Positions 1-64,000 of a stretch of 64,000 nt of DNA are shown here, piece after piece. Every line of letters starts with the position of its first letter. Positions within the stretch are counted from its first letter, which is position 1. A program made the translations under genes and the position numbers. This DNA is from an archaeon (GTDB lineage Archaea; Undinarchaeota; Undinarchaeia; Undinarchaeales; JBDRKL01): positions 1-64,000 of the forward strand of contig JBDRKL010000004.1 of the NCBI GenBank assembly GCA_043814055.1. The letters run 5' to 3'. Below the pieces are notes generated by a model, which searched no databases, was not told the DNA's origin, and saw only the letters and a program-made list of their open reading frames with translations.

Positions 1-1
1 T

Positions 2-451
2 GATCCGTCTAGGATAAATTGTGGGTCTGATTGCACAGAGTTTTATGATAGTGGGAAATCGTCTACGCTTACTGCATATCCAAGTTCTGGTTCAAAGTTC
101 ATAGGTTGGAGTGGGGACTGTTCTGGGACAGGGATTTGCAAAGTAACAATGGATAAGGCAAGAACTGTGACTGCAACGTACTCAAAAACAACTAATGGGA
201 GCAATGAGGTCAAATATACCTGCTGTGCTGGTAGCAGTTCTTCCACTGCGGTAGTTAAGAATGGGGACAAGAGCAATGGTTGCAACAGTAATTATCCAAA
301 CAATTATGGCAATGATTTTTCCTCTTGCGATTTCAGCTGGCGCAACATCTGCACTGACTCGGCAAGCAACAAAGACTGCTGTATAGAGTGGTGCGGGAAA
401 AAGGCTCTAAAATTCGTGAGGTCAGAAGGGTATAGTTGCGTGTGTGCCTAA
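2..451 (+). CDS. 5'-truncated secreted/surface protein with a divergent InlB B-repeat (Flg_new-type) domain and a Cys-rich C-terminus
   Basis: Frame is open from base 2: INCGSDCTEFY..TLTAYPSSGSKFIGWSGDCSGTGICKVTMDKARTVTATY, a typical B-repeat signature. Confidence 0.75.
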   Translation, partial: DPSRINCGSDCTEFYDSGKSSTLTAYPSSGSKFIGWSGDCSGTGICKVTMDKARTVTATYSKTTNGSNEVKYTCCAGSSSSTAVVKNGDKSNGCNSNYPNNYGNDFSSCDFSWRNICTDSASNKDCCIEWCGKKALKFVRSEGYSCVCA

Positions 452-453
452 TA

Positions 454-590
454 CAACCTTTTTCCAGCAGTCGGCTGTAAAAAGCTGAGACCAAAAAGAA
501 ATCGCAAAAGCGCTTACTTTTGCGAGATAGGCTGCGCGCTTTTGTCTCTACAGGCGCTGCCTGTAGATTTTGCAAAGCAAAAGTTATGCT
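454..590. repeat. Intergenic cluster of palindromes (CAACCTTTTT..AAAAAGCTG-AGACCAAAAA family plus three further hairpins)
   Basis: Hairpins tcgcaaaag/cttttgcga, tctacagg/cctgtaga and ttttgc-aaa-gcaaaa; 5' part resembles 51043-51135 and 51232-51274. Confidence 0.65.
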
Positions 591-593
591 TCG

Positions 594-911
594 CTAACTA
601 TATTCGCGCCACGTGTGTTTACATTTAACGCATCTATAGAATCTAGTCGGAGCCTCGTCAGCTGACCGTGTCTGCTCCATCCAGTAATACGCTTCCAAGT
701 TCTTGCACTTTGGGCACTCCTCTTTTGTCTTTGGCAAGTTCTCCCCTGGGTCCTCAATCAGTACAACATCCTCGGTCTGCTCAATCGCTTCAGTCATGCT
801 TGAGCTCCCATCTTCTTTCTTCTCCCAGCCGCAGACCGGGCAGACAAGAATTGTTTCCCCTCCTTTTTCTTCAGCACTCAGCATCTTTCCGCATTTATCA
901 CAGAACTCCAT
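594..911 (-). CDS. tfs: Transcription factor S (TFIIS/RpoM-like)
   Basis: Two Zn ribbons; QTRSADE motif. Confidence 0.97.
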   Translation of the reverse strand: MEFCDKCGKMLSAEEKGGETILVCPVCGWEKKEDGSSSMTEAIEQTEDVVLIEDPGENLPKTKEECPKCKNLEAYYWMEQTRSADEAPTRFYRCVKCKHTWREYS

Positions 912-1075
912 TCTCAGAACCTGCTATCCGCAGGACCTCCTTTGCTTTTTCCCGGTTCCGAGCACAACGAAACTCCAGCAATCTTATCTTCTTTATTTTC
1001 TCTGGAGATTCGTTGTGAGACCTCCAGCACAAATGCTCCGCATTTGTGTGCGGCTTCGCCGCTATTTAATTTCAT
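909..1075 (-). repeat. Start-codon-associated hairpin element upstream of tfs
   Basis: Stacked hairpins, including a 16-bp stem (963-978/1002-1017); terminal stem ctcggaacc/ggttctgag encloses GGAGG and ends 1 nt before the tfs ATG. Confidence 0.6.
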
Positions 1076-1078
1076 AAT

Positions 1079-1603
1079 TTATAACCCTCCTGTAACATAC
1101 ATCGCTGTAACTTTCACAAACCCGAGCCACGGCATGTGAATAATCGCTTTGCCCTGGTATTCCTTCTCTGTTATCGGACCTGCAATCCCTGAGCCGCTCT
1201 GGTCAGTGTTCATGTTGTTGTCGCCTTTCGTGTAAAGCTCTGCCTCATTCCTCGCGATAACCCTGTGTATTATCGGCTCCCTGTTCTCTGCCTTGTAAAC
1301 TATGACATCTCCAACTTGGACATTTTCAAACGCAATTCCGCGCACAACCACTAATTCGCCCATCTGCATCCCGCGGTCAAAAGACCACTCGCTCCACTGC
1401 TCCTCTGTGATATTATTCTCCCTGAGCCAGCTGTAGTACGTAACCTCCGGGTTGTCGTGCTCCATGCTTGTTGAAACCACAGCCACGACAGGATAATCCG
1501 TGTGCAATCCATACGAGAGCCCTGCATTCGCTCCAACAGCTATCAAGTACCCTGCCACAATGTATGCAGCGATTTCAAGAATATCCCTAACAGTTTTGTT
1601 CAT
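1079..1603 (-). CDS. sec11: Signal peptidase I, archaeal Sec11 type
   Basis: N-terminal TM, VVSTSME catalytic Ser, IIHRV His, TKGDNN. Confidence 0.93.
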   Translation of the reverse strand: MNKTVRDILEIAAYIVAGYLIAVGANAGLSYGLHTDYPVVAVVSTSMEHDNPEVTYYSWLRENNITEEQWSEWSFDRGMQMGELVVVRGIAFENVQVGDVIVYKAENREPIIHRVIARNEAELYTKGDNNMNTDQSGSGIAGPITEKEYQGKAIIHMPWLGFVKVTAMYVTGGL

Positions 1604-1616
1604 TCAATACAACTAG

Positions 1617-1892
1617 TTACTTCGCCTTCTTAAACTTGTCCTCAAGCTCAGCGGTTTTCTTCTCCAGGCGCTGCGCAGCTCCCTTGAGCGCTGCCTTCGG
1701 CGTCCTGCCGCTCACGGTGCGGACAATGATTCGCGGGTTGCCCTTCATCGGGTGCTCAATTATGTAAGCCGCGGTCTTGACCTTGTCGTCCAGCCAGAGC
1801 TCTTCCTTGAGCGCGTTGGCGAAGGTGTGCCCTTCTCCAATTAGTTCAACCTCAATCATGTCTTTGTCTTCTTTTAGAATATTTAGTTCCAT
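1617..1892 (-). CDS. rpoL: RNA polymerase subunit L (Rpo11)
   Basis: GEGHTFANAL..AAYIIEHP motif. Confidence 0.96.
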   Translation of the reverse strand: MELNILKEDKDMIEVELIGEGHTFANALKEELWLDDKVKTAAYIIEHPMKGNPRIIVRTVSGRTPKAALKGAAQRLEKKTAELEDKFKKAK

Positions 1893-1949
1893 TCAAGCTT
1901 TCCTCTTTGTTATTGAATGTCCCTGCAAAGCTTTGCTCTGCAGTTCCAT
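1885..1949 (-). repeat. Start-codon-associated hairpin element with 8-bp direct repeat ATGGAACT
   Basis: ATGGAACT at 1949-1942 and 1892-1885; hairpin ctgcagagc-aaa-gctttgcag; stem cattcaa/ttgaatg around GAGG. Confidence 0.7.
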
Positions 1950-2018
1950 CGTAGCGTTTCTATCATCGCGCGGGTATTTAAGTGTTTTTAGGACTGTGCC
2001 TATGCCCCTCTGCGCCAT

Positions 2019-3560
2019 TTACCTCTCTCCCAGCACTTTTTCTATCTGCTCGCTTCCGCCCCAAACTATGCAGGGCGTTCTTACATCGGGAGAAATCCTG
2101 TAGCTGTTTGAAATCGTCCTGCCTTTGTTGTCAACTGCCGGCACGAGCAGTTCCAGCTTGACGAGCTCCATAAACTCCTTGTCAAACTCCTGCCCGCCGT
2201 GCGCTTTTTCTCTATACTTCACATCCTTTGTAAGCACTCTACTCACGTCGCCCGCGGTTAAGATGTTCTTGTATCCCATCCTGTCCACGATGAATTTCAG
2301 CAATTGGAACAGCCTTTTGCTAAGGAGGAAGTTCCACTCGTCATACAGATCCTTGTATTTCCTGCGCGTGTCCCCGCGCCTTTTCTCCTTGTACCTGTTG
2401 AAATCCTTAATCTTTTTTATCTCTCTAAGCGCGATTCGCTCTACGCCGGTTTCGTCAATCTTTAGGTAACGTCCTTTGCTAAGTCCAGGTCTTATGCCTG
2501 TGGTCGCAGTGAACCAGACAATAAATCTCTCCCTGTTTTTTGGGTGGGACCAGTAGCCGTCCGGCACCTTGCCTTCCCACACGAGCCCCTTCCTGTTCAT
2601 CTCTGCTCTGGTCAAATCCTTCAGCTTGTCCCCTATCTCTGGGAATTCTATTCCTCCCCACAGGCGGTTCTCCTGAAGTTTGTTCTTGGCAGTTCTCTCC
2701 TGTTCATCCAGCATCTCCCTTATCAGATATATCAGCATTGTTTTCTCTATCCTGCGGATTCTTTGAAGCTCTTTAGTCGGGATCTCGCAATCCCGGAGTA
2801 TTCTCCTAACATCTTGGATTCGGATTTTATCCACTCTCCTAATGACCTCGACTTGCACTTCAATTTGTTCCTTCCTGCAAACATAGGCTATCAGGAGTTT
2901 TCTTTTCTCCTTGATTGCGTCAAATGCTTCCTTCTGTGTTTCTCGCCCCATCTCCTCGCGGTCGTGCGTGGTTATGAATATGATGCCAGGCCATTTGCTG
3001 GATTCAGCTACCATCTCCTTGATAATCTTCCTACCCGAGCCGGTTTGTGTAGGTACGTATCCAAGTATTGCCTGAATCTCAGGTATTCTCCTGCGGGGGT
3101 TCTCGCGAAGAATCTCAGCTATTATTGTTTTCTGTGTTACCTGCCCCCACCTTTTCTCGGCTAATTCTGCATATTTTTTAGTTTCAGGTCCTGTTGGAAG
3201 TTCTGGCTTTCTCTTTTCAAGGTGGCTTAAGATTGGAATTCCTGGCCAGTCCTTTGAATTTTTCTTTATGCTCCACAAACTGAATGATACGCTTTCAGGA
3301 TTTTTGCCAAGCACCCTGGCTATTTTGTATTTCCCCCACCTGGGCTTGAGCCGTTGGCACTCGGCAGCCATTGTGTCAAGGTCTATCCTGTTCCAAAATG
3401 TCAGCGACCTTGCGGCGAGGAAAAATGTGAGGTTTGTTTTTTGTATTCCTAATTCGTCCAGCGTCTCGTCTATTTGTTTAAGAATGTTTTTTGGGATTTG
3501 CTTTAGTTCATACTCTACTTCTACAAGTCCAATTTCGCCGTCTATATCTCTCTGTGCCAT
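2019..3560 (-). CDS. Hypothetical basic protein, possibly DNA-binding (putative HTH segments)
   Basis: 513-aa K/R/I-rich ORF; no family recognised. Confidence 0.6.
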   Translation of the reverse strand: MAQRDIDGEIGLVEVEYELKQIPKNILKQIDETLDELGIQKTNLTFFLAARSLTFWNRIDLDTMAAECQRLKPRWGKYKIARVLGKNPESVSFSLWSIKKNSKDWPGIPILSHLEKRKPELPTGPETKKYAELAEKRWGQVTQKTIIAEILRENPRRRIPEIQAILGYVPTQTGSGRKIIKEMVAESSKWPGIIFITTHDREEMGRETQKEAFDAIKEKRKLLIAYVCRKEQIEVQVEVIRRVDKIRIQDVRRILRDCEIPTKELQRIRRIEKTMLIYLIREMLDEQERTAKNKLQENRLWGGIEFPEIGDKLKDLTRAEMNRKGLVWEGKVPDGYWSHPKNRERFIVWFTATTGIRPGLSKGRYLKIDETGVERIALREIKKIKDFNRYKEKRRGDTRRKYKDLYDEWNFLLSKRLFQLLKFIVDRMGYKNILTAGDVSRVLTKDVKYREKAHGGQEFDKEFMELVKLELLVPAVDNKGRTISNSYRISPDVRTPCIVWGGSEQIEKVLGER

Positions 3561-3563
3561 TTT

Positions 3564-4529
3564 TTAGAACCTGTCCAGCTCGTAGTCCTCCCATTTCCTT
3601 TTCCCGAGCGCGATGTCCATCTCCATCGGGTTGAGCATCGGTTTCTCGTAAATGTCAGCGTCGTCAATCGCTATGCGCGTGCACGCTGTGTTGACATAAG
3701 CATCAACCCGGAATCCGAGCAATTTGTCAGGCGAGAAGTCGTTCAGCGCGATTAAAACCGCTTTCCTCCCAGCGCGTTCAACACTCTCCTTCAAGACATT
3801 CGCGAGCTTCTCACGCTTCTGCCCCTTCTTCAGGCTCAGCAGAATCCCGAAAGTCTTGGCTTTTTTTGCCTTCTCAATCTTCGCAAATCTCCTCTTCAAA
3901 AACTTGTCCGCCTGCTCGTTCGCAGTCCGCACCTCGTCCTTCTCAGGGTCTGCGATATACACTTTCTTCCCTGTGTCCAGCGCAACTGCAATAGGGTGGA
4001 AGTCCCCTGTTCCAATATACAAGTAGCAGTCAACCTTATCCTTGACCTCGGCGGCCGCGCTTGCATCACAGCCAAGCAGTTGCCCAGTGTGCAATGCTCT
4101 TCCTTCCGGCTTGCCAATGAAAACTTTCTTGCTGTACTCCTCAAGCAATTTCTGCGCCTCGCCAAGCTTGTGAATGTGCTGAACTGTTGTCACAAGTCCA
4201 ATGTTTTCCTCAACCATGTCGTTCGCGGCCTGCTTTACAACTTTTGAAATGTCCAGGTCTGAGTGGTATTCAACAAAAAACGTCTTTAGTTCAGTTTCAA
4301 CGCTCATGTGCGAGTGCCCAATATGGATTAAAATATCAGCCCCTACCTCCTTGGCCTCATGGTCGCGCAAGTCGCACGCTCCAAAACAACTTTCTCCTAA
4401 AAACACAACTTCATAATCAGAAAGCTCAGCCTCAACCTCAAGCCACTTGCTTTTCAAGCCTTCAGGCAATTGAACTGCAATCTTTTTTGGCGCAAGCCTC
4501 TTTATATCCTCAATAATCTCCTCTAACAT
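3564..4529 (-). CDS. dph2: Diphthamide biosynthesis enzyme Dph2
   Basis: QLPEGLK, CFGACD, GQLLGC and NTAC Fe-S ligands. Confidence 0.96.
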   Translation of the reverse strand: MLEEIIEDIKRLAPKKIAVQLPEGLKSKWLEVEAELSDYEVVFLGESCFGACDLRDHEAKEVGADILIHIGHSHMSVETELKTFFVEYHSDLDISKVVKQAANDMVEENIGLVTTVQHIHKLGEAQKLLEEYSKKVFIGKPEGRALHTGQLLGCDASAAAEVKDKVDCYLYIGTGDFHPIAVALDTGKKVYIADPEKDEVRTANEQADKFLKRRFAKIEKAKKAKTFGILLSLKKGQKREKLANVLKESVERAGRKAVLIALNDFSPDKLLGFRVDAYVNTACTRIAIDDADIYEKPMLNPMEMDIALGKRKWEDYELDRF

Positions 4530-4613
4530 ACTTTCTAACTGTCCTTGGAACTAAATAAACCTTTCAGGCACTAATATTTAAAGATTAAAGACCACTCACT
4601 TCTTGGTGATATC

Positions 4614-4862
4614 ATGGTAACAATAAAGCAAATAAAATCGCTGACAACGAGTGACGAAGTTTTTGATTCAAAACTGCTTAAAGGTCTTAGTGGAAAAGAG
4701 CGAAAAGTAATGAAACTGGTTTGGCTCGCCAACCACAAGCTTGATTATAAGAATCCTCTTGTTCTGTATAAGTTAGTTTCTCAAATACTTGATTTAACCG
4801 AGGCAGAAGTAAAAGAAATTTTTGAGAAATTACAAGAATCTGGCAAGATAGAGCTTGGCTAA
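4614..4862 (+). CDS. Small hypothetical protein (winged-helix-like)
   Basis: 82-aa ORF with GGTGA SD and upstream TTTAAA; helical pattern ending LQESGKI. Confidence 0.55.
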   Translation: MVTIKQIKSLTTSDEVFDSKLLKGLSGKERKVMKLVWLANHKLDYKNPLVLYKLVSQILDLTEAEVKEIFEKLQESGKIELG

Positions 4863-4914
4863 GCTGTTCAGATTTGCTCCTGCATGCTTTCTAACTGATT
4901 CCAGGGGCTAACCT

Positions 4915-7900
4915 TCAGATTAACCCCTTCTTCCTGCCAAAGTATCCGATTGCAGCCACTGCAAACAAGCCTGCAAAGAGCGCGCCGATTTCTGCGTTCC
5001 CAAGAGTTGCTAAGCCACTCGCTTTTGAGCTCTCGTCCTCTTCTGCAAACACGCTCTCATCAGAGATTTCTACAATTTTCTCAACAACGCCCTCTATCTT
5101 GTAGAACTGCAGTTTCGCCTTCCCATTCTCAATGCCTTTCAGCACCACTGCGAGGTCATCCTCATTGTCATTGTTCACGTCAACATAGGCGACTTCTGAA
5201 ACCTTGAGCACTCTCTCAACCGGGTCTGAGCGTATTGTAACTTTTGCCCAGTCTGTTCCAACCTCATCAATGGTCACAGTGTGCTTCTCTCCTGCTATTT
5301 GGAAAGCTCCAACACTGCCCTTGCCCATTGTGTACTCAGCCGGGCCGTTTGAAATATCCATAGCTACTTCAGCAGGTCCTGAACTGCCCCCGCCTGAGCT
5401 TCCTCCGCTGCTTGCTCCTGGTGACGGGCTCTGGCTTGGCGCAGGAGGCTGTATAACTTCTTCTGGCTCTTCCTCAATCTCTTCGCCTCTCTGGAGAATA
5501 ACCGCTTTGTGCTCTTCAAGGTTCTTCACATTGTTTATCAGCAGGAACTCGCCGTAGGTCTGGCTCTCTGGCACGAGAAGCGATACCATGCTCTGTCCTG
5601 ACGCATCTATGTATGTTCCGTACTTTGTGTAGTAATCCCTTGCAGCCGGCGGCACATCCGCTGTGGTGTGTATGCAGCCTGCTGAAGTCTGCTCGTTGTA
5701 GTAAACAAAGCAACCCATTTCGTCAGAGTCGCTGTCCCAGAACTCTACTCCATTCTGCTCTGCGATTATCTTGTTGCCATCTGGCTCAGTTAAGGTTAAC
5801 TTCTCATTATCATAGCCCAGTGAAAACGCTGATTTGCTGGTCTTTATCTTGACTTCATCCACTTCTGCGTATTTCAGAGTCTGTGCAGATGGGTCTTTTG
5901 CATACCAAAGCTCGGTGTTTATGTCAAGCCAGGCTTCATTTGCCAGCATCTCGTTCCCATTGTGCTTGCAGCTCACATAATCGCCGTCCTGAGTTCTAAC
6001 TCTTATTGTGTTCACACTACCTTCTCCAAGGTCTCGTGTGGTTTGCATAATATCCACATTCACATAAGCCACGTCATTCCCATCGCTGTCCTTAAGCCCG
6101 TTGTATGTAAAGCTCATTATCCCGTTGGGCATTGCTATTGAGTCTCCTGGGTATAGTACTGGGTCTGTTGTATAAACTGTAACGCGAGACTGTACATCTT
6201 TCGCAACTATTTTGCTCAGCGTATCTGAACTGCCCACAAGGTCAACCTGCCAGGTTGTTTCAGTTCCATCTCCCAGCATCAGGTATCCGCCGTTCTCCAA
6301 TACCATAATTCCTGCGCCCACAACCAGCTGAACTTCCCCCTCATTTGTTCCTGAAGTTGTAACAACAGCGTTCTTGACATAAATCTCAACGCCTGCAATC
6401 GTCTCAATAGTGCCTGGTGCAACATACTTGGCCTCGGTAAATCCTTTGTTCGTAACAATAACCTTTGCTTTGTATGCATTGTCCACGCCTGTTGCATAAA
6501 CACCGCCCAAGCTCACGTCAATTCCAGATACAGTCGTAGTTGGGTTTGAAGTTGTCAGAACAACCTCTGCATTCCTGCTTGCGAGTTTTAATACATCCTC
6601 GCTCGCGTTTATAACTGTAAACTCCATTGTCATAAACCAAATCTTATTCCCAACAAGCCCCTCATAATCAACAACCGGTGTGAAGTCGTTCACGTATTTT
6701 ATAGTGCTTCCTGATATGCTCATAAATACCTCGTCATACTGGTCGCCCCAGTTTGTTTCTAAATTGTCCCTTGCTATTTTAACCCCATCCAAATCAATCT
6801 CAACAGTCTCCTGCCACCTGTACTCTTTCCCTTCCACATACAGGTAACCTTTTGTATCAGAGCTGTGCAGGTAGTCAACCAGCGTGTTCCCGTCGTAGTT
6901 TTCGCTGGCTAGCGTGTCTATTCCAACTTTTCCTGTGAAGTCAATCACATAGTTCGGAACAACTGTTTTCTCATAATAAACAACAACCGAGTCCTGCCCA
7001 ACATTTCCAAGCGAGTCTTCTGCAGTTACAGTTATCGTATTCTTTCCTTCCTGCAGTGAAATCTCGCTGAACTTCTCATAGAAGTCAACACTCGTTGGCA
7101 GTTCAACCGAGCTCACTGAGTTCCCGAGCGGCATTTCGCTGAGCACGTTCAGGCTCACGCTTGCGAGTCCGTCCTCGTCACTGGCGTGGCCAAGAATCCT
7201 CAAAGTTGCTTTGTTTACAGTGCTACCCTCAAATGGATACCCAATTTTTACAAATGGCGTAGAGTCAATTGGCGGTTCAGGTTCTGGTACTGTGTATATA
7301 ATATTCAGGTTGCTTACCCTGAGTTTTCCAGTGCCCAATGCGCTGAACGCAAGTTCAATCTGGCAGGTTTCTTCTCCGCAACCAGAAAGCTCTGAGTTTA
7401 GAACATTTGCAAAGTCATGCGTTGTCTCTTTCCCGCTGAATTCACCACTGTGTGTCCAAATCACATCTTCTGATATTGAAACACTTGGGTTTTCAACATA
7501 TTGCTCAACCTCAGCATTTTCTCCTTTCAGGTGCAGCTTGAAGAAGCCATCTGCCTGGCTAAGGTCTGGGTTTGGTATGTTCCATCCTCCTGAGTACTCG
7601 TCATAAAATTCAACGCGGCCGTTTGGATAATCTCCATTGGCGTCATATCCAAGCATGTAACCTCTGCTGCCTGACCCTCCTGAGTATTCAAGCACAAGCC
7701 AATAAGTCGTTCCCTTCTGCAGGGCCACGGCTTCGTCAAATGCAATGTTTTTCCAGGCGTATTCAAAATTGTCAAATGCAGGCAATGTAACCTGAGCTAT
7801 CTTGCTGCCGCTTGGGAGTCCGCCTGAGTCAGCTTGTATGCTTGCCAGTACGCTGGACGCGCCAGTGTAAATCTCGTGTCTCTTTATGTAGGCGTCAACG

Positions 7901-10900
7901 CTTTCCAAGTTTGAGTCTTCGCCAAGCGTGAAGCTCTGCGCCGCCTTGTAGTCCACCCAGTAGCCTGGGCCGTTCTGCGCCCCAAAGTATATGCCGTGGG
8001 TAAGTTCGCCAACATTGTCGTTCTTTACCTCGGCAGATTCCTGCGCCACTCCAACCGCGAGTCCTTCAATGTCCATCACAGCGCTCTTAACTTCTGCATT
8101 TGCTGGAAGTTCAACATACGCGCTCTGCGGGCTTGTTGGGAACTCAAATAGCTTTTCCGCGCTTGAGTCGGAGAAAGTTTTCACCGTATTATCCAAAGTT
8201 AGAGAATATGGCTCATCTTCGTGGACATCAACTGCTGTGACTTCTGCAGTCCACTTGCCCGCCATCGGGCTTTTTATTGTGTAGTCTTCGTTCGTCTCGC
8301 CTTCAAAGTACTCGACTGAGTCGTTCTGCGAGGCCACAAGCGGGTCTATCTTATTGCCGTTTGGGTCATAAAGCACAAGGTCAAGGTCGCTGCCGGGCCA
8401 TTTTAGCGAGAGTTTTATGCTATCCACAATGCCGGACACATCTATGTTGTTATACTTCACTTCGCCTGGGCTTATTGTGCCTGTTACTTCTGTGTCAAGA
8501 CCCTTAAGGAGATTCCAGGCTTCTTCTGAGATGTGGCGTGGGTAGTAGAAAAACCATCCACATGGAGGTTCATTGCCACTAACATCTATATTCTCATATG
8601 ACATAAAAGCCCATAGTGAAATTCCCAAAAAATTATCTGATCCTTCAGTATCCAACGCATAATCTACAGCTTCCAATCCCCCTCTAAGATACTCTGTCAT
8701 CTTTGAGCCGCTGTAGGTAATCTCTCCACTTCCTATTCTAGCCCTTTGCTCAAATTCGTGCTGAGTTGATATTGCTGGCAGACCTATCATTACTGGAGTA
8801 TTCTTCTCATTTGCCATATGCAGGAAGCTTCTTGCAACTTCTCTAGCAGTTGCAGAGTACTCATCATCATCTCCATAGAGGTTGCAGAAATTGAAGAATG
8901 GTATACTTTCATAATCCCCTCTCCAAAGAGCATCAATTATACTATCAAGCGGTTCTGTTAAATCTTTAGTCCATGCTATGTCATAGTTCATCAACGCGAG
9001 GAAGTCCGCATCAAATACCTGGTCATTCAAATTTGTCCAAGGGTACCCCCCCTCCTCTAGCAGGTTTGGAAACACAAGTGAGTTGCCAATTGCTGCTGAA
9101 ACTGTCTTGTTGGTTTTTCTCTTCAGCGAAGTGATAAGTTTTCCAAGATTTTCACTGCACTGCTGTGTTGCGCCAATAGATATTCCAGCGTCACGGAACA
9201 TGTCATATTCTATGTCAAGGTGCACACCATCCACATTTTCATCATTATTTATGGCATACGCTGTGTAGTTTGCCACGTATTCTATTTTATCGTTGTCCCA
9301 GTCACATATATCGCTCTCGCTCGTTGTGTAGCCATCAACCATCACGTAAAGTTTGAAGCCTTCCTCTTTCGGGAACATATCTCTGTAATCCTGGGTCAAA
9401 GTATTCTCATACTCCTGTTCATCGGCTCTCTCAACCCAACTGTATTTCTTTATGTCCTCCCCATATGACCCGTATCTGTTATACCCTCCAGCAAAAATAT
9501 ATTTTATTTTTAAATCATCCGAAACATCTTTGTTATATGCTTCAATGTCCTCTTTGTGTTTTTTTTCTTTGTCTATTTCACGATTCCAATACACCCAAGC
9601 AGCCCGACCCTTCTCCATCTGGTTCTTCTTCACTGGGTCTAATATGCAGGACTTGGCCTGAACCTCCTGTGTCATCAGCCCGCTTGCAAATTGATTCTCA
9701 TATGCGCAAGCATAGTTGTGGGCGCAGTCAATATCATATTGACACTCGTCCTTCGGCTCATCTTTCACGCACGCTGAATTCTCGCACGTGTACCCACTAC
9801 CGCACGGCTGCTCAATCCACTTCGTGTAGCCGTTTGCTTGCATCTGGCAACTTCTCAGTGTTGCGGTGTCCTTGCAATCAAGCGCACCCTGCATGCACTC
9901 GTCAACCGGCTTTGCTACGCAGTTCCCATACCCATCGCAGTAATTGTTTCCTGTGCATCCTTTTGGGTCTTCCTGGCCTTCAGGAATTTGAATCTGTGCG
10001 CATCCCCATGAGCACGTCGGTTGGTAGCATAGGTTGGAACCGCAGGCGCTCTTGTCGCTGCCGCAGTTCTCCTCTGCTGAACAAATCCCATCGCCGCAAA
10101 CAATACTTGGTTGCGCTTCACCAATATACAAAGTGTACCAGTCCTGATAGAATGGAGGCTCGTCTTCGCAAACTCTAATATAATATGTTCCTGATTTCAG
10201 ATTCTTTGTCTTGAATACACCGAATCCTATCTCATCGTTCTCCCATTCCGTAGTGAAATATGTAATTGGCGTGTTTACCTGAACTCCGTCGCAGCCGCCT
10301 TTGTAATCATCCTTATAAAATTGCATAAGCCAGGTGTTCTGCCTGTCCACGTACAGATTTATGTCATAATCACCATCTTCTGGAATCACAATTTTGTGCC
10401 AGTCACCGTATCCTTTGTAAGTGTCGCAATCGCCGTTCGGCACGCTTGAAAGCATATTCCTGCCAAGTGTCATTGAAGGTGCACTGTAACAGTCGCTTGT
10501 TCCTGGGTTCTGCTCTTCTTCATCTTCATCTGGTTCAAATGTTAGCTTTATTCTATAATTTCCAACATTTCCAGGTGACCCCATAGCAATTAACTTATAT
10601 GTTCCTGCATCAAGGTTGGAAATATCTCGAGTTGCATAACTTGATGTCCCAACACTTAAGAATTCACTGGATTCATCACAGGTTGACCATATGCCCATAT
10701 ATAAAGTAGATCCACCAGTGCTATAGAAATCAACCTTCAAATCACCAGATTTTGGCAGCGTGAATTCCCACCAATCTTGGTCATCATAAGTTCCTATTAA
10801 CCCCTCGTACAGGCTATCCAAAGGAAGGTTTGTATTTGAAATTCCACATATGTCAGCTATATCTGCATACGCAGCGCTAGTCATCCCAGCAAACAGAAGA

Positions 10901-10953
10901 ATGCTGGTGAGCATCAAAATCTTGGCAAGTGTTTTGTCCATTCTTTTTTTCAC
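4915..10953 (-). CDS. Giant mosaic cell-surface protein: PPC-like, Cys-rich, GH18-like, beta-sandwich and S-layer-like domains, C-terminal TM anchor
   Basis: Signal peptide; DGVHLDIE (DxxDxDxE-like); WPGSDLDL PPC motif; modules shared with the next gene; TM plus RKK. Confidence 0.8.
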   Translation of the reverse strand: MKKRMDKTLAKILMLTSILLFAGMTSAAYADIADICGISNTNLPLDSLYEGLIGTYDDQDWWEFTLPKSGDLKVDFYSTGGSTLYMGIWSTCDESSEFLSVGTSSYATRDISNLDAGTYKLIAMGSPGNVGNYRIKLTFEPDEDEEEQNPGTSDCYSAPSMTLGRNMLSSVPNGDCDTYKGYGDWHKIVIPEDGDYDINLYVDRQNTWLMQFYKDDYKGGCDGVQVNTPITYFTTEWENDEIGFGVFKTKNLKSGTYYIRVCEDEPPFYQDWYTLYIGEAQPSIVCGDGICSAEENCGSDKSACGSNLCYQPTCSWGCAQIQIPEGQEDPKGCTGNNYCDGYGNCVAKPVDECMQGALDCKDTATLRSCQMQANGYTKWIEQPCGSGYTCENSACVKDEPKDECQYDIDCAHNYACAYENQFASGLMTQEVQAKSCILDPVKKNQMEKGRAAWVYWNREIDKEKKHKEDIEAYNKDVSDDLKIKYIFAGGYNRYGSYGEDIKKYSWVERADEQEYENTLTQDYRDMFPKEEGFKLYVMVDGYTTSESDICDWDNDKIEYVANYTAYAINNDENVDGVHLDIEYDMFRDAGISIGATQQCSENLGKLITSLKRKTNKTVSAAIGNSLVFPNLLEEGGYPWTNLNDQVFDADFLALMNYDIAWTKDLTEPLDSIIDALWRGDYESIPFFNFCNLYGDDDEYSATAREVARSFLHMANEKNTPVMIGLPAISTQHEFEQRARIGSGEITYSGSKMTEYLRGGLEAVDYALDTEGSDNFLGISLWAFMSYENIDVSGNEPPCGWFFYYPRHISEEAWNLLKGLDTEVTGTISPGEVKYNNIDVSGIVDSIKLSLKWPGSDLDLVLYDPNGNKIDPLVASQNDSVEYFEGETNEDYTIKSPMAGKWTAEVTAVDVHEDEPYSLTLDNTVKTFSDSSAEKLFEFPTSPQSAYVELPANAEVKSAVMDIEGLAVGVAQESAEVKNDNVGELTHGIYFGAQNGPGYWVDYKAAQSFTLGEDSNLESVDAYIKRHEIYTGASSVLASIQADSGGLPSGSKIAQVTLPAFDNFEYAWKNIAFDEAVALQKGTTYWLVLEYSGGSGSRGYMLGYDANGDYPNGRVEFYDEYSGGWNIPNPDLSQADGFFKLHLKGENAEVEQYVENPSVSISEDVIWTHSGEFSGKETTHDFANVLNSELSGCGEETCQIELAFSALGTGKLRVSNLNIIYTVPEPEPPIDSTPFVKIGYPFEGSTVNKATLRILGHASDEDGLASVSLNVLSEMPLGNSVSSVELPTSVDFYEKFSEISLQEGKNTITVTAEDSLGNVGQDSVVVYYEKTVVPNYVIDFTGKVGIDTLASENYDGNTLVDYLHSSDTKGYLYVEGKEYRWQETVEIDLDGVKIARDNLETNWGDQYDEVFMSISGSTIKYVNDFTPVVDYEGLVGNKIWFMTMEFTVINASEDVLKLASRNAEVVLTTSNPTTTVSGIDVSLGGVYATGVDNAYKAKVIVTNKGFTEAKYVAPGTIETIAGVEIYVKNAVVTTSGTNEGEVQLVVGAGIMVLENGGYLMLGDGTETTWQVDLVGSSDTLSKIVAKDVQSRVTVYTTDPVLYPGDSIAMPNGIMSFTYNGLKDSDGNDVAYVNVDIMQTTRDLGEGSVNTIRVRTQDGDYVSCKHNGNEMLANEAWLDINTELWYAKDPSAQTLKYAEVDEVKIKTSKSAFSLGYDNEKLTLTEPDGNKIIAEQNGVEFWDSDSDEMGCFVYYNEQTSAGCIHTTADVPPAARDYYTKYGTYIDASGQSMVSLLVPESQTYGEFLLINNVKNLEEHKAVILQRGEEIEEEPEEVIQPPAPSQSPSPGASSGGSSGGGSSGPAEVAMDISNGPAEYTMGKGSVGAFQIAGEKHTVTIDEVGTDWAKVTIRSDPVERVLKVSEVAYVDVNNDNEDDLAVVLKGIENGKAKLQFYKIEGVVEKIVEISDESVFAEEDESSKASGLATLGNAEIGALFAGLFAVAAIGYFGRKKGLI

Positions 10954-11020
10954 CTGCCAAGTTCTCTAATCGGAAGCTTATATAAAAACTCGGTGAAAAT
11001 GAGTGGAAACGTTCTAACCG

Positions 11021-14000
11021 CTAAGCTGCAGAGCCATTTCCATTAAAGAACTTCTCTGCCAGCTTGATTTTCTTGAGTTTTCCATATTTTTTAGTTTCTA
11101 CAAACCCTTTCTGCTCAAGCTCGGCAATCCATCTGGAGAGCGCAGCGTTTGAAATTCCAGTGTCGTGGTATATGTTTTTCTGGGTGCTTTCCCCTCCACC
11201 TTTGATGATGCTTTTTATTATGTCAGCTTCCCTCTCGGACAAACCTTCAATCAACCCTTCTATCCTTGAGTCAACTATGAGTTCTTTCTTGGAATTTCCA
11301 TTGAGCTTGGTGGACATTTTTTCTATAATCTCCTCCCTGTTCTGCTCTTTTGGAACATAAGTAATGCTCTTCTTCCTGTTGAAGTAAACAAGCCCAAGCG
11401 CTGCAAGCGCGATGGCTCCAAACGAAGCTCCAGCTATCCCCATTACCACATATCCTGTTTGTTTCCCCTCTACAAACTGCTCCTGTCGAATCTTCATAAA
11501 AGTCACATTCGCATTGCCGTCCTCGTCAATGCTGTTCAAAATCAATGCCATGTCATAAACATCATCCCCGTCAAGGTCAACGAAAACAACTTCTGACATG
11601 TTCAGCCTGACTCTGAACGGCTCGGAGCGTATGGTGACAATTGCGTAATCCTCCCCGAGCTCGTCAACTGTGAGGGAGTGCTCCTCTTTGTTTAATACGA
11701 ATCTCTGGCTCTCTCCTTCTTTTATCTGTATCTTGACTGCGTTAACAATTGAGGAGCCGCTGCCTCCGCCGCCCGCTGGCATTGAAGAACTTTCTACGGA
11801 TGAAGTTTCCGTGTCAAGGTTTATCACTTCCGTGACCGAGGTTTCTTCTGGCACTTTTTTCACTACCACCTCTTTCTTAGTGTTTTTTGCAGGAGTTGAG
11901 CTGTAACCTGACCCGCTGCTCGGCTCCTGTGCCTGCACATTAACCGTGAACCCTGCATCGTATTCACTGGCGGTTAATTTTCCAGAGGTGTCATTGCACC
12001 TAACATAATAATGGTGCGCAGAATTGCCCAGCCCGCTCAACGCTTTTGTGTGCGTTGTTGAATTTGTGCTGTCAAAAATTCCTGTCATATCCTTATACGC
12101 GGTTCCGATAGATAGAGAATACCTGCACTCTGCTGGTTCATTTGTAGTTACTTCAAGGGTTGGTGCGCTGGAGCCGGTTGTTCCTGCCGGGGTATGGCTA
12201 TTGACAGTTGGAGCTGCTCTATCTATTGTAGTTATATATTGAGGCGTTGCTGAAATAGGATATTCTATAACCTGAAGCTCGCCAAAACTCTGCCTGATTG
12301 GAATTTGCAAAGAAACTAAACTTGAGCCAACCGAGTCTGCATACGTGCCGTATTGGGTGTAATAATCTCTTGTAAGCGGGCCTGCCATAAAATTATTATC
12401 TGACTCTGAGCCGTATCCTTCATAATAAACATAATACCCCCCTCCATCCCCATTTATGTCCTCAAAATCTCCGCTATTGCTGTTCGCAGTTGCATTATAT
12501 TCAATAGTTATATTCACCCACTCGCTTTCATCAAGCTCAGATAGCCAGAAGTAGCCAGTTTCTACCGTAGAGTTATTTGATTCTATGTATATCTTGAAGA
12601 AAGTGTCTGCCTGAGTCAAGTCTGGGTTTGGTATGTTCCATTCCCCAGAGAACTCGTCATAAAACTCTGCCCTGCCCTCTGAATAGTGCCCGATTGACTC
12701 ATATCCAACCATATAGCCCCGATCCCCTGAGCCGCCGGTGTAATTCAGCACAAGCCAGTAAGTTGTGCTCGCATTGAGGTCTACGGGTGCATCAAATTTG
12801 ATATTCTTCCACTCATAGCCAAAATTGGAAAGAGCAGGTATTGTAACCTCAGCAATTTTTTCACTGCTGCTCGGGAAACCGCCTGAATCTGTTTGTATGC
12901 TGGCTAATATGTCAGTGGCTTCCGTGTATATGTTATGTCTCTGAATATAAACATCAAAGCTTGTTACATTCGCTACCTCCTCTAATTCAAAACTCTGAGC
13001 GGCAACATAATCAACCCAGTACCCAGGTCCTACCTGAGTGCCGAAATATATTCCATCTGTTAAATTTACAGTATCCTCGTGGTATATCTCAAGTTTTTCA
13101 TCCTTTGGGGTCACGTTTTCATATCCCAATATAACGACGTTTTCCTCTGCTATTTGTGGATTTGAAATGCTCTTAGTAAGGTTCAGCACTGGCCTTGTTC
13201 CATCATAAACAGTCAGGTATTCAGAAGGAATGCTGGGATTTTCATAATAAAATCTGTCTGCTCCTCTGATCGCACCTACAAAAAGCGTATTTGTAAAACT
13301 GGTTGCTCCTGTTGAATTATCTGCATAGGATAAATAATTTCCATCTGGTGTCCTCACTCGAATAACAGCTTCTGTTCCATCTCCAAGATCCCGCGTGCTC
13401 GGCATTATGTCCAAATTAATATATTCAGGGCTTGAGCCGTATCGGTCAGTTACTCCATAATACTTAAGCCCGAAGAAATCTCCAGTTGGGTATTTTATGT
13501 CATCTCCTGGATACAAAACAGTATTAGTTTGACTTACAGTAACGTGGGGTTCAGTATCTGTTAATGTTATATAATCAAGCGCCCCAGCGTTCTGCTGAAT
13601 TAGAACTTGCCAAGTGCTTTCTACACCTTCCTGGATAAGATAGGCGCCATCTTCTAGTATTATTGACCCTCCGTCTAGCAACAAAATTCCTGTAGTCAAA
13701 TTACAGGATGCAAAATAATGTTCTTCCCCTGTGAACCAAAGCTTTGTTCCATTTAAATTATTCTCACAATCTATTTTTGAAATATCATCATCAAACTCAA
13801 GCTTGTATGAAATCGTATTGCCTGATACTGCTACATACACCTCGTCATACTGGTCTCCAGCACTTGCGCTCAGCGTGTCTCTCATTACATGGATATTCTC
13901 CTGGTTTACACTAATCTCTTCGTGCCAATCATGCGGAACTCCCTGTATGTCTATTGGCTCTTTGGTGTCTGAACTGTGAACCCAATCCACTGCGTTTCCA

Positions 14001-14482
14001 GCCCCGCTATAACCAGTTGGAACTATTTTATCAATTGAAGTTCCAGCCCTTTCCTCTGATTCATTGCCATACTTGTCAAATTGAACATGCCTTCCAAGTT
14101 TCATTCCGCTGCTTTGTCCAAGATTGTTCCAAACATTAAAATCAAAATATATCTTTGTCCTGTCCGGAAGCGCATCCAAGCCGGTTTTTGAAAGATAAGT
14201 GCCGCAGCTTTTGCCTGAGCCGCTTGGGCAGCTTGTGTTTAAGTTTGGTCCTATTGCATACTGCTGCGCTCCTGTATCCACTCCAAGAAATTCAAATTTC
14301 GTGTAAATAGTGTTATCACAATTATAATCAACAGTAAAGGTTTCGTCGGAAGTGGCGTTCGTATAGCTGTTATTGCCTGGCTGGTAATTTAAAATTGCAG
14401 GCGCGGTGTCTGATGCAAACGCAGGGCTTATGCTCAAAAGAAGTACTAGTGCTATTCCAATTGCAATTATTTGCTTATTCAT
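11021..14482 (-). CDS. S-layer-like surface protein with a TM helix and a cytoplasmic winged-HTH C-terminus
   Basis: Signal peptide; modules paralogous to 4915-10953; TM near aa 1015-1035; GLSEREADII..TQKNI..SNAALSRWIAELEQKGFV wHTH. Confidence 0.8.
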   Translation of the reverse strand: MNKQIIAIGIALVLLLSISPAFASDTAPAILNYQPGNNSYTNATSDETFTVDYNCDNTIYTKFEFLGVDTGAQQYAIGPNLNTSCPSGSGKSCGTYLSKTGLDALPDRTKIYFDFNVWNNLGQSSGMKLGRHVQFDKYGNESEERAGTSIDKIVPTGYSGAGNAVDWVHSSDTKEPIDIQGVPHDWHEEISVNQENIHVMRDTLSASAGDQYDEVYVAVSGNTISYKLEFDDDISKIDCENNLNGTKLWFTGEEHYFASCNLTTGILLLDGGSIILEDGAYLIQEGVESTWQVLIQQNAGALDYITLTDTEPHVTVSQTNTVLYPGDDIKYPTGDFFGLKYYGVTDRYGSSPEYINLDIMPSTRDLGDGTEAVIRVRTPDGNYLSYADNSTGATSFTNTLFVGAIRGADRFYYENPSIPSEYLTVYDGTRPVLNLTKSISNPQIAEENVVILGYENVTPKDEKLEIYHEDTVNLTDGIYFGTQVGPGYWVDYVAAQSFELEEVANVTSFDVYIQRHNIYTEATDILASIQTDSGGFPSSSEKIAEVTIPALSNFGYEWKNIKFDAPVDLNASTTYWLVLNYTGGSGDRGYMVGYESIGHYSEGRAEFYDEFSGEWNIPNPDLTQADTFFKIYIESNNSTVETGYFWLSELDESEWVNITIEYNATANSNSGDFEDINGDGGGYYVYYEGYGSESDNNFMAGPLTRDYYTQYGTYADSVGSSLVSLQIPIRQSFGELQVIEYPISATPQYITTIDRAAPTVNSHTPAGTTGSSAPTLEVTTNEPAECRYSLSIGTAYKDMTGIFDSTNSTTHTKALSGLGNSAHHYYVRCNDTSGKLTASEYDAGFTVNVQAQEPSSGSGYSSTPAKNTKKEVVVKKVPEETSVTEVINLDTETSSVESSSMPAGGGGSGSSIVNAVKIQIKEGESQRFVLNKEEHSLTVDELGEDYAIVTIRSEPFRVRLNMSEVVFVDLDGDDVYDMALILNSIDEDGNANVTFMKIRQEQFVEGKQTGYVVMGIAGASFGAIALAALGLVYFNRKKSITYVPKEQNREEIIEKMSTKLNGNSKKELIVDSRIEGLIEGLSEREADIIKSIIKGGGESTQKNIYHDTGISNAALSRWIAELEQKGFVETKKYGKLKKIKLAEKFFNGNGSAA

Positions 14483-14552
14483 CTCCCCTATATAGTGGTA
14501 ACAAAACTAGTATATAATCTTTTTTTTAGCCTAATCCAGGTGGAAACGTTCT

Positions 14553-16124
14553 TTACACCTGCTCAATCCCTTCTTCCTTCTCAATCTCTTCCAGCTCTTC
14601 TTCCTGCTCAGCCTCTTCAAGCAATCTCTTTTTCTCCTGCTCTTCAGGAAGCGGAACTCGCACTTCATCTTCCCCAGCAGGCTCAATGTGAAGCTCCTGC
14701 TCAACCTCAGCGAGCTGCTGCCTCTCATTCTCAAGCTCAAGCAGGGTCTCCTTCTGCAGGTCAAACGCCTCGTCCCCGCCCATTGCTTCTTCTTCTCCGG
14801 CTGTTGGCTCTTCTTCAGTTATTATTGGTTCTTGAATGTCCGTGGTTAGCTCCGGCTCTGCGCTTGGTGCTGACTCGTGCTCTAATTCTGAAATTGGCGC
14901 CTGCACAACCTCTTTCGCAAGCTCCTCTGCCCTTTCCTTAATCTGCTCCTGCGCCCGCGCTGAACCGTCATTCTCAAACTCGTGAGGCATAGGCGGAGTT
15001 GGCAAGGGCTCAAGCTCGGTCTCCTGCTCCATAGTTTCCATAATCTGCTCCTGCTTGTCCAGAACCTCGGTCTCAATCTGGTGTTCAAGCTCTCCCATAA
15101 CTTCCTCCTGAACTAGGTCTTGCGCTCCTTCCTCATCCTCAATCTCCTCCAGCGGCATTTCAGGCGGCGGAGTGAAAGGCTTTGCGCCAATCACGAAAAC
15201 ATCATCATCCTCAATCGCCCACTCAATCTGGTGCGGCTCGCTGAACTTCTCGCCAAACTTCTGCGCGAGCGCAAGCAATTGCGCGTAATCCTCCTCAGTA
15301 AGAACTTCCTTGGCTGAAATATCCTGCTTGAGCATCACGCGCTTGGTCTTCCCGCTCTTGATGTCGCGCGTGTACATGAACGCCTTGTTCTCTATAAGTC
15401 TGCTCACGACGCCAAGAGTCTCCTTGTCAACAACATAATGGTCAGGGGCAATCTCGCCTGAGGTCGCGGCCTCGCCGATTCCCCACACCGCGTTTATGGT
15501 CAGCATATTCCTATGCCCTGTCACAGGGTGCGCTGTGAATATAGTCCCGGCTTTTTCAGAGTCAACCATCTTCTGCACCACAACCGCGGGGAGCACGCTG
15601 TTCTGGGCAATCCCCTGCTCCTTTCTGTATGTGAGTTCCTGCGGCTCAAAAGCCGATGCCCAGCAGGCTTTGACTGCGCTTATCAGCTCGTCCGCTCCTG
15701 TCACGTTCAGCAGTGCCTTCCTGGACTTCAGGTCTCCTGGCTTGGAGCTGGTCCGCACAGCGACGAACTCGCCGCGCTTCGCTTCTACGCCCTTTATCGC
15801 AGTGGAGCTTTTTGATAATTCTTCATAAGCAATTTTTATCTCATCCGCAGTGTGCTCAGGCAGTTTCGCGCCTGTAATCATCGTGCGGATGGTTTTTGAA
15901 ACAACCTTGAGGTCAGTGCCGTCGTTCGGATTCATCTCTTTCAAAAGGTCTTCCATATCTGGTTTAATATCAGCAACATCAAGGAACTCCTTGAACGCTT
16001 CAGAACTAACCACAAAGCCCGGCGGCACAGCCAGTCCGGCCTTGATGAGCGCGCCTAGCTGAACGCCCTTCTCCCCTGCAGAGGGGATATCTTTCCCAGT
16101 CAGGTTGGCAAGCTGTTTAATCAA
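14553..16124 (-). CDS. PEP synthase/PPDK N-terminal (ATP-grasp) domain protein, degenerate, with a long acidic tail
   Basis: VPPGFVV, AVR, VVVQKMVDS, WGIGE, IEWAI motifs; no phospho-His or PEP-binding domain. Confidence 0.8.
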   Translation of the reverse strand: MIKQLANLTGKDIPSAGEKGVQLGALIKAGLAVPPGFVVSSEAFKEFLDVADIKPDMEDLLKEMNPNDGTDLKVVSKTIRTMITGAKLPEHTADEIKIAYEELSKSSTAIKGVEAKRGEFVAVRTSSKPGDLKSRKALLNVTGADELISAVKACWASAFEPQELTYRKEQGIAQNSVLPAVVVQKMVDSEKAGTIFTAHPVTGHRNMLTINAVWGIGEAATSGEIAPDHYVVDKETLGVVSRLIENKAFMYTRDIKSGKTKRVMLKQDISAKEVLTEEDYAQLLALAQKFGEKFSEPHQIEWAIEDDDVFVIGAKPFTPPPEMPLEEIEDEEGAQDLVQEEVMGELEHQIETEVLDKQEQIMETMEQETELEPLPTPPMPHEFENDGSARAQEQIKERAEELAKEVVQAPISELEHESAPSAEPELTTDIQEPIITEEEPTAGEEEAMGGDEAFDLQKETLLELENERQQLAEVEQELHIEPAGEDEVRVPLPEEQEKKRLLEEAEQEEELEEIEKEEGIEQV

Positions 16125-16163
16125 TACATTACACCTCTGTCTTGCGGTAAGGGGTGTTGGTAT

Positions 16164-16751
16164 TTAAAGTTTTTTAGAACTAAGCCCAGGTGTCCCTTTC
16201 GGCGTTGGTGCCTTTGGGGCTGGTTTTTTCGTCAAATCATCAATCTGAACCCTGCACCTGAGCGGGAACTTCATCTTTGCCCTGCGGAGTGCGTCTTTTG
16301 CAACAACAAGATTGTTATTGTTAATGCTAATGCTCAGTATCTTCTGGTCTCTCTTGACACGCGCAGCCATCCCAATCGGCTTGCCGAACGCCCTGCTCAT
16401 TCCTTCCTGAAACCTGTCAGCCCCAGCGCCTGTTGCGAGCGGGTTTTCGCGAAGAACATGGTGCGGGTATATGCGCATCTTTATAAAAAATGACTTCGGG
16501 CCAACGTTTGCTATGTTCTTGACAGCTGCGACACGGGCCGCCTCAAGCGCGTTGTGCTTTATCTGCGCGGTCTCGTCAGCTACAAGGGAAATTTCAGTAT
16601 CAAACCTGCCCTGCGAGTCGCCCATTTCAAACAGGTGTATCTTCGGTCGTGGAACACCTTTTATATAGTTCAGGCTAGGCTTTCTGTTCGCCCTTCTTGT
16701 GTAAGGGCGCGCGTCCATTCGCTTATAAACTCCTCCGCCTCTTTCTGTCAT
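16164..16751 (-). CDS. rpl10e: 50S ribosomal protein uL16 (L10e)
   Basis: LEAARVA, YPHHVLREN..GAGADRFQEGMSRAFGKP. Confidence 0.97.
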   Translation of the reverse strand: MTERGGGVYKRMDARPYTRRANRKPSLNYIKGVPRPKIHLFEMGDSQGRFDTEISLVADETAQIKHNALEAARVAAVKNIANVGPKSFFIKMRIYPHHVLRENPLATGAGADRFQEGMSRAFGKPIGMAARVKRDQKILSISINNNNLVVAKDALRRAKMKFPLRCRVQIDDLTKKPAPKAPTPKGTPGLSSKKL

Positions 16752-16882
16752 ATTAAATCACCTTTCAAACATTCCAAGTGTCCCATCTATGTGTTCGTTG
16801 TGGTTTTTAAACATATCGAAGCGGCAATTTCGGTCGCTTCGGGATTCACCCGGTCTCAAATTGGAAAGTCTGGGTGTCATAT
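16746..16882 (-). repeat. Hairpin element flanked by an ATATGACA direct repeat, translated as the C-terminal tail of the upstream gene
   Basis: tgtcatat at 16746-16753 and 16875-16882; cacccag..ccgggtgaat..cgaagc..cttcga shared with 23510-23590. Confidence 0.6.
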
Positions 16883-18131
16883 CGAAACGCACCGGAGACC
16901 CTGCTCCATAGAGTATTTGGGCAATATTCGCATCTGCTCCTTTCTTCTTGAAAAAGCCCTTTTCCTTTTTCTCTTTTTCTTTTTTTATTCTTCTGGCTTC
17001 CTTCTTTATCTTCTCAACGAGCTTGTCCATTCCCTTGTTGGTGTTTCCAACTCCGCAGGTGTTCCCGACGCCGACAACCAGTATGTGCGCGCCTGGCTTG
17101 GTATCCTTGACGCGCTCCTTGAGCATCTCGGTTGTGGTCTTTATTGAATTCACAACTTCTTCAGGCATTGGCGAAATAGCCTCAAATTGGCTCATCTTTA
17201 TCGCGAACGCCTCAAGTGGTATCTTTCTCTTAATTGCCGCGTCCTCAATCTGGGACTTCTGCACGCCAGCACCGCCAATTGCTGCTCCAACCCCTTCTGC
17301 AACGCTTCCGGTCTTTTCTCCTTCAAGCTTTGCAGCTGCGTCTATTGTGATTATCTTTGCTATCCTGTTCTTTGCGCAGACCTTTTCAACAGCCTCTCCT
17401 AATTTTCCAAGGCGGCCACCAGGGCCCTTTGCCTTGAGGAATGTGACTTTGCGGCCCCATTTCGTGGTTGTAGTTGCGAGAACTTCCTGCGCGACTTCCG
17501 TGCCCTCTTCGCTAATCAGGCTTGCGATGGTCATAGGTCCTATCGCGTCCCCGATTGCCTGCTCGTTCAGGAATGCCTCCAGTCCGAGCCTCTCTGCCTC
17601 GGCTATTTCCTCAATCATCGGGAGCTGCATCTGAATAAGCATTCCAATTTGCAGGTTCTTGAACTTCTTGACAATCTCAACGTAGTGCCTGACAATCTTT
17701 GCAATCATCTCTATCATGATGGTGGCCTGAAGCCCCATATACACGTCCATTTGTTTCTCTGAGCCAGCATTCGGGGTCATGTCAAACGTGATCTGCTTGA
17801 ACCTGTCCTCTGTGTTGTTTATGAGGTGCTCAATCCTCTTGATAATTCCGAACGGATCCAATGATACTGGCGGTATCATGAAAAAGTCAACGACTCTGGA
17901 GACAGTGTCTCGCAGGTGCTTCTTCGGCCTGCCGTACTTTATTGTTTTGTCTATAAGCAAAGCCTGGCTCTCCTTTGAGAGCTTCTCAAGCTTCTTAGCC
18001 GAGCTTTCCAGCTTTGAGAAAATCTGGTAAAAGTACAGCTTTGGAAAAATGAACATTATTACAACTAGGAAAAACATCCACTGGATGATTCCCTGTATTC
18101 CGCCTTCTCCCCCCATCAAAAATGGACTCAT
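16758..18131 (-). CDS. DUF1512 family membrane-anchored protein
   Basis: PVSLDPFGII, IGDAIGP, KAKGPGGRLGK, IDAAAKLEGEKTG, GVGNT motifs. Confidence 0.85.
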   Translation of the reverse strand: MSPFLMGGEGGIQGIIQWMFFLVVIMFIFPKLYFYQIFSKLESSAKKLEKLSKESQALLIDKTIKYGRPKKHLRDTVSRVVDFFMIPPVSLDPFGIIKRIEHLINNTEDRFKQITFDMTPNAGSEKQMDVYMGLQATIMIEMIAKIVRHYVEIVKKFKNLQIGMLIQMQLPMIEEIAEAERLGLEAFLNEQAIGDAIGPMTIASLISEEGTEVAQEVLATTTTKWGRKVTFLKAKGPGGRLGKLGEAVEKVCAKNRIAKIITIDAAAKLEGEKTGSVAEGVGAAIGGAGVQKSQIEDAAIKRKIPLEAFAIKMSQFEAISPMPEEVVNSIKTTTEMLKERVKDTKPGAHILVVGVGNTCGVGNTNKGMDKLVEKIKKEARRIKKEKEKKEKGFFKKKGADANIAQILYGAGSPVRFDMTPRLSNLRPGESRSDRNCRFDMFKNHNEHIDGTLGMFER

Positions 18132-18814
18132 AGTATTTTACTCCTAATTTTTTTAAGAACACCGATAAGCGTGTTTGCTTCTCTCCCAGTCACCTGTGCC
18201 CTGCCTATTAGTTTCCGTATCATGCTGTTAAATACTTTGCGCTTGTCAGCCGGGTAGTCTGCCCCTTTCACAATCTCTGAGAAGTTCTCCTTAATCAGGC
18301 TGAGCTCTTTTCCGCTTGCAAGCCGCGGCTTTTCCCCGCTAGGCAGTTTTGACAATTCATAAAGAACAACCGCAACTGCGTGCGACAGGTTCATTGAGCG
18401 ATATGCATTGTGCGTTGGTATTGTCACGCACATGTCGCACTGCTCAACGATTTCATTCGGGAGCCCGGAGTCCTCGGGGCCGAAAACAATTGCAATTTTA
18501 CCTTCAACTTTTTCCAATTTCTTCCTCAATTCCTCAGGAGTGAATGGAATTTTCAAAAAATAATCATCCTTTCCTGTAACTCTTGCAGTTGTCGCAATTG
18601 TTAAATCAAAGTTCTTCTTCGCCTCTTCAAAACTCTCAAAAGTTTTCGCCTTCTCCAAGACCTCTTTCGCGTGCACAGCCATCATCGCGGCATTATCATC
18701 AAGCTTGCACGGATTAACCATAACAAGATTCTTCGCGCCGAAGTTTTTCATCGCTCTGCAAACCGAGCCGACATTCCCTGCTTTCTGGGGTTCATATAGA
18801 ATTACTGAAATCAT
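18128..18814 (-). CDS. trmJ: tRNA (cytidine32-2'-O)-methyltransferase, TrmJ/SpoU family
   Basis: GNVGSVCRAMKNFG, FGPEDSGL, SMNLSHAV. Confidence 0.93.
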   Translation of the reverse strand: MISVILYEPQKAGNVGSVCRAMKNFGAKNLVMVNPCKLDDNAAMMAVHAKEVLEKAKTFESFEEAKKNFDLTIATTARVTGKDDYFLKIPFTPEELRKKLEKVEGKIAIVFGPEDSGLPNEIVEQCDMCVTIPTHNAYRSMNLSHAVAVVLYELSKLPSGEKPRLASGKELSLIKENFSEIVKGADYPADKRKVFNSMIRKLIGRAQVTGREANTLIGVLKKIRSKIL

Positions 18815-19179
18815 TGTTCAAACTCAATCGAGTCCACGCAGCACTCCCTACCTTTGATTATGCGCATTTGCTCACCGCACTGCGGGCAGATTAAGTCGTG
18901 TGCGTGTACCTCGTGCAGTGATTTGTCGTATTCAACATTACCGTCGTATCCGCAGGCGTCGCAGATTAATTTCGCAGGAACAATATTGACTTTAACTTCT
19001 GGCGCGTAGCCGAGCTCTTTTTCAAAAAGCTCCTTGAGCCAGAACTGGACTTTTTCAGGTTCCAGGTTCATCAGCTCGCCGAGCGAAGCTTCAACATTAA
19101 GGACTTTCTTGTCCCCAAATTCCTTTGCCTTTTCGGCAACAGCCTTCACGATTGAGTCTGAGACGGATACGTCGTGCAT
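18811..19179 (-). CDS. hypA: Hydrogenase nickel metallochaperone HypA
   Basis: MHD N-terminus, two CxxC motifs, GRE; lies near the hydrogenase operon. Confidence 0.88.
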   Translation of the reverse strand: MHDVSVSDSIVKAVAEKAKEFGDKKVLNVEASLGELMNLEPEKVQFWLKELFEKELGYAPEVKVNIVPAKLICDACGYDGNVEYDKSLHEVHAHDLICPQCGEQMRIIKGRECCVDSIEFEQ

Positions 19180-19186
19180 AATCAAT

Positions 19187-20959
19187 CTACCTCTTGTCGA
19201 TTCTTATATACTCTTCTTCTGGTATCTCTGTATATGTTGGTTCCTCATTCAGTTCAGGTAGTCCAATGCTAATGTCACTGAACCCTGGCGGGCAGGCGTA
19301 GGTGCACCCGGTTGTTCCAGTATCATTCCAATTAGTTGAGTTATCACAGGTGTTGTTGTCTCCTGTGTTCACATCAAGGTTGACTATTTGTGTTCCGCCG
19401 TTGTTACAAATCGTGTTCTTGAGGAGCGTGTTGTTTTTGGCAGTTGTATTCAAGAAGATCCCATCCCCTGAATTATATATTATGGAATTTTCAACAAAAA
19501 AGTTATTGAGATCCCAGCCTCTGCCCATAAAAATCCCTGTGCCATTATTATAGCTGATATTGTTTTTAGTAAAATTGTTGTTGGTGTCGTTCCACTGCTG
19601 AAAGCCAATCCCTTTAATATTATTATGAGAAAAACTATTCTGGGTGAATATAGTATTAAAGGTGGTGTCAACAGCTATCCCGCCAAAAATCTCAGAAGCT
19701 GGACCAAATCCGTTGTAGTCAGCAATATTTCCAGCAACCATACAATTGTCTAAGCTGAATAACGATATTCCAATGACATTATTGTACCCCACCTCATTAT
19801 TCGTAAGATTTGAGTGGTTTTGCATCTGAAATACAAGTCCACAACAATTACCACTTGCATTGTTGCTATCCATAAGGCAATAATCTCCTCCAGTCACACT
19901 CAATCCACACCCCCAACTGCAATTGTTAATTCCAGTTGATATTGCAGTATTGTTTATTATTTTGGTGTAATTCGCGTACCAGACCCTTATCCCGTCTGCA
20001 AAGTCTGTGACAACGCAGTTTTTTATGGTGTTACCATTCTTGTTGTTAATGTAGATGCCGTAGTGATAGCCAATATCGTCGCCGTCTATAATGTTTCCTT
20101 GGCAGTCAAAAATTTTGTTCTTGAACCCTGTTGGATTGTCTATACAGTGCCCTACCTTATTCGTAATGTTTGTTGTAAGCTTGACGAGGTTGCAACTCTG
20201 GTTGCTCAGCTTATTCATACAGTCTGAGCAGGAGTTGCACGTGCACTCTGTTATACAGGCGCTGGTGCACCCGCCTGTCCCTGTGTCGTTCCAGTTCATC
20301 GTTTTCAGGCAAAAATTGTTGTCCCCGGAGTTTTTCCCCATCTCGTAAACATCATGTTTCCCGTTGTCGCAGAACTTGTTGTAATCAAGAGTGTTGCTGT
20401 TCGTGTTCTGGCCAAGCATTGCCCCATAGTCCTGGTTATTACCTGCCAGATTGCTGGTTAAGTTGTTGCCGGTGCTAGACCAGAGCTGCATTCCCACACC
20501 ATTAGAGCTGGCGTTGTTGCCGGTTAAAGTGTTGTAATCTGAGTCGTAGTTAACACGCACGCCGATGGCGTTTGAAGTGAGGTTGTTTTTTTCAATATGG
20601 TTACCAGAGCTGTACATGAGTGAGATTCCAATGACAAAGTTCTTGACATTGCAGTTCTTGATGGTGTTGTTGTCCTTGTTGTACAGGTAAATTCCTGCAC
20701 CTCTGTCACCAGCCCCTGACAAGCTGTAACCACGGCAGTTCAGTGTCTTGCTATTTTTCTCCCACCAAATACAGTTTCCATTAGTGTCAAGCGAGTTCCC
20801 AAGCCGGATTATGGTAAAGCCATCATTGCTCAGCGCCTTGGTGCAGTCTTCGCAAGTGTAGCACTCTGCAATGCCACTGCCAAGGTCTGTGTATGCGCTT
20901 GCTCCTGTTGCCAGGAGTATTAAAAAAACAATCGTTGTTATTGCAATTACTAATTTCAT
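19187..20959 (-). CDS. Secreted right-handed beta-helix (NosD/CASH-like) protein with two tandem modules
   Basis: Signal peptide, Asn-rich GIxL..NN repeats, duplicated CxxC..NWNDTGT.GCT.AC module borders. Confidence 0.8.
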   Translation of the reverse strand: MKLVIAITTIVFLILLATGASAYTDLGSGIAECYTCEDCTKALSNDGFTIIRLGNSLDTNGNCIWWEKNSKTLNCRGYSLSGAGDRGAGIYLYNKDNNTIKNCNVKNFVIGISLMYSSGNHIEKNNLTSNAIGVRVNYDSDYNTLTGNNASSNGVGMQLWSSTGNNLTSNLAGNNQDYGAMLGQNTNSNTLDYNKFCDNGKHDVYEMGKNSGDNNFCLKTMNWNDTGTGGCTSACITECTCNSCSDCMNKLSNQSCNLVKLTTNITNKVGHCIDNPTGFKNKIFDCQGNIIDGDDIGYHYGIYINNKNGNTIKNCVVTDFADGIRVWYANYTKIINNTAISTGINNCSWGCGLSVTGGDYCLMDSNNASGNCCGLVFQMQNHSNLTNNEVGYNNVIGISLFSLDNCMVAGNIADYNGFGPASEIFGGIAVDTTFNTIFTQNSFSHNNIKGIGFQQWNDTNNNFTKNNISYNNGTGIFMGRGWDLNNFFVENSIIYNSGDGIFLNTTAKNNTLLKNTICNNGGTQIVNLDVNTGDNNTCDNSTNWNDTGTTGCTYACPPGFSDISIGLPELNEEPTYTEIPEEEYIRIDKR

Positions 20960-21049
20960 TTTACCATCTCCCGGTATTTTCTTCCATTACTTCTTATATA
21001 AATCTTTAGAAATGGGCAGTTTTATATTGTTTTAACAATAAGTATATGT

Positions 21050-21460
21050 ATGAAAATTCTACTCGGCGTTGGCAACGAACTTGACCGCAAGGACGACTCC
21101 GGAGTCTATGTTGCAAAGAATTTCAAAAAGCTCGGCTGGCTTGTCTATGACTGCGGGCCAGTGCCTGAGAATTTCACAGGCGTTGTAGCAAAAGAAAAAC
21201 CAGAGCTCGTTGTGGTAGTGGACAACGCAGAGATGGGTTTAAAACCCGGTGAGTTCCGCATCATACCCAAGGAAAAGCTCAACTCGCTCACCGGCGGAAC
21301 GCACAACATGCCGCTCAAGTTCTTGGCAGAGCGGTTGGAAGAAGACGCTGAGACAGTAATATTTATTGGAATTGAGAGTAATGCAGAATCTAGGAAAGGC
21401 GAAGATGGGGTTATTGAGCTTTTAGAAACTGAAATTATTGAAAATTTTGCTGTTCTTTAG
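21050..21460 (+). CDS. hycI: Hydrogenase maturation protease, HycI family
   Basis: GVGNELDRKDDSG, GPVPENF, THNMPL. Confidence 0.88.
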   Translation: MKILLGVGNELDRKDDSGVYVAKNFKKLGWLVYDCGPVPENFTGVVAKEKPELVVVVDNAEMGLKPGEFRIIPKEKLNSLTGGTHNMPLKFLAERLEEDAETVIFIGIESNAESRKGEDGVIELLETEIIENFAVL

Positions 21461-21463
21461 CAC

Positions 21464-22084
21464 TTAGCAATTTCTATAATCCTTATAGTTTTCTACACAT
21501 GTTCTATAGTTGTTAACATAAATTAAATTATCTTCAATTCTTTTCTTTGTATCTTTAAGATTTTCATAGATCTTATTAATCTCTTCTTTTCGTATTTCCT
21601 TCCAGCTGGTTGGATATGATACAGAAATTGCTGTAAAATATTCTGGAGAATTGGCTGTGTCCATCCTCTTATTAATTTGATTTATACTATTATACATAAT
21701 TATTAATTGTTTCTTTAGTGTAGTATTTCTTATACGTTCAAATTGAATCGCATCTTCTAGTACAAGTTTTTCTAATCTAAGATAAAATATTTTAGTTCCA
21801 TCTCCCTCAGAATAATTTTCTTTTTCAAATTCATTAATTATCATTAAATTCAGGTCTATTTCATTTTTTAGATTATCAACGGTATCTAATACGCTGTTCA
21901 AGTCGTCTTGTTTTTTAATGTCAACTTGATATCCTATTAATAAAACGCTTATTATCGTAAAAAGAATTACTATGGCTTCAATGGTTTCTTTTATGTCATA
22001 CAGTTTCGTTAAGTAGCTTATTGTCACAATAGCAATTATTAAAATAATCAATATGCTTAGTAATAAAAAAGTTAGTTTAATCAT
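21464..22084 (-). CDS. AT-rich hypothetical membrane protein
   Basis: Two N-terminal TM helices; much lower GC than the flanks. Confidence 0.65.
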   Translation of the reverse strand: MIKLTFLLLSILIILIIAIVTISYLTKLYDIKETIEAIVILFTIISVLLIGYQVDIKKQDDLNSVLDTVDNLKNEIDLNLMIINEFEKENYSEGDGTKIFYLRLEKLVLEDAIQFERIRNTTLKKQLIIMYNSINQINKRMDTANSPEYFTAISVSYPTSWKEIRKEEINKIYENLKDTKKRIEDNLIYVNNYRTCVENYKDYRNC

Positions 22085-22505
22085 TTTTTTTCTCGTTTTT
22101 AACCTCTTCCTTCCCTTCTACAACCTCAGCCCAGCTCCCTTTCTTGTCATAGCTTGAAAGCATAAACTTGTCAGTTGATTCAAGCGCTTTCACTGGGCAA
22201 ATATCAACGCACTGCGCGCAGAAACAGCACCGCGAAACATGGTAGTCAACCTTTCTTGTCTCAGGATTGAACTCAAGCGCAGCGCAAGGACAAACCTTGA
22301 TGCAAAGCTGGCACCCGATGCACTTGTCTTTGTAATACTTAAGCGCACCGCGGAACTTCTCTGGCACTGCAACCGGCGGAGTAATCTTTACCTTGCCTGC
22401 TCCAATCGTAGCTAGCGCTTTCGTCACATTCTTTGGAATATACTTGACCGGGAACGTGTTGGTCGCGGGCTTCTTGAACATTTGCCTGAGCAGTTCCTTA
22501 ATCAC
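22077..22505 (-). CDS. mbhN: Mbh 2x[4Fe-4S] ferredoxin subunit
   Basis: Two CxxCxxCxxxCP motifs; operon position. Confidence 0.93.
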   Translation of the reverse strand: MIKELLRQMFKKPATNTFPVKYIPKNVTKALATIGAGKVKITPPVAVPEKFRGALKYYKDKCIGCQLCIKVCPCAALEFNPETRKVDYHVSRCCFCAQCVDICPVKALESTDKFMLSSYDKKGSWAEVVEGKEEVKNEKKND

Positions 22506-23512
22506 ATTACCACCCCCAGGAGCTTGTCAAGCCCAATCAGCACAAGCCCTGCGATGCCAATCATCAGGCACGGCACCCAGTAAACCCAGACAATCTGGTC
22601 AATCTTCAGCCGTGCGAATGCAACGTGTGCGAGTATTGAACCGAAGAAAATTATCACGAACAATTTGAGCAGGTAGAATATTAAATCCGCAATTAGTGCA
22701 GGCGTTGAAGTCAATCCCAAAACTCCTGCAATTCCCCACGGGAAGAAAATCGCAATAATCAAAGAGCCAAACACAATGGTCTTCACTGCGTCCGCAAGGT
22801 AGAACATCGCCATGTTTCGTCCAGAGTATTCAACAATGAATCCGCCTGCGACTTCAGTCTCTGCCTCTGGAGCGTCAAACGGAATCCTGCCGAGCTCAAT
22901 CGGCATAACAACCATCAGCGAGATGAAAAGCAAAATTATTCCAATGAATCCGAGCGCACCAACCAAACCCCAAATTGGGTTTGCGCCTATTGCAACTAAT
23001 GAAAAGCCCGCGACCCCTTCAACCGAATTTGAAATAAGCCACGCAACTGAGACTGCAACTACTGCTAGCGGGAACTCGTAGCTCATCATCTGAACCATTT
23101 CACGCTGTGCTCCAATTGTTGCGAACGGACTTCCTGACGCGAACCCGCCGATTACAAGCGCGAGCGCAGGAATCATGAGGAGATACAATATCAAAATCAA
23201 GTCACCGTAGCCGTGCAGGAGCGGAGCAAACGGACCAAACGGCAGGTAAAGCAAAATTGCCATTGTTGAAGCCAAGGCAACCACAGGCATTAAATTAAAC
23301 AGCCACGGAACCGCATACTTCGGCACTATGCTCTCCTTAAGCATCAGCTTCCGCACGTCGCGGAACGGTTGCCTGAGCGGCGGTCCAATTCTTGCCTGCA
23401 TCCGGGCGCCAAGCTTCCGGTCAAAACCTTTGTAGATTAGCCCGATGAATATGCTGGCTACGGCTATGAAAATCGCCTTCTCCAGCAAAAGAATCATAGG
23501 GTTACAGGTCAT
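22502..23512 (-). CDS. mbhM: Mbh membrane subunit (NuoH-like)
   Basis: RKLGARMQARIGPP, PFDAPEAETE; ATG at 23512 follows GGAGGTGA. Confidence 0.93.
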   Translation of the reverse strand: MTCNPMILLLEKAIFIAVASIFIGLIYKGFDRKLGARMQARIGPPLRQPFRDVRKLMLKESIVPKYAVPWLFNLMPVVALASTMAILLYLPFGPFAPLLHGYGDLILILYLLMIPALALVIGGFASGSPFATIGAQREMVQMMSYEFPLAVVAVSVAWLISNSVEGVAGFSLVAIGANPIWGLVGALGFIGIILLFISLMVVMPIELGRIPFDAPEAETEVAGGFIVEYSGRNMAMFYLADAVKTIVFGSLIIAIFFPWGIAGVLGLTSTPALIADLIFYLLKLFVIIFFGSILAHVAFARLKIDQIVWVYWVPCLMIGIAGLVLIGLDKLLGVVM

Positions 23513-24911
23513 TTCGAAGTAGCTCACCTCCTTTCACAGTTGCTGCTTCGAAATTCACCCGGGCTGAACCTGAGTTCAATGCCTGGGTGTTATTTCTTAT
23601 CTCCTCAGTTTTTTTCACAGAGAGCTCGTGCAATTGCTCAGTGTCAAGAATCTTGTTCGTGTCAGTTATTATTGAGCGGTTGGCGCACGCCATGCACGGA
23701 TCAGTTGAAGCAGCCACAATCGGAATATCTGCAATCTGCGCGTCCTTAAGCATTGGAATCCACGGGAGCAAATTGTTGTAAGTTGGCGCGCGGACTTTCC
23801 AAAAGTGCGGCTCGTCCTGATTCGCCTTGAGCTTGACATAGTGGAACACTTCCCCGCGCGGGGCCTCGCATCTCCCAATTCCTTCACCCTCCACAGCCCT
23901 GAGCTGGGCAAGCAGCGCCGGGATGTTCTCCTGCGTCATCAATTTCCCCTTGGGCATCTGCTTGAGGCAGTCCTGAATTATCTCAACTGACTGTTTCACT
24001 TCAAGCAGGCGCACAATCACGCGGTCATAAACATCCCCGTTAATTTTTCCTGTGAGCAAGTCCGGGGTTATCGGCAGTATATCCAAATCGCCGTAAGCCA
24101 TATACGGGTAGTCAACGCGCACGTCCTTTGCAACTCCTGAAGCGCGGGCAGTTGGACCCACTGCGCAGAGCTTGAGCGCGTCTTCTTTTGTAAGCACGCC
24201 AACGCCCTGTGTCCTTGCCTTGATGCTCGGGTCTTTCAGGAACAAATCTCCAAGCTTTTGGAAATTATCCAAATAATATTTCATTGATTCTTTTATGCGC
24301 GGCGCCTGCTTCTCGGTTATGTCCCTTCTTACCCCGCCGACCATTAGCATTGCTTTTGTGACCCTGTTACCTGTAATATATTCAATCGTGTCCATCACGT
24401 GCTCGCGCATCTTCCAGCTCAGGTGCAGGAGCGAGTCAAATCCAATCTCGTGCGCCGCAACACCAGCCCAGAGTATGTGGGAGTGAATCCTTTCCAATTC
24501 CGCGTTGATTACCCTGATGTAATCCGCGCGCGCTGGAACTTCAATGTTCGCCGCATCCTCAGCAGCGATGCAGAATGCGCTCGGGTGGCTCGCTGAGCAA
24601 ATCCCGCAGATTCTTTCCGCGAGGTAGACAATCTGAACGCAGTTCCTTCGCGTCCCTGCCCATTCAATTCCTCTGTGAACTTGGGACATTTTAATATCAA
24701 CATCAACAACCTTCTCCCCTTCAATTTCACAGGTAAGCTGAATCGGCTCTTTCAGCGCCGGGTGTATTGGTCCTATCGGAACTGTGAATGAGTTTTTCTC
24801 TCCGCCTGCTCGCGCAAATTCGCCACAGCGAATTGCGCAACCCACTTTGTGGGTTTGCGGAGGTAGAGCAGAGGCATTCGGCTTCGCCGAAGCCTCTATT
24901 TTCCCTGTCAT
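23502..24911 (-). CDS. mbhL: Mbh [NiFe] hydrogenase large subunit
   Basis: GPIHPALKEP; L1 ERICGIC and L2 DPCMAC with all four Cys; atypical N- and C-terminal extensions. Confidence 0.95.
   Translation of the reverse strand: MTGKIEASAKPNASALPPQTHKVGCAIRCGEFARAGGEKNSFTVPIGPIHPALKEPIQLTCEIEGEKVVDVDIKMSQVHRGIEWAGTRRNCVQIVYLAERICGICSASHPSAFCIAAEDAANIEVPARADYIRVINAELERIHSHILWAGVAAHEIGFDSLLHLSWKMREHVMDTIEYITGNRVTKAMLMVGGVRRDITEKQAPRIKESMKYYLDNFQKLGDLFLKDPSIKARTQGVGVLTKEDALKLCAVGPTARASGVAKDVRVDYPYMAYGDLDILPITPDLLTGKINGDVYDRVIVRLLEVKQSVEIIQDCLKQMPKGKLMTQENIPALLAQLRAVEGEGIGRCEAPRGEVFHYVKLKANQDEPHFWKVRAPTYNNLLPWIPMLKDAQIADIPIVAASTDPCMACANRSIITDTNKILDTEQLHELSVKKTEEIRNNTQALNSGSARVNFEAATVKGGELLRNDL
23510..23590 (-). 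repeat. Start-codon-associated hairpin element (mbhL 3' end / mbhM start)
   Basis: caccc..gggtg hairpin, then stem tttcgaag/cttcgaaa around GGAGGTGA ending on ATG. Confidence 0.65.
24812..24897 (-). repeat. Palindromic element translated in-frame within the mbhL 5' end
   Basis: 24812-24858 is the reverse complement of 41827-41873 at 42/47 nt with a compensatory pair; extra hairpin agaggc..ttcggc-ttc-gccgaa..gcctct. Confidence 0.8.
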
Positions 24912-25435
24912 TTCTTACCCCCTTCGTCGTGCAGATTTCTAACCAATTTATCCGGCCCGGTCTTGTCGCGCCTCCAAGGGTAAACGCCCTTGGGGAAATT
25001 ATAATCAAGGAAGAATCTCCTTGAGTCTGGAATATTTTTCACAGTAACGCCGAGCATTTCCTGAATCTCCCGCTCTGAGATGAGCGCACCTGGAATTAAA
25101 TCACAAATCGTTTCAACCTTCAGGTTCGGCTTGGTCAGCTTGAACTTGAAGTTCAGCGCAAGCTCGTCGTGCTTGTGCGCGTAATTTATCGTGAAGTGGT
25201 AAATCAGCCAGATGTCCTCGCCTTCCTGATATCCTGAAATAACCGTGAAGTGCGGGTTCTCATACATTTCGCACAGCCGCTTAACAACGTCCTTCATCGC
25301 GGACTTGTCAATCTCCATCCAAAGTGAAACTGACTTCGCCTTCTTCACAGCGTGTTCTCTAACCCTAATTTCTGAATTAATTAATTTTGTTCCAAGTTCC
25401 TTCTGGAATTCTTCAAGTGTTTCTTTTGCGTTCAT
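24908..25435 (-). CDS. mbhK: Mbh subunit K (NuoC-like)
   Basis: EREIQEMLGV..P.SRRFFL..FP.GVYPWR. Confidence 0.92.
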   Translation of the reverse strand: MNAKETLEEFQKELGTKLINSEIRVREHAVKKAKSVSLWMEIDKSAMKDVVKRLCEMYENPHFTVISGYQEGEDIWLIYHFTINYAHKHDELALNFKFKLTKPNLKVETICDLIPGALISEREIQEMLGVTVKNIPDSRRFFLDYNFPKGVYPWRRDKTGPDKLVRNLHDEGGKK

Positions 25436-25436
25436 T

Positions 25437-25787
25437 TTATCCTATAGTGATTTCTGCACCGCCTCCTTTTGAATTGTTTATCACTTCTACTACAGGTTCC
25501 ATTGAATTTGATATTAACCATAAACAAAATATAATCAAAATCAATATTATAATAAAAACTAAAACTTCCCCTTTATTTAATCCAAGTTTTGATCCAAATT
25601 TGTGCATGACTATATAGAGTGATACAAAAATTATTATTGCTAGGGAATAGTAGGGAAATAAAAAGGTTCCAAATTGTTCTGCTATCATCTGATTTGGACT
25701 CGTTTTTAATACTAGCCATCCAATTATAAATGGCAAAGTTGCAACTACTAAAAACAAAACTTGTATTGGTTTCAGCTTGTCTATCAT
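25437..25787 (-). CDS. AT-rich 3-TM hypothetical protein inserted between mbhJ and mbhK
   Basis: Low GC, hydrophobic; interrupts the canonical J-K adjacency. Confidence 0.65.
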   Translation of the reverse strand: MIDKLKPIQVLFLVVATLPFIIGWLVLKTSPNQMIAEQFGTFLFPYYSLAIIIFVSLYIVMHKFGSKLGLNKGEVLVFIIILILIIFCLWLISNSMEPVVEVINNSKGGGAEITIG

Positions 25788-26218
25788 TTCTTTTTCCTTC
25801 CTCCCAATTCCTCAACCTTTGCCCACGCCTTCGCAACTCCTTCAATTATTGCCTCTGGTCTTGGCGGGCAGCCTGGTATGTAAACTGTTACAGGCACAAA
25901 CTTGTCAAGCGGACCCTCCAAATTATATGACTCGTAAAACACGTCTCCAGTTGCCCCGCAGTTCCCTACTGCAACCACAACTTTTGGGTCCGGTGTCTGC
26001 TCGTAAATGCGCTTTATCTTCTTACCCATTCCTTTTACAACCGGCCCGGTCATCAACAAAGCATCCGCGTGCCTTGGCGAGCCAACCAGCTTGATTCCGA
26101 AACGCTCAACATCATACTTCGGAGTGAGCGCTGCGATTATCTCAATGTCACAGCCGTTGCACGAGCCAGAGTTAACATGGAACACCCACAGCGACCTGTT
26201 CACAGCATCCAGTTTCAT
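25784..26218 (-). CDS. mbhJ: Mbh small subunit (NuoB-like)
   Basis: GSCNGCDIE, SPRHAD, GNCG, PGCPPRP. Confidence 0.95.
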   Translation of the reverse strand: MKLDAVNRSLWVFHVNSGSCNGCDIEIIAALTPKYDVERFGIKLVGSPRHADALLMTGPVVKGMGKKIKRIYEQTPDPKVVVAVGNCGATGDVFYESYNLEGPLDKFVPVTVYIPGCPPRPEAIIEGVAKAWAKVEELGGRKKK

Positions 26219-26553
26219 AGCGCGCCCCCTGCAAACAATAGGAGCAGTATTGCGAAAGTTGCCAGCACCCAGAACGCGTAATCATTGACAACTCCTGTGT
26301 GGATTCCCATCAGGAATTTGTAATACTTTTTCATTGACTCCAGGAAGCCCCAGTAAATGTTTGACGCTTTCACGTGCACGTCCTTTTCAGCAATGTCATT
26401 TCCGCACAGGAACGGCTCGGTCTGCTCAGTGCCCTTCTTGTATTTCCTGTTTCCAAAGCTGTATATGAGCCCGGCAATTGCGAACATCACAGCGGTCATC
26501 ACGAGCCACATAAGCGGGTTCCAGAATCCTGAAGTTGTAGTGAGCGTGCTCAT
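26215..26553 (-). CDS. mbhI: Mbh subunit I
   Basis: SGFWNPL, PFLCG, YWGF, HTGVVNDY. Confidence 0.88.
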   Translation of the reverse strand: MSTLTTTSGFWNPLMWLVMTAVMFAIAGLIYSFGNRKYKKGTEQTEPFLCGNDIAEKDVHVKASNIYWGFLESMKKYYKFLMGIHTGVVNDYAFWVLATFAILLLLFAGGAL

Positions 26554-28103
26554 CCAAGCACCCCTGCTATGTAGCCTGCCTGGTCCAGCAAAGCATGCGC
26601 AGCCGGCCTGACCAAGTTGTCAAGCGCAATGTCCGGGAAGAGCCCGAATATTATAACAACCGCGGCGAGCAGACCCATGCCGAGAAGCATTGAGAACGGA
26701 ACTTCCTTGACATTATTTTTCGCAGGCCCCATGAACGCGCTGTGGAAAACTTTCATAAATGACGCGAGCGTGAGAATGCTCACAACCATTGCGATTATCG
26801 CGAGCATCGGGTTGAACTGGTAGACTGACTCGTAAATCATGAACTTTGACGCGAAGCCGTTAAACGGCGGAACTCCTGCAATTGCGAACGCGCCAATGAG
26901 GAAGAATATTGTGGTGAACGGCATCTTGTGCGCGAGCCCGCCCATCTCGTTCAGGTTCTTTGTGCCGAGCCTGTAAATCATTGCGCCTGCAGTCAGGAAG
27001 AGCAAGCCCTTGTACATCGCGTGGTTAACCATGTGGAACAATCCCCCTTCAACAGCAGTGATGCCATAGCCAAGCAGCGCTCCTGCATTGCCAATCACTG
27101 CAAGACCAACGCCAACACCGAGCAGCATATAACCTGTCTGCGAAACAGCGTGGTAAGCCATCAGCCTCTTCACGTCTTTCTGCGGCAGAGCCATTGTGAC
27201 GCCGATGAACATTGAAAGAACCCCAAATATTATCAAAGCCCACGCAACCAGTGTGTGAATTGGAATGCTTCCAAACAAGGAGAAGCAAACTCGGAACAGC
27301 GCGTACAAGCTCGCCTGGCTCGCCACGACAAGCGCTGCAGTTATCGGAGCCGGAGCCTCGCCGTAAGCGTCAGAGACCCACATGTGCAGCGGAACTGCGC
27401 CGCACTTCACAGCGAACGCAGTAACAAGAATCGCGAGAGCGACCTTGTCAATCAGGGTAAACTTCATCATCTTCGCGAGCGCCGCGATGTTGAGAGCGTC
27501 ATACTGCCCGTAGAGAAGCCCGATTGCGAACAAGAGCATCAGCGCGGACAACGCGCTCACGACCATGTACTTGAACGCGGCTTCAAACGGGTGCTTCTTG
27601 TCAAGCCAGAAACCGACAAGAGCTGCGGAAGCGATTGAGAGCAGCTCAAAGAACACGAACATTGTGAACAAGTCGCCTGTGAGCTCAAGTCCGAGCATTC
27701 CAGCGGTCATCAGCATTATCAAAATTGAGTATTTCATTTCCCCGTCTTTCTTTTTCATAAATCCAATTGAGTAAATGCAGACAGCGAGGACAACGCTCAT
27801 TGAAACCACAGCCATAAACGCGCTCATCGCGTCAACGCTGAGTATGATTCTCACCGGAGTGCTGATGCCGACCATTGTCTGCGCAGGGTCTGACGCGCCC
27901 ATTGTGTAGACGCGCATCCCGTTTGTAACAACATCGTGAGCCATCAGCAAAACAACGACCTCGGTTGCAAACGCGCCGAACAGAATCCAGGCGTTTCTAG
28001 CCTGCTTGCTCACTCGGTCAATCAGCGGGGTTGCAAACGCAACGAGCAGGGGCAGGAATATCACGAGCGCGGGTGCGTGGATTATGATTGTTTCTAGGTT
28101 CAT
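26550..28103 (-). CDS. mbhH: Mbh antiporter-like subunit H (MrpD/NuoN-like)
   Basis: Polytopic; DLFTMFVFFE, KCGAVPLHMW, GVPPFNGFASK. Confidence 0.93.
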   Translation of the reverse strand: MNLETIIIHAPALVIFLPLLVAFATPLIDRVSKQARNAWILFGAFATEVVVLLMAHDVVTNGMRVYTMGASDPAQTMVGISTPVRIILSVDAMSAFMAVVSMSVVLAVCIYSIGFMKKKDGEMKYSILIMLMTAGMLGLELTGDLFTMFVFFELLSIASAALVGFWLDKKHPFEAAFKYMVVSALSALMLLFAIGLLYGQYDALNIAALAKMMKFTLIDKVALAILVTAFAVKCGAVPLHMWVSDAYGEAPAPITAALVVASQASLYALFRVCFSLFGSIPIHTLVAWALIIFGVLSMFIGVTMALPQKDVKRLMAYHAVSQTGYMLLGVGVGLAVIGNAGALLGYGITAVEGGLFHMVNHAMYKGLLFLTAGAMIYRLGTKNLNEMGGLAHKMPFTTIFFLIGAFAIAGVPPFNGFASKFMIYESVYQFNPMLAIIAMVVSILTLASFMKVFHSAFMGPAKNNVKEVPFSMLLGMGLLAAVVIIFGLFPDIALDNLVRPAAHALLDQAGYIAGVLG

Positions 28104-28441
28104 CCGTTCAGCTCCTGCACTTTTTCAGCCTCAATGCTCTGGTATTTTTTGTAAATCATTATCACAAAGGACAGCATCATCGCAGTTACTGCAAGGTCAA
28201 TTACAATGCTTGTGAGCGTGAGCGCCTGCGGAATAGGCGCGACCATATTGAGCGTGGGCGAGAGTGTGTATATCGGAGCGCCAGAATCCTTGACATAGCC
28301 GAGCGCAATCAGGAACAAGTTCACAGCAGCGCCGATTATGTTAATTCCAATCACGATTTTGATTAGGTTGCGCTTGAACATCAGGGTGTAAAAGCCCAGC
28401 AGGAGCAGGACCGCGACTGCGATGAAAGGTAAATTAATCAT
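28100..28441 (-). CDS. mbhG: Mbh subunit G (MrpC-like)
   Basis: NLIKIVIG, PIPQALTLTSIVI. Confidence 0.92.
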   Translation of the reverse strand: MINLPFIAVAVLLLLGFYTLMFKRNLIKIVIGINIIGAAVNLFLIALGYVKDSGAPIYTLSPTLNMVAPIPQALTLTSIVIDLAVTAMMLSFVIMIYKKYQSIEAEKVQELNG

Positions 28442-28503
28442 CTCAAAGCTTCACCTCCCATGATGGCTTTGGGATGAACGTGAAGCGAAGCTTTACGTCT
28501 CAT
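28438..28503 (-). repeat. Start-codon-associated hairpin element (62-bp unit, ATGA at both ends)
   Basis: acgt-aaa-gc-ttc-gc-ttc-acgt hairpin, then caaagc..GGAGGTGA..gctttg before ATG. Confidence 0.7.
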
Positions 28504-28960
28504 TCGCCCCTCCTGCGGTATACATAAGATATATTATAATGCTCAGCGCGGCAAAGACCTCAAGCCCGACCGCGAGCTCCATCAGCGGAATGTGCCCTGC
28601 AGTGTTCAAATTGCCAGGATTGATTCCATAGGCAATCTGCGTTCCAAAGAGCCCGCCGGTGTTCGCCATTATGTTCTTGAACAAAGTTACTTTCGGCCCG
28701 AAGTGGAGCGCGAGCAGTATGAAACCAAGCAGGCCAATGCTCTCAAGCATTGCGAGCGTGTCCTTTTTCAGCGCTGTCTTGAATCGGTCCCCGCCGTAAG
28801 CAACCAGGAGCATTGCGACAGCTGTTGCTGCAATGGCTCCGCCTGGGAATCCCCCTCCTGGAGTAAGGTGGCCGTGCATCATTTGATACATTCCAAAAAT
28901 CAGTATCGGGGCTGTCATTAACGCTGCAGTTACCCTGACTATGACAGACATTTCCTTCAT
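28493..28960 (-). CDS. mbhF: Mbh subunit F (MrpB-like)
   Basis: [13 protein letters not shown]. Confidence 0.93.
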
Positions 28961-29283
28961 TTTCCAGCCACCACCTTGCTCTTTATCATGCGGCTGTCAC
29001 GCACACGTTCCTTCGGAACGTGCGCTGTCCGCCCAAATACTAAAAACACTCCAGTAGCTGCTGTGAAAAGAATGCATGCCTCGCCAAGCGTGTCCAGGCC
29101 GCGGTAGTCAAACACGACCGCGTCCACTGCGTTGTTGCTCCCGGTCTCTTCCTGGGTGTGCATTATCACGTAAAAGTCCATTGAGTAATCATCAGGCTCT
29201 CCGAAAGGCCGCATGGAAACAGCTGAAACTATTATGAAGAGCGCAATCACGAGAAGCGTGAGAATTTTTAATACAGAGTTCAT
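28957..29283 (-). CDS. mbhE: Mbh subunit E
   Basis: [18 protein letters not shown]. Confidence 0.92.
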
Positions 29284-29525
29284 CTTTCAAACCTCTCTGT
29301 GTTCTTTATCGCAATCACAAACACCGCAGTTGTGAGTCCGGCTCCAATCGCAGCCTCTGCAATCGCAACATCAGGCGCGTGGAGCAGGTAAAACTCAAGC
29401 GAGATTAGCAGGCTCATCACAGCCATTGCAATAGCAGCGCCGAGCAGGTCCTTGAACCGAACTGCCATTACTGCTGAAACTATCACAAGGAGCAGGACGA
29501 GCGTGTTGAGGATTTCAAACATCAT
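29280..29525 (-). CDS. mbhD: Mbh subunit D
   Basis: [14 protein letters not shown]. Confidence 0.92.
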
Positions 29526-29872
29526 CTGGAATCCTCCTTGAGCCTGTCAATACAAGCCCTCTTCGGCAGGTCGCCGTGCCTGTGCGCAGCGCGGGCAATC
29601 GCGTGCGCCCCGGTTGGGTTGGTTACAAGCAGCATTACGAGCACAATCATTGTGTGGACTGAAAGAATTCCAAAGTACTGCTCTCCATTGAGCATAAGCG
29701 AGATTCCAAAAACAACCACTGCCAAATACACGAGTATTGAACCCAGGGTTGTGCACTTCGTGGCTCCGTGCAGTCTTGTGTAAAGGTCAGGGAACCTGTG
29801 AAGCGCAACACTTCCGATTATCTGGAAGAGCATTCCAAGCCCGAGGAGCGCGAAGATTATTTCATTAATCAT
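29522..29872 (-). CDS. mbhC: Mbh subunit C (MrpG-like)
   Basis: RFPDLYTRLHGATK, NPTGAHAIARAA. Confidence 0.93.
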   Translation of the reverse strand: MINEIIFALLGLGMLFQIIGSVALHRFPDLYTRLHGATKCTTLGSILVYLAVVVFGISLMLNGEQYFGILSVHTMIVLVMLLVTNPTGAHAIARAAHRHGDLPKRACIDRLKEDSR

Positions 29873-29949
29873 TTCAAAGCTTCACCCCTTTCTCCGGCTT
29901 TGAAATAAGCGCGAAGCTGTTTTGTAAAATTTCCTGCTTTGCGCCTCAT
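29869..29949 (-). repeat. Start-codon-associated hairpin element (77-bp unit, ATGA at both ends)
   Basis: gcgc-aaa-gc..gc-ttc-gcgc hairpin, then tttcaaagc..GGGGTGA..gctttgaaa overlapping ATG. Confidence 0.72.
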
Positions 29950-30212
29950 CTCTTCGTATCCTCCAGGTATTTTGAAATGTAAAGCGTTGTGACAAATGAT
30001 AGCATCGCGTAAACAATCGCAACGTCAACGTAAAGCACCTGCCTGAACCCTGCGCCGAGCAGGACGAGCGCTGCAACCGCGAGCGTGTTAATCGTGTCCA
30101 GCGCAACAATCCTGTCCGGAGTTGTAGGCCCGAGCGCAGCCCTGATAAGGCAGACAAGAATCAAGATGCCAATCACAATCGCGGAAATCAGGAAAGCGGT
30201 TTCAACAATCAT
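29946..30212 (-). CDS. mbhB: Mbh subunit B (MrpF-like)
   Basis: GPTTPDRIVALD. Confidence 0.93.
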   Translation of the reverse strand: MIVETAFLISAIVIGILILVCLIRAALGPTTPDRIVALDTINTLAVAALVLLGAGFRQVLYVDVAIVYAMLSFVTTLYISKYLEDTKR

Positions 30213-30739
30213 CCTGCTATCCTCCTAATCCACTTGGCAAAGTTTCCGCAGATTTGTTTGCAGTCCGGCTCAGTGTTCTTAACATTTATCCAGTGAATGT
30301 AAAAGTCCCCGCTCTTTTCGTCAATGTCAACTGTGAGCGTTCCGGGCGTTAAGGTGATTGAGTTGGCGAGCAGCATTTTGCCCAAGTCTGTTTTCAAGTT
30401 GGGCTTTATCTTCACTATGCCAGGGTTTATCCTGCCAGTTATCACGCGGTAAGCAACATCAATATTTGCCTTGACCATCTCAAGGAAGAACGGGCCGATG
30501 AGGTAGATTCCAAGCAGCAGGAGTTTTCCAATTCCCAGGGGGTACCCCTGAATTCCCATCTTCGGGAACAAAAGGCGCACGAACAGCGCGGTGAGCAAAG
30601 CGAACACAATCCCTGCGATTAGCTCGTAAGTGCTCCAGAGCCCAACACTTCCAGACCAGGCGGTGAGCAGTAAGTAGAGTACAAAAGCAAATATGAAAGT
30701 TGCGCCCCAACTGGTTTTCTTAGTGCCGGACTTCAACAT
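30209..30739 (-). CDS. mbhA: Mbh subunit A (MrpE-like)
   Basis: ANIDVA, LANSITLTPGT. Confidence 0.93.
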   Translation of the reverse strand: MLKSGTKKTSWGATFIFAFVLYLLLTAWSGSVGLWSTYELIAGIVFALLTALFVRLLFPKMGIQGYPLGIGKLLLLGIYLIGPFFLEMVKANIDVAYRVITGRINPGIVKIKPNLKTDLGKMLLANSITLTPGTLTVDIDEKSGDFYIHWINVKNTEPDCKQICGNFAKWIRRIAG

Positions 30740-31571
30740 GTGATATGCCTCCCCTGTTCTTTAGCAATTTTTTATGGGCAATCCTTTCCCCCACAATAGA
30801 TTTATACATTTCATCGTTCGCTGCCGCTAGCAAATTTCTGGCCGTGAGCATTGTGCCCTTCCTAATACTAAGGTCACCATCAAAATCAGACACCAAACCG
30901 CCGGCCTTTTCAAGTATGTAGACCGCGGCTGCGATGTCCATATACCTTGTAGCGCCCGCGTACAGCAGGCAGTCAAACGTTCCGTCCGCAACATTGCAAA
31001 TGTCAAGCGCCACAGCGCCGGGCGCCCGGGAGTGCTGCATTTGCAGGAACATTTTTGACATGAATCTTATGTCGTGCTCCCTTGCGTTCTTTGAGCACTC
31101 AAGAATAACATTCTTTGGAACTCTCTTGCGGCTCGGCTTGATTCTCTTCTCGTTCTTGAACGCGCCTTCCTTGGTCGCGTAATACTCCGTGCCGTTCGGT
31201 ATGTTCATCACGTAGCCGGTTATCACGTTTGTCTTTTTGTCAAGAACCGCGATTGAAATTCCAAAATAATCCAGCCCAACCGAGTAATTAAAAGAGCCGT
31301 CTATAGGGTCAACAACAACAGTGTACTCTGGCTTTTCCCCAATGAACATCTCGCCCCGCTCCTCTGAAATCAGCTTGATGCCAACATCCAATTTTCTTAA
31401 ATGCTTTATCACAATGTCCTCGGCCACCTGGTCAGCTTCAAGCGTTGTGTCCCCGCCGTAGCCGATTGAGAGTTCAACAGCGCGCCGGCTGGTCCTGTAA
31501 ATACTCATAACTTCCTTGGCGGTTTCCCTGCCTGCCTCCTGGCACATTCTCACCCAATTAATGTCAGTCAT
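30720..31571 (-). CDS. Inositol monophosphatase/FBPase family protein
   Basis: SEE, DPIDGS, GAVALD, DIAAA motifs. Confidence 0.9.
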   Translation of the reverse strand: MTDINWVRMCQEAGRETAKEVMSIYRTSRRAVELSIGYGGDTTLEADQVAEDIVIKHLRKLDVGIKLISEERGEMFIGEKPEYTVVVDPIDGSFNYSVGLDYFGISIAVLDKKTNVITGYVMNIPNGTEYYATKEGAFKNEKRIKPSRKRVPKNVILECSKNAREHDIRFMSKMFLQMQHSRAPGAVALDICNVADGTFDCLLYAGATRYMDIAAAVYILEKAGGLVSDFDGDLSIRKGTMLTARNLLAAANDEMYKSIVGERIAHKKLLKNRGGISHVEVRH

Positions 31572-32638
31572 TTATTTATCAACTCAAGTATTTTGTCAAC
31601 TGCCTCTTTCGGCTTCAGTTTTATTACGTCTATGACAAGCTCAGGGTTCTCCGGCGCCTCGTACTCAACATCAACGCCAATAACTTCTCCCCTGAGTTCA
31701 ACCTGCTCCCCCTTCTGCCTCTTTATGGCTTTCTCATATAAATCCTTTGTAACCAGGTTCTGCTTCCTGTTAGCCTCTCTTTGCATTGCCACCTTGAGCG
31801 GGCATTCTATGTAAACTTCCTTAAGTCCGGGAATTTGCTTTCTCGCCAGTTCCCGCCATTCTCTCTTGTGCCCGGTTGCGTCAAAAATCACGCTGATTCC
31901 GTTCTCGTGCAGGTATTTCCCAATCAGCACCATTGCGCGGTAAGCAACATCGCGCTCCTCTGTATTGTATTTTGGATTCGGTGTTAAAATCTTGCGGAAC
32001 TCATCCATCCGCAGCACTTGAACTTTCTCATTCTCAAGCCGGTTTACAAGCTTCTTGGCTATGGTGCTCTTCCCTGAGCCAGGCAGTCCAGTTAGCCAAA
32101 TGCAGAAGGTCATTTCCACTCCGCGTTTACAAGCATCTGAAATCTTTTGTAGGGCATTTTTATGGAGGTTACTTCTTTTTTTTTGCAATGTCTCTTCCTC
32201 AATTAACTCTCCGTTTCTTTCAGCCCACTCCCTAAACTTTTTTGAGGCTTTAAATCCAAAGAACCGCGCGAAAAAGTCAATGCCCTTTGTATAGGTATTG
32301 TTCATTATCAAGGATGCATCTCCTTTTAGCTCGTTTTTCTTAAATTTTTCAATGCAATAAATCGCCCCGAGCACAAGCAAAGGTCCGCATTTTTCAATGT
32401 CGTTCTTGTTTATGTTTTGCAGAATTACTGAGCCGTCTTCCAGGAAGCCCCACTCAAGAAACGCGTTTCCACAGCATATATTGTAACCGCTGACCTGTGC
32501 CCCCCACATTGTTCCTCTTGGTCCCAATTCATCAATTTGGGTGAATTCAAGATTATTTTTTAGGTGCGGGTATTTCATACCAAGTGATTCTAATCTTCTG
32601 TATTCTTCACATATTTCCTCCCAAGTTATTATTACCAT
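31568..32638 (-). CDS. Adenylyl-sulfate kinase (CysC-like; native start probably 32113) fused in frame to a 175-aa unknown N-terminal region
   Basis: IWLTGLPGSGKST P-loop and YEAPENPEL in the C-terminal half; internal GGAG + ATG at 32113. Confidence 0.8.
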   Translation of the reverse strand: MVIITWEEICEEYRRLESLGMKYPHLKNNLEFTQIDELGPRGTMWGAQVSGYNICCGNAFLEWGFLEDGSVILQNINKNDIEKCGPLLVLGAIYCIEKFKKNELKGDASLIMNNTYTKGIDFFARFFGFKASKKFREWAERNGELIEEETLQKKRSNLHKNALQKISDACKRGVEMTFCIWLTGLPGSGKSTIAKKLVNRLENEKVQVLRMDEFRKILTPNPKYNTEERDVAYRAMVLIGKYLHENGISVIFDATGHKREWRELARKQIPGLKEVYIECPLKVAMQREANRKQNLVTKDLYEKAIKRQKGEQVELRGEVIGVDVEYEAPENPELVIDVIKLKPKEAVDKILELINK

Positions 32639-33684
32639 TTCAAAATCTTCTCCAATTTAACCTCTTCAGTTTTCAAAATCTTCTTTGTAAAATCAATCAA
32701 GCTTTTCCTGTACTCCTCAGGCTCAGCGCCTCGCTCCTTAATCCACTCGTCCGGGTAAAATATTGGATTCGCTACCACAATCGCACGGAACGCGAAGAAC
32801 GGCTGAATAACTTTGAGCAGTTCAGTGTCTCCGGTTTCCTCAATGTAAGTATTCATAAACAAGTCAAACAGTTCTTTGAAAGAACCATCCTTTTTGATAA
32901 ACTCCAAGCGCAGATAATTAATTGCCATTGCCGCGACATCCTCCCCTGGCTCTCCAAGCTCTCCCCTTGACCTGTCAAGCACGATGAACTCGTCCTTGTC
33001 AAACATTATATTATACGGGTGGAAATCTCCGTGCACTACGCAGAATCTATGTGCATATCCTTGAAGTGTTTGCCACCAATCCACGCAGAGCTTGACAATC
33101 TCAACTTTCTCATCCGCGCTGAGGAAAGAATCCTTAGCATAACCATCCAAAACGCCCATTATGTACTCGCCGTGCCCAACAAGGTCCCTTGCCCTGCGGG
33201 TGCAGAGCGCCTGGTCTGGTTTCTTTTCGCGGTGAATCTCCGCAAGGTATTTCGCCAACTGCTTGGTGCGCTTCTTGTCTTTTTCAGTTATGCCCCCTTT
33301 CAGCATCTTTTCAAAATCATCATTGTATTCTTTCCCGCGCGCCTCTTCCATCAAAATGTAGTATTCCTTTGCATCGCCGATTGAAATCAATTCTTTCCCG
33401 TCAAACGCAGCAACGTCGTAGCTCTTGATGTGCTTGTCCAATTTGTTGAAAGTATCGTTCGCAAGAATCAAATTTGCAGCGACATCAGCCTTGAAGTCGT
33501 GCCCGAACCCGCCGAGCCCCATAGTTTTTAAAACTAACCGCTGATTCTCTTTTCCAGCATCAAAATCAACAAGATAAGCAGTGCCATAAACGCCCTTTCC
33601 AAGCTCTTTGAACTCGTTGAGTTTTGCATCTTTTCCAAACTTGTCTTTTAGATATAACTCAATCTCTTTGTCAGTAATATTCAT
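32632..33684 (-). CDS. APH/choline-kinase-like phosphotransferase
   Basis: LGKGVYG loop, HGDFHPYN, DRSRGE. Confidence 0.85.
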   Translation of the reverse strand: MNITDKEIELYLKDKFGKDAKLNEFKELGKGVYGTAYLVDFDAGKENQRLVLKTMGLGGFGHDFKADVAANLILANDTFNKLDKHIKSYDVAAFDGKELISIGDAKEYYILMEEARGKEYNDDFEKMLKGGITEKDKKRTKQLAKYLAEIHREKKPDQALCTRRARDLVGHGEYIMGVLDGYAKDSFLSADEKVEIVKLCVDWWQTLQGYAHRFCVVHGDFHPYNIMFDKDEFIVLDRSRGELGEPGEDVAAMAINYLRLEFIKKDGSFKELFDLFMNTYIEETGDTELLKVIQPFFAFRAIVVANPIFYPDEWIKERGAEPEEYRKSLIDFTKKILKTEEVKLEKILKW

Positions 33685-33732
33685 GCCTCACTCCCAACCT
33701 TCTTAAACCCTTTCGCATATATTAAGGTTTAG

Positions 33733-34809
33733 ATGGCCATTGAAGACCAAATCAAGGAAATCGAGGAAGAGATACGCGACACGCCCTACAACAAGGCGAG
33801 CCAGCACCACATAGGCAAGCTCAAGGCGAAGCTTGCCAAGCTCAAGCAGGACCAGCAGAAGGGCGCCTCAGTTGGGCACGCCCAGTCACTTGGCTACGGC
33901 TTGAGAAAGTACGGCGACGCCACAGTCCTCTTTGCAGGATTTCCTTCAGTTGGAAAAAGCACCCTGCTCAACGCGCTCACGAACGCAAAATCTGAAGTTG
34001 CGGCCTACGAGTTCACAACTCTGACAGTGGTTCCTGGAGTAATGAAATACAAGCATTCTAACCTCCAGCTCTTTGACATCCCAGGGCTCGTGGAGGGCGC
34101 TTCTCAGGGAAAGGGCCGCGGCAGGGAAGTCCTCTCAGTAATGCGCATCGCTGACCTGATAATTTTTGTGTTTGACGCGAACAAGCCGGAGCAATTGAAC
34201 AAGATGCGCCACGAGCTTGATGAGGCGAACATCCGCCTTGACCAGGCGCCGCCGCAGGTAGTTATTAAAAAGAAAACCATCGGCGGGGTTCAGGTTGACA
34301 AGGTCAGCAAGGCGGGAATTGACAACGAGGCAATCCGCGACGTGCTAAACGAGTTCGGAATCCACAACGCGTATGTCTCAATAAAGGAGCCGATAACAAT
34401 TGACCAGTTCATTGACGTTGTGACAGGCAACAGGAAATACGTTCCAACTCTTGCTGTAATGAACAAAATTGACTCTGTTAAAAAGCTCCCTTCTGTTGGC
34501 AATTGCGTGAAAATTTCCGCGCTGAATGGCGAGGGCCTTGACGAGCTGCGCGAGGCAATCTTCCAAAAGCTCAGGTTTATCCGGATTTACCTAAAGCGCC
34601 ATGGCAAAAAGGCTGACCTTGAGGAGCCGCTGATTATGAAAGAAGGATGCACAGTTGAGGATGTCTGCCTGCGGCTGCACAAGTCATTCCGGGACAACTT
34701 CAGGTACGCCGAGCTCAACGGCCCTAGCGCCAAGTTTGACAACCAGAAAGTTCACCTGCGGCACGTTTTAAAAGACAAGGACATTATTTGCATATTCAAG
34801 AAAGATTAG
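33733..34809 (+). CDS. drg: DRG-family (OBG/TGS) GTPase
   Basis: GFPSVGKST, YEFTT, DIPG, NKID; C-terminal TGS domain. Confidence 0.95.
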   Translation: MAIEDQIKEIEEEIRDTPYNKASQHHIGKLKAKLAKLKQDQQKGASVGHAQSLGYGLRKYGDATVLFAGFPSVGKSTLLNALTNAKSEVAAYEFTTLTVVPGVMKYKHSNLQLFDIPGLVEGASQGKGRGREVLSVMRIADLIIFVFDANKPEQLNKMRHELDEANIRLDQAPPQVVIKKKTIGGVQVDKVSKAGIDNEAIRDVLNEFGIHNAYVSIKEPITIDQFIDVVTGNRKYVPTLAVMNKIDSVKKLPSVGNCVKISALNGEGLDELREAIFQKLRFIRIYLKRHGKKADLEEPLIMKEGCTVEDVCLRLHKSFRDNFRYAELNGPSAKFDNQKVHLRHVLKDKDIICIFKKD

Positions 34810-35408
34810 GGTTTTATGCTTATCAGGAATTTGAATATCTCATAGCCCCAAGTTGTTGCCACGATATAGCCAATCAGGAATTCCAGGCTGTGGTTCACAA
34901 TGAGCTTTGGTATTGGCACTGGCGCTATTCTTGGAGCCAGCAAGGTATCTGCTATTAGCCAAAGAGCGAGCGAGAACAGCGATGCAAACAAAAGCTCACC
35001 CGAGCTTATTCCAATTCCATATATGTACAAAAATATTCTCGCTGTCACAATCATTCCCATCAGGACAATGAAGTGCGCCACGAGCCCCTGCCCCTCATCC
35101 GGCCTGCGCTTGAACACTATTATCCACGCGAAAAGTATGACGCTAATAGTAAAGACCGCGCCGAATATGTATGAGTAGAAAAACGTGAACAAGAAAAATA
35201 CTTCAAGCCCGATTTTCCAGCTGTTGGGGAGCCGCATTGCCACAAAGAAGAATATTGAAAACACCCAGAAGCTGATGAACGCAAGGTATGGTGTAAGGAA
35301 TATTGCAGTCAGCACAACTGCTATTATCATTACAGCGAGTACAGCACCTAGCAAGTACATCTCTTTCTGCGAGAGCATTATGCCCTTAAGCTTCTTCTTC
35401 CTGCCCAT
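34806..35408 (-). CDS. Hypothetical polytopic membrane protein
   Basis: About 6 hydrophobic segments. Confidence 0.7.
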   Translation of the reverse strand: MGRKKKLKGIMLSQKEMYLLGAVLAVMIIAVVLTAIFLTPYLAFISFWVFSIFFFVAMRLPNSWKIGLEVFFLFTFFYSYIFGAVFTISVILFAWIIVFKRRPDEGQGLVAHFIVLMGMIVTARIFLYIYGIGISSGELLFASLFSLALWLIADTLLAPRIAPVPIPKLIVNHSLEFLIGYIVATTWGYEIFKFLISIKP

Positions 35409-35439
35409 ATTGCTCCTCTTAATGTTTTAGGCTTTAAAT

Positions 35440-35979
35440 CTATATGCTCACGACAAAAATTTCCTCAAACGCCAGCTTCTGCCGCGCAACAATTTCGCCA
35501 CCTAGCTCAACCCCTGATATGGAGCTGTTCACGAGCAGGCACTTCCCGCCTGGCTTTAAAAAATCCCTGTATTCTGCGAGGAATTTTTTCATAACTTCCG
35601 AGCTGTTCCAGCTGTGGTCAATCCACTCCTCGGTTTCTCCTTCTTTCGGCAGGTAAGGCGGGTTAAAAATTATCAGGTCAAATTTTCCCTTAATGTTCTC
35701 AAACAAGTCGCTCTGCGCGAACTTCATTTTTTCAGAAACTCCGTTCAGCTCAGCGTTCTCTTTCGCGAGCTCAACCGCGTGCGGGTTTATGTCAGCGCAC
35801 ACAACCCGCTCAGCTTGCTCAGCCGCGAGTATTCCCTGAATTCCAGAGCCGGTTCCCATATCCAAAACATCTCCTTGCGGAGCCCCGAGGTTCTCAGCGA
35901 GCAGGAAAGAATCCTCGCGCGGCTCGTAAACATTTTGGTTGGTGTTAAAAATTATGGACTTGTATTCTATCCTTGTCAT
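35440..35979 (-). CDS. HemK2/Mtq2-like protein methyltransferase
   Basis: VYEPREDS, LDMGTGSG, NPPY. Confidence 0.92.
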   Translation of the reverse strand: MTRIEYKSIIFNTNQNVYEPREDSFLLAENLGAPQGDVLDMGTGSGIQGILAAEQAERVVCADINPHAVELAKENAELNGVSEKMKFAQSDLFENIKGKFDLIIFNPPYLPKEGETEEWIDHSWNSSEVMKKFLAEYRDFLKPGGKCLLVNSSISGVELGGEIVARQKLAFEEIFVVSI

Positions 35980-36551
35980 CTAACTCTCTTATTATGGTGT
36001 TCCAGTATCATCCCGGTCAGTCTTAGCGTGTGGTCTATCAGCGTGCTTGTTGCGTTGTTCAGGTTTTCCTGATTGGCTTCTATCCACCAGTCGCCTTCCT
36101 TCAAAAACACGGTTTTCTCTTTTACTGACAAATAAGCAGTCCCGTCATTGTTCTCATCCTGCGGGAACCTGTCCCATTTCTCGTCCAGGACAATTACGTG
36201 CTTTATCCTGCCAAGGCCAACACTTGACAAATCTCCCATGGGCATTCCTTTATACGGCAGCTTGGGATTTTTCCTGGCATTTCTCAATGCAAATTCCCTT
36301 CCCCTCCTCAATACTGCTTCCAAAAGCTCGTTGCCTTTCAGAATTTTCGGTTCACTACGAATTTTTTGCTTCGGGGCTGTTGGGTTCTTTGGTGGCAAAC
36401 CATTGCGCTTCCGCGCCTTTCTTTTCTTCTTTTCCTCCTCCATCTGGCGACTTTTCTTCGCCTCCTCTTTCTTGAGCCTGCGTTGTTCCTCGCGCTCTTT
36501 TGACCTATTCTGCGCCTTTTCCCTGCCGCTCAGCTTTTTCTGCTTTTTCAT
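35976..36551 (-). CDS. Hypothetical protein with a highly basic N-terminus
   Basis: 191-aa ORF, ATGA-coupled to the next gene. Confidence 0.6.
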   Translation of the reverse strand: MKKQKKLSGREKAQNRSKEREEQRRLKKEEAKKSRQMEEEKKKRKARKRNGLPPKNPTAPKQKIRSEPKILKGNELLEAVLRRGREFALRNARKNPKLPYKGMPMGDLSSVGLGRIKHVIVLDEKWDRFPQDENNDGTAYLSVKEKTVFLKEGDWWIEANQENLNNATSTLIDHTLRLTGMILEHHNKRVR

Positions 36552-36563
36552 AATTAATATAAC

Positions 36564-37616
36564 TTACTCCAAATCATCATCACTCATCAAAGTAACCAAA
36601 TCTTCAAGCTCTTTCTTCCAATATTTCTTCGCGCTCTTTGCAAACCCAGTGGAGCTAATCACAATCGCGGGTATTCTTCGGGAAATCGCGTCCATCCCCA
36701 CAGTCGCCAGGTCATTTTGCGAAACTCCCTTCTTCGCGTAATCAAAAACTTTAACAAGATAATTCTGCTTGCCCAGCGGCGTCGGCACTTTAACTTCAAG
36801 CTCAACCTCCTGCCCCTCCTTTATGACCTTCTCTTCCATCAGGTCAATCTCCTGCTTCTCAAACCACTGGAGCACGTTGTCCCTGAACGAGCCACGCATC
36901 TCAGCGAGCAGTTCTTTTCTTATTTGTTCCCTTTCGTCATCGCTTATCTTTCTCTCTTCCTCCTCATCTTCTGGCTCTTTTTTCCCCTTTGGAACAAGCT
37001 CGGTCTGTTTGGGTTCAACTTTTTTGGGTTCTGGTTTTGGCTCAGAGCTGCGGATTGGCGGCTTGAGCAACCCATTGTCGCGGGTCTGCGCGTCCCTCTC
37101 AACTCTCTTGGGCTCAGCTTTCGGCTCTTCCTTTTCCTCAACTTTTGGCTCTTCTCTCTCCGCTCTCTTTGGGAAAAGCCGCTTCATTATGATATCTTTT
37201 GCCTGCTCCTCCCTTATATTCGGCGTGTACCAGCAGCGCATCGTGCCGGTCTCATTTTGAAGTGTAAATGCGCTTACCAAATCCTCAAGGTTCTCAAGCA
37301 GTCTTGCCCCGCCTTCATCAACATCAGCCTCGGCAAGCGCCTTGTGGTCCATCAAAACCTGCAGAACTTCCTTGTCCTGCTGAGTGAGTATTGAATTTAT
37401 TTTCTTCTCAAGGGCCCTCTTTTGATCCGGATAATAATACAAGCGCTGGCTGCCAACCCTTCGCTTTGACGCAGCTATCCTGTTCTGCCCCGAGGCATCA
37501 ACAAGTATTGCTGAGACCACTATGGAGTCAACGCCAACCCTTTGCGATATTTCTATTGGAGTGGATGGCCCTGCCCGCTTAATGTAGTCAAGGATGGCTG
37601 CGTCTATCTTTGGCAT
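36564..37616 (-). CDS. Hypothetical protein: N-terminal winged helix, charged linker, C-terminal restriction-endonuclease-like fold (tentative)
   Basis: GPSTPIEIS..IVVSAILVD wHTH pattern; VPTPLG..SSTGFAK C-terminal domain. Confidence 0.65.
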   Translation of the reverse strand: MPKIDAAILDYIKRAGPSTPIEISQRVGVDSIVVSAILVDASGQNRIAASKRRVGSQRLYYYPDQKRALEKKINSILTQQDKEVLQVLMDHKALAEADVDEGGARLLENLEDLVSAFTLQNETGTMRCWYTPNIREEQAKDIIMKRLFPKRAEREEPKVEEKEEPKAEPKRVERDAQTRDNGLLKPPIRSSEPKPEPKKVEPKQTELVPKGKKEPEDEEEERKISDDEREQIRKELLAEMRGSFRDNVLQWFEKQEIDLMEEKVIKEGQEVELEVKVPTPLGKQNYLVKVFDYAKKGVSQNDLATVGMDAISRRIPAIVISSTGFAKSAKKYWKKELEDLVTLMSDDDLE

Positions 37617-37688
37617 AGGTTTAAGATAACGCCGAAGCAATTTAAACTTATCGGAAAAATATTAAAGCCCAGAGGGTAAACCAATATT

Positions 37689-38297
37689 ATGGAGAATCAG
37701 GTTGTGCACGAGCTCAAGCGGCAGGCGGTTCATTTATCAGGTCTCATCTTCGTTGTGCTTTCGTATTATGTTGCCCCGGATATTATACTCGCCCTGCTCA
37801 TTATGACGTTCGTGACAATACTCACGCACTGCTTCTGCCGGCCGGTTGCGCAGAAGTTCAAGCTTACCCGCAAAATCAGCGACTTCATACACAGCTTCGC
37901 GCGCGAGGAGGAAAAGTCAAGGCGGATTTATTTCGGGCCTTCAACATTCTTCGTGGGATTAATCCTGCCGCTCGCAGTGCTGTACCCATTTGACCCTGAA
38001 CTCGCATTGCTCCTGTTCCGCGCCTCGGCAATCGTGCTCTCAATGGGGGACTCGTTTTCAACCGCGATTGGGAAAGCATTTGGAAAGCACAAGATACAAT
38101 ACAACAAGGCAAAGAGCTGGGAGGGTTTCCTCGCCGGATTCTTCGCAGCGTTCGCCGCGACCTCGCTAATTCTCCCAATGCCCATCGTGTTCACAATCTC
38201 TTTGGTCGGAATGCTCGTTGAGTCACTCCCAATCAACGTGAACGACAACCTGAGCATTCCCGTCTCAGTCTGCATAATCCTATGGTTCCTAATTTGA
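37689..38297 (+). CDS. Dolichol/phytol kinase family (SEC59/DGK1-like) membrane protein
   Basis: RQAVH, GDSFSTAIG, KSWEG, NDNLSIP. Confidence 0.9.
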   Translation: MENQVVHELKRQAVHLSGLIFVVLSYYVAPDIILALLIMTFVTILTHCFCRPVAQKFKLTRKISDFIHSFAREEEKSRRIYFGPSTFFVGLILPLAVLYPFDPELALLLFRASAIVLSMGDSFSTAIGKAFGKHKIQYNKAKSWEGFLAGFFAAFAATSLILPMPIVFTISLVGMLVESLPINVNDNLSIPVSVCIILWFLI

Positions 38298-38830
38298 ATT
38301 TCTCCAAGCTGTGGTCTATCCGGCTCGCTGTAGTATGCACAATAGTTTTTGCATTGCAAGCAATTATTCCAAGCACGGACAGCCTGGCGCTTGTCTCAGC
38401 AGCCGCGCTCTCTCACCCCTGGACAGTCCTGACTTACATTTTCCTCCACGGCGGGGTAACTCACTTGCTCTACAACATGTTCGCCCTGCTTTTATTCGGC
38501 ACAATCCTTGAGTCAATCCTCGGGCCGAAAAGATTTCTGCAAATCTTCTTTGTTGCTGGAATCCTCGCAGGCATCTCAGCAATCCCGTTCTACAGCGCAG
38601 TTGTCGGGGCAAGCGGCGCGATTTACGGAGTTATGGGCTGCCTAGCGGTTCTGCGGCCTCGGATGATTGTATGGGTCTGGGGGGTTCCAATGCCAATGAT
38701 TATCGCGCTCGGTGTGTGGACACTCGTTGACTCAGTTGGCGCGTTCTCCACGATGAGCGAGACCGCGCATATCTCGCACTTGGCCGGGCTGGCAGTTGGA
38801 GTTGCAGTTGGAGTTTATTTCTGGAAATAG
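38282..38830 (+). CDS. Rhomboid intramembrane serine protease
   Basis: HLLYNM, GASGA, HLAG. Confidence 0.93.
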   Translation: MVPNLNFSKLWSIRLAVVCTIVFALQAIIPSTDSLALVSAAALSHPWTVLTYIFLHGGVTHLLYNMFALLLFGTILESILGPKRFLQIFFVAGILAGISAIPFYSAVVGASGAIYGVMGCLAVLRPRMIVWVWGVPMPMIIALGVWTLVDSVGAFSTMSETAHISHLAGLAVGVAVGVYFWK

Positions 38831-47324: not shown

Positions 47325-48073
47325 TAAAGGAAACACTACTGCCGAACATTGAAAAGAAGGGCATGCTTGACATGCTCAACAGCGGCAAGCGGCTTGACGG
47401 CCGAAAGTTTGACGAGTTCAGGCCAGTAAGAATTGAGACCGGTGTCTATGAAAGGGCAGAGGGCTCAGCATCTGCCTGGATTGGAAAGACCTTCGTGGCT
47501 GCTGGAATAAAGATAGGCGAGGGCGAGCCATACCCGGACTCACCCAACGTCGGAGTTCTTTCAACTAACGCAGAGCTTTGTCCAATGGCTTCGCCGACTT
47601 TTCAGGCAGGACCGCCTGGAGAAGAGGTCATTGAGATAGCAAGAGTTGTTGACCGCGGAATCCGCGAGTCAAAGGCCATAGAGCTTGAGAAGCTTTGCAT
47701 AGAGCCTGGCGTGAAAACGCGCATGGTCTACATTGACGCGTACATGCTTGACTACCACGGGAACGCTATTGACGCGGCGTCACTTGCCTCAGTTGCTGCC
47801 CTTTACAACACTGAAATTCCAGACTTCGGAAAGCTCCCTATAGTCAAGAAACCGATAGCCAATACATTTATAAAGATTGGCGAAAACATATTGCTCGACC
47901 CAAGCCTTGAAGAAGAGCGCGCAATGGACGCCCGTCTTACTGTGACAATAGAAGACACGGACCGGGTATGCGCGATGCAAAAGGCAGGCAGCGGATTCTG
48001 GATGCAGGACGAGATAATGCAGTGCGTTGAGACCGCGATAAAAATGAGCAAGGACCTAAGGAAACTTATATGA
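47321..48073 (+). CDS. rrp42: Exosome subunit Rrp42
   Basis: [28 protein letters not shown]. Confidence 0.97.
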
Positions 48074-48348
48074 GTAAGACAAAAAAAGTTGGTTCGGCAG
48101 GACGATTTGGCGCCAAGTATGGGCGCAGTGTTAGAATGCAGACTAAAGTAATAGATGCAATTTCTAAGGCAAAGCATGAATGTCCGCGCTGCAGCGGCTT
48201 AAAAGTAACCAGAAAAGCTGCTGGCATTTGGGAATGCTCAAGATGCAAAAGCGTTTTCGCAGGCGGAGCGTATTCTCCGGCAACTCCTGAGCCGACTCTA
48301 AAGAAGGTTGAGGATGCGTTTGAGGCTAAAACTGAAAAACCAAGGTGA
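48070..48348 (+). CDS. rpl37ae: 50S ribosomal protein eL43 (L37ae)
   Basis: GRFGAKYG, CxxC..GIWxCxxC..GGAY. Confidence 0.97.
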   Translation: MSKTKKVGSAGRFGAKYGRSVRMQTKVIDAISKAKHECPRCSGLKVTRKAAGIWECSRCKSVFAGGAYSPATPEPTLKKVEDAFEAKTEKPR

Positions 48349-48406
48349 AAGTAACTACCAAGAAAGCCCAGGGAGAGGCAGAGGAAACTGTTGAGGAGGA
48401 AAACTA

Positions 48407-48483
48407 AATCAAACACAAAGCGACAAGTAATTGCTGCTTCGTGTTGATTTTAAAGCTGATGAAAAGGAGGAAACTTTAAAATG
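48407..48483 (+). repeat. Start-codon-associated hairpin element upstream of rpoP
   Basis: aacac-aaa-gc..gc-ttc-gtgtt hairpin, then ttttaaag-CTGATGAAAAGGAGGAAA-ctttaaaa overlapping ATG. Confidence 0.72.
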
Positions 48484-48624
48484 GTTGAATACAAATGCGG
48501 CTCGTGCAAACACATAGTCAAGGAGCCAAGGGATGCATCAGGAACGCTGCGATGTGTGAAGTGCGGCTATAAGATAATGTTCAAGGCAAGGCAGCCTGTA
48601 GGTACTCACGTCAAGGCGATATAA
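48481..48624 (+). CDS. rpoP: RNA polymerase subunit P (Rpo12); absent from the ORF track (47 aa)
   Basis: MVEYKCGSCK..LRCVKCGYKIMFKAR..VKAI; canonical position. Confidence 0.93.
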   Translation: MVEYKCGSCKHIVKEPRDASGTLRCVKCGYKIMFKARQPVGTHVKAI

Positions 48625-48848
48625 TGCTTGAGAAAGAGCTGCTTATCCAGGTCAAAAACCCAAAAGCAGCGCTCAAGGCGCTTAAGCCAGACATTGACAG
48701 GACAGAGCGCTTTGAGGTTGAGCTAGTTGCAGAGGAAAAGGGAATCCGCATAAAGGCGAAGGCAACCGATGAAGCAGCTCTGAGAGCTGCAATCGGCTCA
48801 TACTCACGTCTCATTGAGATGATTGCAAGCACGGAGGTTAAACTTTAA
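48624..48848 (+). CDS. pcc1: KEOPS subunit Pcc1
   Basis: ALKPD..ALRAAIGSYSRL; position. Confidence 0.85.
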   Translation: MLEKELLIQVKNPKAALKALKPDIDRTERFEVELVAEEKGIRIKAKATDEAALRAAIGSYSRLIEMIASTEVKL

Positions 48849-48849
48849 A

Positions 48850-49209
48850 ATGACTGAACAAATTTCCCCAGAAATACAACAGAAGATTATGGAATTTCAA
48901 GAGGCTCAGCAACAGGCTAGAATGGTTATGACGCAGAAGTACCAGATTGAGATTCAGCTCAGGGAAGTCCAGAATGCGCTGGGTGAGCTGGAAAAGCTGG
49001 AAAAGGCAGAGGTTCACAAGGCTGTAGGCCAGATACTAATCAAGACTGACAAGGCATCAATGACCAAGGAGCTCAAGGACAAGGAAGAAACTCTTGGCGT
49101 CCGGCTCAAGACAATTGAGAAACAAGAGGACAAGCTTAAGGAAAAAATGCAGGGTCTGCAGGACAGGCTTCAGGGCGTAATCGGCCCGGCGCCGAGCGCG
49201 GGCGGTTAG
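48850..49209 (+). CDS. pfdB: Prefoldin subunit beta
   Basis: Coiled coil with VHKAVGQILI hairpin. Confidence 0.95.
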   Translation: MTEQISPEIQQKIMEFQEAQQQARMVMTQKYQIEIQLREVQNALGELEKLEKAEVHKAVGQILIKTDKASMTKELKDKEETLGVRLKTIEKQEDKLKEKMQGLQDRLQGVIGPAPSAGG

Positions 49210-49215
49210 TCTGAA

Positions 49216-50259
49216 ATGGAAGTTCTGCAAGTTCTCAGGGAATCCACTGAAAAGAATATACTTCTTCTAGCGCACCACAACGCGGACCCTGATGCAGTGT
49301 GCAGCGCAATCGCGCTATCCGAAGGGCTCAAGCAAATCGGATGCAAAAGCGTAAGAATTGGATTTGTTGAGAGCATCAGCAAGCTTTCCCAGAAAATTGT
49401 TAACAAGCTTAATTATGAGATAGACCTGAACCCTAACCTGAACGCGGACTTGATTGTTCTTCTTGACACTTCAACAGCGGGCCAGCTCTCAAAAATGGCA
49501 GATAAGTTCAAGAGCGCAAAGGCAGAGAAAATTATCATAGACCACCACACTCCTACAGAGGAGCCGCTTGAGGCGGACCACAAGCTCGTTGACGAGAAAG
49601 CAAGCTCAACTGTTGAGCTTGTCTACGACCTGCTCAAGGAACTCGGTGTGGAAATTTCAAAAGAGGTTGCTGAAGCAATGTGCTTCGGCCTCGTCGCAGA
49701 GACAGCGCACCTGCAGTTCGCCACGCCAAAAGTTTTCAGGATTCTTGCCGATCTTCAGGAAAAGCACGGCATAGTGCATCAGGATATTCTTGAACTCCTT
49801 CGGACTCAAGTTGACGTGTCTGAAAAAATCGCGCACTTCAAGGCAGCGGGCCGGACAAACGTTACCCGCGTCAAGAACTATCTCATAGTCACAACACGCG
49901 TTGGCTCTTTTGAGGCCTCGTGCGCCCGTGCGTTAATGAGAATGGGTGCTGACCTTGCTGCGGTCTCGTCCAAGCCGGATGAGCTTCGCATAAGCATGCG
50001 CTCTTCGCATAGTTTCCTCACTGAAACCGGCATAGACCTTGGCAGGGACATAATGCCAGGGCTCATAAAAATCATAGACGGAACCGGAAGCGGTCACCCG
50101 ACAGCAGCAGGCGCCAACGGCAATGCGCTTGACAAGGAAAAGGAAGCGATGGCATTCATAGTTTCATTTGTCCAAAATAAACTGGAGAATCAGCACACGT
50201 TGCAAAGCAACGTGTGCGTGACAGCCGCTGATAAAAAGAAGGGAGTGGCTGGAAAATGA
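49216..50259 (+). CDS. DHH family phosphoesterase
   Basis: HHNADPDA, DTS, IDHH, GSGHPTAAG. Confidence 0.92.
   Translation: MEVLQVLRESTEKNILLLAHHNADPDAVCSAIALSEGLKQIGCKSVRIGFVESISKLSQKIVNKLNYEIDLNPNLNADLIVLLDTSTAGQLSKMADKFKSAKAEKIIIDHHTPTEEPLEADHKLVDEKASSTVELVYDLLKELGVEISKEVAEAMCFGLVAETAHLQFATPKVFRILADLQEKHGIVHQDILELLRTQVDVSEKIAHFKAAGRTNVTRVKNYLIVTTRVGSFEASCARALMRMGADLAAVSSKPDELRISMRSSHSFLTETGIDLGRDIMPGLIKIIDGTGSGHPTAAGANGNALDKEKEAMAFIVSFVQNKLENQHTLQSNVCVTAADKKKGVAGK
50187..50258 (+). repeat. Start-codon-associated hairpin element translated as the DHH C-terminal tail
   Basis: Perfect 11-bp hairpin gcacacgttgc-aaa-gcaacgtgtgc, then cagccgc-TGATAAAAAGAAGGGA-gtggctg before ATG. Confidence 0.7.
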
Positions 50260-50507
50260 ATCAACTAATCCAGGAAATCTGCGAGACCTTTGAAGACATA
50301 GCCTGTAGCGACGGCGTGCCGCGCAACATCAAGGACTGCGCTAAGAACATTTCCACAATAGTTGGCAACGATTCGGAGACCCTAAGCAGCAGAAAAGAGC
50401 GCGCCCTAACTTTGCTAACTGGCATGATTAATGATCCAAACATAGATACTCCGACCCAAATGTCGCTTTACAATGCGATGAGCGTCGTGGAGTCATTGGA
50501 CCTATAA
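50256..50507 (+). CDS. UPF0147 family protein
   Basis: D.VPRNIK..NDPNI motif. Confidence 0.85.
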   Translation: MNQLIQEICETFEDIACSDGVPRNIKDCAKNISTIVGNDSETLSSRKERALTLLTGMINDPNIDTPTQMSLYNAMSVVESLDL

Positions 50508-50561
50508 AACGAAAGAGAAAAACATATATAAGGCAAATGCGCCTAATACGGAATATAACCA

Positions 50562-51008
50562 ATGGGCATGATAGACAACATTTTTGGACCAAAGCACAAG
50601 GTGGCAAAAGCACACACCTCAGTTTCACGTGAACCAAAGTACGTGGAAGTTGATTGGAAGAGCCACGAGCAAGCAGCCAGGGAATACGTGCGAGTTGTGA
50701 ATCTCAATGATTTCGCAGACGTAGAGACTATCTTGGACGTTCTCCGAGAGAGAAACAGCATCGTAATCCTCAAGATCAAGCCAAGGCTTGTAGAGGAGAA
50801 GATGGAGCTCAAGCGCGCACTGAAGAGAATCCAGAGGACATGCCAGGCAATCGGTGGCGACATCGCGGGAATCAAGGAAGACATAATTGTGATAACCCCT
50901 CCGAATGTTGCAATCTGGCGCTCAGGCGAATCTGTAATAAGAAAGCCAATCGCTTCTGACGACGACGCTGACGTGCGAGTCTTCTCTGACGACGCTGACG
51001 CTGAGTAA
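50562..51008 (+). CDS. sepF: Cell division protein SepF
   Basis: IVILKI..GGDIAGI..IVITP. Confidence 0.88.
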   Translation: MGMIDNIFGPKHKVAKAHTSVSREPKYVEVDWKSHEQAAREYVRVVNLNDFADVETILDVLRERNSIVILKIKPRLVEEKMELKRALKRIQRTCQAIGGDIAGIKEDIIVITPPNVAIWRSGESVIRKPIASDDDADVRVFSDDADAE

Positions 51009-51042
51009 AGCTAATTTTAAGGTATGGAATTGTTTTGCTTAG

Positions 51043-51274
51043 CGACCTTTTTATTTGTTAATTTTGTGAAAAAAGCTCAGACGCGCAACAGCGCGTTGAG
51101 CAACCCGCTGTCGCGGGTTTGCTGGACCAAAAAGAAAATTGCTTCGCAATTTTGTGCGCCTTCGGCGCTACCTAAGTCTTATAGCTTCCAAGTTCTTCAT
51201 CGCGTAAGTATCCAAACTATACATCTGTGTGCAACCTTTTTCTGTGAAGTTTGTCAAAAAAGGTTGATCAAAAA
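51043..51274. repeat. Composite/nested palindromic repeat region
   Basis: Two CAACCTTTTT..AAAAAG-type units; nested hairpins at 51078-51122; aaaattgc-ttc-gcaatttt; gcgcc-ttc-ggcgc. Confidence 0.7.
51168..51226 (-). repeat. Duplicate of the aCPSF1 3' end (att-like), synonymously recoded
   Basis: 34 bp identical (51193-51226 vs 51361-51394), then 8 substitutions that are all silent. Confidence 0.9.
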
Positions 51275-51335
51275 CAAGGTGCCATAAGATATTTGTCAGG
51301 CAATGGCACTACCAATCAATTTGTTTTAATCCAAC

Positions 51336-53246
51336 TTATCTGAGCCGTATAGCCTCTAAATTCTTCATCGCGTAAGTATCCAAACTATACATCTTGTGAA
51401 GCGAGCTCGCCAGGTCAAGGCACTTTGTGTGGTCTCCGTGGACAACGAGCACGCGGTCCGGCTTCGGGTTTAAATTCCCGACAAACCTCATCAGCGAATT
51501 CCTGTCGCTGTGACCTGAGAATCCCTCTATGGTATCAACCTGCATTTTCACTTCAGTTATTTCCTGTTTGCCCTTCTGGTTTTCAATCGTTACCTTATCC
51601 CAACCCTTTTGTATTCTTTTACCCATCGAGCCCTCGGCTTGGTATGAAACAAAAACAAGATGGTTCTTCGGGTTATCAGCAAGGTGTCTTAAGTACTCAA
51701 CGCTCGGCCCGCCTGCGAGCATTCCAGAAGTTGCCAGTATGACCGCTGGCTCAGCGCTTTCTATGAGCGCCTTCCTCTCCTTCTGGCTTCCAATCCTCTT
51801 GAATATCGGTGACATGAATGGGTTCTGATCCTCGTGGAATATGAGCTGCCTCAGCCCCTTGGACAAGCACTCCGGATATGCGGTGTGTATCGCTGTCGCG
51901 TCCCATATCATCCCGTCAAGGTAAACGTGGATATCCTCTCGCTTGGTTCTGCGCGCCCACTTCTCCAGCACGATCATGACTTCCTGCGCCCTTCCAACAG
52001 CGAGCACAGGGATGAGCACCTTGGACTTGGTTCCTATCGCTTTTTCAATTATGCTGATGAGTTTTGCTTCCCCATCCCTTGCCGATGGTTGTATGTCGTT
52101 CTTGCCGCCATATGTGCTCTCCATTATGAGCGTTTCAAGCCGCATGAATTTTGAAGTCGCACCCTCAAAGAGGTTGGTTGGCTCGCATTTGATGTCGCCC
52201 GTGTATATGATATTGTGCAGACCCTCGCCGATGTGCAGGTGCACCTGCGAACTGCCAAGTATGTGCCCAGCGTTGTAAAGCGTCAGGCGAATATCTGAAG
52301 CAATGTCCGTAACCTCTCCATATTCAAGCGATATGCTGTGCTTAATTACTTCCTGGATTTCCTTGTTTGTGTACGGGACTTTCTTGCCCTCGCGTTGTGC
52401 AATGTCAACATAATCAAGCTGAAGCAAAGTCATTAAATCCCTCGTTGGAGCGGTACAATAAACAGGTCCGTCATATTCATATTTGTAAAGATAAGGCAGG
52501 AATCCGCTGTGGTCCAGGTGGGCGTGGCTTATAACAACTGCATCCAGGCTCTTAAGGTCAAACTCTGGAGCGTTCAGGTACGGGTAAGCGTTTGGCCCGT
52601 CTATCGCAACGTTCACGCCGCAGTCAAGCAGGACCTTGCTGTCCGGAGTTTGCACAAGATTGCAGCTCCTTCCAACTTCTCTTGAACCGCCAAGCGCAGA
52701 AATCCTAATCCACCGTGAATCATCACCCTCGGCGGAGTCCAGCATTGCACTTGGTTTCACTTTCTTCCCAAGCGACTCCAAGAACTTGCCCCTGTCGTCA
52801 AGGTTTGTGTAAAGAACATGCCGTATTGTCGTGATTATTTTTGAAGGAATTACAGGTGTTCTCTCAACGCGCGGAGACCACTTAATGTGTTTCTTTATCT
52901 CGTGCAGTGTCGTCCCATTCTTGCCTATGACAAGCCCTGGTTTCTTCGCCTCCACAATAACCCTGCTAGTGTTTTTTAAAAATGTAATCTCAGTAATCTC
53001 CGCCTCTTTCGGAACAAGCTCATTTATGACCTTCTTCGCAAGATCCTGGTCCACAAGAATTGACTCGTCTGCCCTCAGGTCAACGCGCTTCTTGTACTTG
53101 TCCACGAGCTTCTTTATTATCTCAGAGTGCTCGGCGAAATACTCCGGAATGGGTGTGTAAATAACGATGTTAGAGCCTTCCAGCCGTGCATCGCTTACCT
53201 CAGCGTCTTTTGGTAATTCCTTTTGTAATTCCTCTAAAAATGCCAT
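51336..53246 (-). CDS. fttA: beta-CASP ribonuclease aCPSF1 (FttA)
   Basis: KH domains, SHAHLDH, GHILGS, FSGHSD. Confidence 0.97.
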   Translation of the reverse strand: MAFLEELQKELPKDAEVSDARLEGSNIVIYTPIPEYFAEHSEIIKKLVDKYKKRVDLRADESILVDQDLAKKVINELVPKEAEITEITFLKNTSRVIVEAKKPGLVIGKNGTTLHEIKKHIKWSPRVERTPVIPSKIITTIRHVLYTNLDDRGKFLESLGKKVKPSAMLDSAEGDDSRWIRISALGGSREVGRSCNLVQTPDSKVLLDCGVNVAIDGPNAYPYLNAPEFDLKSLDAVVISHAHLDHSGFLPYLYKYEYDGPVYCTAPTRDLMTLLQLDYVDIAQREGKKVPYTNKEIQEVIKHSISLEYGEVTDIASDIRLTLYNAGHILGSSQVHLHIGEGLHNIIYTGDIKCEPTNLFEGATSKFMRLETLIMESTYGGKNDIQPSARDGEAKLISIIEKAIGTKSKVLIPVLAVGRAQEVMIVLEKWARRTKREDIHVYLDGMIWDATAIHTAYPECLSKGLRQLIFHEDQNPFMSPIFKRIGSQKERKALIESAEPAVILATSGMLAGGPSVEYLRHLADNPKNHLVFVSYQAEGSMGKRIQKGWDKVTIENQKGKQEITEVKMQVDTIEGFSGHSDRNSLMRFVGNLNPKPDRVLVVHGDHTKCLDLASSLHKMYSLDTYAMKNLEAIRLR

Positions 53247-53279
53247 TTAAATCCCTGCGTTAGTTGTTGACAATAAACT

Positions 53280-53933
53280 CTATCCTTTTATGCTTGCAAG
53301 TCCGTTGTAGATGGTCTGTATGGTCTCTTCCGGCACGCGCTCAAGCCCGTTTTCTTTTATGGTTATGACATCAACGCCATTGCCTGTTCCAGCATCTCTC
53401 TCAAGCGCCGCCCTTATGCACTTTACCGCAAGCTTGATCCCCTCTTCAACTGTTATGGTCTCGTTGTACTGGGTCTCAAGCACACCATATGCGGTCAATG
53501 AGCCTGAGCCTGTTGAGCACACGCTCTTCTCGGACATCCCCCCTATTGGGTCCAGTTCAAATATGGTCGGCTTTTCGTCGTAGCCGCCGACTATGAGTTG
53601 TGCCATCAGGGGATAAAACCTGTTGCTGTGCAGTATGTTTGAAAGAAGGGTTGAAGCGCTCTTTACGCTCATTGGCTTGCCGTCCATCTTGTAAAGCGCT
53701 GTCTGCGCGCGCATGTTCCTTACGAGCACCTGATTGTCCGCGACCATTCCTGCGGTTGTCATCGCGAGCTTGTCATCTATCTGGTATATCTTCTGCGCGT
53801 CCTTGTCCGCTATGAAGAAGCCCATTGTGGCTCTCCTGTCAGATGCCAATACAACGCCGTCAGCGCAGATAAAACCAACTGTAGTTGTGCCTTTCAAATA
53901 TTTTTTAACTTTTTCTTCGTCCAAAAACTCCAC
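53280..53933 (-). CDS. psmB: Proteasome subunit beta
   Basis: KG/TTT processing site, DRRAT, TGSGS. Confidence 0.97.
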   Translation of the reverse strand: MEFLDEEKVKKYLKGTTTVGFICADGVVLASDRRATMGFFIADKDAQKIYQIDDKLAMTTAGMVADNQVLVRNMRAQTALYKMDGKPMSVKSASTLLSNILHSNRFYPLMAQLIVGGYDEKPTIFELDPIGGMSEKSVCSTGSGSLTAYGVLETQYNETITVEEGIKLAVKCIRAALERDAGTGNGVDVITIKENGLERVPEETIQTIYNGLASIKG

Positions 53934-54016
53934 CTCTAATATTCTAAAACGTGCTCAGTTGCATCGTTTCTATCGGAAGGATGGTTTATATACTTTATGA
54001 TTCAAATAATTGGAAA

Positions 54017-55231
54017 ATGACAATAGAAAAAATAATCCTACGCGAAATACTGGATTCCCGGGGTAATACCACTGTAGAAGCCGAGGTTTCATCCGCGGAT
54101 TTCACTGCAATAGCCTCTGCGCCGTCAGGCGCCTCGGTCGGCACGCACGAAGTGCAGGCGTTTCCAAAAGGCGGAACAGAAGAGGCAGTTTCAGTATTCA
54201 ACACGAACTTCAGGGACAAGCTCAAGGGGCACGAGGCGAACTACCATGAGTTTGAGAAGACTCTCAGCGACTTGAACGCAATTGGCGAGCTCGGCGGGAA
54301 CTCATTCCTCGCATTGACGCTCGCGGTTGCAAAGCTTCACGCTGCGATTTCAGGCATTGACCTTTACGAGATCTTCGGCTCAAGCTACACTCTTCCCTAC
54401 CCAATCGGCAACGTAATCGGCGGCGGAGTTCACTCTGGCCCTGGTAGTCCGGAGATTCAGGAATTCATGTGCATACCTGTTGGGGCAAAAACATTCAAGG
54501 ATGCGGCACTCGCAAACTGCGCAGTCCACAAGACCATAGGCAAGAAGCTTATGGAGCTGGACAAGAATTTCACTCGCGGCAGGAGCGACGAGGGCGCCTG
54601 GGCACCTGCAATCAAGCGCGAGAAAGCATTGGAAATACTTACAGAGGCATGCGCTGCGGTTTCGGACAAAGTTGGCTTTGATGTGAAAGGCGCCTTGGAC
54701 CTGGCCGCCTCTGAATTCTACGACACCAAAGAAGGCAGTTACGCTTACAAGGACTCAAAAAAGACCACAGAAGAGCAGGTTGAATATGTTGCCTCACTCA
54801 TAGATGAGCACGGCCTCTTCTACGTGGAAGACCCTTTTCACGAGGATGACTTTGACGGGTTCACAGCTCTTACAAAGCAGTCTGGCTCAAAATGCCTGAT
54901 TGTTGGTGACGACCTCACAGTAACAAACACTGAAAGATTGCAGAAGGCAATCGGGCTCAAGGCCTGCAACGCGCTCATCGTGAAGCCTAATCAGATTGCC
55001 TCGCTCGTGGAGACAGAAAAGGTTATAAAGCTCGCAAAGGATAGTAACGTTCTCCCTATCGTATCACACAGGTCCGGGGAGACAACTGACAATTCAATAG
55101 CGCACATTGCGGTCGGTTTCTCATTGCCTATCATAAAGACGGGCGCGGTCGGCGGCGAACGGCTCGCAAAGATAAACGAGCTAATTCGGCTTGAAGAAAA
55201 GATCGGCGCAAAAATGGCAAAATTACACTAA
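54017..55231 (+). CDS. eno: Enolase
   Basis: DSRGN, PSGAS, QEFM, EDP, GDDL, KPNQI, SHRSGET. Confidence 0.96.
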   Translation: MTIEKIILREILDSRGNTTVEAEVSSADFTAIASAPSGASVGTHEVQAFPKGGTEEAVSVFNTNFRDKLKGHEANYHEFEKTLSDLNAIGELGGNSFLALTLAVAKLHAAISGIDLYEIFGSSYTLPYPIGNVIGGGVHSGPGSPEIQEFMCIPVGAKTFKDAALANCAVHKTIGKKLMELDKNFTRGRSDEGAWAPAIKREKALEILTEACAAVSDKVGFDVKGALDLAASEFYDTKEGSYAYKDSKKTTEEQVEYVASLIDEHGLFYVEDPFHEDDFDGFTALTKQSGSKCLIVGDDLTVTNTERLQKAIGLKACNALIVKPNQIASLVETEKVIKLAKDSNVLPIVSHRSGETTDNSIAHIAVGFSLPIIKTGAVGGERLAKINELIRLEEKIGAKMAKLH

Positions 55232-56004
55232 TGGAAAAGAAAGACGAAAAACCAGAGGAAACAAAGCCCGAGCTTCCAGCTAAAGAAGAGAAAAAGGCAG
55301 AAAAGAAAGAAGCTGTACTTAAGGACTCAGAAGCAAAAGAGAGCTCAACAGGATTGGTTCCGCTTGACATTTATCTAGCTGCTGGAGTGCACATCGGCAC
55401 GCAGCGCAAGCTTAACGACATGAAGAAGTTTATTTACAAAGTAAGGGCAGACGGTCTTTCAGTTCTTGATATAGGCACAATTGACAAGCGCATCGGAATA
55501 GTCGCGAACTTCCTTGCGCAGTACACTCCTGAAAAAATTGTTGTCGTATGTGCAAGAGACGTTGGCAAGCGGCCTGCGAAGAAGTTCGCCGAGATGATTG
55601 GCGCAACTCCAATTATTACGCGTTTCATGCCAGGTTCGCTCACAAATCCTGATTACGAGAAATACTTTGAGCCTGAGGTTATGTTTGTTGCAGATCCAGG
55701 GGCGGACAAGCAGGCTGTGCTTGAAGCCTTGAAAATGAACATGCCGATTGTGGCTCTCTGCGATACTAACAACATGACACAGCACCTTGACGTGATTCTG
55801 CCTGTAAACAACAAGGGCAAGAAGTCGCTCGCACTCGTTTACTGGCTGCTCGCCCGCGAGGTTCTCAAGAAGCAGGGCAAGATAAAGAAGGACGACGAGT
55901 TCAAGGTCAAGGTTGAGGACTTTGAGGGCGAAGAGTCCGCACCGCGCAGAGCGCCGCCGAGCAAAGAACCGAGCAGGGATTCGCGCAGAGGCTCTCGCAG
56001 ATAA
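55231..56004 (+). CDS. rps2: 30S ribosomal protein uS2
   Basis: LAAGVHIG, RFMPGSLTNP, PVNNKG. Confidence 0.97.
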   Translation: MEKKDEKPEETKPELPAKEEKKAEKKEAVLKDSEAKESSTGLVPLDIYLAAGVHIGTQRKLNDMKKFIYKVRADGLSVLDIGTIDKRIGIVANFLAQYTPEKIVVVCARDVGKRPAKKFAEMIGATPIITRFMPGSLTNPDYEKYFEPEVMFVADPGADKQAVLEALKMNMPIVALCDTNNMTQHLDVILPVNNKGKKSLALVYWLLAREVLKKQGKIKKDDEFKVKVEDFEGEESAPRRAPPSKEPSRDSRRGSRR

Positions 56005-56048
56005 TACTGAACAAATAAGATTTATACTATCTTTTTGAATTAGTTTCT

Positions 56049-56870
56049 ATGATTAGACCCCCCGCTGTTGCAGGAACATTTTATCCGCTCAGCACAGAGG
56101 ACTTGAACAAGGCAATTGCAAATTGCTTTACGCGCGAGTTCGGCGCAGGAACTCCTAAATCAAAGGGCGAGAAAGTTATCGCAGCCGTGGTGCCGCACGC
56201 TGGTTACACATACTCCGGCCCTGTTGCAACGTACATTTACAAAAAGCTCAAGAATTCTGAAACCAAAACCTACGTAATCCTCGGGCCGAACCACACCGGA
56301 GCAGGGCCGGCAATTTCAATAATGGCGAATGGCAAATGGGCTACTCCGCTTGGGCAGGTTGAAATTGACGCAGAGCTTGCCGCGCGAATACTCTCGGACT
56401 TCCCGGATGCTGAGATAGATGAGACTGCTCACGTAGGGGAGCACTCAATTGAGGTTCAGCTTCCTTTCCTTCAATACGTTGCAAAAGATTTCAAAATAGT
56501 TCCAATCTGCATGATGGACCAGAGCCCTGCAACCGCAATCTCAATGGGCAGGGCGCTTGCTACTGCGTGCGATGACTCAGTTACAGTCCTGGCGAGCTCA
56601 GACTTCACTCACTTTGAGCCCCAGCCCATTGCTTCTGAAAAAGACCACGAGGCAATCTCAGCTATTGAAAAGCTTGACATTGAAAAATTCTACTCAATCC
56701 TCCAGAACTACTCAATGAGCGTGTGCGGCTACGGGCCAATCATCGCGGCGATGGCTTATGCGAAGGAGAAAGGCGCGAAGGCAGGAAAGCTTTTGCAGTA
56801 CGCGACTTCAGGTGATATTACTGGAGATAAAACAAGCGTAGTTGGTTATGCAGCTATTGAGTTTGAGTGA
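56049..56870 (+). CDS. MEMO1/AmmeMemoRadiSam protein B
   Basis: RPPAVAGTFYP, PHAGY, EHSIEVQLPF, SSDFTH, CGYGP. Confidence 0.95.
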   Translation: MIRPPAVAGTFYPLSTEDLNKAIANCFTREFGAGTPKSKGEKVIAAVVPHAGYTYSGPVATYIYKKLKNSETKTYVILGPNHTGAGPAISIMANGKWATPLGQVEIDAELAARILSDFPDAEIDETAHVGEHSIEVQLPFLQYVAKDFKIVPICMMDQSPATAISMGRALATACDDSVTVLASSDFTHFEPQPIASEKDHEAISAIEKLDIEKFYSILQNYSMSVCGYGPIIAAMAYAKEKGAKAGKLLQYATSGDITGDKTSVVGYAAIEFE

Positions 56871-56879
56871 GCTTGTTCG

Positions 56880-64000: not shown

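Follow-up and report, generated by a model that had tools for sequence, protein, structure and literature searches.

REP/BIME sequences and REPINs, which are mobilised by RAYT, are short imperfect palindromes found in many copies in the transcribed space between cistrons; REPs follow stop codons instead of occupying start codons, and they are without a ribosome-binding site. Hairpin MITEs derived from IS200/IS605, such as the PATEs of haloarchaea, have sub-terminal imperfect hairpins and no terminal inverted repeats, make no duplication and need TnpA (Y1). The Rickettsia palindromic elements and the MJRE of Methanocaldococcus jannaschii are palindromic repeats tolerated inside reading frames; they are not tied to start codons and supply neither a Shine-Dalgarno sequence nor a start. 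The leader ORF of synthetic bicistronic design cassettes contains the downstream Shine-Dalgarno sequence and ends at or overlaps the start codon, and translation of the leader keeps the Shine-Dalgarno site unfolded. MIRUs are direct or tandem repeat units, not two-hairpin units, and we know of no transposase for them. According to the review PMC12548453, MIRUs insert at start codons and have a coupled internal ORF (Supply et al. 1997), and translational coupling is reported in Haloferax.

The window studied here, a whole stretch of 64,000 nucleotides from an archaeon of the order Undinarchaeales, had been noted for ten gene junctions said to share one architecture, in which hairpins are in most copies followed by a terminal stem whose loop contains GGAGG/GGTGA and whose 3' arm ends at the downstream ATG. 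A covariance model, R1, built from 25 copies taken throughout the genome assembly (0.98 Mb, 14 contigs, 82% complete), gave 35 matches with E<0.01 in the genome, representing about 32 distinct loci and reaching E-values of 1e-15; with nhmmer, 33 matches passed the same threshold. The motif TTTCAAAG-N12-22-CTTTGAAATG has 20 strand-matches in this genome and its reversed control none, which together with the E-values rules against chance, and 12 other genomes of the same order contain no match to it. The repeat is a lineage-specific, genome-wide sequence family, and the terminal stem described at first belongs to that family; tandem dimers, fragments and gene-less copies also occur in it. Within the window, R1 matches strongly at five junctions, is borderline at one (16812-16881) and weak at another (1889-1950). 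It gives no match at 909-1075, 41773-41933 and 50187-50258, where other hairpin modules are found, and the ten junctions, all of which do have hairpins, are thus one architecture but not one sequence family. The mosaic members are relatives of the repeat family built from these other modules. The copies in the window, with R1 scores and folding statistics against 200 shuffles, are as follows.

909-1077, minus strand: mosaic hairpin insert upstream of a TFS/RpoM-like gene (594-911); z -4.42, 0/200.
1890-1949, minus strand: two-hairpin insert at rpoL; z -3.22, 0/200; R1 12.6 bits, E 2.7 (not significant).
16749-16881, minus strand: insert at rpl10e; fold not significant, 18/200.
23510-23594, minus strand: diverged family-A unit at an mbhL/mbhM-like junction; R1 34.7 bits, E 1e-4; z -5.26.
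24800-24911, minus strand: family-B hairpin modules, in frame after the mbhL start codon.
28439-28504, minus strand: family-A unit whose hairpin 1 is short, flanked by one MnhB-like and one NuoK-like mbh gene; R1 63.3 bits.
28958-29027, minus strand: family-C unit; z -3.53, 0/200.
29870-29950, minus strand: canonical family-A unit between MrpF-like and MnhG-like genes; R1 83.6 bits.
41773-41933, plus strand: multi-hairpin (family B) insert of 129 nt at rnp3; z -3.30.
44964-45035, plus strand: family-A unit upstream of SBDS; R1 70.3 bits; z -3.77.
48407-48483, plus strand: family-A unit upstream of rpoP (48481-48624); R1 78.8 bits.
50191-50258, plus strand: family-C unit upstream of a UPF0147 gene; z -6.13.
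51065-51170, no strand assigned: non-coding B-type hairpins between convergent genes, away from any start codon.

The unit at 28958-29027, the modules in mbhL (24800-24911) and the hairpins at 51065-51170 had been overlooked in the initial annotation. B-type hairpins also occur away from starts, so that dependence on start codons is not general to every module. The two family-C units are sisters, about 87% identical over 70 nt; the mbhL modules contain 48 nt that are 90% identical to 41826-41873; the rpoL insert has a sister copy at scpA (C12:136258-136318); the first part of the rpl10e insert, 16812-16881, is a diverged family-A unit (R1 24.4 bits, E 0.012); and the SBDS unit is preceded, at 44922-44963, by more junction sequence, including a repeat of AAAATCATG. 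On two other contigs, the composite copies C10:26384-26517 and C11:6812-6945 stand beside unrelated genes and flanks, yet only 2 of their 136 positions are different, with similarity starting at AATG and ending at AATGGC; together with the family-C sisters, they speak for recent copying. The third hairpin of these composites resembles one hairpin of the insert at 909-1077.

About 30 of the ~32 loci end on a gene's ATG, all in the sense orientation. Of the nhmmer matches, 27 finish at an ATG and lead into an ORF of 47-729 aa; further loci ending in this way are 23510, C7:111909 and C9:270, and only two, C9:38007 and C10:112096, are without a gene. At many loci the upstream gene stops in or beside the first ATG(A); about 22 of 33 copies have (A)ATG as their left flank, and AATG recurs at the right end. 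As proposed for the window, the host genes are functionally unrelated: they include transketolase N and C, Top6A, Top6B, aEF2, PyrI, S28e, L18Ae, NDK, FKBP, SBDS, RpoP, Mbh subunits and others, and form no functional group.

Orthologous junctions in relatives point to the filled state being derived. Directly after the conserved end of pyrB, ATGA is found in 10 of 12 relatives, while here the same flank is followed by ATGA, 75 nt and a second ATGA. The tktN-tktC and top6B-top6A junctions are plain ATGA/TAATG in relatives and consist of ATGA, element and ATGA here; psmA-SBDS junctions in relatives measure 0-50 nt, and the loci of 19 relatives have short junctions and no such hairpins. Insert-free junctions were seen in 12 relatives, but not as true empty sites from a close relative: the nearest genomes belong to other families of the order, with ~50-78% protein identity, and "insertion" therefore rests on ancestral-state inference. 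In a metagenome relative, L045, whose ThyX is 78% identical, an element stands in front of thyX; the thyX of this genome is free of one, and the upstream neighbours of the two genes differ.

We think that the repeats are probably small, non-autonomous, palindrome-rich selfish insertion elements of a MITE/REP-like kind, tolerated through a built-in ribosome-binding site and coupling. The earlier idea of an insertion at translation starts that stays harmless by bringing its own ribosome-binding site gains support from the insert-free junctions of the 12 relatives and the lack of the motif in their genomes, from near-identical copies at unrelated genes, from the functional variety of the hosts and from the duplicated gene starts; that the copies arose by insertion, that is, by mobility, is what these comparisons suggest. 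A copy would insert directly behind the gene's former start codon, whether this was an ATG in the ATGA/TAATG junction of an operon, a leaderless ATG or one preceded by a Shine-Dalgarno sequence of its own, and would end with a fresh ATG, now the start of the gene; with the copy behind the old ATG and a new ATG at its end, the ATG and 0-13 gene bases are present twice. Expression of the host gene would be kept in two ways. A Shine-Dalgarno sequence comes with the element, and the old ATG opens a short stop-free frame whose end coincides with the new ATG or precedes it by 1-9 nt, so that ribosomes entering at the old start would melt the two hairpins and, after terminating, reinitiate on the gene itself. 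Spread could proceed by copying, guided by microhomology, from a filled junction into a start that is still empty.

The canonical family-A unit, ~76-80 nt long, consists of an imperfect hairpin 1, usually bearing an A.C mismatch or a bulged A, and hairpin 2, with a loop of 14-18 nt that holds GGAGGTGA and a 3' arm that ends in ATG. In the diverged unit at 23510-23594, hairpin 1 is CACCCAGGC/GCCCGGGTG with an A.C mismatch, and hairpin 2 is ATTTCGAAG/CTTCGAAAT, again with GGAGGTGA in the loop. This Shine-Dalgarno sequence is complementary to the 3' end of the genome's own 16S (GATCACCTCCT) and always lies in the loop, while CAT/TAT in the 5' arm is the pairing partner of the start codon; the spacing from GGAGG to ATG, ~12 nt, is longer than the 4-10 nt of native sites. 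The mismatch, described at first as AAA/TTC in four copies, is present in 19 of the 31 copies having letters at that column pair, and CTGAT(A/G)AAA was confirmed in the three copies named for it. Covariation of the stems, likewise claimed before, is borne out by 34 aligned copies: in an alignment that was fitted to the model, 13 of 17 pairs have changed on both sides (41 cells), a level attained by none of 500 shuffles, and the covariation score of 0.233 compares with no more than 0.070 for slid partners. Folding was compared with 200 dinucleotide shuffles in each of 11 stretches, the ten junctions and 28955-29035. No shuffle folds as well at 926-1075, 1885-1960, 23510-23600, 44922-45038, 50180-50261 and 28955-29035, and one does at 41785-41923; the folds are weaker at 16746-16890 (18/200), 28438-28510 (5/200), 29869-29955 (11/200) and 48400-48486 (6/200).

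Such an anatomy could belong to a dispersed cis-acting translational control RNA, kept for tuning many housekeeping genes, for instance by temperature or forced coupling, in which hairpin 1 would bind a protein and hairpin 2 would hold the start codon in its stem and display the Shine-Dalgarno sequence. Both stems covary, the mismatch persists while the stem sequence around it changes, the start codon is consistently paired with the Shine-Dalgarno sequence left in the loop, and the hairpin 2 consensus is ~91% alike in L045. We nevertheless find this explanation unlikely, as the host genes have no common function, the motif occurs in none of the 12 genomes of the order, whose orthologous junctions work without it, and the near-identical composites, tandem dimers, fragments and gene-less copies look like proliferation. 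An Rfam scan of the window at the gathering score, which covers ribosomal-protein leaders, k-turn leaders and thermometers, matched no element, its sole match being RT-16 at 43319-43495, outside the elements. RNA thermometers of the ROSE/fourU type have the Shine-Dalgarno sequence base-paired in a stem, and do not fit as a class because here it is unpaired in the loop and only the start codon is in the stem. A control RNA could be a later, domesticated stage of the insertion story, and the elements may have such a secondary role.

The repeat of the gene start is locus-specific and variable in length, comprising the ATG plus 0-5 nt, and plus 13 nt at rnp3. All those listed in the initial annotation were recovered: the first 16 nt of rnp3 (ATGTACGACCTACACA) flank its insert in two copies, ATGGAACT occurs twice at rpoL and ATATGACA twice at rpl10e, and two mbh junctions have ATGA, which at 28439-28504 stands at both ends. 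The start of rnp3, ATGTACGA.., is present once in 11 of 11 relatives having the gene, and in relatives rnp3, rpoL, rpl10e and scpA all have conserved starts, each occurring once. The mean match between the bases after the first ATG and the gene's own is 1.97, compared with 0.65 for shuffled pairings (0/10000 permutations), and is still 1.37 when rnp3 and the rpoL/scpA pair are left out (again 0/10000). The (A)ATG of the left flank and the AATG of the right end could be taken for an insertion target and a similar right cleavage site, as in PATEs, which insert without duplication 3' of a fixed tetra- or pentanucleotide; the extra locus-specific bases beside the ATG, however, argue for duplication. 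Six families of mobilising enzyme were searched for in the 82%-complete genome, Y1_Tnp (PF01797), RVT_1, the TnpB TNB domain, phage integrase, DDE_Tnp_1 and IS110, and none was found, in agreement with the earlier remark that no mobilising enzyme was visible. The elements have no terminal inverted repeats, the left end ATGAGACAC.. not being an inverted copy of the right end ..CTTTGAAATG, and the duplication varies with the locus instead of having a fixed length. Given the variable repeats and the lack of a transposase match, microhomology copying fits at least as well as a classical transposase.

Taken further, the same observations would allow for no dedicated mobile element at all, the inserts being by-products of replication or repair, through template switching at quasi-palindromes or microhomology-mediated gene conversion from one start region to another, that survive only where the start codon is rebuilt. 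Besides the absence of a transposase among the families searched, flanking repeats of a variable, locus-specific 3 to 16 nt suit this explanation, as do the mosaic hairpin modules, the rpoL-type element at exactly two genes, both natively starting ATGGAACT, and the ATG(G/A)CA subfamily at genes starting ATGGCA or ATGACA (5/5 copies). However, a single 80-nt unit present in ~30 copies, with its sequence and its hairpin features well conserved, points to a substrate that is recognised, and we consider pure by-products rather improbable; the two accounts differ only in the copying machinery.

Two features go beyond the initial annotation: a native Shine-Dalgarno sequence and ATG upstream of the element, and a stop-free frame ending at the working ATG. 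Shine-Dalgarno-like motifs lie 7-17 nt upstream of 23 of the 29 upstream ATGs, against 15.5% of 5000 random ATGs. In 26 copies the upstream ATG opens a stop-free frame of 18-53 codons, whose end falls at -9 to +1 relative to the working ATG in 23 of the 26; up to 8 stops occur in the other two frames. The ends are at -4 (12 copies), in an ATGA overlap (9) or at -3, -5 and -9 (one each), and three overrun the start; the overrun is 13 nt at C12:97275 and, past the second ATG of rnp3, 62 nt. Spacings divisible by 3, the one phase that would bring an early stop in the loop, do not occur among family-A copies. In the window, a native GGAGGG and ATG (1077-1075) open a 53-codon frame with its TGA 2 nt before the ATG at 911-909. 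The first ATG of the rpoL insert, with a TATA-like box ~27 nt upstream, opens an 18-codon frame whose TGA directly precedes the second, and the 40-codon frame at rpl10e stops 9 nt before the working ATG. The frame of 28439-28504 ends in an ATGA overlap; at 29870-29950 the first ATGA holds the stop of the upstream gene, and the frame opened there ends inside the second ATGA; and the frame from the upstream ATG of the SBDS unit (44968) runs 4 nt beyond the working ATG. At 23510-23594 the upstream ATG has degenerated to ATA, at 28958-29027 there is none, and the rpoP unit starts with AATC rather than AATG and so has no upstream frame. The first hairpin 2 of L045 ends with an ATG whose frame stops 27 nt early, and only an ATG inside the loop of that hairpin gives a frame ending at -4. 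A frame ending at the working ATG fits termination-reinitiation, and we infer that it may be translated and that initiation may be driven by coupling and not solely by the Shine-Dalgarno sequence of the loop; the open frames may partly reflect common descent of the copies, not selection.

It is very improbable that these frames are genuine small-protein genes, with nucleotide conservation reflecting peptides of 21-26 residues. The frames are always open and 12 copies encode similar peptides, M..(K/Q)....SFV(F/C)ISKL.K...L, but hairpin 2 is read in two phases giving unrelated C-terminal halves (ISKL.. vs FKAGE..), the lengths vary from 18 to 53 codons, and conservation tracks base pairs, not codons. 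Chance or an assembly artefact deserves next to no credence, since, even in an assembly of 14 contigs that is 82% complete, the copies sit inside long contigs with conserved genes on either side, and the E-values and the reversed control stand against it.

Among the known systems, bicistronic design cassettes are, unlike the archaeal repeat, engineered, not repeated and without a hairpin 1. PATEs share strand-specific orientation and what may be insertion beside a short specific sequence; here, unlike in PATEs, the ATG and variable bases are duplicated, and neither TnpA nor TnpB was found in the genome. Mosaics, dimers and covarying stems are common to our repeat and REP/BIME, and the 82%-complete genome gave no match to a cognate RAYT (Y1 HUH, PF01797). 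The likeness to the Rickettsia and MJRE repeats lies in the protein-coding copies; Suyama 2005, cited in PMC2229807, is a source on those repeats. The modules at 24800-24911 add ~32 residues to the N-terminus of MbhL, which has 469 aa against 402-437 aa among the 119 homologues listed, and elements are read through as C-terminal tails by MbhL (23510-23594; missing in 6 aligned homologues), by the DUF1512 ORF (rpl10e insert) and by the DHH-family ORF, which stops in the final ATGA of 50191-50258, a unit with AAGGGAG in its loop; an upstream mbh ORF likewise reads through 28958-29027 and stops in its final ATGA. The closest precedent is that of the MIRUs as presented in PMC12548453, and the earlier statement that the element is not of a described kind is for this reason only partly right. 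Twelve archaeal copies use TGA-N-ATG, unlike the ATGA overlap of MIRUs, and a Shine-Dalgarno sequence in a hairpin loop, typical of the archaeal repeat, is not mentioned in that review's passage on MIRUs. MIRUs are bacterial and the host here is an archaeon, so sequence homology is not expected. Both are short dispersed repeats at start codons inside operons, with ~30 of our ~32 loci ending on a gene's ATG, and both have an internal ORF that would be coupled to the downstream gene, as predicted for 23 of 26 frames; by this analogy, the repeat appears to be an archaeal counterpart of the mycobacterial MIRUs.

The hairpins that the initial annotation had described at ten gene junctions are present at all ten, and the observation is confirmed as larger than first reported. 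A scan for stems that end on an ATG and hold a Shine–Dalgarno (SD) motif in the loop exposed a genome-wide repeat of about 80 nt, in which two hairpins lie between an old upstream ATG and a new, working one. Its approximate consensus begins with (A)ATG-AG, continues with hairpin 1 (ACACAAAGC and GCTTCGTGT around a loop of about 17 nt) and a single T, and closes with hairpin 2 (CATTTCAAAG, CTGGTGAAAGGAGGTGAAA and CTTTGAAATG, in that order). A search of the genome with nhmmer gave 33 matches at E<0.01, and R1, a covariance model built from 25 copies, gave 35 at the same threshold, or about 32 loci once an echo on the reverse strand is discounted and each dimer or composite is counted a single time. 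The covariation noticed in the stems holds across the family: in an alignment of 34 copies fitted to the model, 13 of 17 pairs carry double changes, a level reached by 0 of 500 shuffles, and controls with slid partners came out far lower. Wobble pairs (13 G.T against 18 A.C cells) gave no signal as to the acting strand. When 11 stretches were folded against dinucleotide shuffles, six beat 200 of 200, one beat 199 of 200 and four were unremarkable. An energy scan of the window discriminated poorly, with five or six of the ten 40-nt windows at or below −20 kcal/mol falling in elements and the others in coding hairpins, and an inverted-repeat search listed mostly trivial palindromes.

The claim of one architecture at ten junctions stands for the architecture but has to be divided for the sequence. 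R1 recovered five of the window junctions strongly and the first unit at rpl10e as a borderline case, was not significant at rpoL, and did not recover the junctions of TFS, rnp3 and UPF0147, which consist of different hairpin modules. A sister copy of the UPF0147 element lies at 28958-29027, and the rnp3 modules recur at 24812-24859 and, on other contigs of the genome, at C8:32464-32528 and C12:143498-143527. The shared architecture is therefore built from several related sequence families, here called A (canonical units matched by R1), B (multi-hairpin modules of the rnp3 type) and C (the UPF0147 pair). Two known RNA structures were discarded: a bulge-helix-bulge intron, as inspection showed no bulges of 3 nt set 4 bp apart, and a K-turn/L7Ae-type leader, suggested by a loop CUGAUGA that recalls box C, as on inspection the GA dinucleotides are not adjacent to a stem in the way a k-turn or k-loop needs, the loop motif varies (CTGGTGAAA, CTGGAGAAA and CTGGTAAAA, among others) and there is no Rfam match.

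The right end of 27 nhmmer matches coincides exactly with an ATG that opens an ORF of 47-729 aa, and diverged copies likewise lie at gene starts (23510; C7:111909, with a 414-aa ORF; C9:270, with the ATG 6 nt further on and a 355-aa ORF); two copies, C9:38007 and C10:112096, are without a gene. Every copy is in sense orientation relative to its flanking genes. The host genes are as unrelated in function as first described, including both transketolase halves, Top6A, Top6B, aEF2, PyrI, S28e, L18Ae, NDK and FKBP, as well as dCMP deaminase, sugar-nucleotide enzymes, an ABC ATPase, SBDS, RpoP and Mbh subunits. Hairpins of family B also occur in frame within the N-terminus of mbhL, where they add 32 residues that are missing in five of six aligned homologues (MbhL is longer than all 119 homologues listed), next to a tRNA and promoter on contig C8, and between convergent genes. 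Palindromic modules thus survive at any site that tolerates them, and those at start codons form the subset in which a start is rebuilt.

The following features belong to the setting of the copies in the window (C4:1-64000):
about 22.5-30.2 kb, minus strand: mbh/mrp-type hydrogenase operon
window, plus strand: conserved archaeal "exosome" gene string (L15e, Rpp30, Pop5, PsmA, SBDS, Rrp4, Rrp41, Rrp42, L37ae, RpoP, Pcc1, prefoldin)
43319-43495, plus strand: good match to the Rfam RT-16 RNA, scoring 82.8 bits where the gathering score is 50

Cumulative GC skew has its minimum at about 36000-38000, and gene orientation turns from minus to plus at ~37.6 kb, which together suggest a replication origin; since the elements are co-oriented with their own genes, they are co-oriented with replication as well. 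Two very long ORFs occupy the minus strand at 4915-10953 (2012 aa) and 11021-14482 (1153 aa). At prefoldin-beta (window 48823-48853), the most likely start is the ATG at 48851 behind GGAGGTTAAACTTTAAAATG, versus the TTG at 48823 in the ORF list, and this native site looks like the 3' half of hairpin 2.

Orthologous junctions were compared with the nearest relatives, 12 genomes of the same order (0.6-1.0 Mb), in which set the host genome, an assembly of 0.98 Mb in 14 contigs and 82% complete, is the sole member of its family. The element motif occurs in none of the 12. Between pyrB and pyrI, the conserved pyrB 3' end runs directly into an ATGA stop/start overlap in 10 of 12 relatives, and the host genome has the same pyrB flank, ATGA, a 75-nt element, ATGA again and the conserved pyrI codons. 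The tktN-tktC and top6B-top6A junctions follow the same pattern, the relatives having ATGA, TAATG or a spacer of ≤20 nt, and the psmA-SBDS junction measures 110 nt in the host genome versus 0-50 nt in relatives. All 11 relatives with rnp3 start it with a single copy of ATGTACGA(Y)(Y)T(R)CA; in the host genome the first 16 nt stand twice, on either side of a 129-nt insert. The rpoL gene of the relatives starts with ATGGAACT ~27 nt after a TATA-like box, in the geometry of a leaderless mRNA, and the host genome has the same promoter, ATGGAACT, 49 nt of hairpins and a second ATGGAACT. The element-free junctions are thus likely to represent the ancestral state, and the alignments show the inserts as derived, in family-level comparisons that have no bearing on present-day polymorphism. 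As to the proposed check for empty sites, the relatives have single gene-start copies and no insert at that level; a search for closer relatives through MbhL, whose best non-self protein is 68% identical, yielded no population-level empty site.

Recent copying is evident within the genome: two 136-nt composites, one ahead of an oxidoreductase beta subunit on C10 and one ahead of a 61-residue zinc-ribbon gene on C11, differ at two positions, their likeness extending from AATG to AATGGC, and in tandem dimers the second unit is 93% alike. Wider motif scans, from which records of this genome itself may have been left out, gave seven scattered single matches among 185,579 GTDB species representatives (the one archaeal match inspected is not the element), none in viral contigs, and 12 single matches in JGI metagenomes, among which only L045 is real. 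This 1.7-kb contig encodes a ThyX 78% identical to that of the host genome and carries hairpin 2 - hairpin 1 - hairpin 2 ahead of thyX; the host's own thyX start is without an element and has a different upstream neighbour. Two relatives (G009/G001, loci L121/L122) have, between tktN and tktC, a small ORF with two CxxC pairs that is ATGA-coupled to tktN, at the place where the host genome has the hairpin element. G005, from another family of the order (e.g., L142, L169, L111), has a dispersed repeat of its own, GCTGAACCAATTT(C/A)ACA, with 31 matches at ≤1 mismatch in 0.7 Mb, whereas the reversed control gives 0 and four other relatives give 0-1 each; this repeat often has low-complexity palindromes before it and itself lies just a few bases ahead of start codons. 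Repeats that are specific to one lineage and close to gene starts may be common in the order.

The earlier proposal, that the elements insert at translation starts and stay harmless by supplying their own ribosome-binding site, is supported and can be sharpened by a coupling frame. The upstream ATG is a predicted real initiation site: it has an SD-like motif 7-17 nt upstream in 23 of 29 cases, versus 15.5% of random ATGs, and is often the ATG of an ATGA or TAATG overlap with the preceding gene. The frame that it opens has no internal stop in any of the 26 copies examined, the other two frames holding up to eight, and the pattern extends over element lengths of 57-164 nt, composites, a dimer (46 open codons versus six and eight stops) and unrelated module families included. 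In 12 copies the frame ends in a TGA one base before the working ATG and in nine in the TGA of the working ATGA; single copies end at −3 (rpoL), −5 (TFS) and −9 (rpl10e), that of SBDS was checked by hand and stops 4 nt beyond the ATG, and three overrun the working start, by 62 nt at rnp3 and by 13 nt at C12:97275, the third being from one of two ATGs at C12:84959. Since the copies use two phases, a leader peptide was rejected as the conserved unit. Spacing in family A takes seven distinct lengths, none divisible by three, the one phase that stops in the loop, and with so few lengths this is no more than suggestive. The family C copies and the mbhL/M copy have no upstream ATG, the preceding gene continuing across the element as far as the final ATGA or slightly past it. 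Read-through of an element lengthens the C-termini of a DUF1512 ORF (16758-18131, minus), MbhL (23502-24911, minus) and a DHH-family ORF (49216-50259, plus), and the tails given to them by automatic annotation would be chimeric. In the loop, the SD reads GGAGGTGA and complements the 3' end of the 16S sequence found in the host genome. The layout is as would be expected for termination-reinitiation, a process reported for archaea in a review (PMC12548453): the translating ribosome would open the stem holding the start codon, and the loop SD would assist reinitiation on the host gene.

The most interesting part is the copying mechanism. The reported repetition of gene starts around the inserts exceeds chance: the nucleotides that follow the first ATG agree with those that follow the gene's own start, with a mean of 1.97 versus 0.65 in shuffled pairings (0 of 10000 permutations as high), an excess still present when the three longest cases are removed. 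The repeat extends +0 to +5 nt beyond the ATG, except at rnp3, where it reaches +13 nt. For the rpoL-type element there is a single sister copy, at scpA, a gene that, judged by its orthologues, natively starts with ATGGAACT too, and all five copies of an ATG(G/A)CA subfamily lie at genes starting ATGGCA or ATGACA. A fixed staggered cut does not explain such variable, locus-specific repeats. Short-homology-guided copying from a filled donor junction into an empty start would, and so would an enzyme whose spacing is loose. As the initial annotation had remarked, no mobilizing enzyme is visible, and six transposase and recombinase families sought in the 82%-complete genome were not found. The RT-16 match lies inside an insert of 1.1 kb that separates rnp3 from rnp2, immediately 3' of a 227-aa ORF (42635-43318) that is without a Pfam family and whose look-alikes in an Atlas search are solely hypothetical proteins labelled Nanobdellota/Woesearchaeota. 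It was rejected as a pointer to a reverse transcriptase, as RVT_1 was not found in the 82%-complete genome and the neighbouring ORF has no Pfam family. That the elements actively home to start codons, rather than being sorted by selection after random insertion, is an idea we consider rather unlikely. Each copy, with the start region directly repeated on its flanks (from AATG to as much as 16 nt), would then copy itself into any gene start with the same short sequence, through microhomology-guided template switching or gene conversion with no transposase, or else through an undiscovered enzyme reading hairpin 1, and the upstream ORF with its SD would have evolved as a "safe-landing" cassette. 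If true, no mobile DNA that homes to start codons would have been described in archaea before, and its logic of transposition would be new.

Whatever the mechanism, the variable, homology-like repeats and the missing transposase hint at one worth finding. The copies also amount to about 30 natural "bicistronic cassettes", with variants that lack the upstream ATG, terminate at −4 or within the overlap, are dimeric or are read through, and could be used to test termination-reinitiation and the loop-displayed SD in a poorly studied small-genome archaeon. For annotation they are a trap, as gene callers will choose the old ATG as the start, join preceding genes across the element, as here with MbhL, DUF1512 and the DHH protein, or overlook the correct start.

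The elements are not a categorically new system. No account of hairpin repeats at archaeal start codons came up in a search of open-access papers, and to that extent the statement that they belong to no described family stands, but it has to be tempered by MIRUs, the interspersed repetitive units of mycobacteria, which, according to a 2025 review (PMC12548453), appear to insert at start codons in such a way that an internal ORF is coupled to the gene at −4 spacing. By analogy, the MIRU family is the closest described case, sharing the start-codon position and the coupled internal ORF; unlike MIRUs, the elements here are archaeal, built of hairpins, carry the SD in a loop and are flanked by a variable duplication of the gene start. 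They would extend to archaea a way of life so far tied to MIRUs, that of selfish DNA colonizing start codons by keeping translational coupling. With REP/BIME sequences and IS200/IS605-derived hairpin MITEs they have palindromes, mosaics and covariation in common but lack what defines those groups, with no RAYT/TnpA found in the 82%-complete genome, no terminal inverted repeats and no fixed duplication. The RPEs of Rickettsia and the MJREs of M. jannaschii are palindromic repeats tolerated in frame, and this in-frame tolerance is shared by the elements described here.

Follow-up and report, generated by a model that had tools for sequence, protein, structure and literature searches.

Silently recoded duplicate of the aCPSF1 3' end around a 109-nt hairpin cassette in an archaeon of the Undinarchaeota

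In the DPANN archaeon analyzed here (genome of 979,685 bases, or 0.98 Mb; 82% complete), the last 18 codons and the stop codon of aCPSF1 are present twice, and the two copies differ at silent sites only. One copy is the end of the gene itself (51336-51394) and the other lies downstream of it (51168-51226); the minus-strand translation of both is MYSLDTYAMKNLEAIRLR*. Positions refer to the window, i.e., the whole stretch of 64,000 nt that was studied. The copies form a direct repeat of 58 nt with 88% identity (51169-51226 and 51337-51394, start-to-start spacing 168), one copy of which overlaps the aCPSF1 3' end, and they flank an insert of 109 nt (51227-51335). Judged from the sequence, the silent recoding argues that this cassette came in along with the gene end of a diverged lineage, through recombination in a block of 34 identical nucleotides. 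The usual readings of a duplicated gene end are a target-site duplication or the att scar left by a large element with an integrase. The new element of this locus is the silent recoding around the cassette, which provides a built-in clock and a pedigree for the duplicated end. Both ends of this essential gene would have been coding in separate lineages before being joined around the insert, and about ten gene ends in the genome are similar.

The aCPSF1/FttA gene (51336-53246, minus strand; 636 aa) was defined from its open reading frame and Pfam. It contains KH, metallo-beta-lactamase, beta-CASP and RMMBL domains (Pfam E-values of 9.6e-32 for Beta-Casp, 8.1e-19 for KH_TffA and 1.5e-17 for RMMBL). 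The gene is convergent with that of SepF (50562-51008, plus strand; Pfam SepF 1.3e-12), and the same arrangement occurs in 9/9 order-level relatives. The distance from the aCPSF1 stop to SepF is 327 nt here versus 37-113 nt in all nine relatives. Copy 2 adjoins the terminator region common to the two genes (51009-51167), which consists of two small hairpins and a second unit of a genome-wide repeat. The nested double hairpin with this second unit (51070-51138) has 90% identity to positions 37700-37767 of contig C12. According to PMC8716108, aCPSF1 needs its C-terminal 12-13 residues for dimerization and termination, which is why an unchanged protein matters at this site. Neither the reading frame nor the protein is altered by the replacement end (18/18 residues plus the stop retained). 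For annotation, it should be borne in mind that the spacer behind aCPSF1 in this lineage holds a decoy gene end and a terminator-like repeat unit.

Each copy is composed of the identical block and a recoded tail. The block inside the gene (51361-51394, minus strand; 34 nt), the likely recombination site, comprises a 32-mer from ATG onward and the two bases preceding it. This 32-mer occurs exactly twice in the window, where none is expected (100 shuffles), and exactly twice in the whole genome. Tail 1, used by the gene (51336-51360, minus strand), includes the last 8 codons and TAA. Copy 2 (51168-51226, minus strand) joins the same 34-nt block to tail 2, made up of 8 codons and TAG, and is probably the displaced original end; it was also recovered as a second match at 51171-51230 (E 8.4e-4). 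The tails differ by AAT/AAC, TTA/TTG, GAG/GAA, CGG/AGA, CTC/CTT, AGA/AGG and TAA/TAG, that is, by 8 nucleotides spread over 7 codons, none of them altering the encoded residue. The duplication at a spacing of 168 and the run of 34 identical bp followed by eight silent changes had both been noted in the preliminary description, and the direct repeat and the codon-by-codon comparison bear them out.

The pattern of substitutions is far from random. All eight were silent in 0/400,000 simulations with random placement across the 57 nt, and confining them to the last 25 nt gave a simulated fraction of 5e-6 to 1e-5. By chance, all 8 changes would fall within the final 25 of the 57 positions with a probability of 6.5e-4. 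Among codons having synonyms, 0/8 differ in the block and 7/9 in the tail. Such clustered and exclusively silent differences exclude the neutral decay of a non-coding copy as their source. The earlier suggestion that both ends had been under purifying selection at some time, i.e., have a coding history, finds support in this silent-only divergence.

The same data make it improbable that the duplication arose in place, through a staggered-cut target duplication, a tandem duplication or hairpin slippage, with initially identical copies that diverged later. Perfect or near-perfect duplications around similar cassettes do exist in the genome, at C8:32625-32726 (46 nt, 100%), C4:75958-76151 (83 nt, 100%) and C10:138478-138654 (97%), which speaks in favor of such an origin. 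However, a downstream copy without function would change at all codon positions, whereas 8/8 changes here are silent, which disfavors duplication followed by decay. The non-coding stretches after the two stops are unalignable except for the repeat unit, and an equally old copy of the gene end should have decayed likewise. The duplicated lengths, moreover, range over 23-105 nt with no fixed stagger. Two features disagree with a transposon or MITE with target-site duplication: terminal inverted repeats at both ends of the insert were not found, the only inverted repeat (51232-51266) being at one side, and the differences between the copies are not those of neutral decay.

An about even chance is given to the explanation in which the 109-nt non-coding cassette lies between a replacement and an original aCPSF1 3' end and was brought by incoming DNA with its own gene end. 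This DNA would have carried a copy of the gene end from a lineage where that end was coding and drifted at silent sites. Recombination with the chromosome would have taken place in the 34-nt block, the one long run of identical sequence, either as a single-crossover (Campbell-type) event or as a template switch. Either route would have given the gene tail 1 as well as a new T-tract terminator, while moving the resident tail 2 downstream. The preliminary description also held that the insert supplied a replacement 3' end. This is supported, and the presumably displaced end lies just beyond the small insert. The origin of the tails in two lineages, for which a single genome is the basis, is inferred, as are the identity of the incoming tail and the recombination route, for which the analysis turned up no dedicated enzyme. 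A double-stranded circle of 168 bp is physically awkward as an intermediate, which speaks against the explanation. The extreme contrast between block and tail is a further difficulty, as it calls for either a later homogenization or a selective advantage of an identity block at the crossover.

The possible source of the incoming end can be narrowed by comparison with relatives. Both copies share the lineage-specific residues M1, M9 and A14, which the compared relatives do not have. The 34-nt block is poorly kept in nucleotides among these relatives (9-21/30 identical), so its identity within the present genome does not reflect general conservation. Taken together with the common M1, M9 and A14, this suggests a fairly close lineage as the source. 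Outgroup codons are saturated and uninformative as to which tail is ancestral. Tail 1 has the genome-rarer synonym in 5/6 differing sense codons, which is weak evidence. At other loci, more native codon usage was found in copy 2 of archease, DUF63 and the TP_methylase gene, as at aCPSF1, and in copy 1 of SecD; the direction of codon usage, being weak and mixed across loci, counts against the explanation by incoming DNA.

The cassette consists of two parts differing in copy number. The first one after TAA is a spacer of 58 nt (51278-51335, minus strand) with a 7-bp hairpin (51303-51309 / 51279-51285), which runs into the first T5 tract of the adjoining repeat unit. This spacer is unique, other matches to it in the genome being 13 nt long only. 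The second part is one unit of a genome-wide repeat (51232-51277, plus strand), reading CAACCTTTTT, a 15-nt loop, AAAAAGGTTG and then ATCAAAAAC, with T5/T6 tracts on both strands. The palindrome arms (51232-51241 and 51257-51266) are 10 nt long, 100% complementary and 15 nt apart. The 46-nt unit (T5, hairpin, A5) has 19 exact and 31 near-exact copies in the genome, most of them directly behind tRNA or small-RNA genes, and is lineage-specific. The palindrome mentioned in the preliminary description is thus present, but with 19-31 copies genome-wide it is not peculiar to the element. What follows tail 1 resembles in structure what follows tail 2: a hairpin or hairpins and then a repeat unit in the same orientation. 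Between the repeat unit and copy 2 lies the junction CACAC (51227-51231, minus strand), a weak feature read from the letters. CACA is also found 5' of the identical block in the gene with a one-base offset, and the two may represent microhomology at the block junctions.

The aCPSF1 locus has counterparts elsewhere in the genome. The same layout, with a gene end, a small hairpin cassette or cargo and a second gene end, was found at eight protein-gene 3' ends and two 5' ends. The 3' ends belong to aCPSF1, archease, a fused primase, a TP_methylase protein, DUF63, PheS, a GCD14-like methyltransferase and SecD; in a scan of 1,645 ORFs for end duplications, each of the eight scored above the largest null score of 41. 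At the aCPSF1 end, the insert is a small protein-less hairpin sequence, the duplicated end reaches the stop, and the gene is intact. Nine pairwise comparisons over the eight 3' ends gave 40 silent and 15 amino-acid changing codon differences. For aCPSF1, archease and DUF63, the copies are similar as far as the stop codon and no further; between two of the three copies of SecD, similarity continues six bases past the stop. In PheS, 23 identical bases are followed by a recoded last codon and stop. Duplicated gene ends of this genome typically enclose inserts of 60-110 nt. The duplicated ends of SecD enclose cargo genes including GNAT acetyltransferases, so larger versions exist.

These loci allow for a broader and more tentative proposal. 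Small protein-less cassettes in this DPANN lineage might spread between diverged lineages without an integrase, each carrying a protein-preserving copy of the essential gene end interrupted by it (a self-patching insert) and entering by homology at a short identity block. If this is true, even essential genes such as those for FttA, PheS, primase and SecD could be invaded without harm. DNA would then be mobile in a way not described before, and the cassettes would record gene flow in uncultured archaea. The joining of ends from separate lineages at aCPSF1, if it holds, would offer a directly testable approach to DNA movement between DPANN archaea and to the tolerance of compact genomes for insertions at essential genes. 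The literature searched contains no account of cassettes of this kind, in Undinarchaeota or in DPANN.

A classical att scar was the interpretation offered at first. According to it, a virus or plasmid with a tyrosine integrase entered the aCPSF1 3' end through an attP mimicking the gene end and was then deleted to 109 nt, leaving a CIME-like remnant between attL and attR. The geometry of gene, repeat, insert and repeat fits this. Silent recoding would also fit if the attP core was kept as nucleotides and the remainder as protein only, and the SecD array, with its cargo genes, looks like the product of tandem accretion at an att site. In PMC6563490, archaeal integrated elements use 3'-distal parts of protein genes (14/68 in Thaumarchaeota), some with a new stop codon. 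However, neither PF00589 nor PF16795 integrases gave a match in the 82%-complete genome, including the neighboring genes, and eight gene ends would demand eight site specificities. The identical blocks vary in length across loci from 9+15 to 34 nt, and the palindrome of the insert is a host-wide repeat. Tiny inserts being the rule here, the reduction of a large element to about 110 bp is an unnecessary assumption. An att scar is considered unlikely, although less so than a duplication in place.

The search for a donor covered viral, metagenome and genome collections. The core 24-mer had 0 matches in viral contigs and 0 in metagenome contigs, and nothing resembling an attP was recovered from any of the three collections. 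A protein-guided scan detected no aCPSF1 end fragment in viral contigs, one locus in the metagenome (50% identity) and ten distant loci in genome contigs, the latter at ≤60% identity over the full query or as short partial matches. Larger islands at this site, for which the preliminary description had proposed a check, are absent from the relatives: a second copy within ~1.5 kb of the aCPSF1 end was found in 0/28 of them, and in those at ≤72% protein identity the spacer is short and the gene end single. The collections searched yielded no donor, empty site, free form or close relative, which also weighs against the explanation by incoming DNA.

Several known systems show similar features. The 3'-distal integrated elements of Thaumarchaeota described in PMC6563490 have direct repeats, one of which overlaps the gene 3' end; the inserted DNA provides the end and the stop in use, and re-use of the site forms arrays. 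Unlike the present insert, those elements are kilobases long, encode integrases or casposases and have generally short att or TSD repeats. The aCPSF1 insert is 109 nt long and protein-less, with a half-recoded repeat of 58 nt and no integrase in the assembled genome. A short integrase-less insert between two copies of a protein-gene end is also characteristic of CIMEs. These att-flanked, integrase-less elements are reportedly found at the fda 3' end beside ICESt1/ICESt3 of Streptococcus thermophilus. For CIMEs, the parent ICEs, their integrase and the site are known, whereas no parent element is known for the aCPSF1 insert and ten different gene ends are affected. Distal to tyrT of E. coli, 178-bp repeats (rtT) are said to end each with the tRNA-Tyr 3' end. 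Such tandem units likewise re-copy the upstream gene end plus the terminator region, but they concern a bacterial tRNA gene with no coding constraint to read. In the VR/TR pairs of diversity-generating retroelements, a second copy of the gene 3' end is also located a short distance downstream. The differences in VR/TR pairs are at template adenines and change the protein, unlike the all-silent ones of aCPSF1, of which 3/8 are at A. A diversity-generating retroelement was rejected: A stands at only 3/8 differing positions in either copy, and no reverse transcriptase (PF00078) match was obtained in the genome.

Two alleles of co-occurring strains concatenated during assembly would naturally differ only silently. 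Nevertheless, passing from the end of the cassette to the start of the block needs a real junction, the sides sharing only ~4 bases. Contig-end overlaps of 87-141 nt point to a large-k de Bruijn assembly, for which a 34-nt repeat is unambiguous. Strain mixing also cannot produce the perfect duplications around hairpin cassettes at the analogous loci, and an assembly artefact appears very improbable.

Equally little probability is attached to a function of copy 2, either as an 18-codon mini-ORF for the dimerization tail or as the template of a plus-strand antisense RNA ending at the repeat unit as tRNAs do here. Copy 2 begins exactly at ATG, with AAAGG 9 nt upstream. On the plus strand, a repeat unit directly follows its antisense, as behind tRNA and small-RNA 3' ends, and DUF63 has the same arrangement. 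On the other hand, no promoter was recognized, the other duplicated ends lack a start codon at their beginning, and an antisense role would not favor silent changes. Rfam revealed no family at the gathering score in 50000-52500 (the best was sR17 with 16.8 bits, E 0.86, threshold 36). A promoter and terminator scan of 50800-51600 gave 0 sites with models that are of bacterial type and not designed for archaea. The regions upstream of tRNAs showed no usable promoter consensus for testing the antisense-RNA idea. Splicing of the 168-nt unit as a bulge-helix-bulge intron was rejected, the only 4-bp inverted repeat of the block giving cut sites 11 nt out of register. Contigs from three RNA runs of one study included one of 250 nt identical to 51779-52028 and another fitting only partially (51451-51485), and neither covers 51108-51375. 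The predicted RNA fold of 51150-51345 on the minus strand had a z of -2.29, with 5/200 shuffles as good.

The aCPSF1/FttA gene is a minus-strand ORF of 636 aa (51336-53246) with KH, metallo-beta-lactamase, beta-CASP and RMMBL domains. The surrounding region is the exosome/proteasome gene neighbourhood conserved in archaea, where the genes for proteasome alpha, SBDS, Rrp4, Rrp41, Rrp42, L37ae, Pcc1, prefoldin, a DHH protein and UPF0147 are followed by SepF (convergent with aCPSF1), proteasome beta and enolase. No mobile-element genes were found near aCPSF1, and no tRNA genes within the 64-kb window. The longest repeat in this region is a direct repeat of 58 nt with 88% identity and a spacing of 168 (51169-51226 and 51337-51394), formed by the end of the gene (copy 1) and a downstream counterpart (copy 2). 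Both copies translate to MYSLDTYAMKNLEAIRLR* on the minus strand. The 32-mer that begins with the ATG has exactly two occurrences in the window (0 in 100 shuffles) and likewise exactly two in the whole 979,685-base genome. An identical block of 34 bases is followed by tails with 8 substitutions across 7 of 9 codons, none of which changes the peptide, bearing out the purely synonymous recoding reported in the preliminary description.

All 8 differences fall within the last 25 of 57 positions (P = 6.5e-4), and the codons that have synonyms differ in 0 of 8 cases in the block and in 7 of 9 in the tail. The block is not generally conserved at the nucleotide level, being matched by the relatives at merely 9-21 of 30 positions. 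Both copies possess the lineage-peculiar residues M1, M9 and A14, where the compared relatives mostly have A or K, P, and T or I, respectively. A copy that was non-coding from the moment of duplication would gather changes at every codon position. In 400,000 simulated trials, a set of 8 random substitutions never came out wholly silent; with the substitutions restricted to the last 25 nt, this happened at a frequency of 5e-6 to 1e-5. Duplication in place followed by decay is thereby excluded, unless copy 2 is itself translated. A function of copy 2, whether as a mini-ORF or as an antisense RNA whose end lies at the repeat unit, is highly improbable; the geometry of the locus is the sole point in its favour.

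Beyond the two stop codons, the non-coding stretches have lost all alignable similarity except for one shared repeat unit. Since the changes are silent only, while the sequence past the stops is unalignable, both tails encoded protein until recently; for one of them at least, this was in another lineage or state. The earlier proposal that both ends had once been under purifying selection agrees with this. Such a constraint on the end peptide is plausible because aCPSF1 dimerises through its last 12-13 residues, and their deletion abolishes termination in vivo (PMC8716108). A strain-chimeric assembly of two alleles would likewise yield silent-only differences. It is nonetheless very unlikely: the assembly path would need a junction whose sides share about 4 bases, contig-end overlaps of 87-141 nt point to a large k, and strain mixing cannot make the exact duplications seen at sister loci. 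The RNA-derived contigs at the locus comprise one 250-nt piece inside the gene and one partial fit.

As to which end is original, the hairpin and T-tract region shared with the convergent SepF gene lies right next to copy 2. The aCPSF1-SepF spacer is 327 nt long here versus 37-113 nt in 9 of 9 order-level relatives, with SepF convergent in all. Larger islands at this site in relatives had been considered; none of the 28 relatives with a complete gene end carries its own aCPSF1 end a second time over a distance of about 1.5 kb, or of 533 nt for one relative. Codon usage gives a weak indication, copy 2 having the commoner synonym of the genome in 5 of 6 differing sense codons. We infer that tail 1 with the adjoining 109 nt is probably the newcomer.

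This insert of 109 nt (51227-51335) includes 58 nt that are unique in the genome according to BLAST. Its palindrome had been regarded as part of an integrated element; a whole-genome BLAST with the spacer and a motif scan showed instead that CAACCTTTTT, the loop, AAAAAGGTTG and ATCAAAAAC constitute one unit of a genome repeat with 31 near-exact copies (at most 2 mismatches in the 18-nt right half). A looser pattern gave 19 exact matches, and the reversed-pattern control 0. In 16 other genomes of the phylum the unit occurs 0 or 1 times each, with one copy in 3 of the 16. It probably acts as a two-way terminator because it has T5-T6 tracts on each strand. Since a second unit, which has a nested double hairpin 90% identical to C12:37700-37767 (contig C12 of the same assembly), lies between copy 2 and SepF, the stretches downstream of both tails are built alike.

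Many copies of the unit directly follow, on the same strand, either the 3' end of an ARAGORN-called tRNA or an end that is tRNA-like or C/D-box-like. Two to three tandem T5-hairpin-A5 units follow each of tRNA-Thr(cgt), tRNA-Thr(tgt) and tRNA-Ser(gga), and behind tRNA-Thr(cgt) and tRNA-Ser(gga) every unit re-copies the last 7-8 tRNA bases. These and related loci are found at C8:32558-32730, C10:138406-138654, C10:117204-117410 and C13:16956-17231. On C13, a sequence resembling a tRNA 3' half and terminating in CCA is present twice at a place without an ARAGORN tRNA call; merely 23 tRNA genes are called in this 82%-complete assembly.

Each of 1,645 ORFs of 100 aa or more had its last 25 residues compared with the 800 nt that follow it, which revealed further duplicated ends. 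Against a top score of 41 among random pairings, archease scored 117, SecD 115, aCPSF1 96, a TP_methylase protein 69, DUF63 58, a fused primase 54, PheS 51 and a GCD14-like tRNA methyltransferase 45. In all eight, the duplicated 3' end reaches a stop codon. The top 25 also contained tandem paralogues (on C3, at C7:107526 and at C4:88495), an antisense mirror ORF of archease, a DGR-like pair, and matches with scores of at most 46 that were dissimilar or of low complexity; all of these were left out. Nine pairwise comparisons across the eight ends gave 40 silently differing codons (stop to stop counted) and 15 residue-changing ones. The copies are separated by hairpin cassettes of 53-123 nt, except in SecD, where their place is taken by cargo genes (0.56 and about 0.9 kb), GNAT acetyltransferases included. 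Similarity stops at the stop codon in aCPSF1, archease and DUF63, as expected if non-coding homology decayed between lineages with the coding part under selection. In PheS, 23 identical bases precede a recoded last codon and stop. Two of the three SecD copies share six extra bases past the stop, which also end the GNAT genes convergent on SecD.

Between the three SecD copies (C13:29621-31290; L034:2620-4290) lie a GNAT acetyltransferase gene and, on the opposite strand, an ORF of 271 aa whose family is unknown. Another GNAT-like gene comes after the third copy. Each of the two GNAT genes ends 1 nt past a SecD-end copy, and the locus looks like a tandem stack of modules of a SecD end plus a convergent gene. 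Three copies of the last 8 codons of the GCD14-like gene lie in a 74-nt tandem unit (C13:25884-26064), the recoding being nearly all silent in each. Gene starts are duplicated as well: the ribosome-binding site and first 11 codons of GAPDH (5 silent differences and 1 replacing, counted by hand), and an exact 83-nt copy at C4:75958-76151. In the latter, the ribosome-binding site and first 17 codons of a minus-strand gene are duplicated around a 28-nt T-rich insert.

The arrangement most likely arose when a cassette and the gene end beside it entered the corresponding site in a diverged lineage, the incoming bases going to one copy and the resident bases staying in the other. Exchange would be possible only where incoming and resident DNA share long enough identity. 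The route might be a single crossover that inserts a circular or ends-in fragment. It might also be a template switch to foreign homologous DNA and back in the course of repair or replication, for which CACA beside both block starts, as the return microhomology, is weak evidence. The exact duplications elsewhere in the genome are possibly first, in-place insertions, and the recoded ones later inter-lineage transfers.

The preliminary description proposed an att site of a reduced element. The aCPSF1 insert resembles CIMEs, which are integrase-less elements, in its manner of working. Its layout, with a supplied gene end, is also like that of thaumarchaeal integrated elements, 14 of 68 of which lie in the 3'-distal part of a protein gene (PMC6563490). 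Unlike for integrase-mediated elements, no recombinase was found to accompany it: the 82%-complete assembly yielded no match to integrases PF00589 and PF16795, no tyrosine recombinase of any kind, Xer-type included, and no match to reverse transcriptase PF00078, absence from an incomplete genome not being proof. A classical att scar later cut down by deletion would require many site specificities and an unseen enzyme, and appears unlikely. A MITE or transposon with target-site duplication does not fit, given the missing terminal inverted repeats and the silent-only differences, which are not neutral decay; nor does a DGR, given differences that are not confined to adenines and the failure to find a reverse transcriptase. 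We file the locus as a gene-end insertion that is miniature, protein-less and recoded, and that belongs to a genome-wide family in this DPANN archaeon; the literature searched contained no description of such an insertion.

A DGR-like pair occurs elsewhere in the window (43183-43305 and 43491-43604, plus strand), comprising the 3' end of gene 42635-43318 and a downstream copy. This gene is a 227-aa ORF without a Pfam match between the RNase P p30 and Pop5 genes. The copy shows A in place of the gene's G or T (AAC versus GGC, GAC or TAC), as in DGR variable/template repeat pairs, and the two further differ by a 9-nt indel; no reverse transcriptase was found in the genome. Several contigs can probably be joined because their ends overlap exactly by 87-141 nt (C4:1-87/C7:1-87; C10:149292-149432/C9:1-141; C10:1-133/C2:25680-25812). 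Other ends match at 84-91% (C4 end/C8 end; C6 start/C7 end), suggesting repeats or a second related population. The window also contains inverted-repeat pairs of 48-72 nt with 87-90% identity (28956-29027/50191-50260 and 24812-24859/41826-41873), the latter belonging to a dispersed hairpin repeat family with members on C8, C12 and C7.
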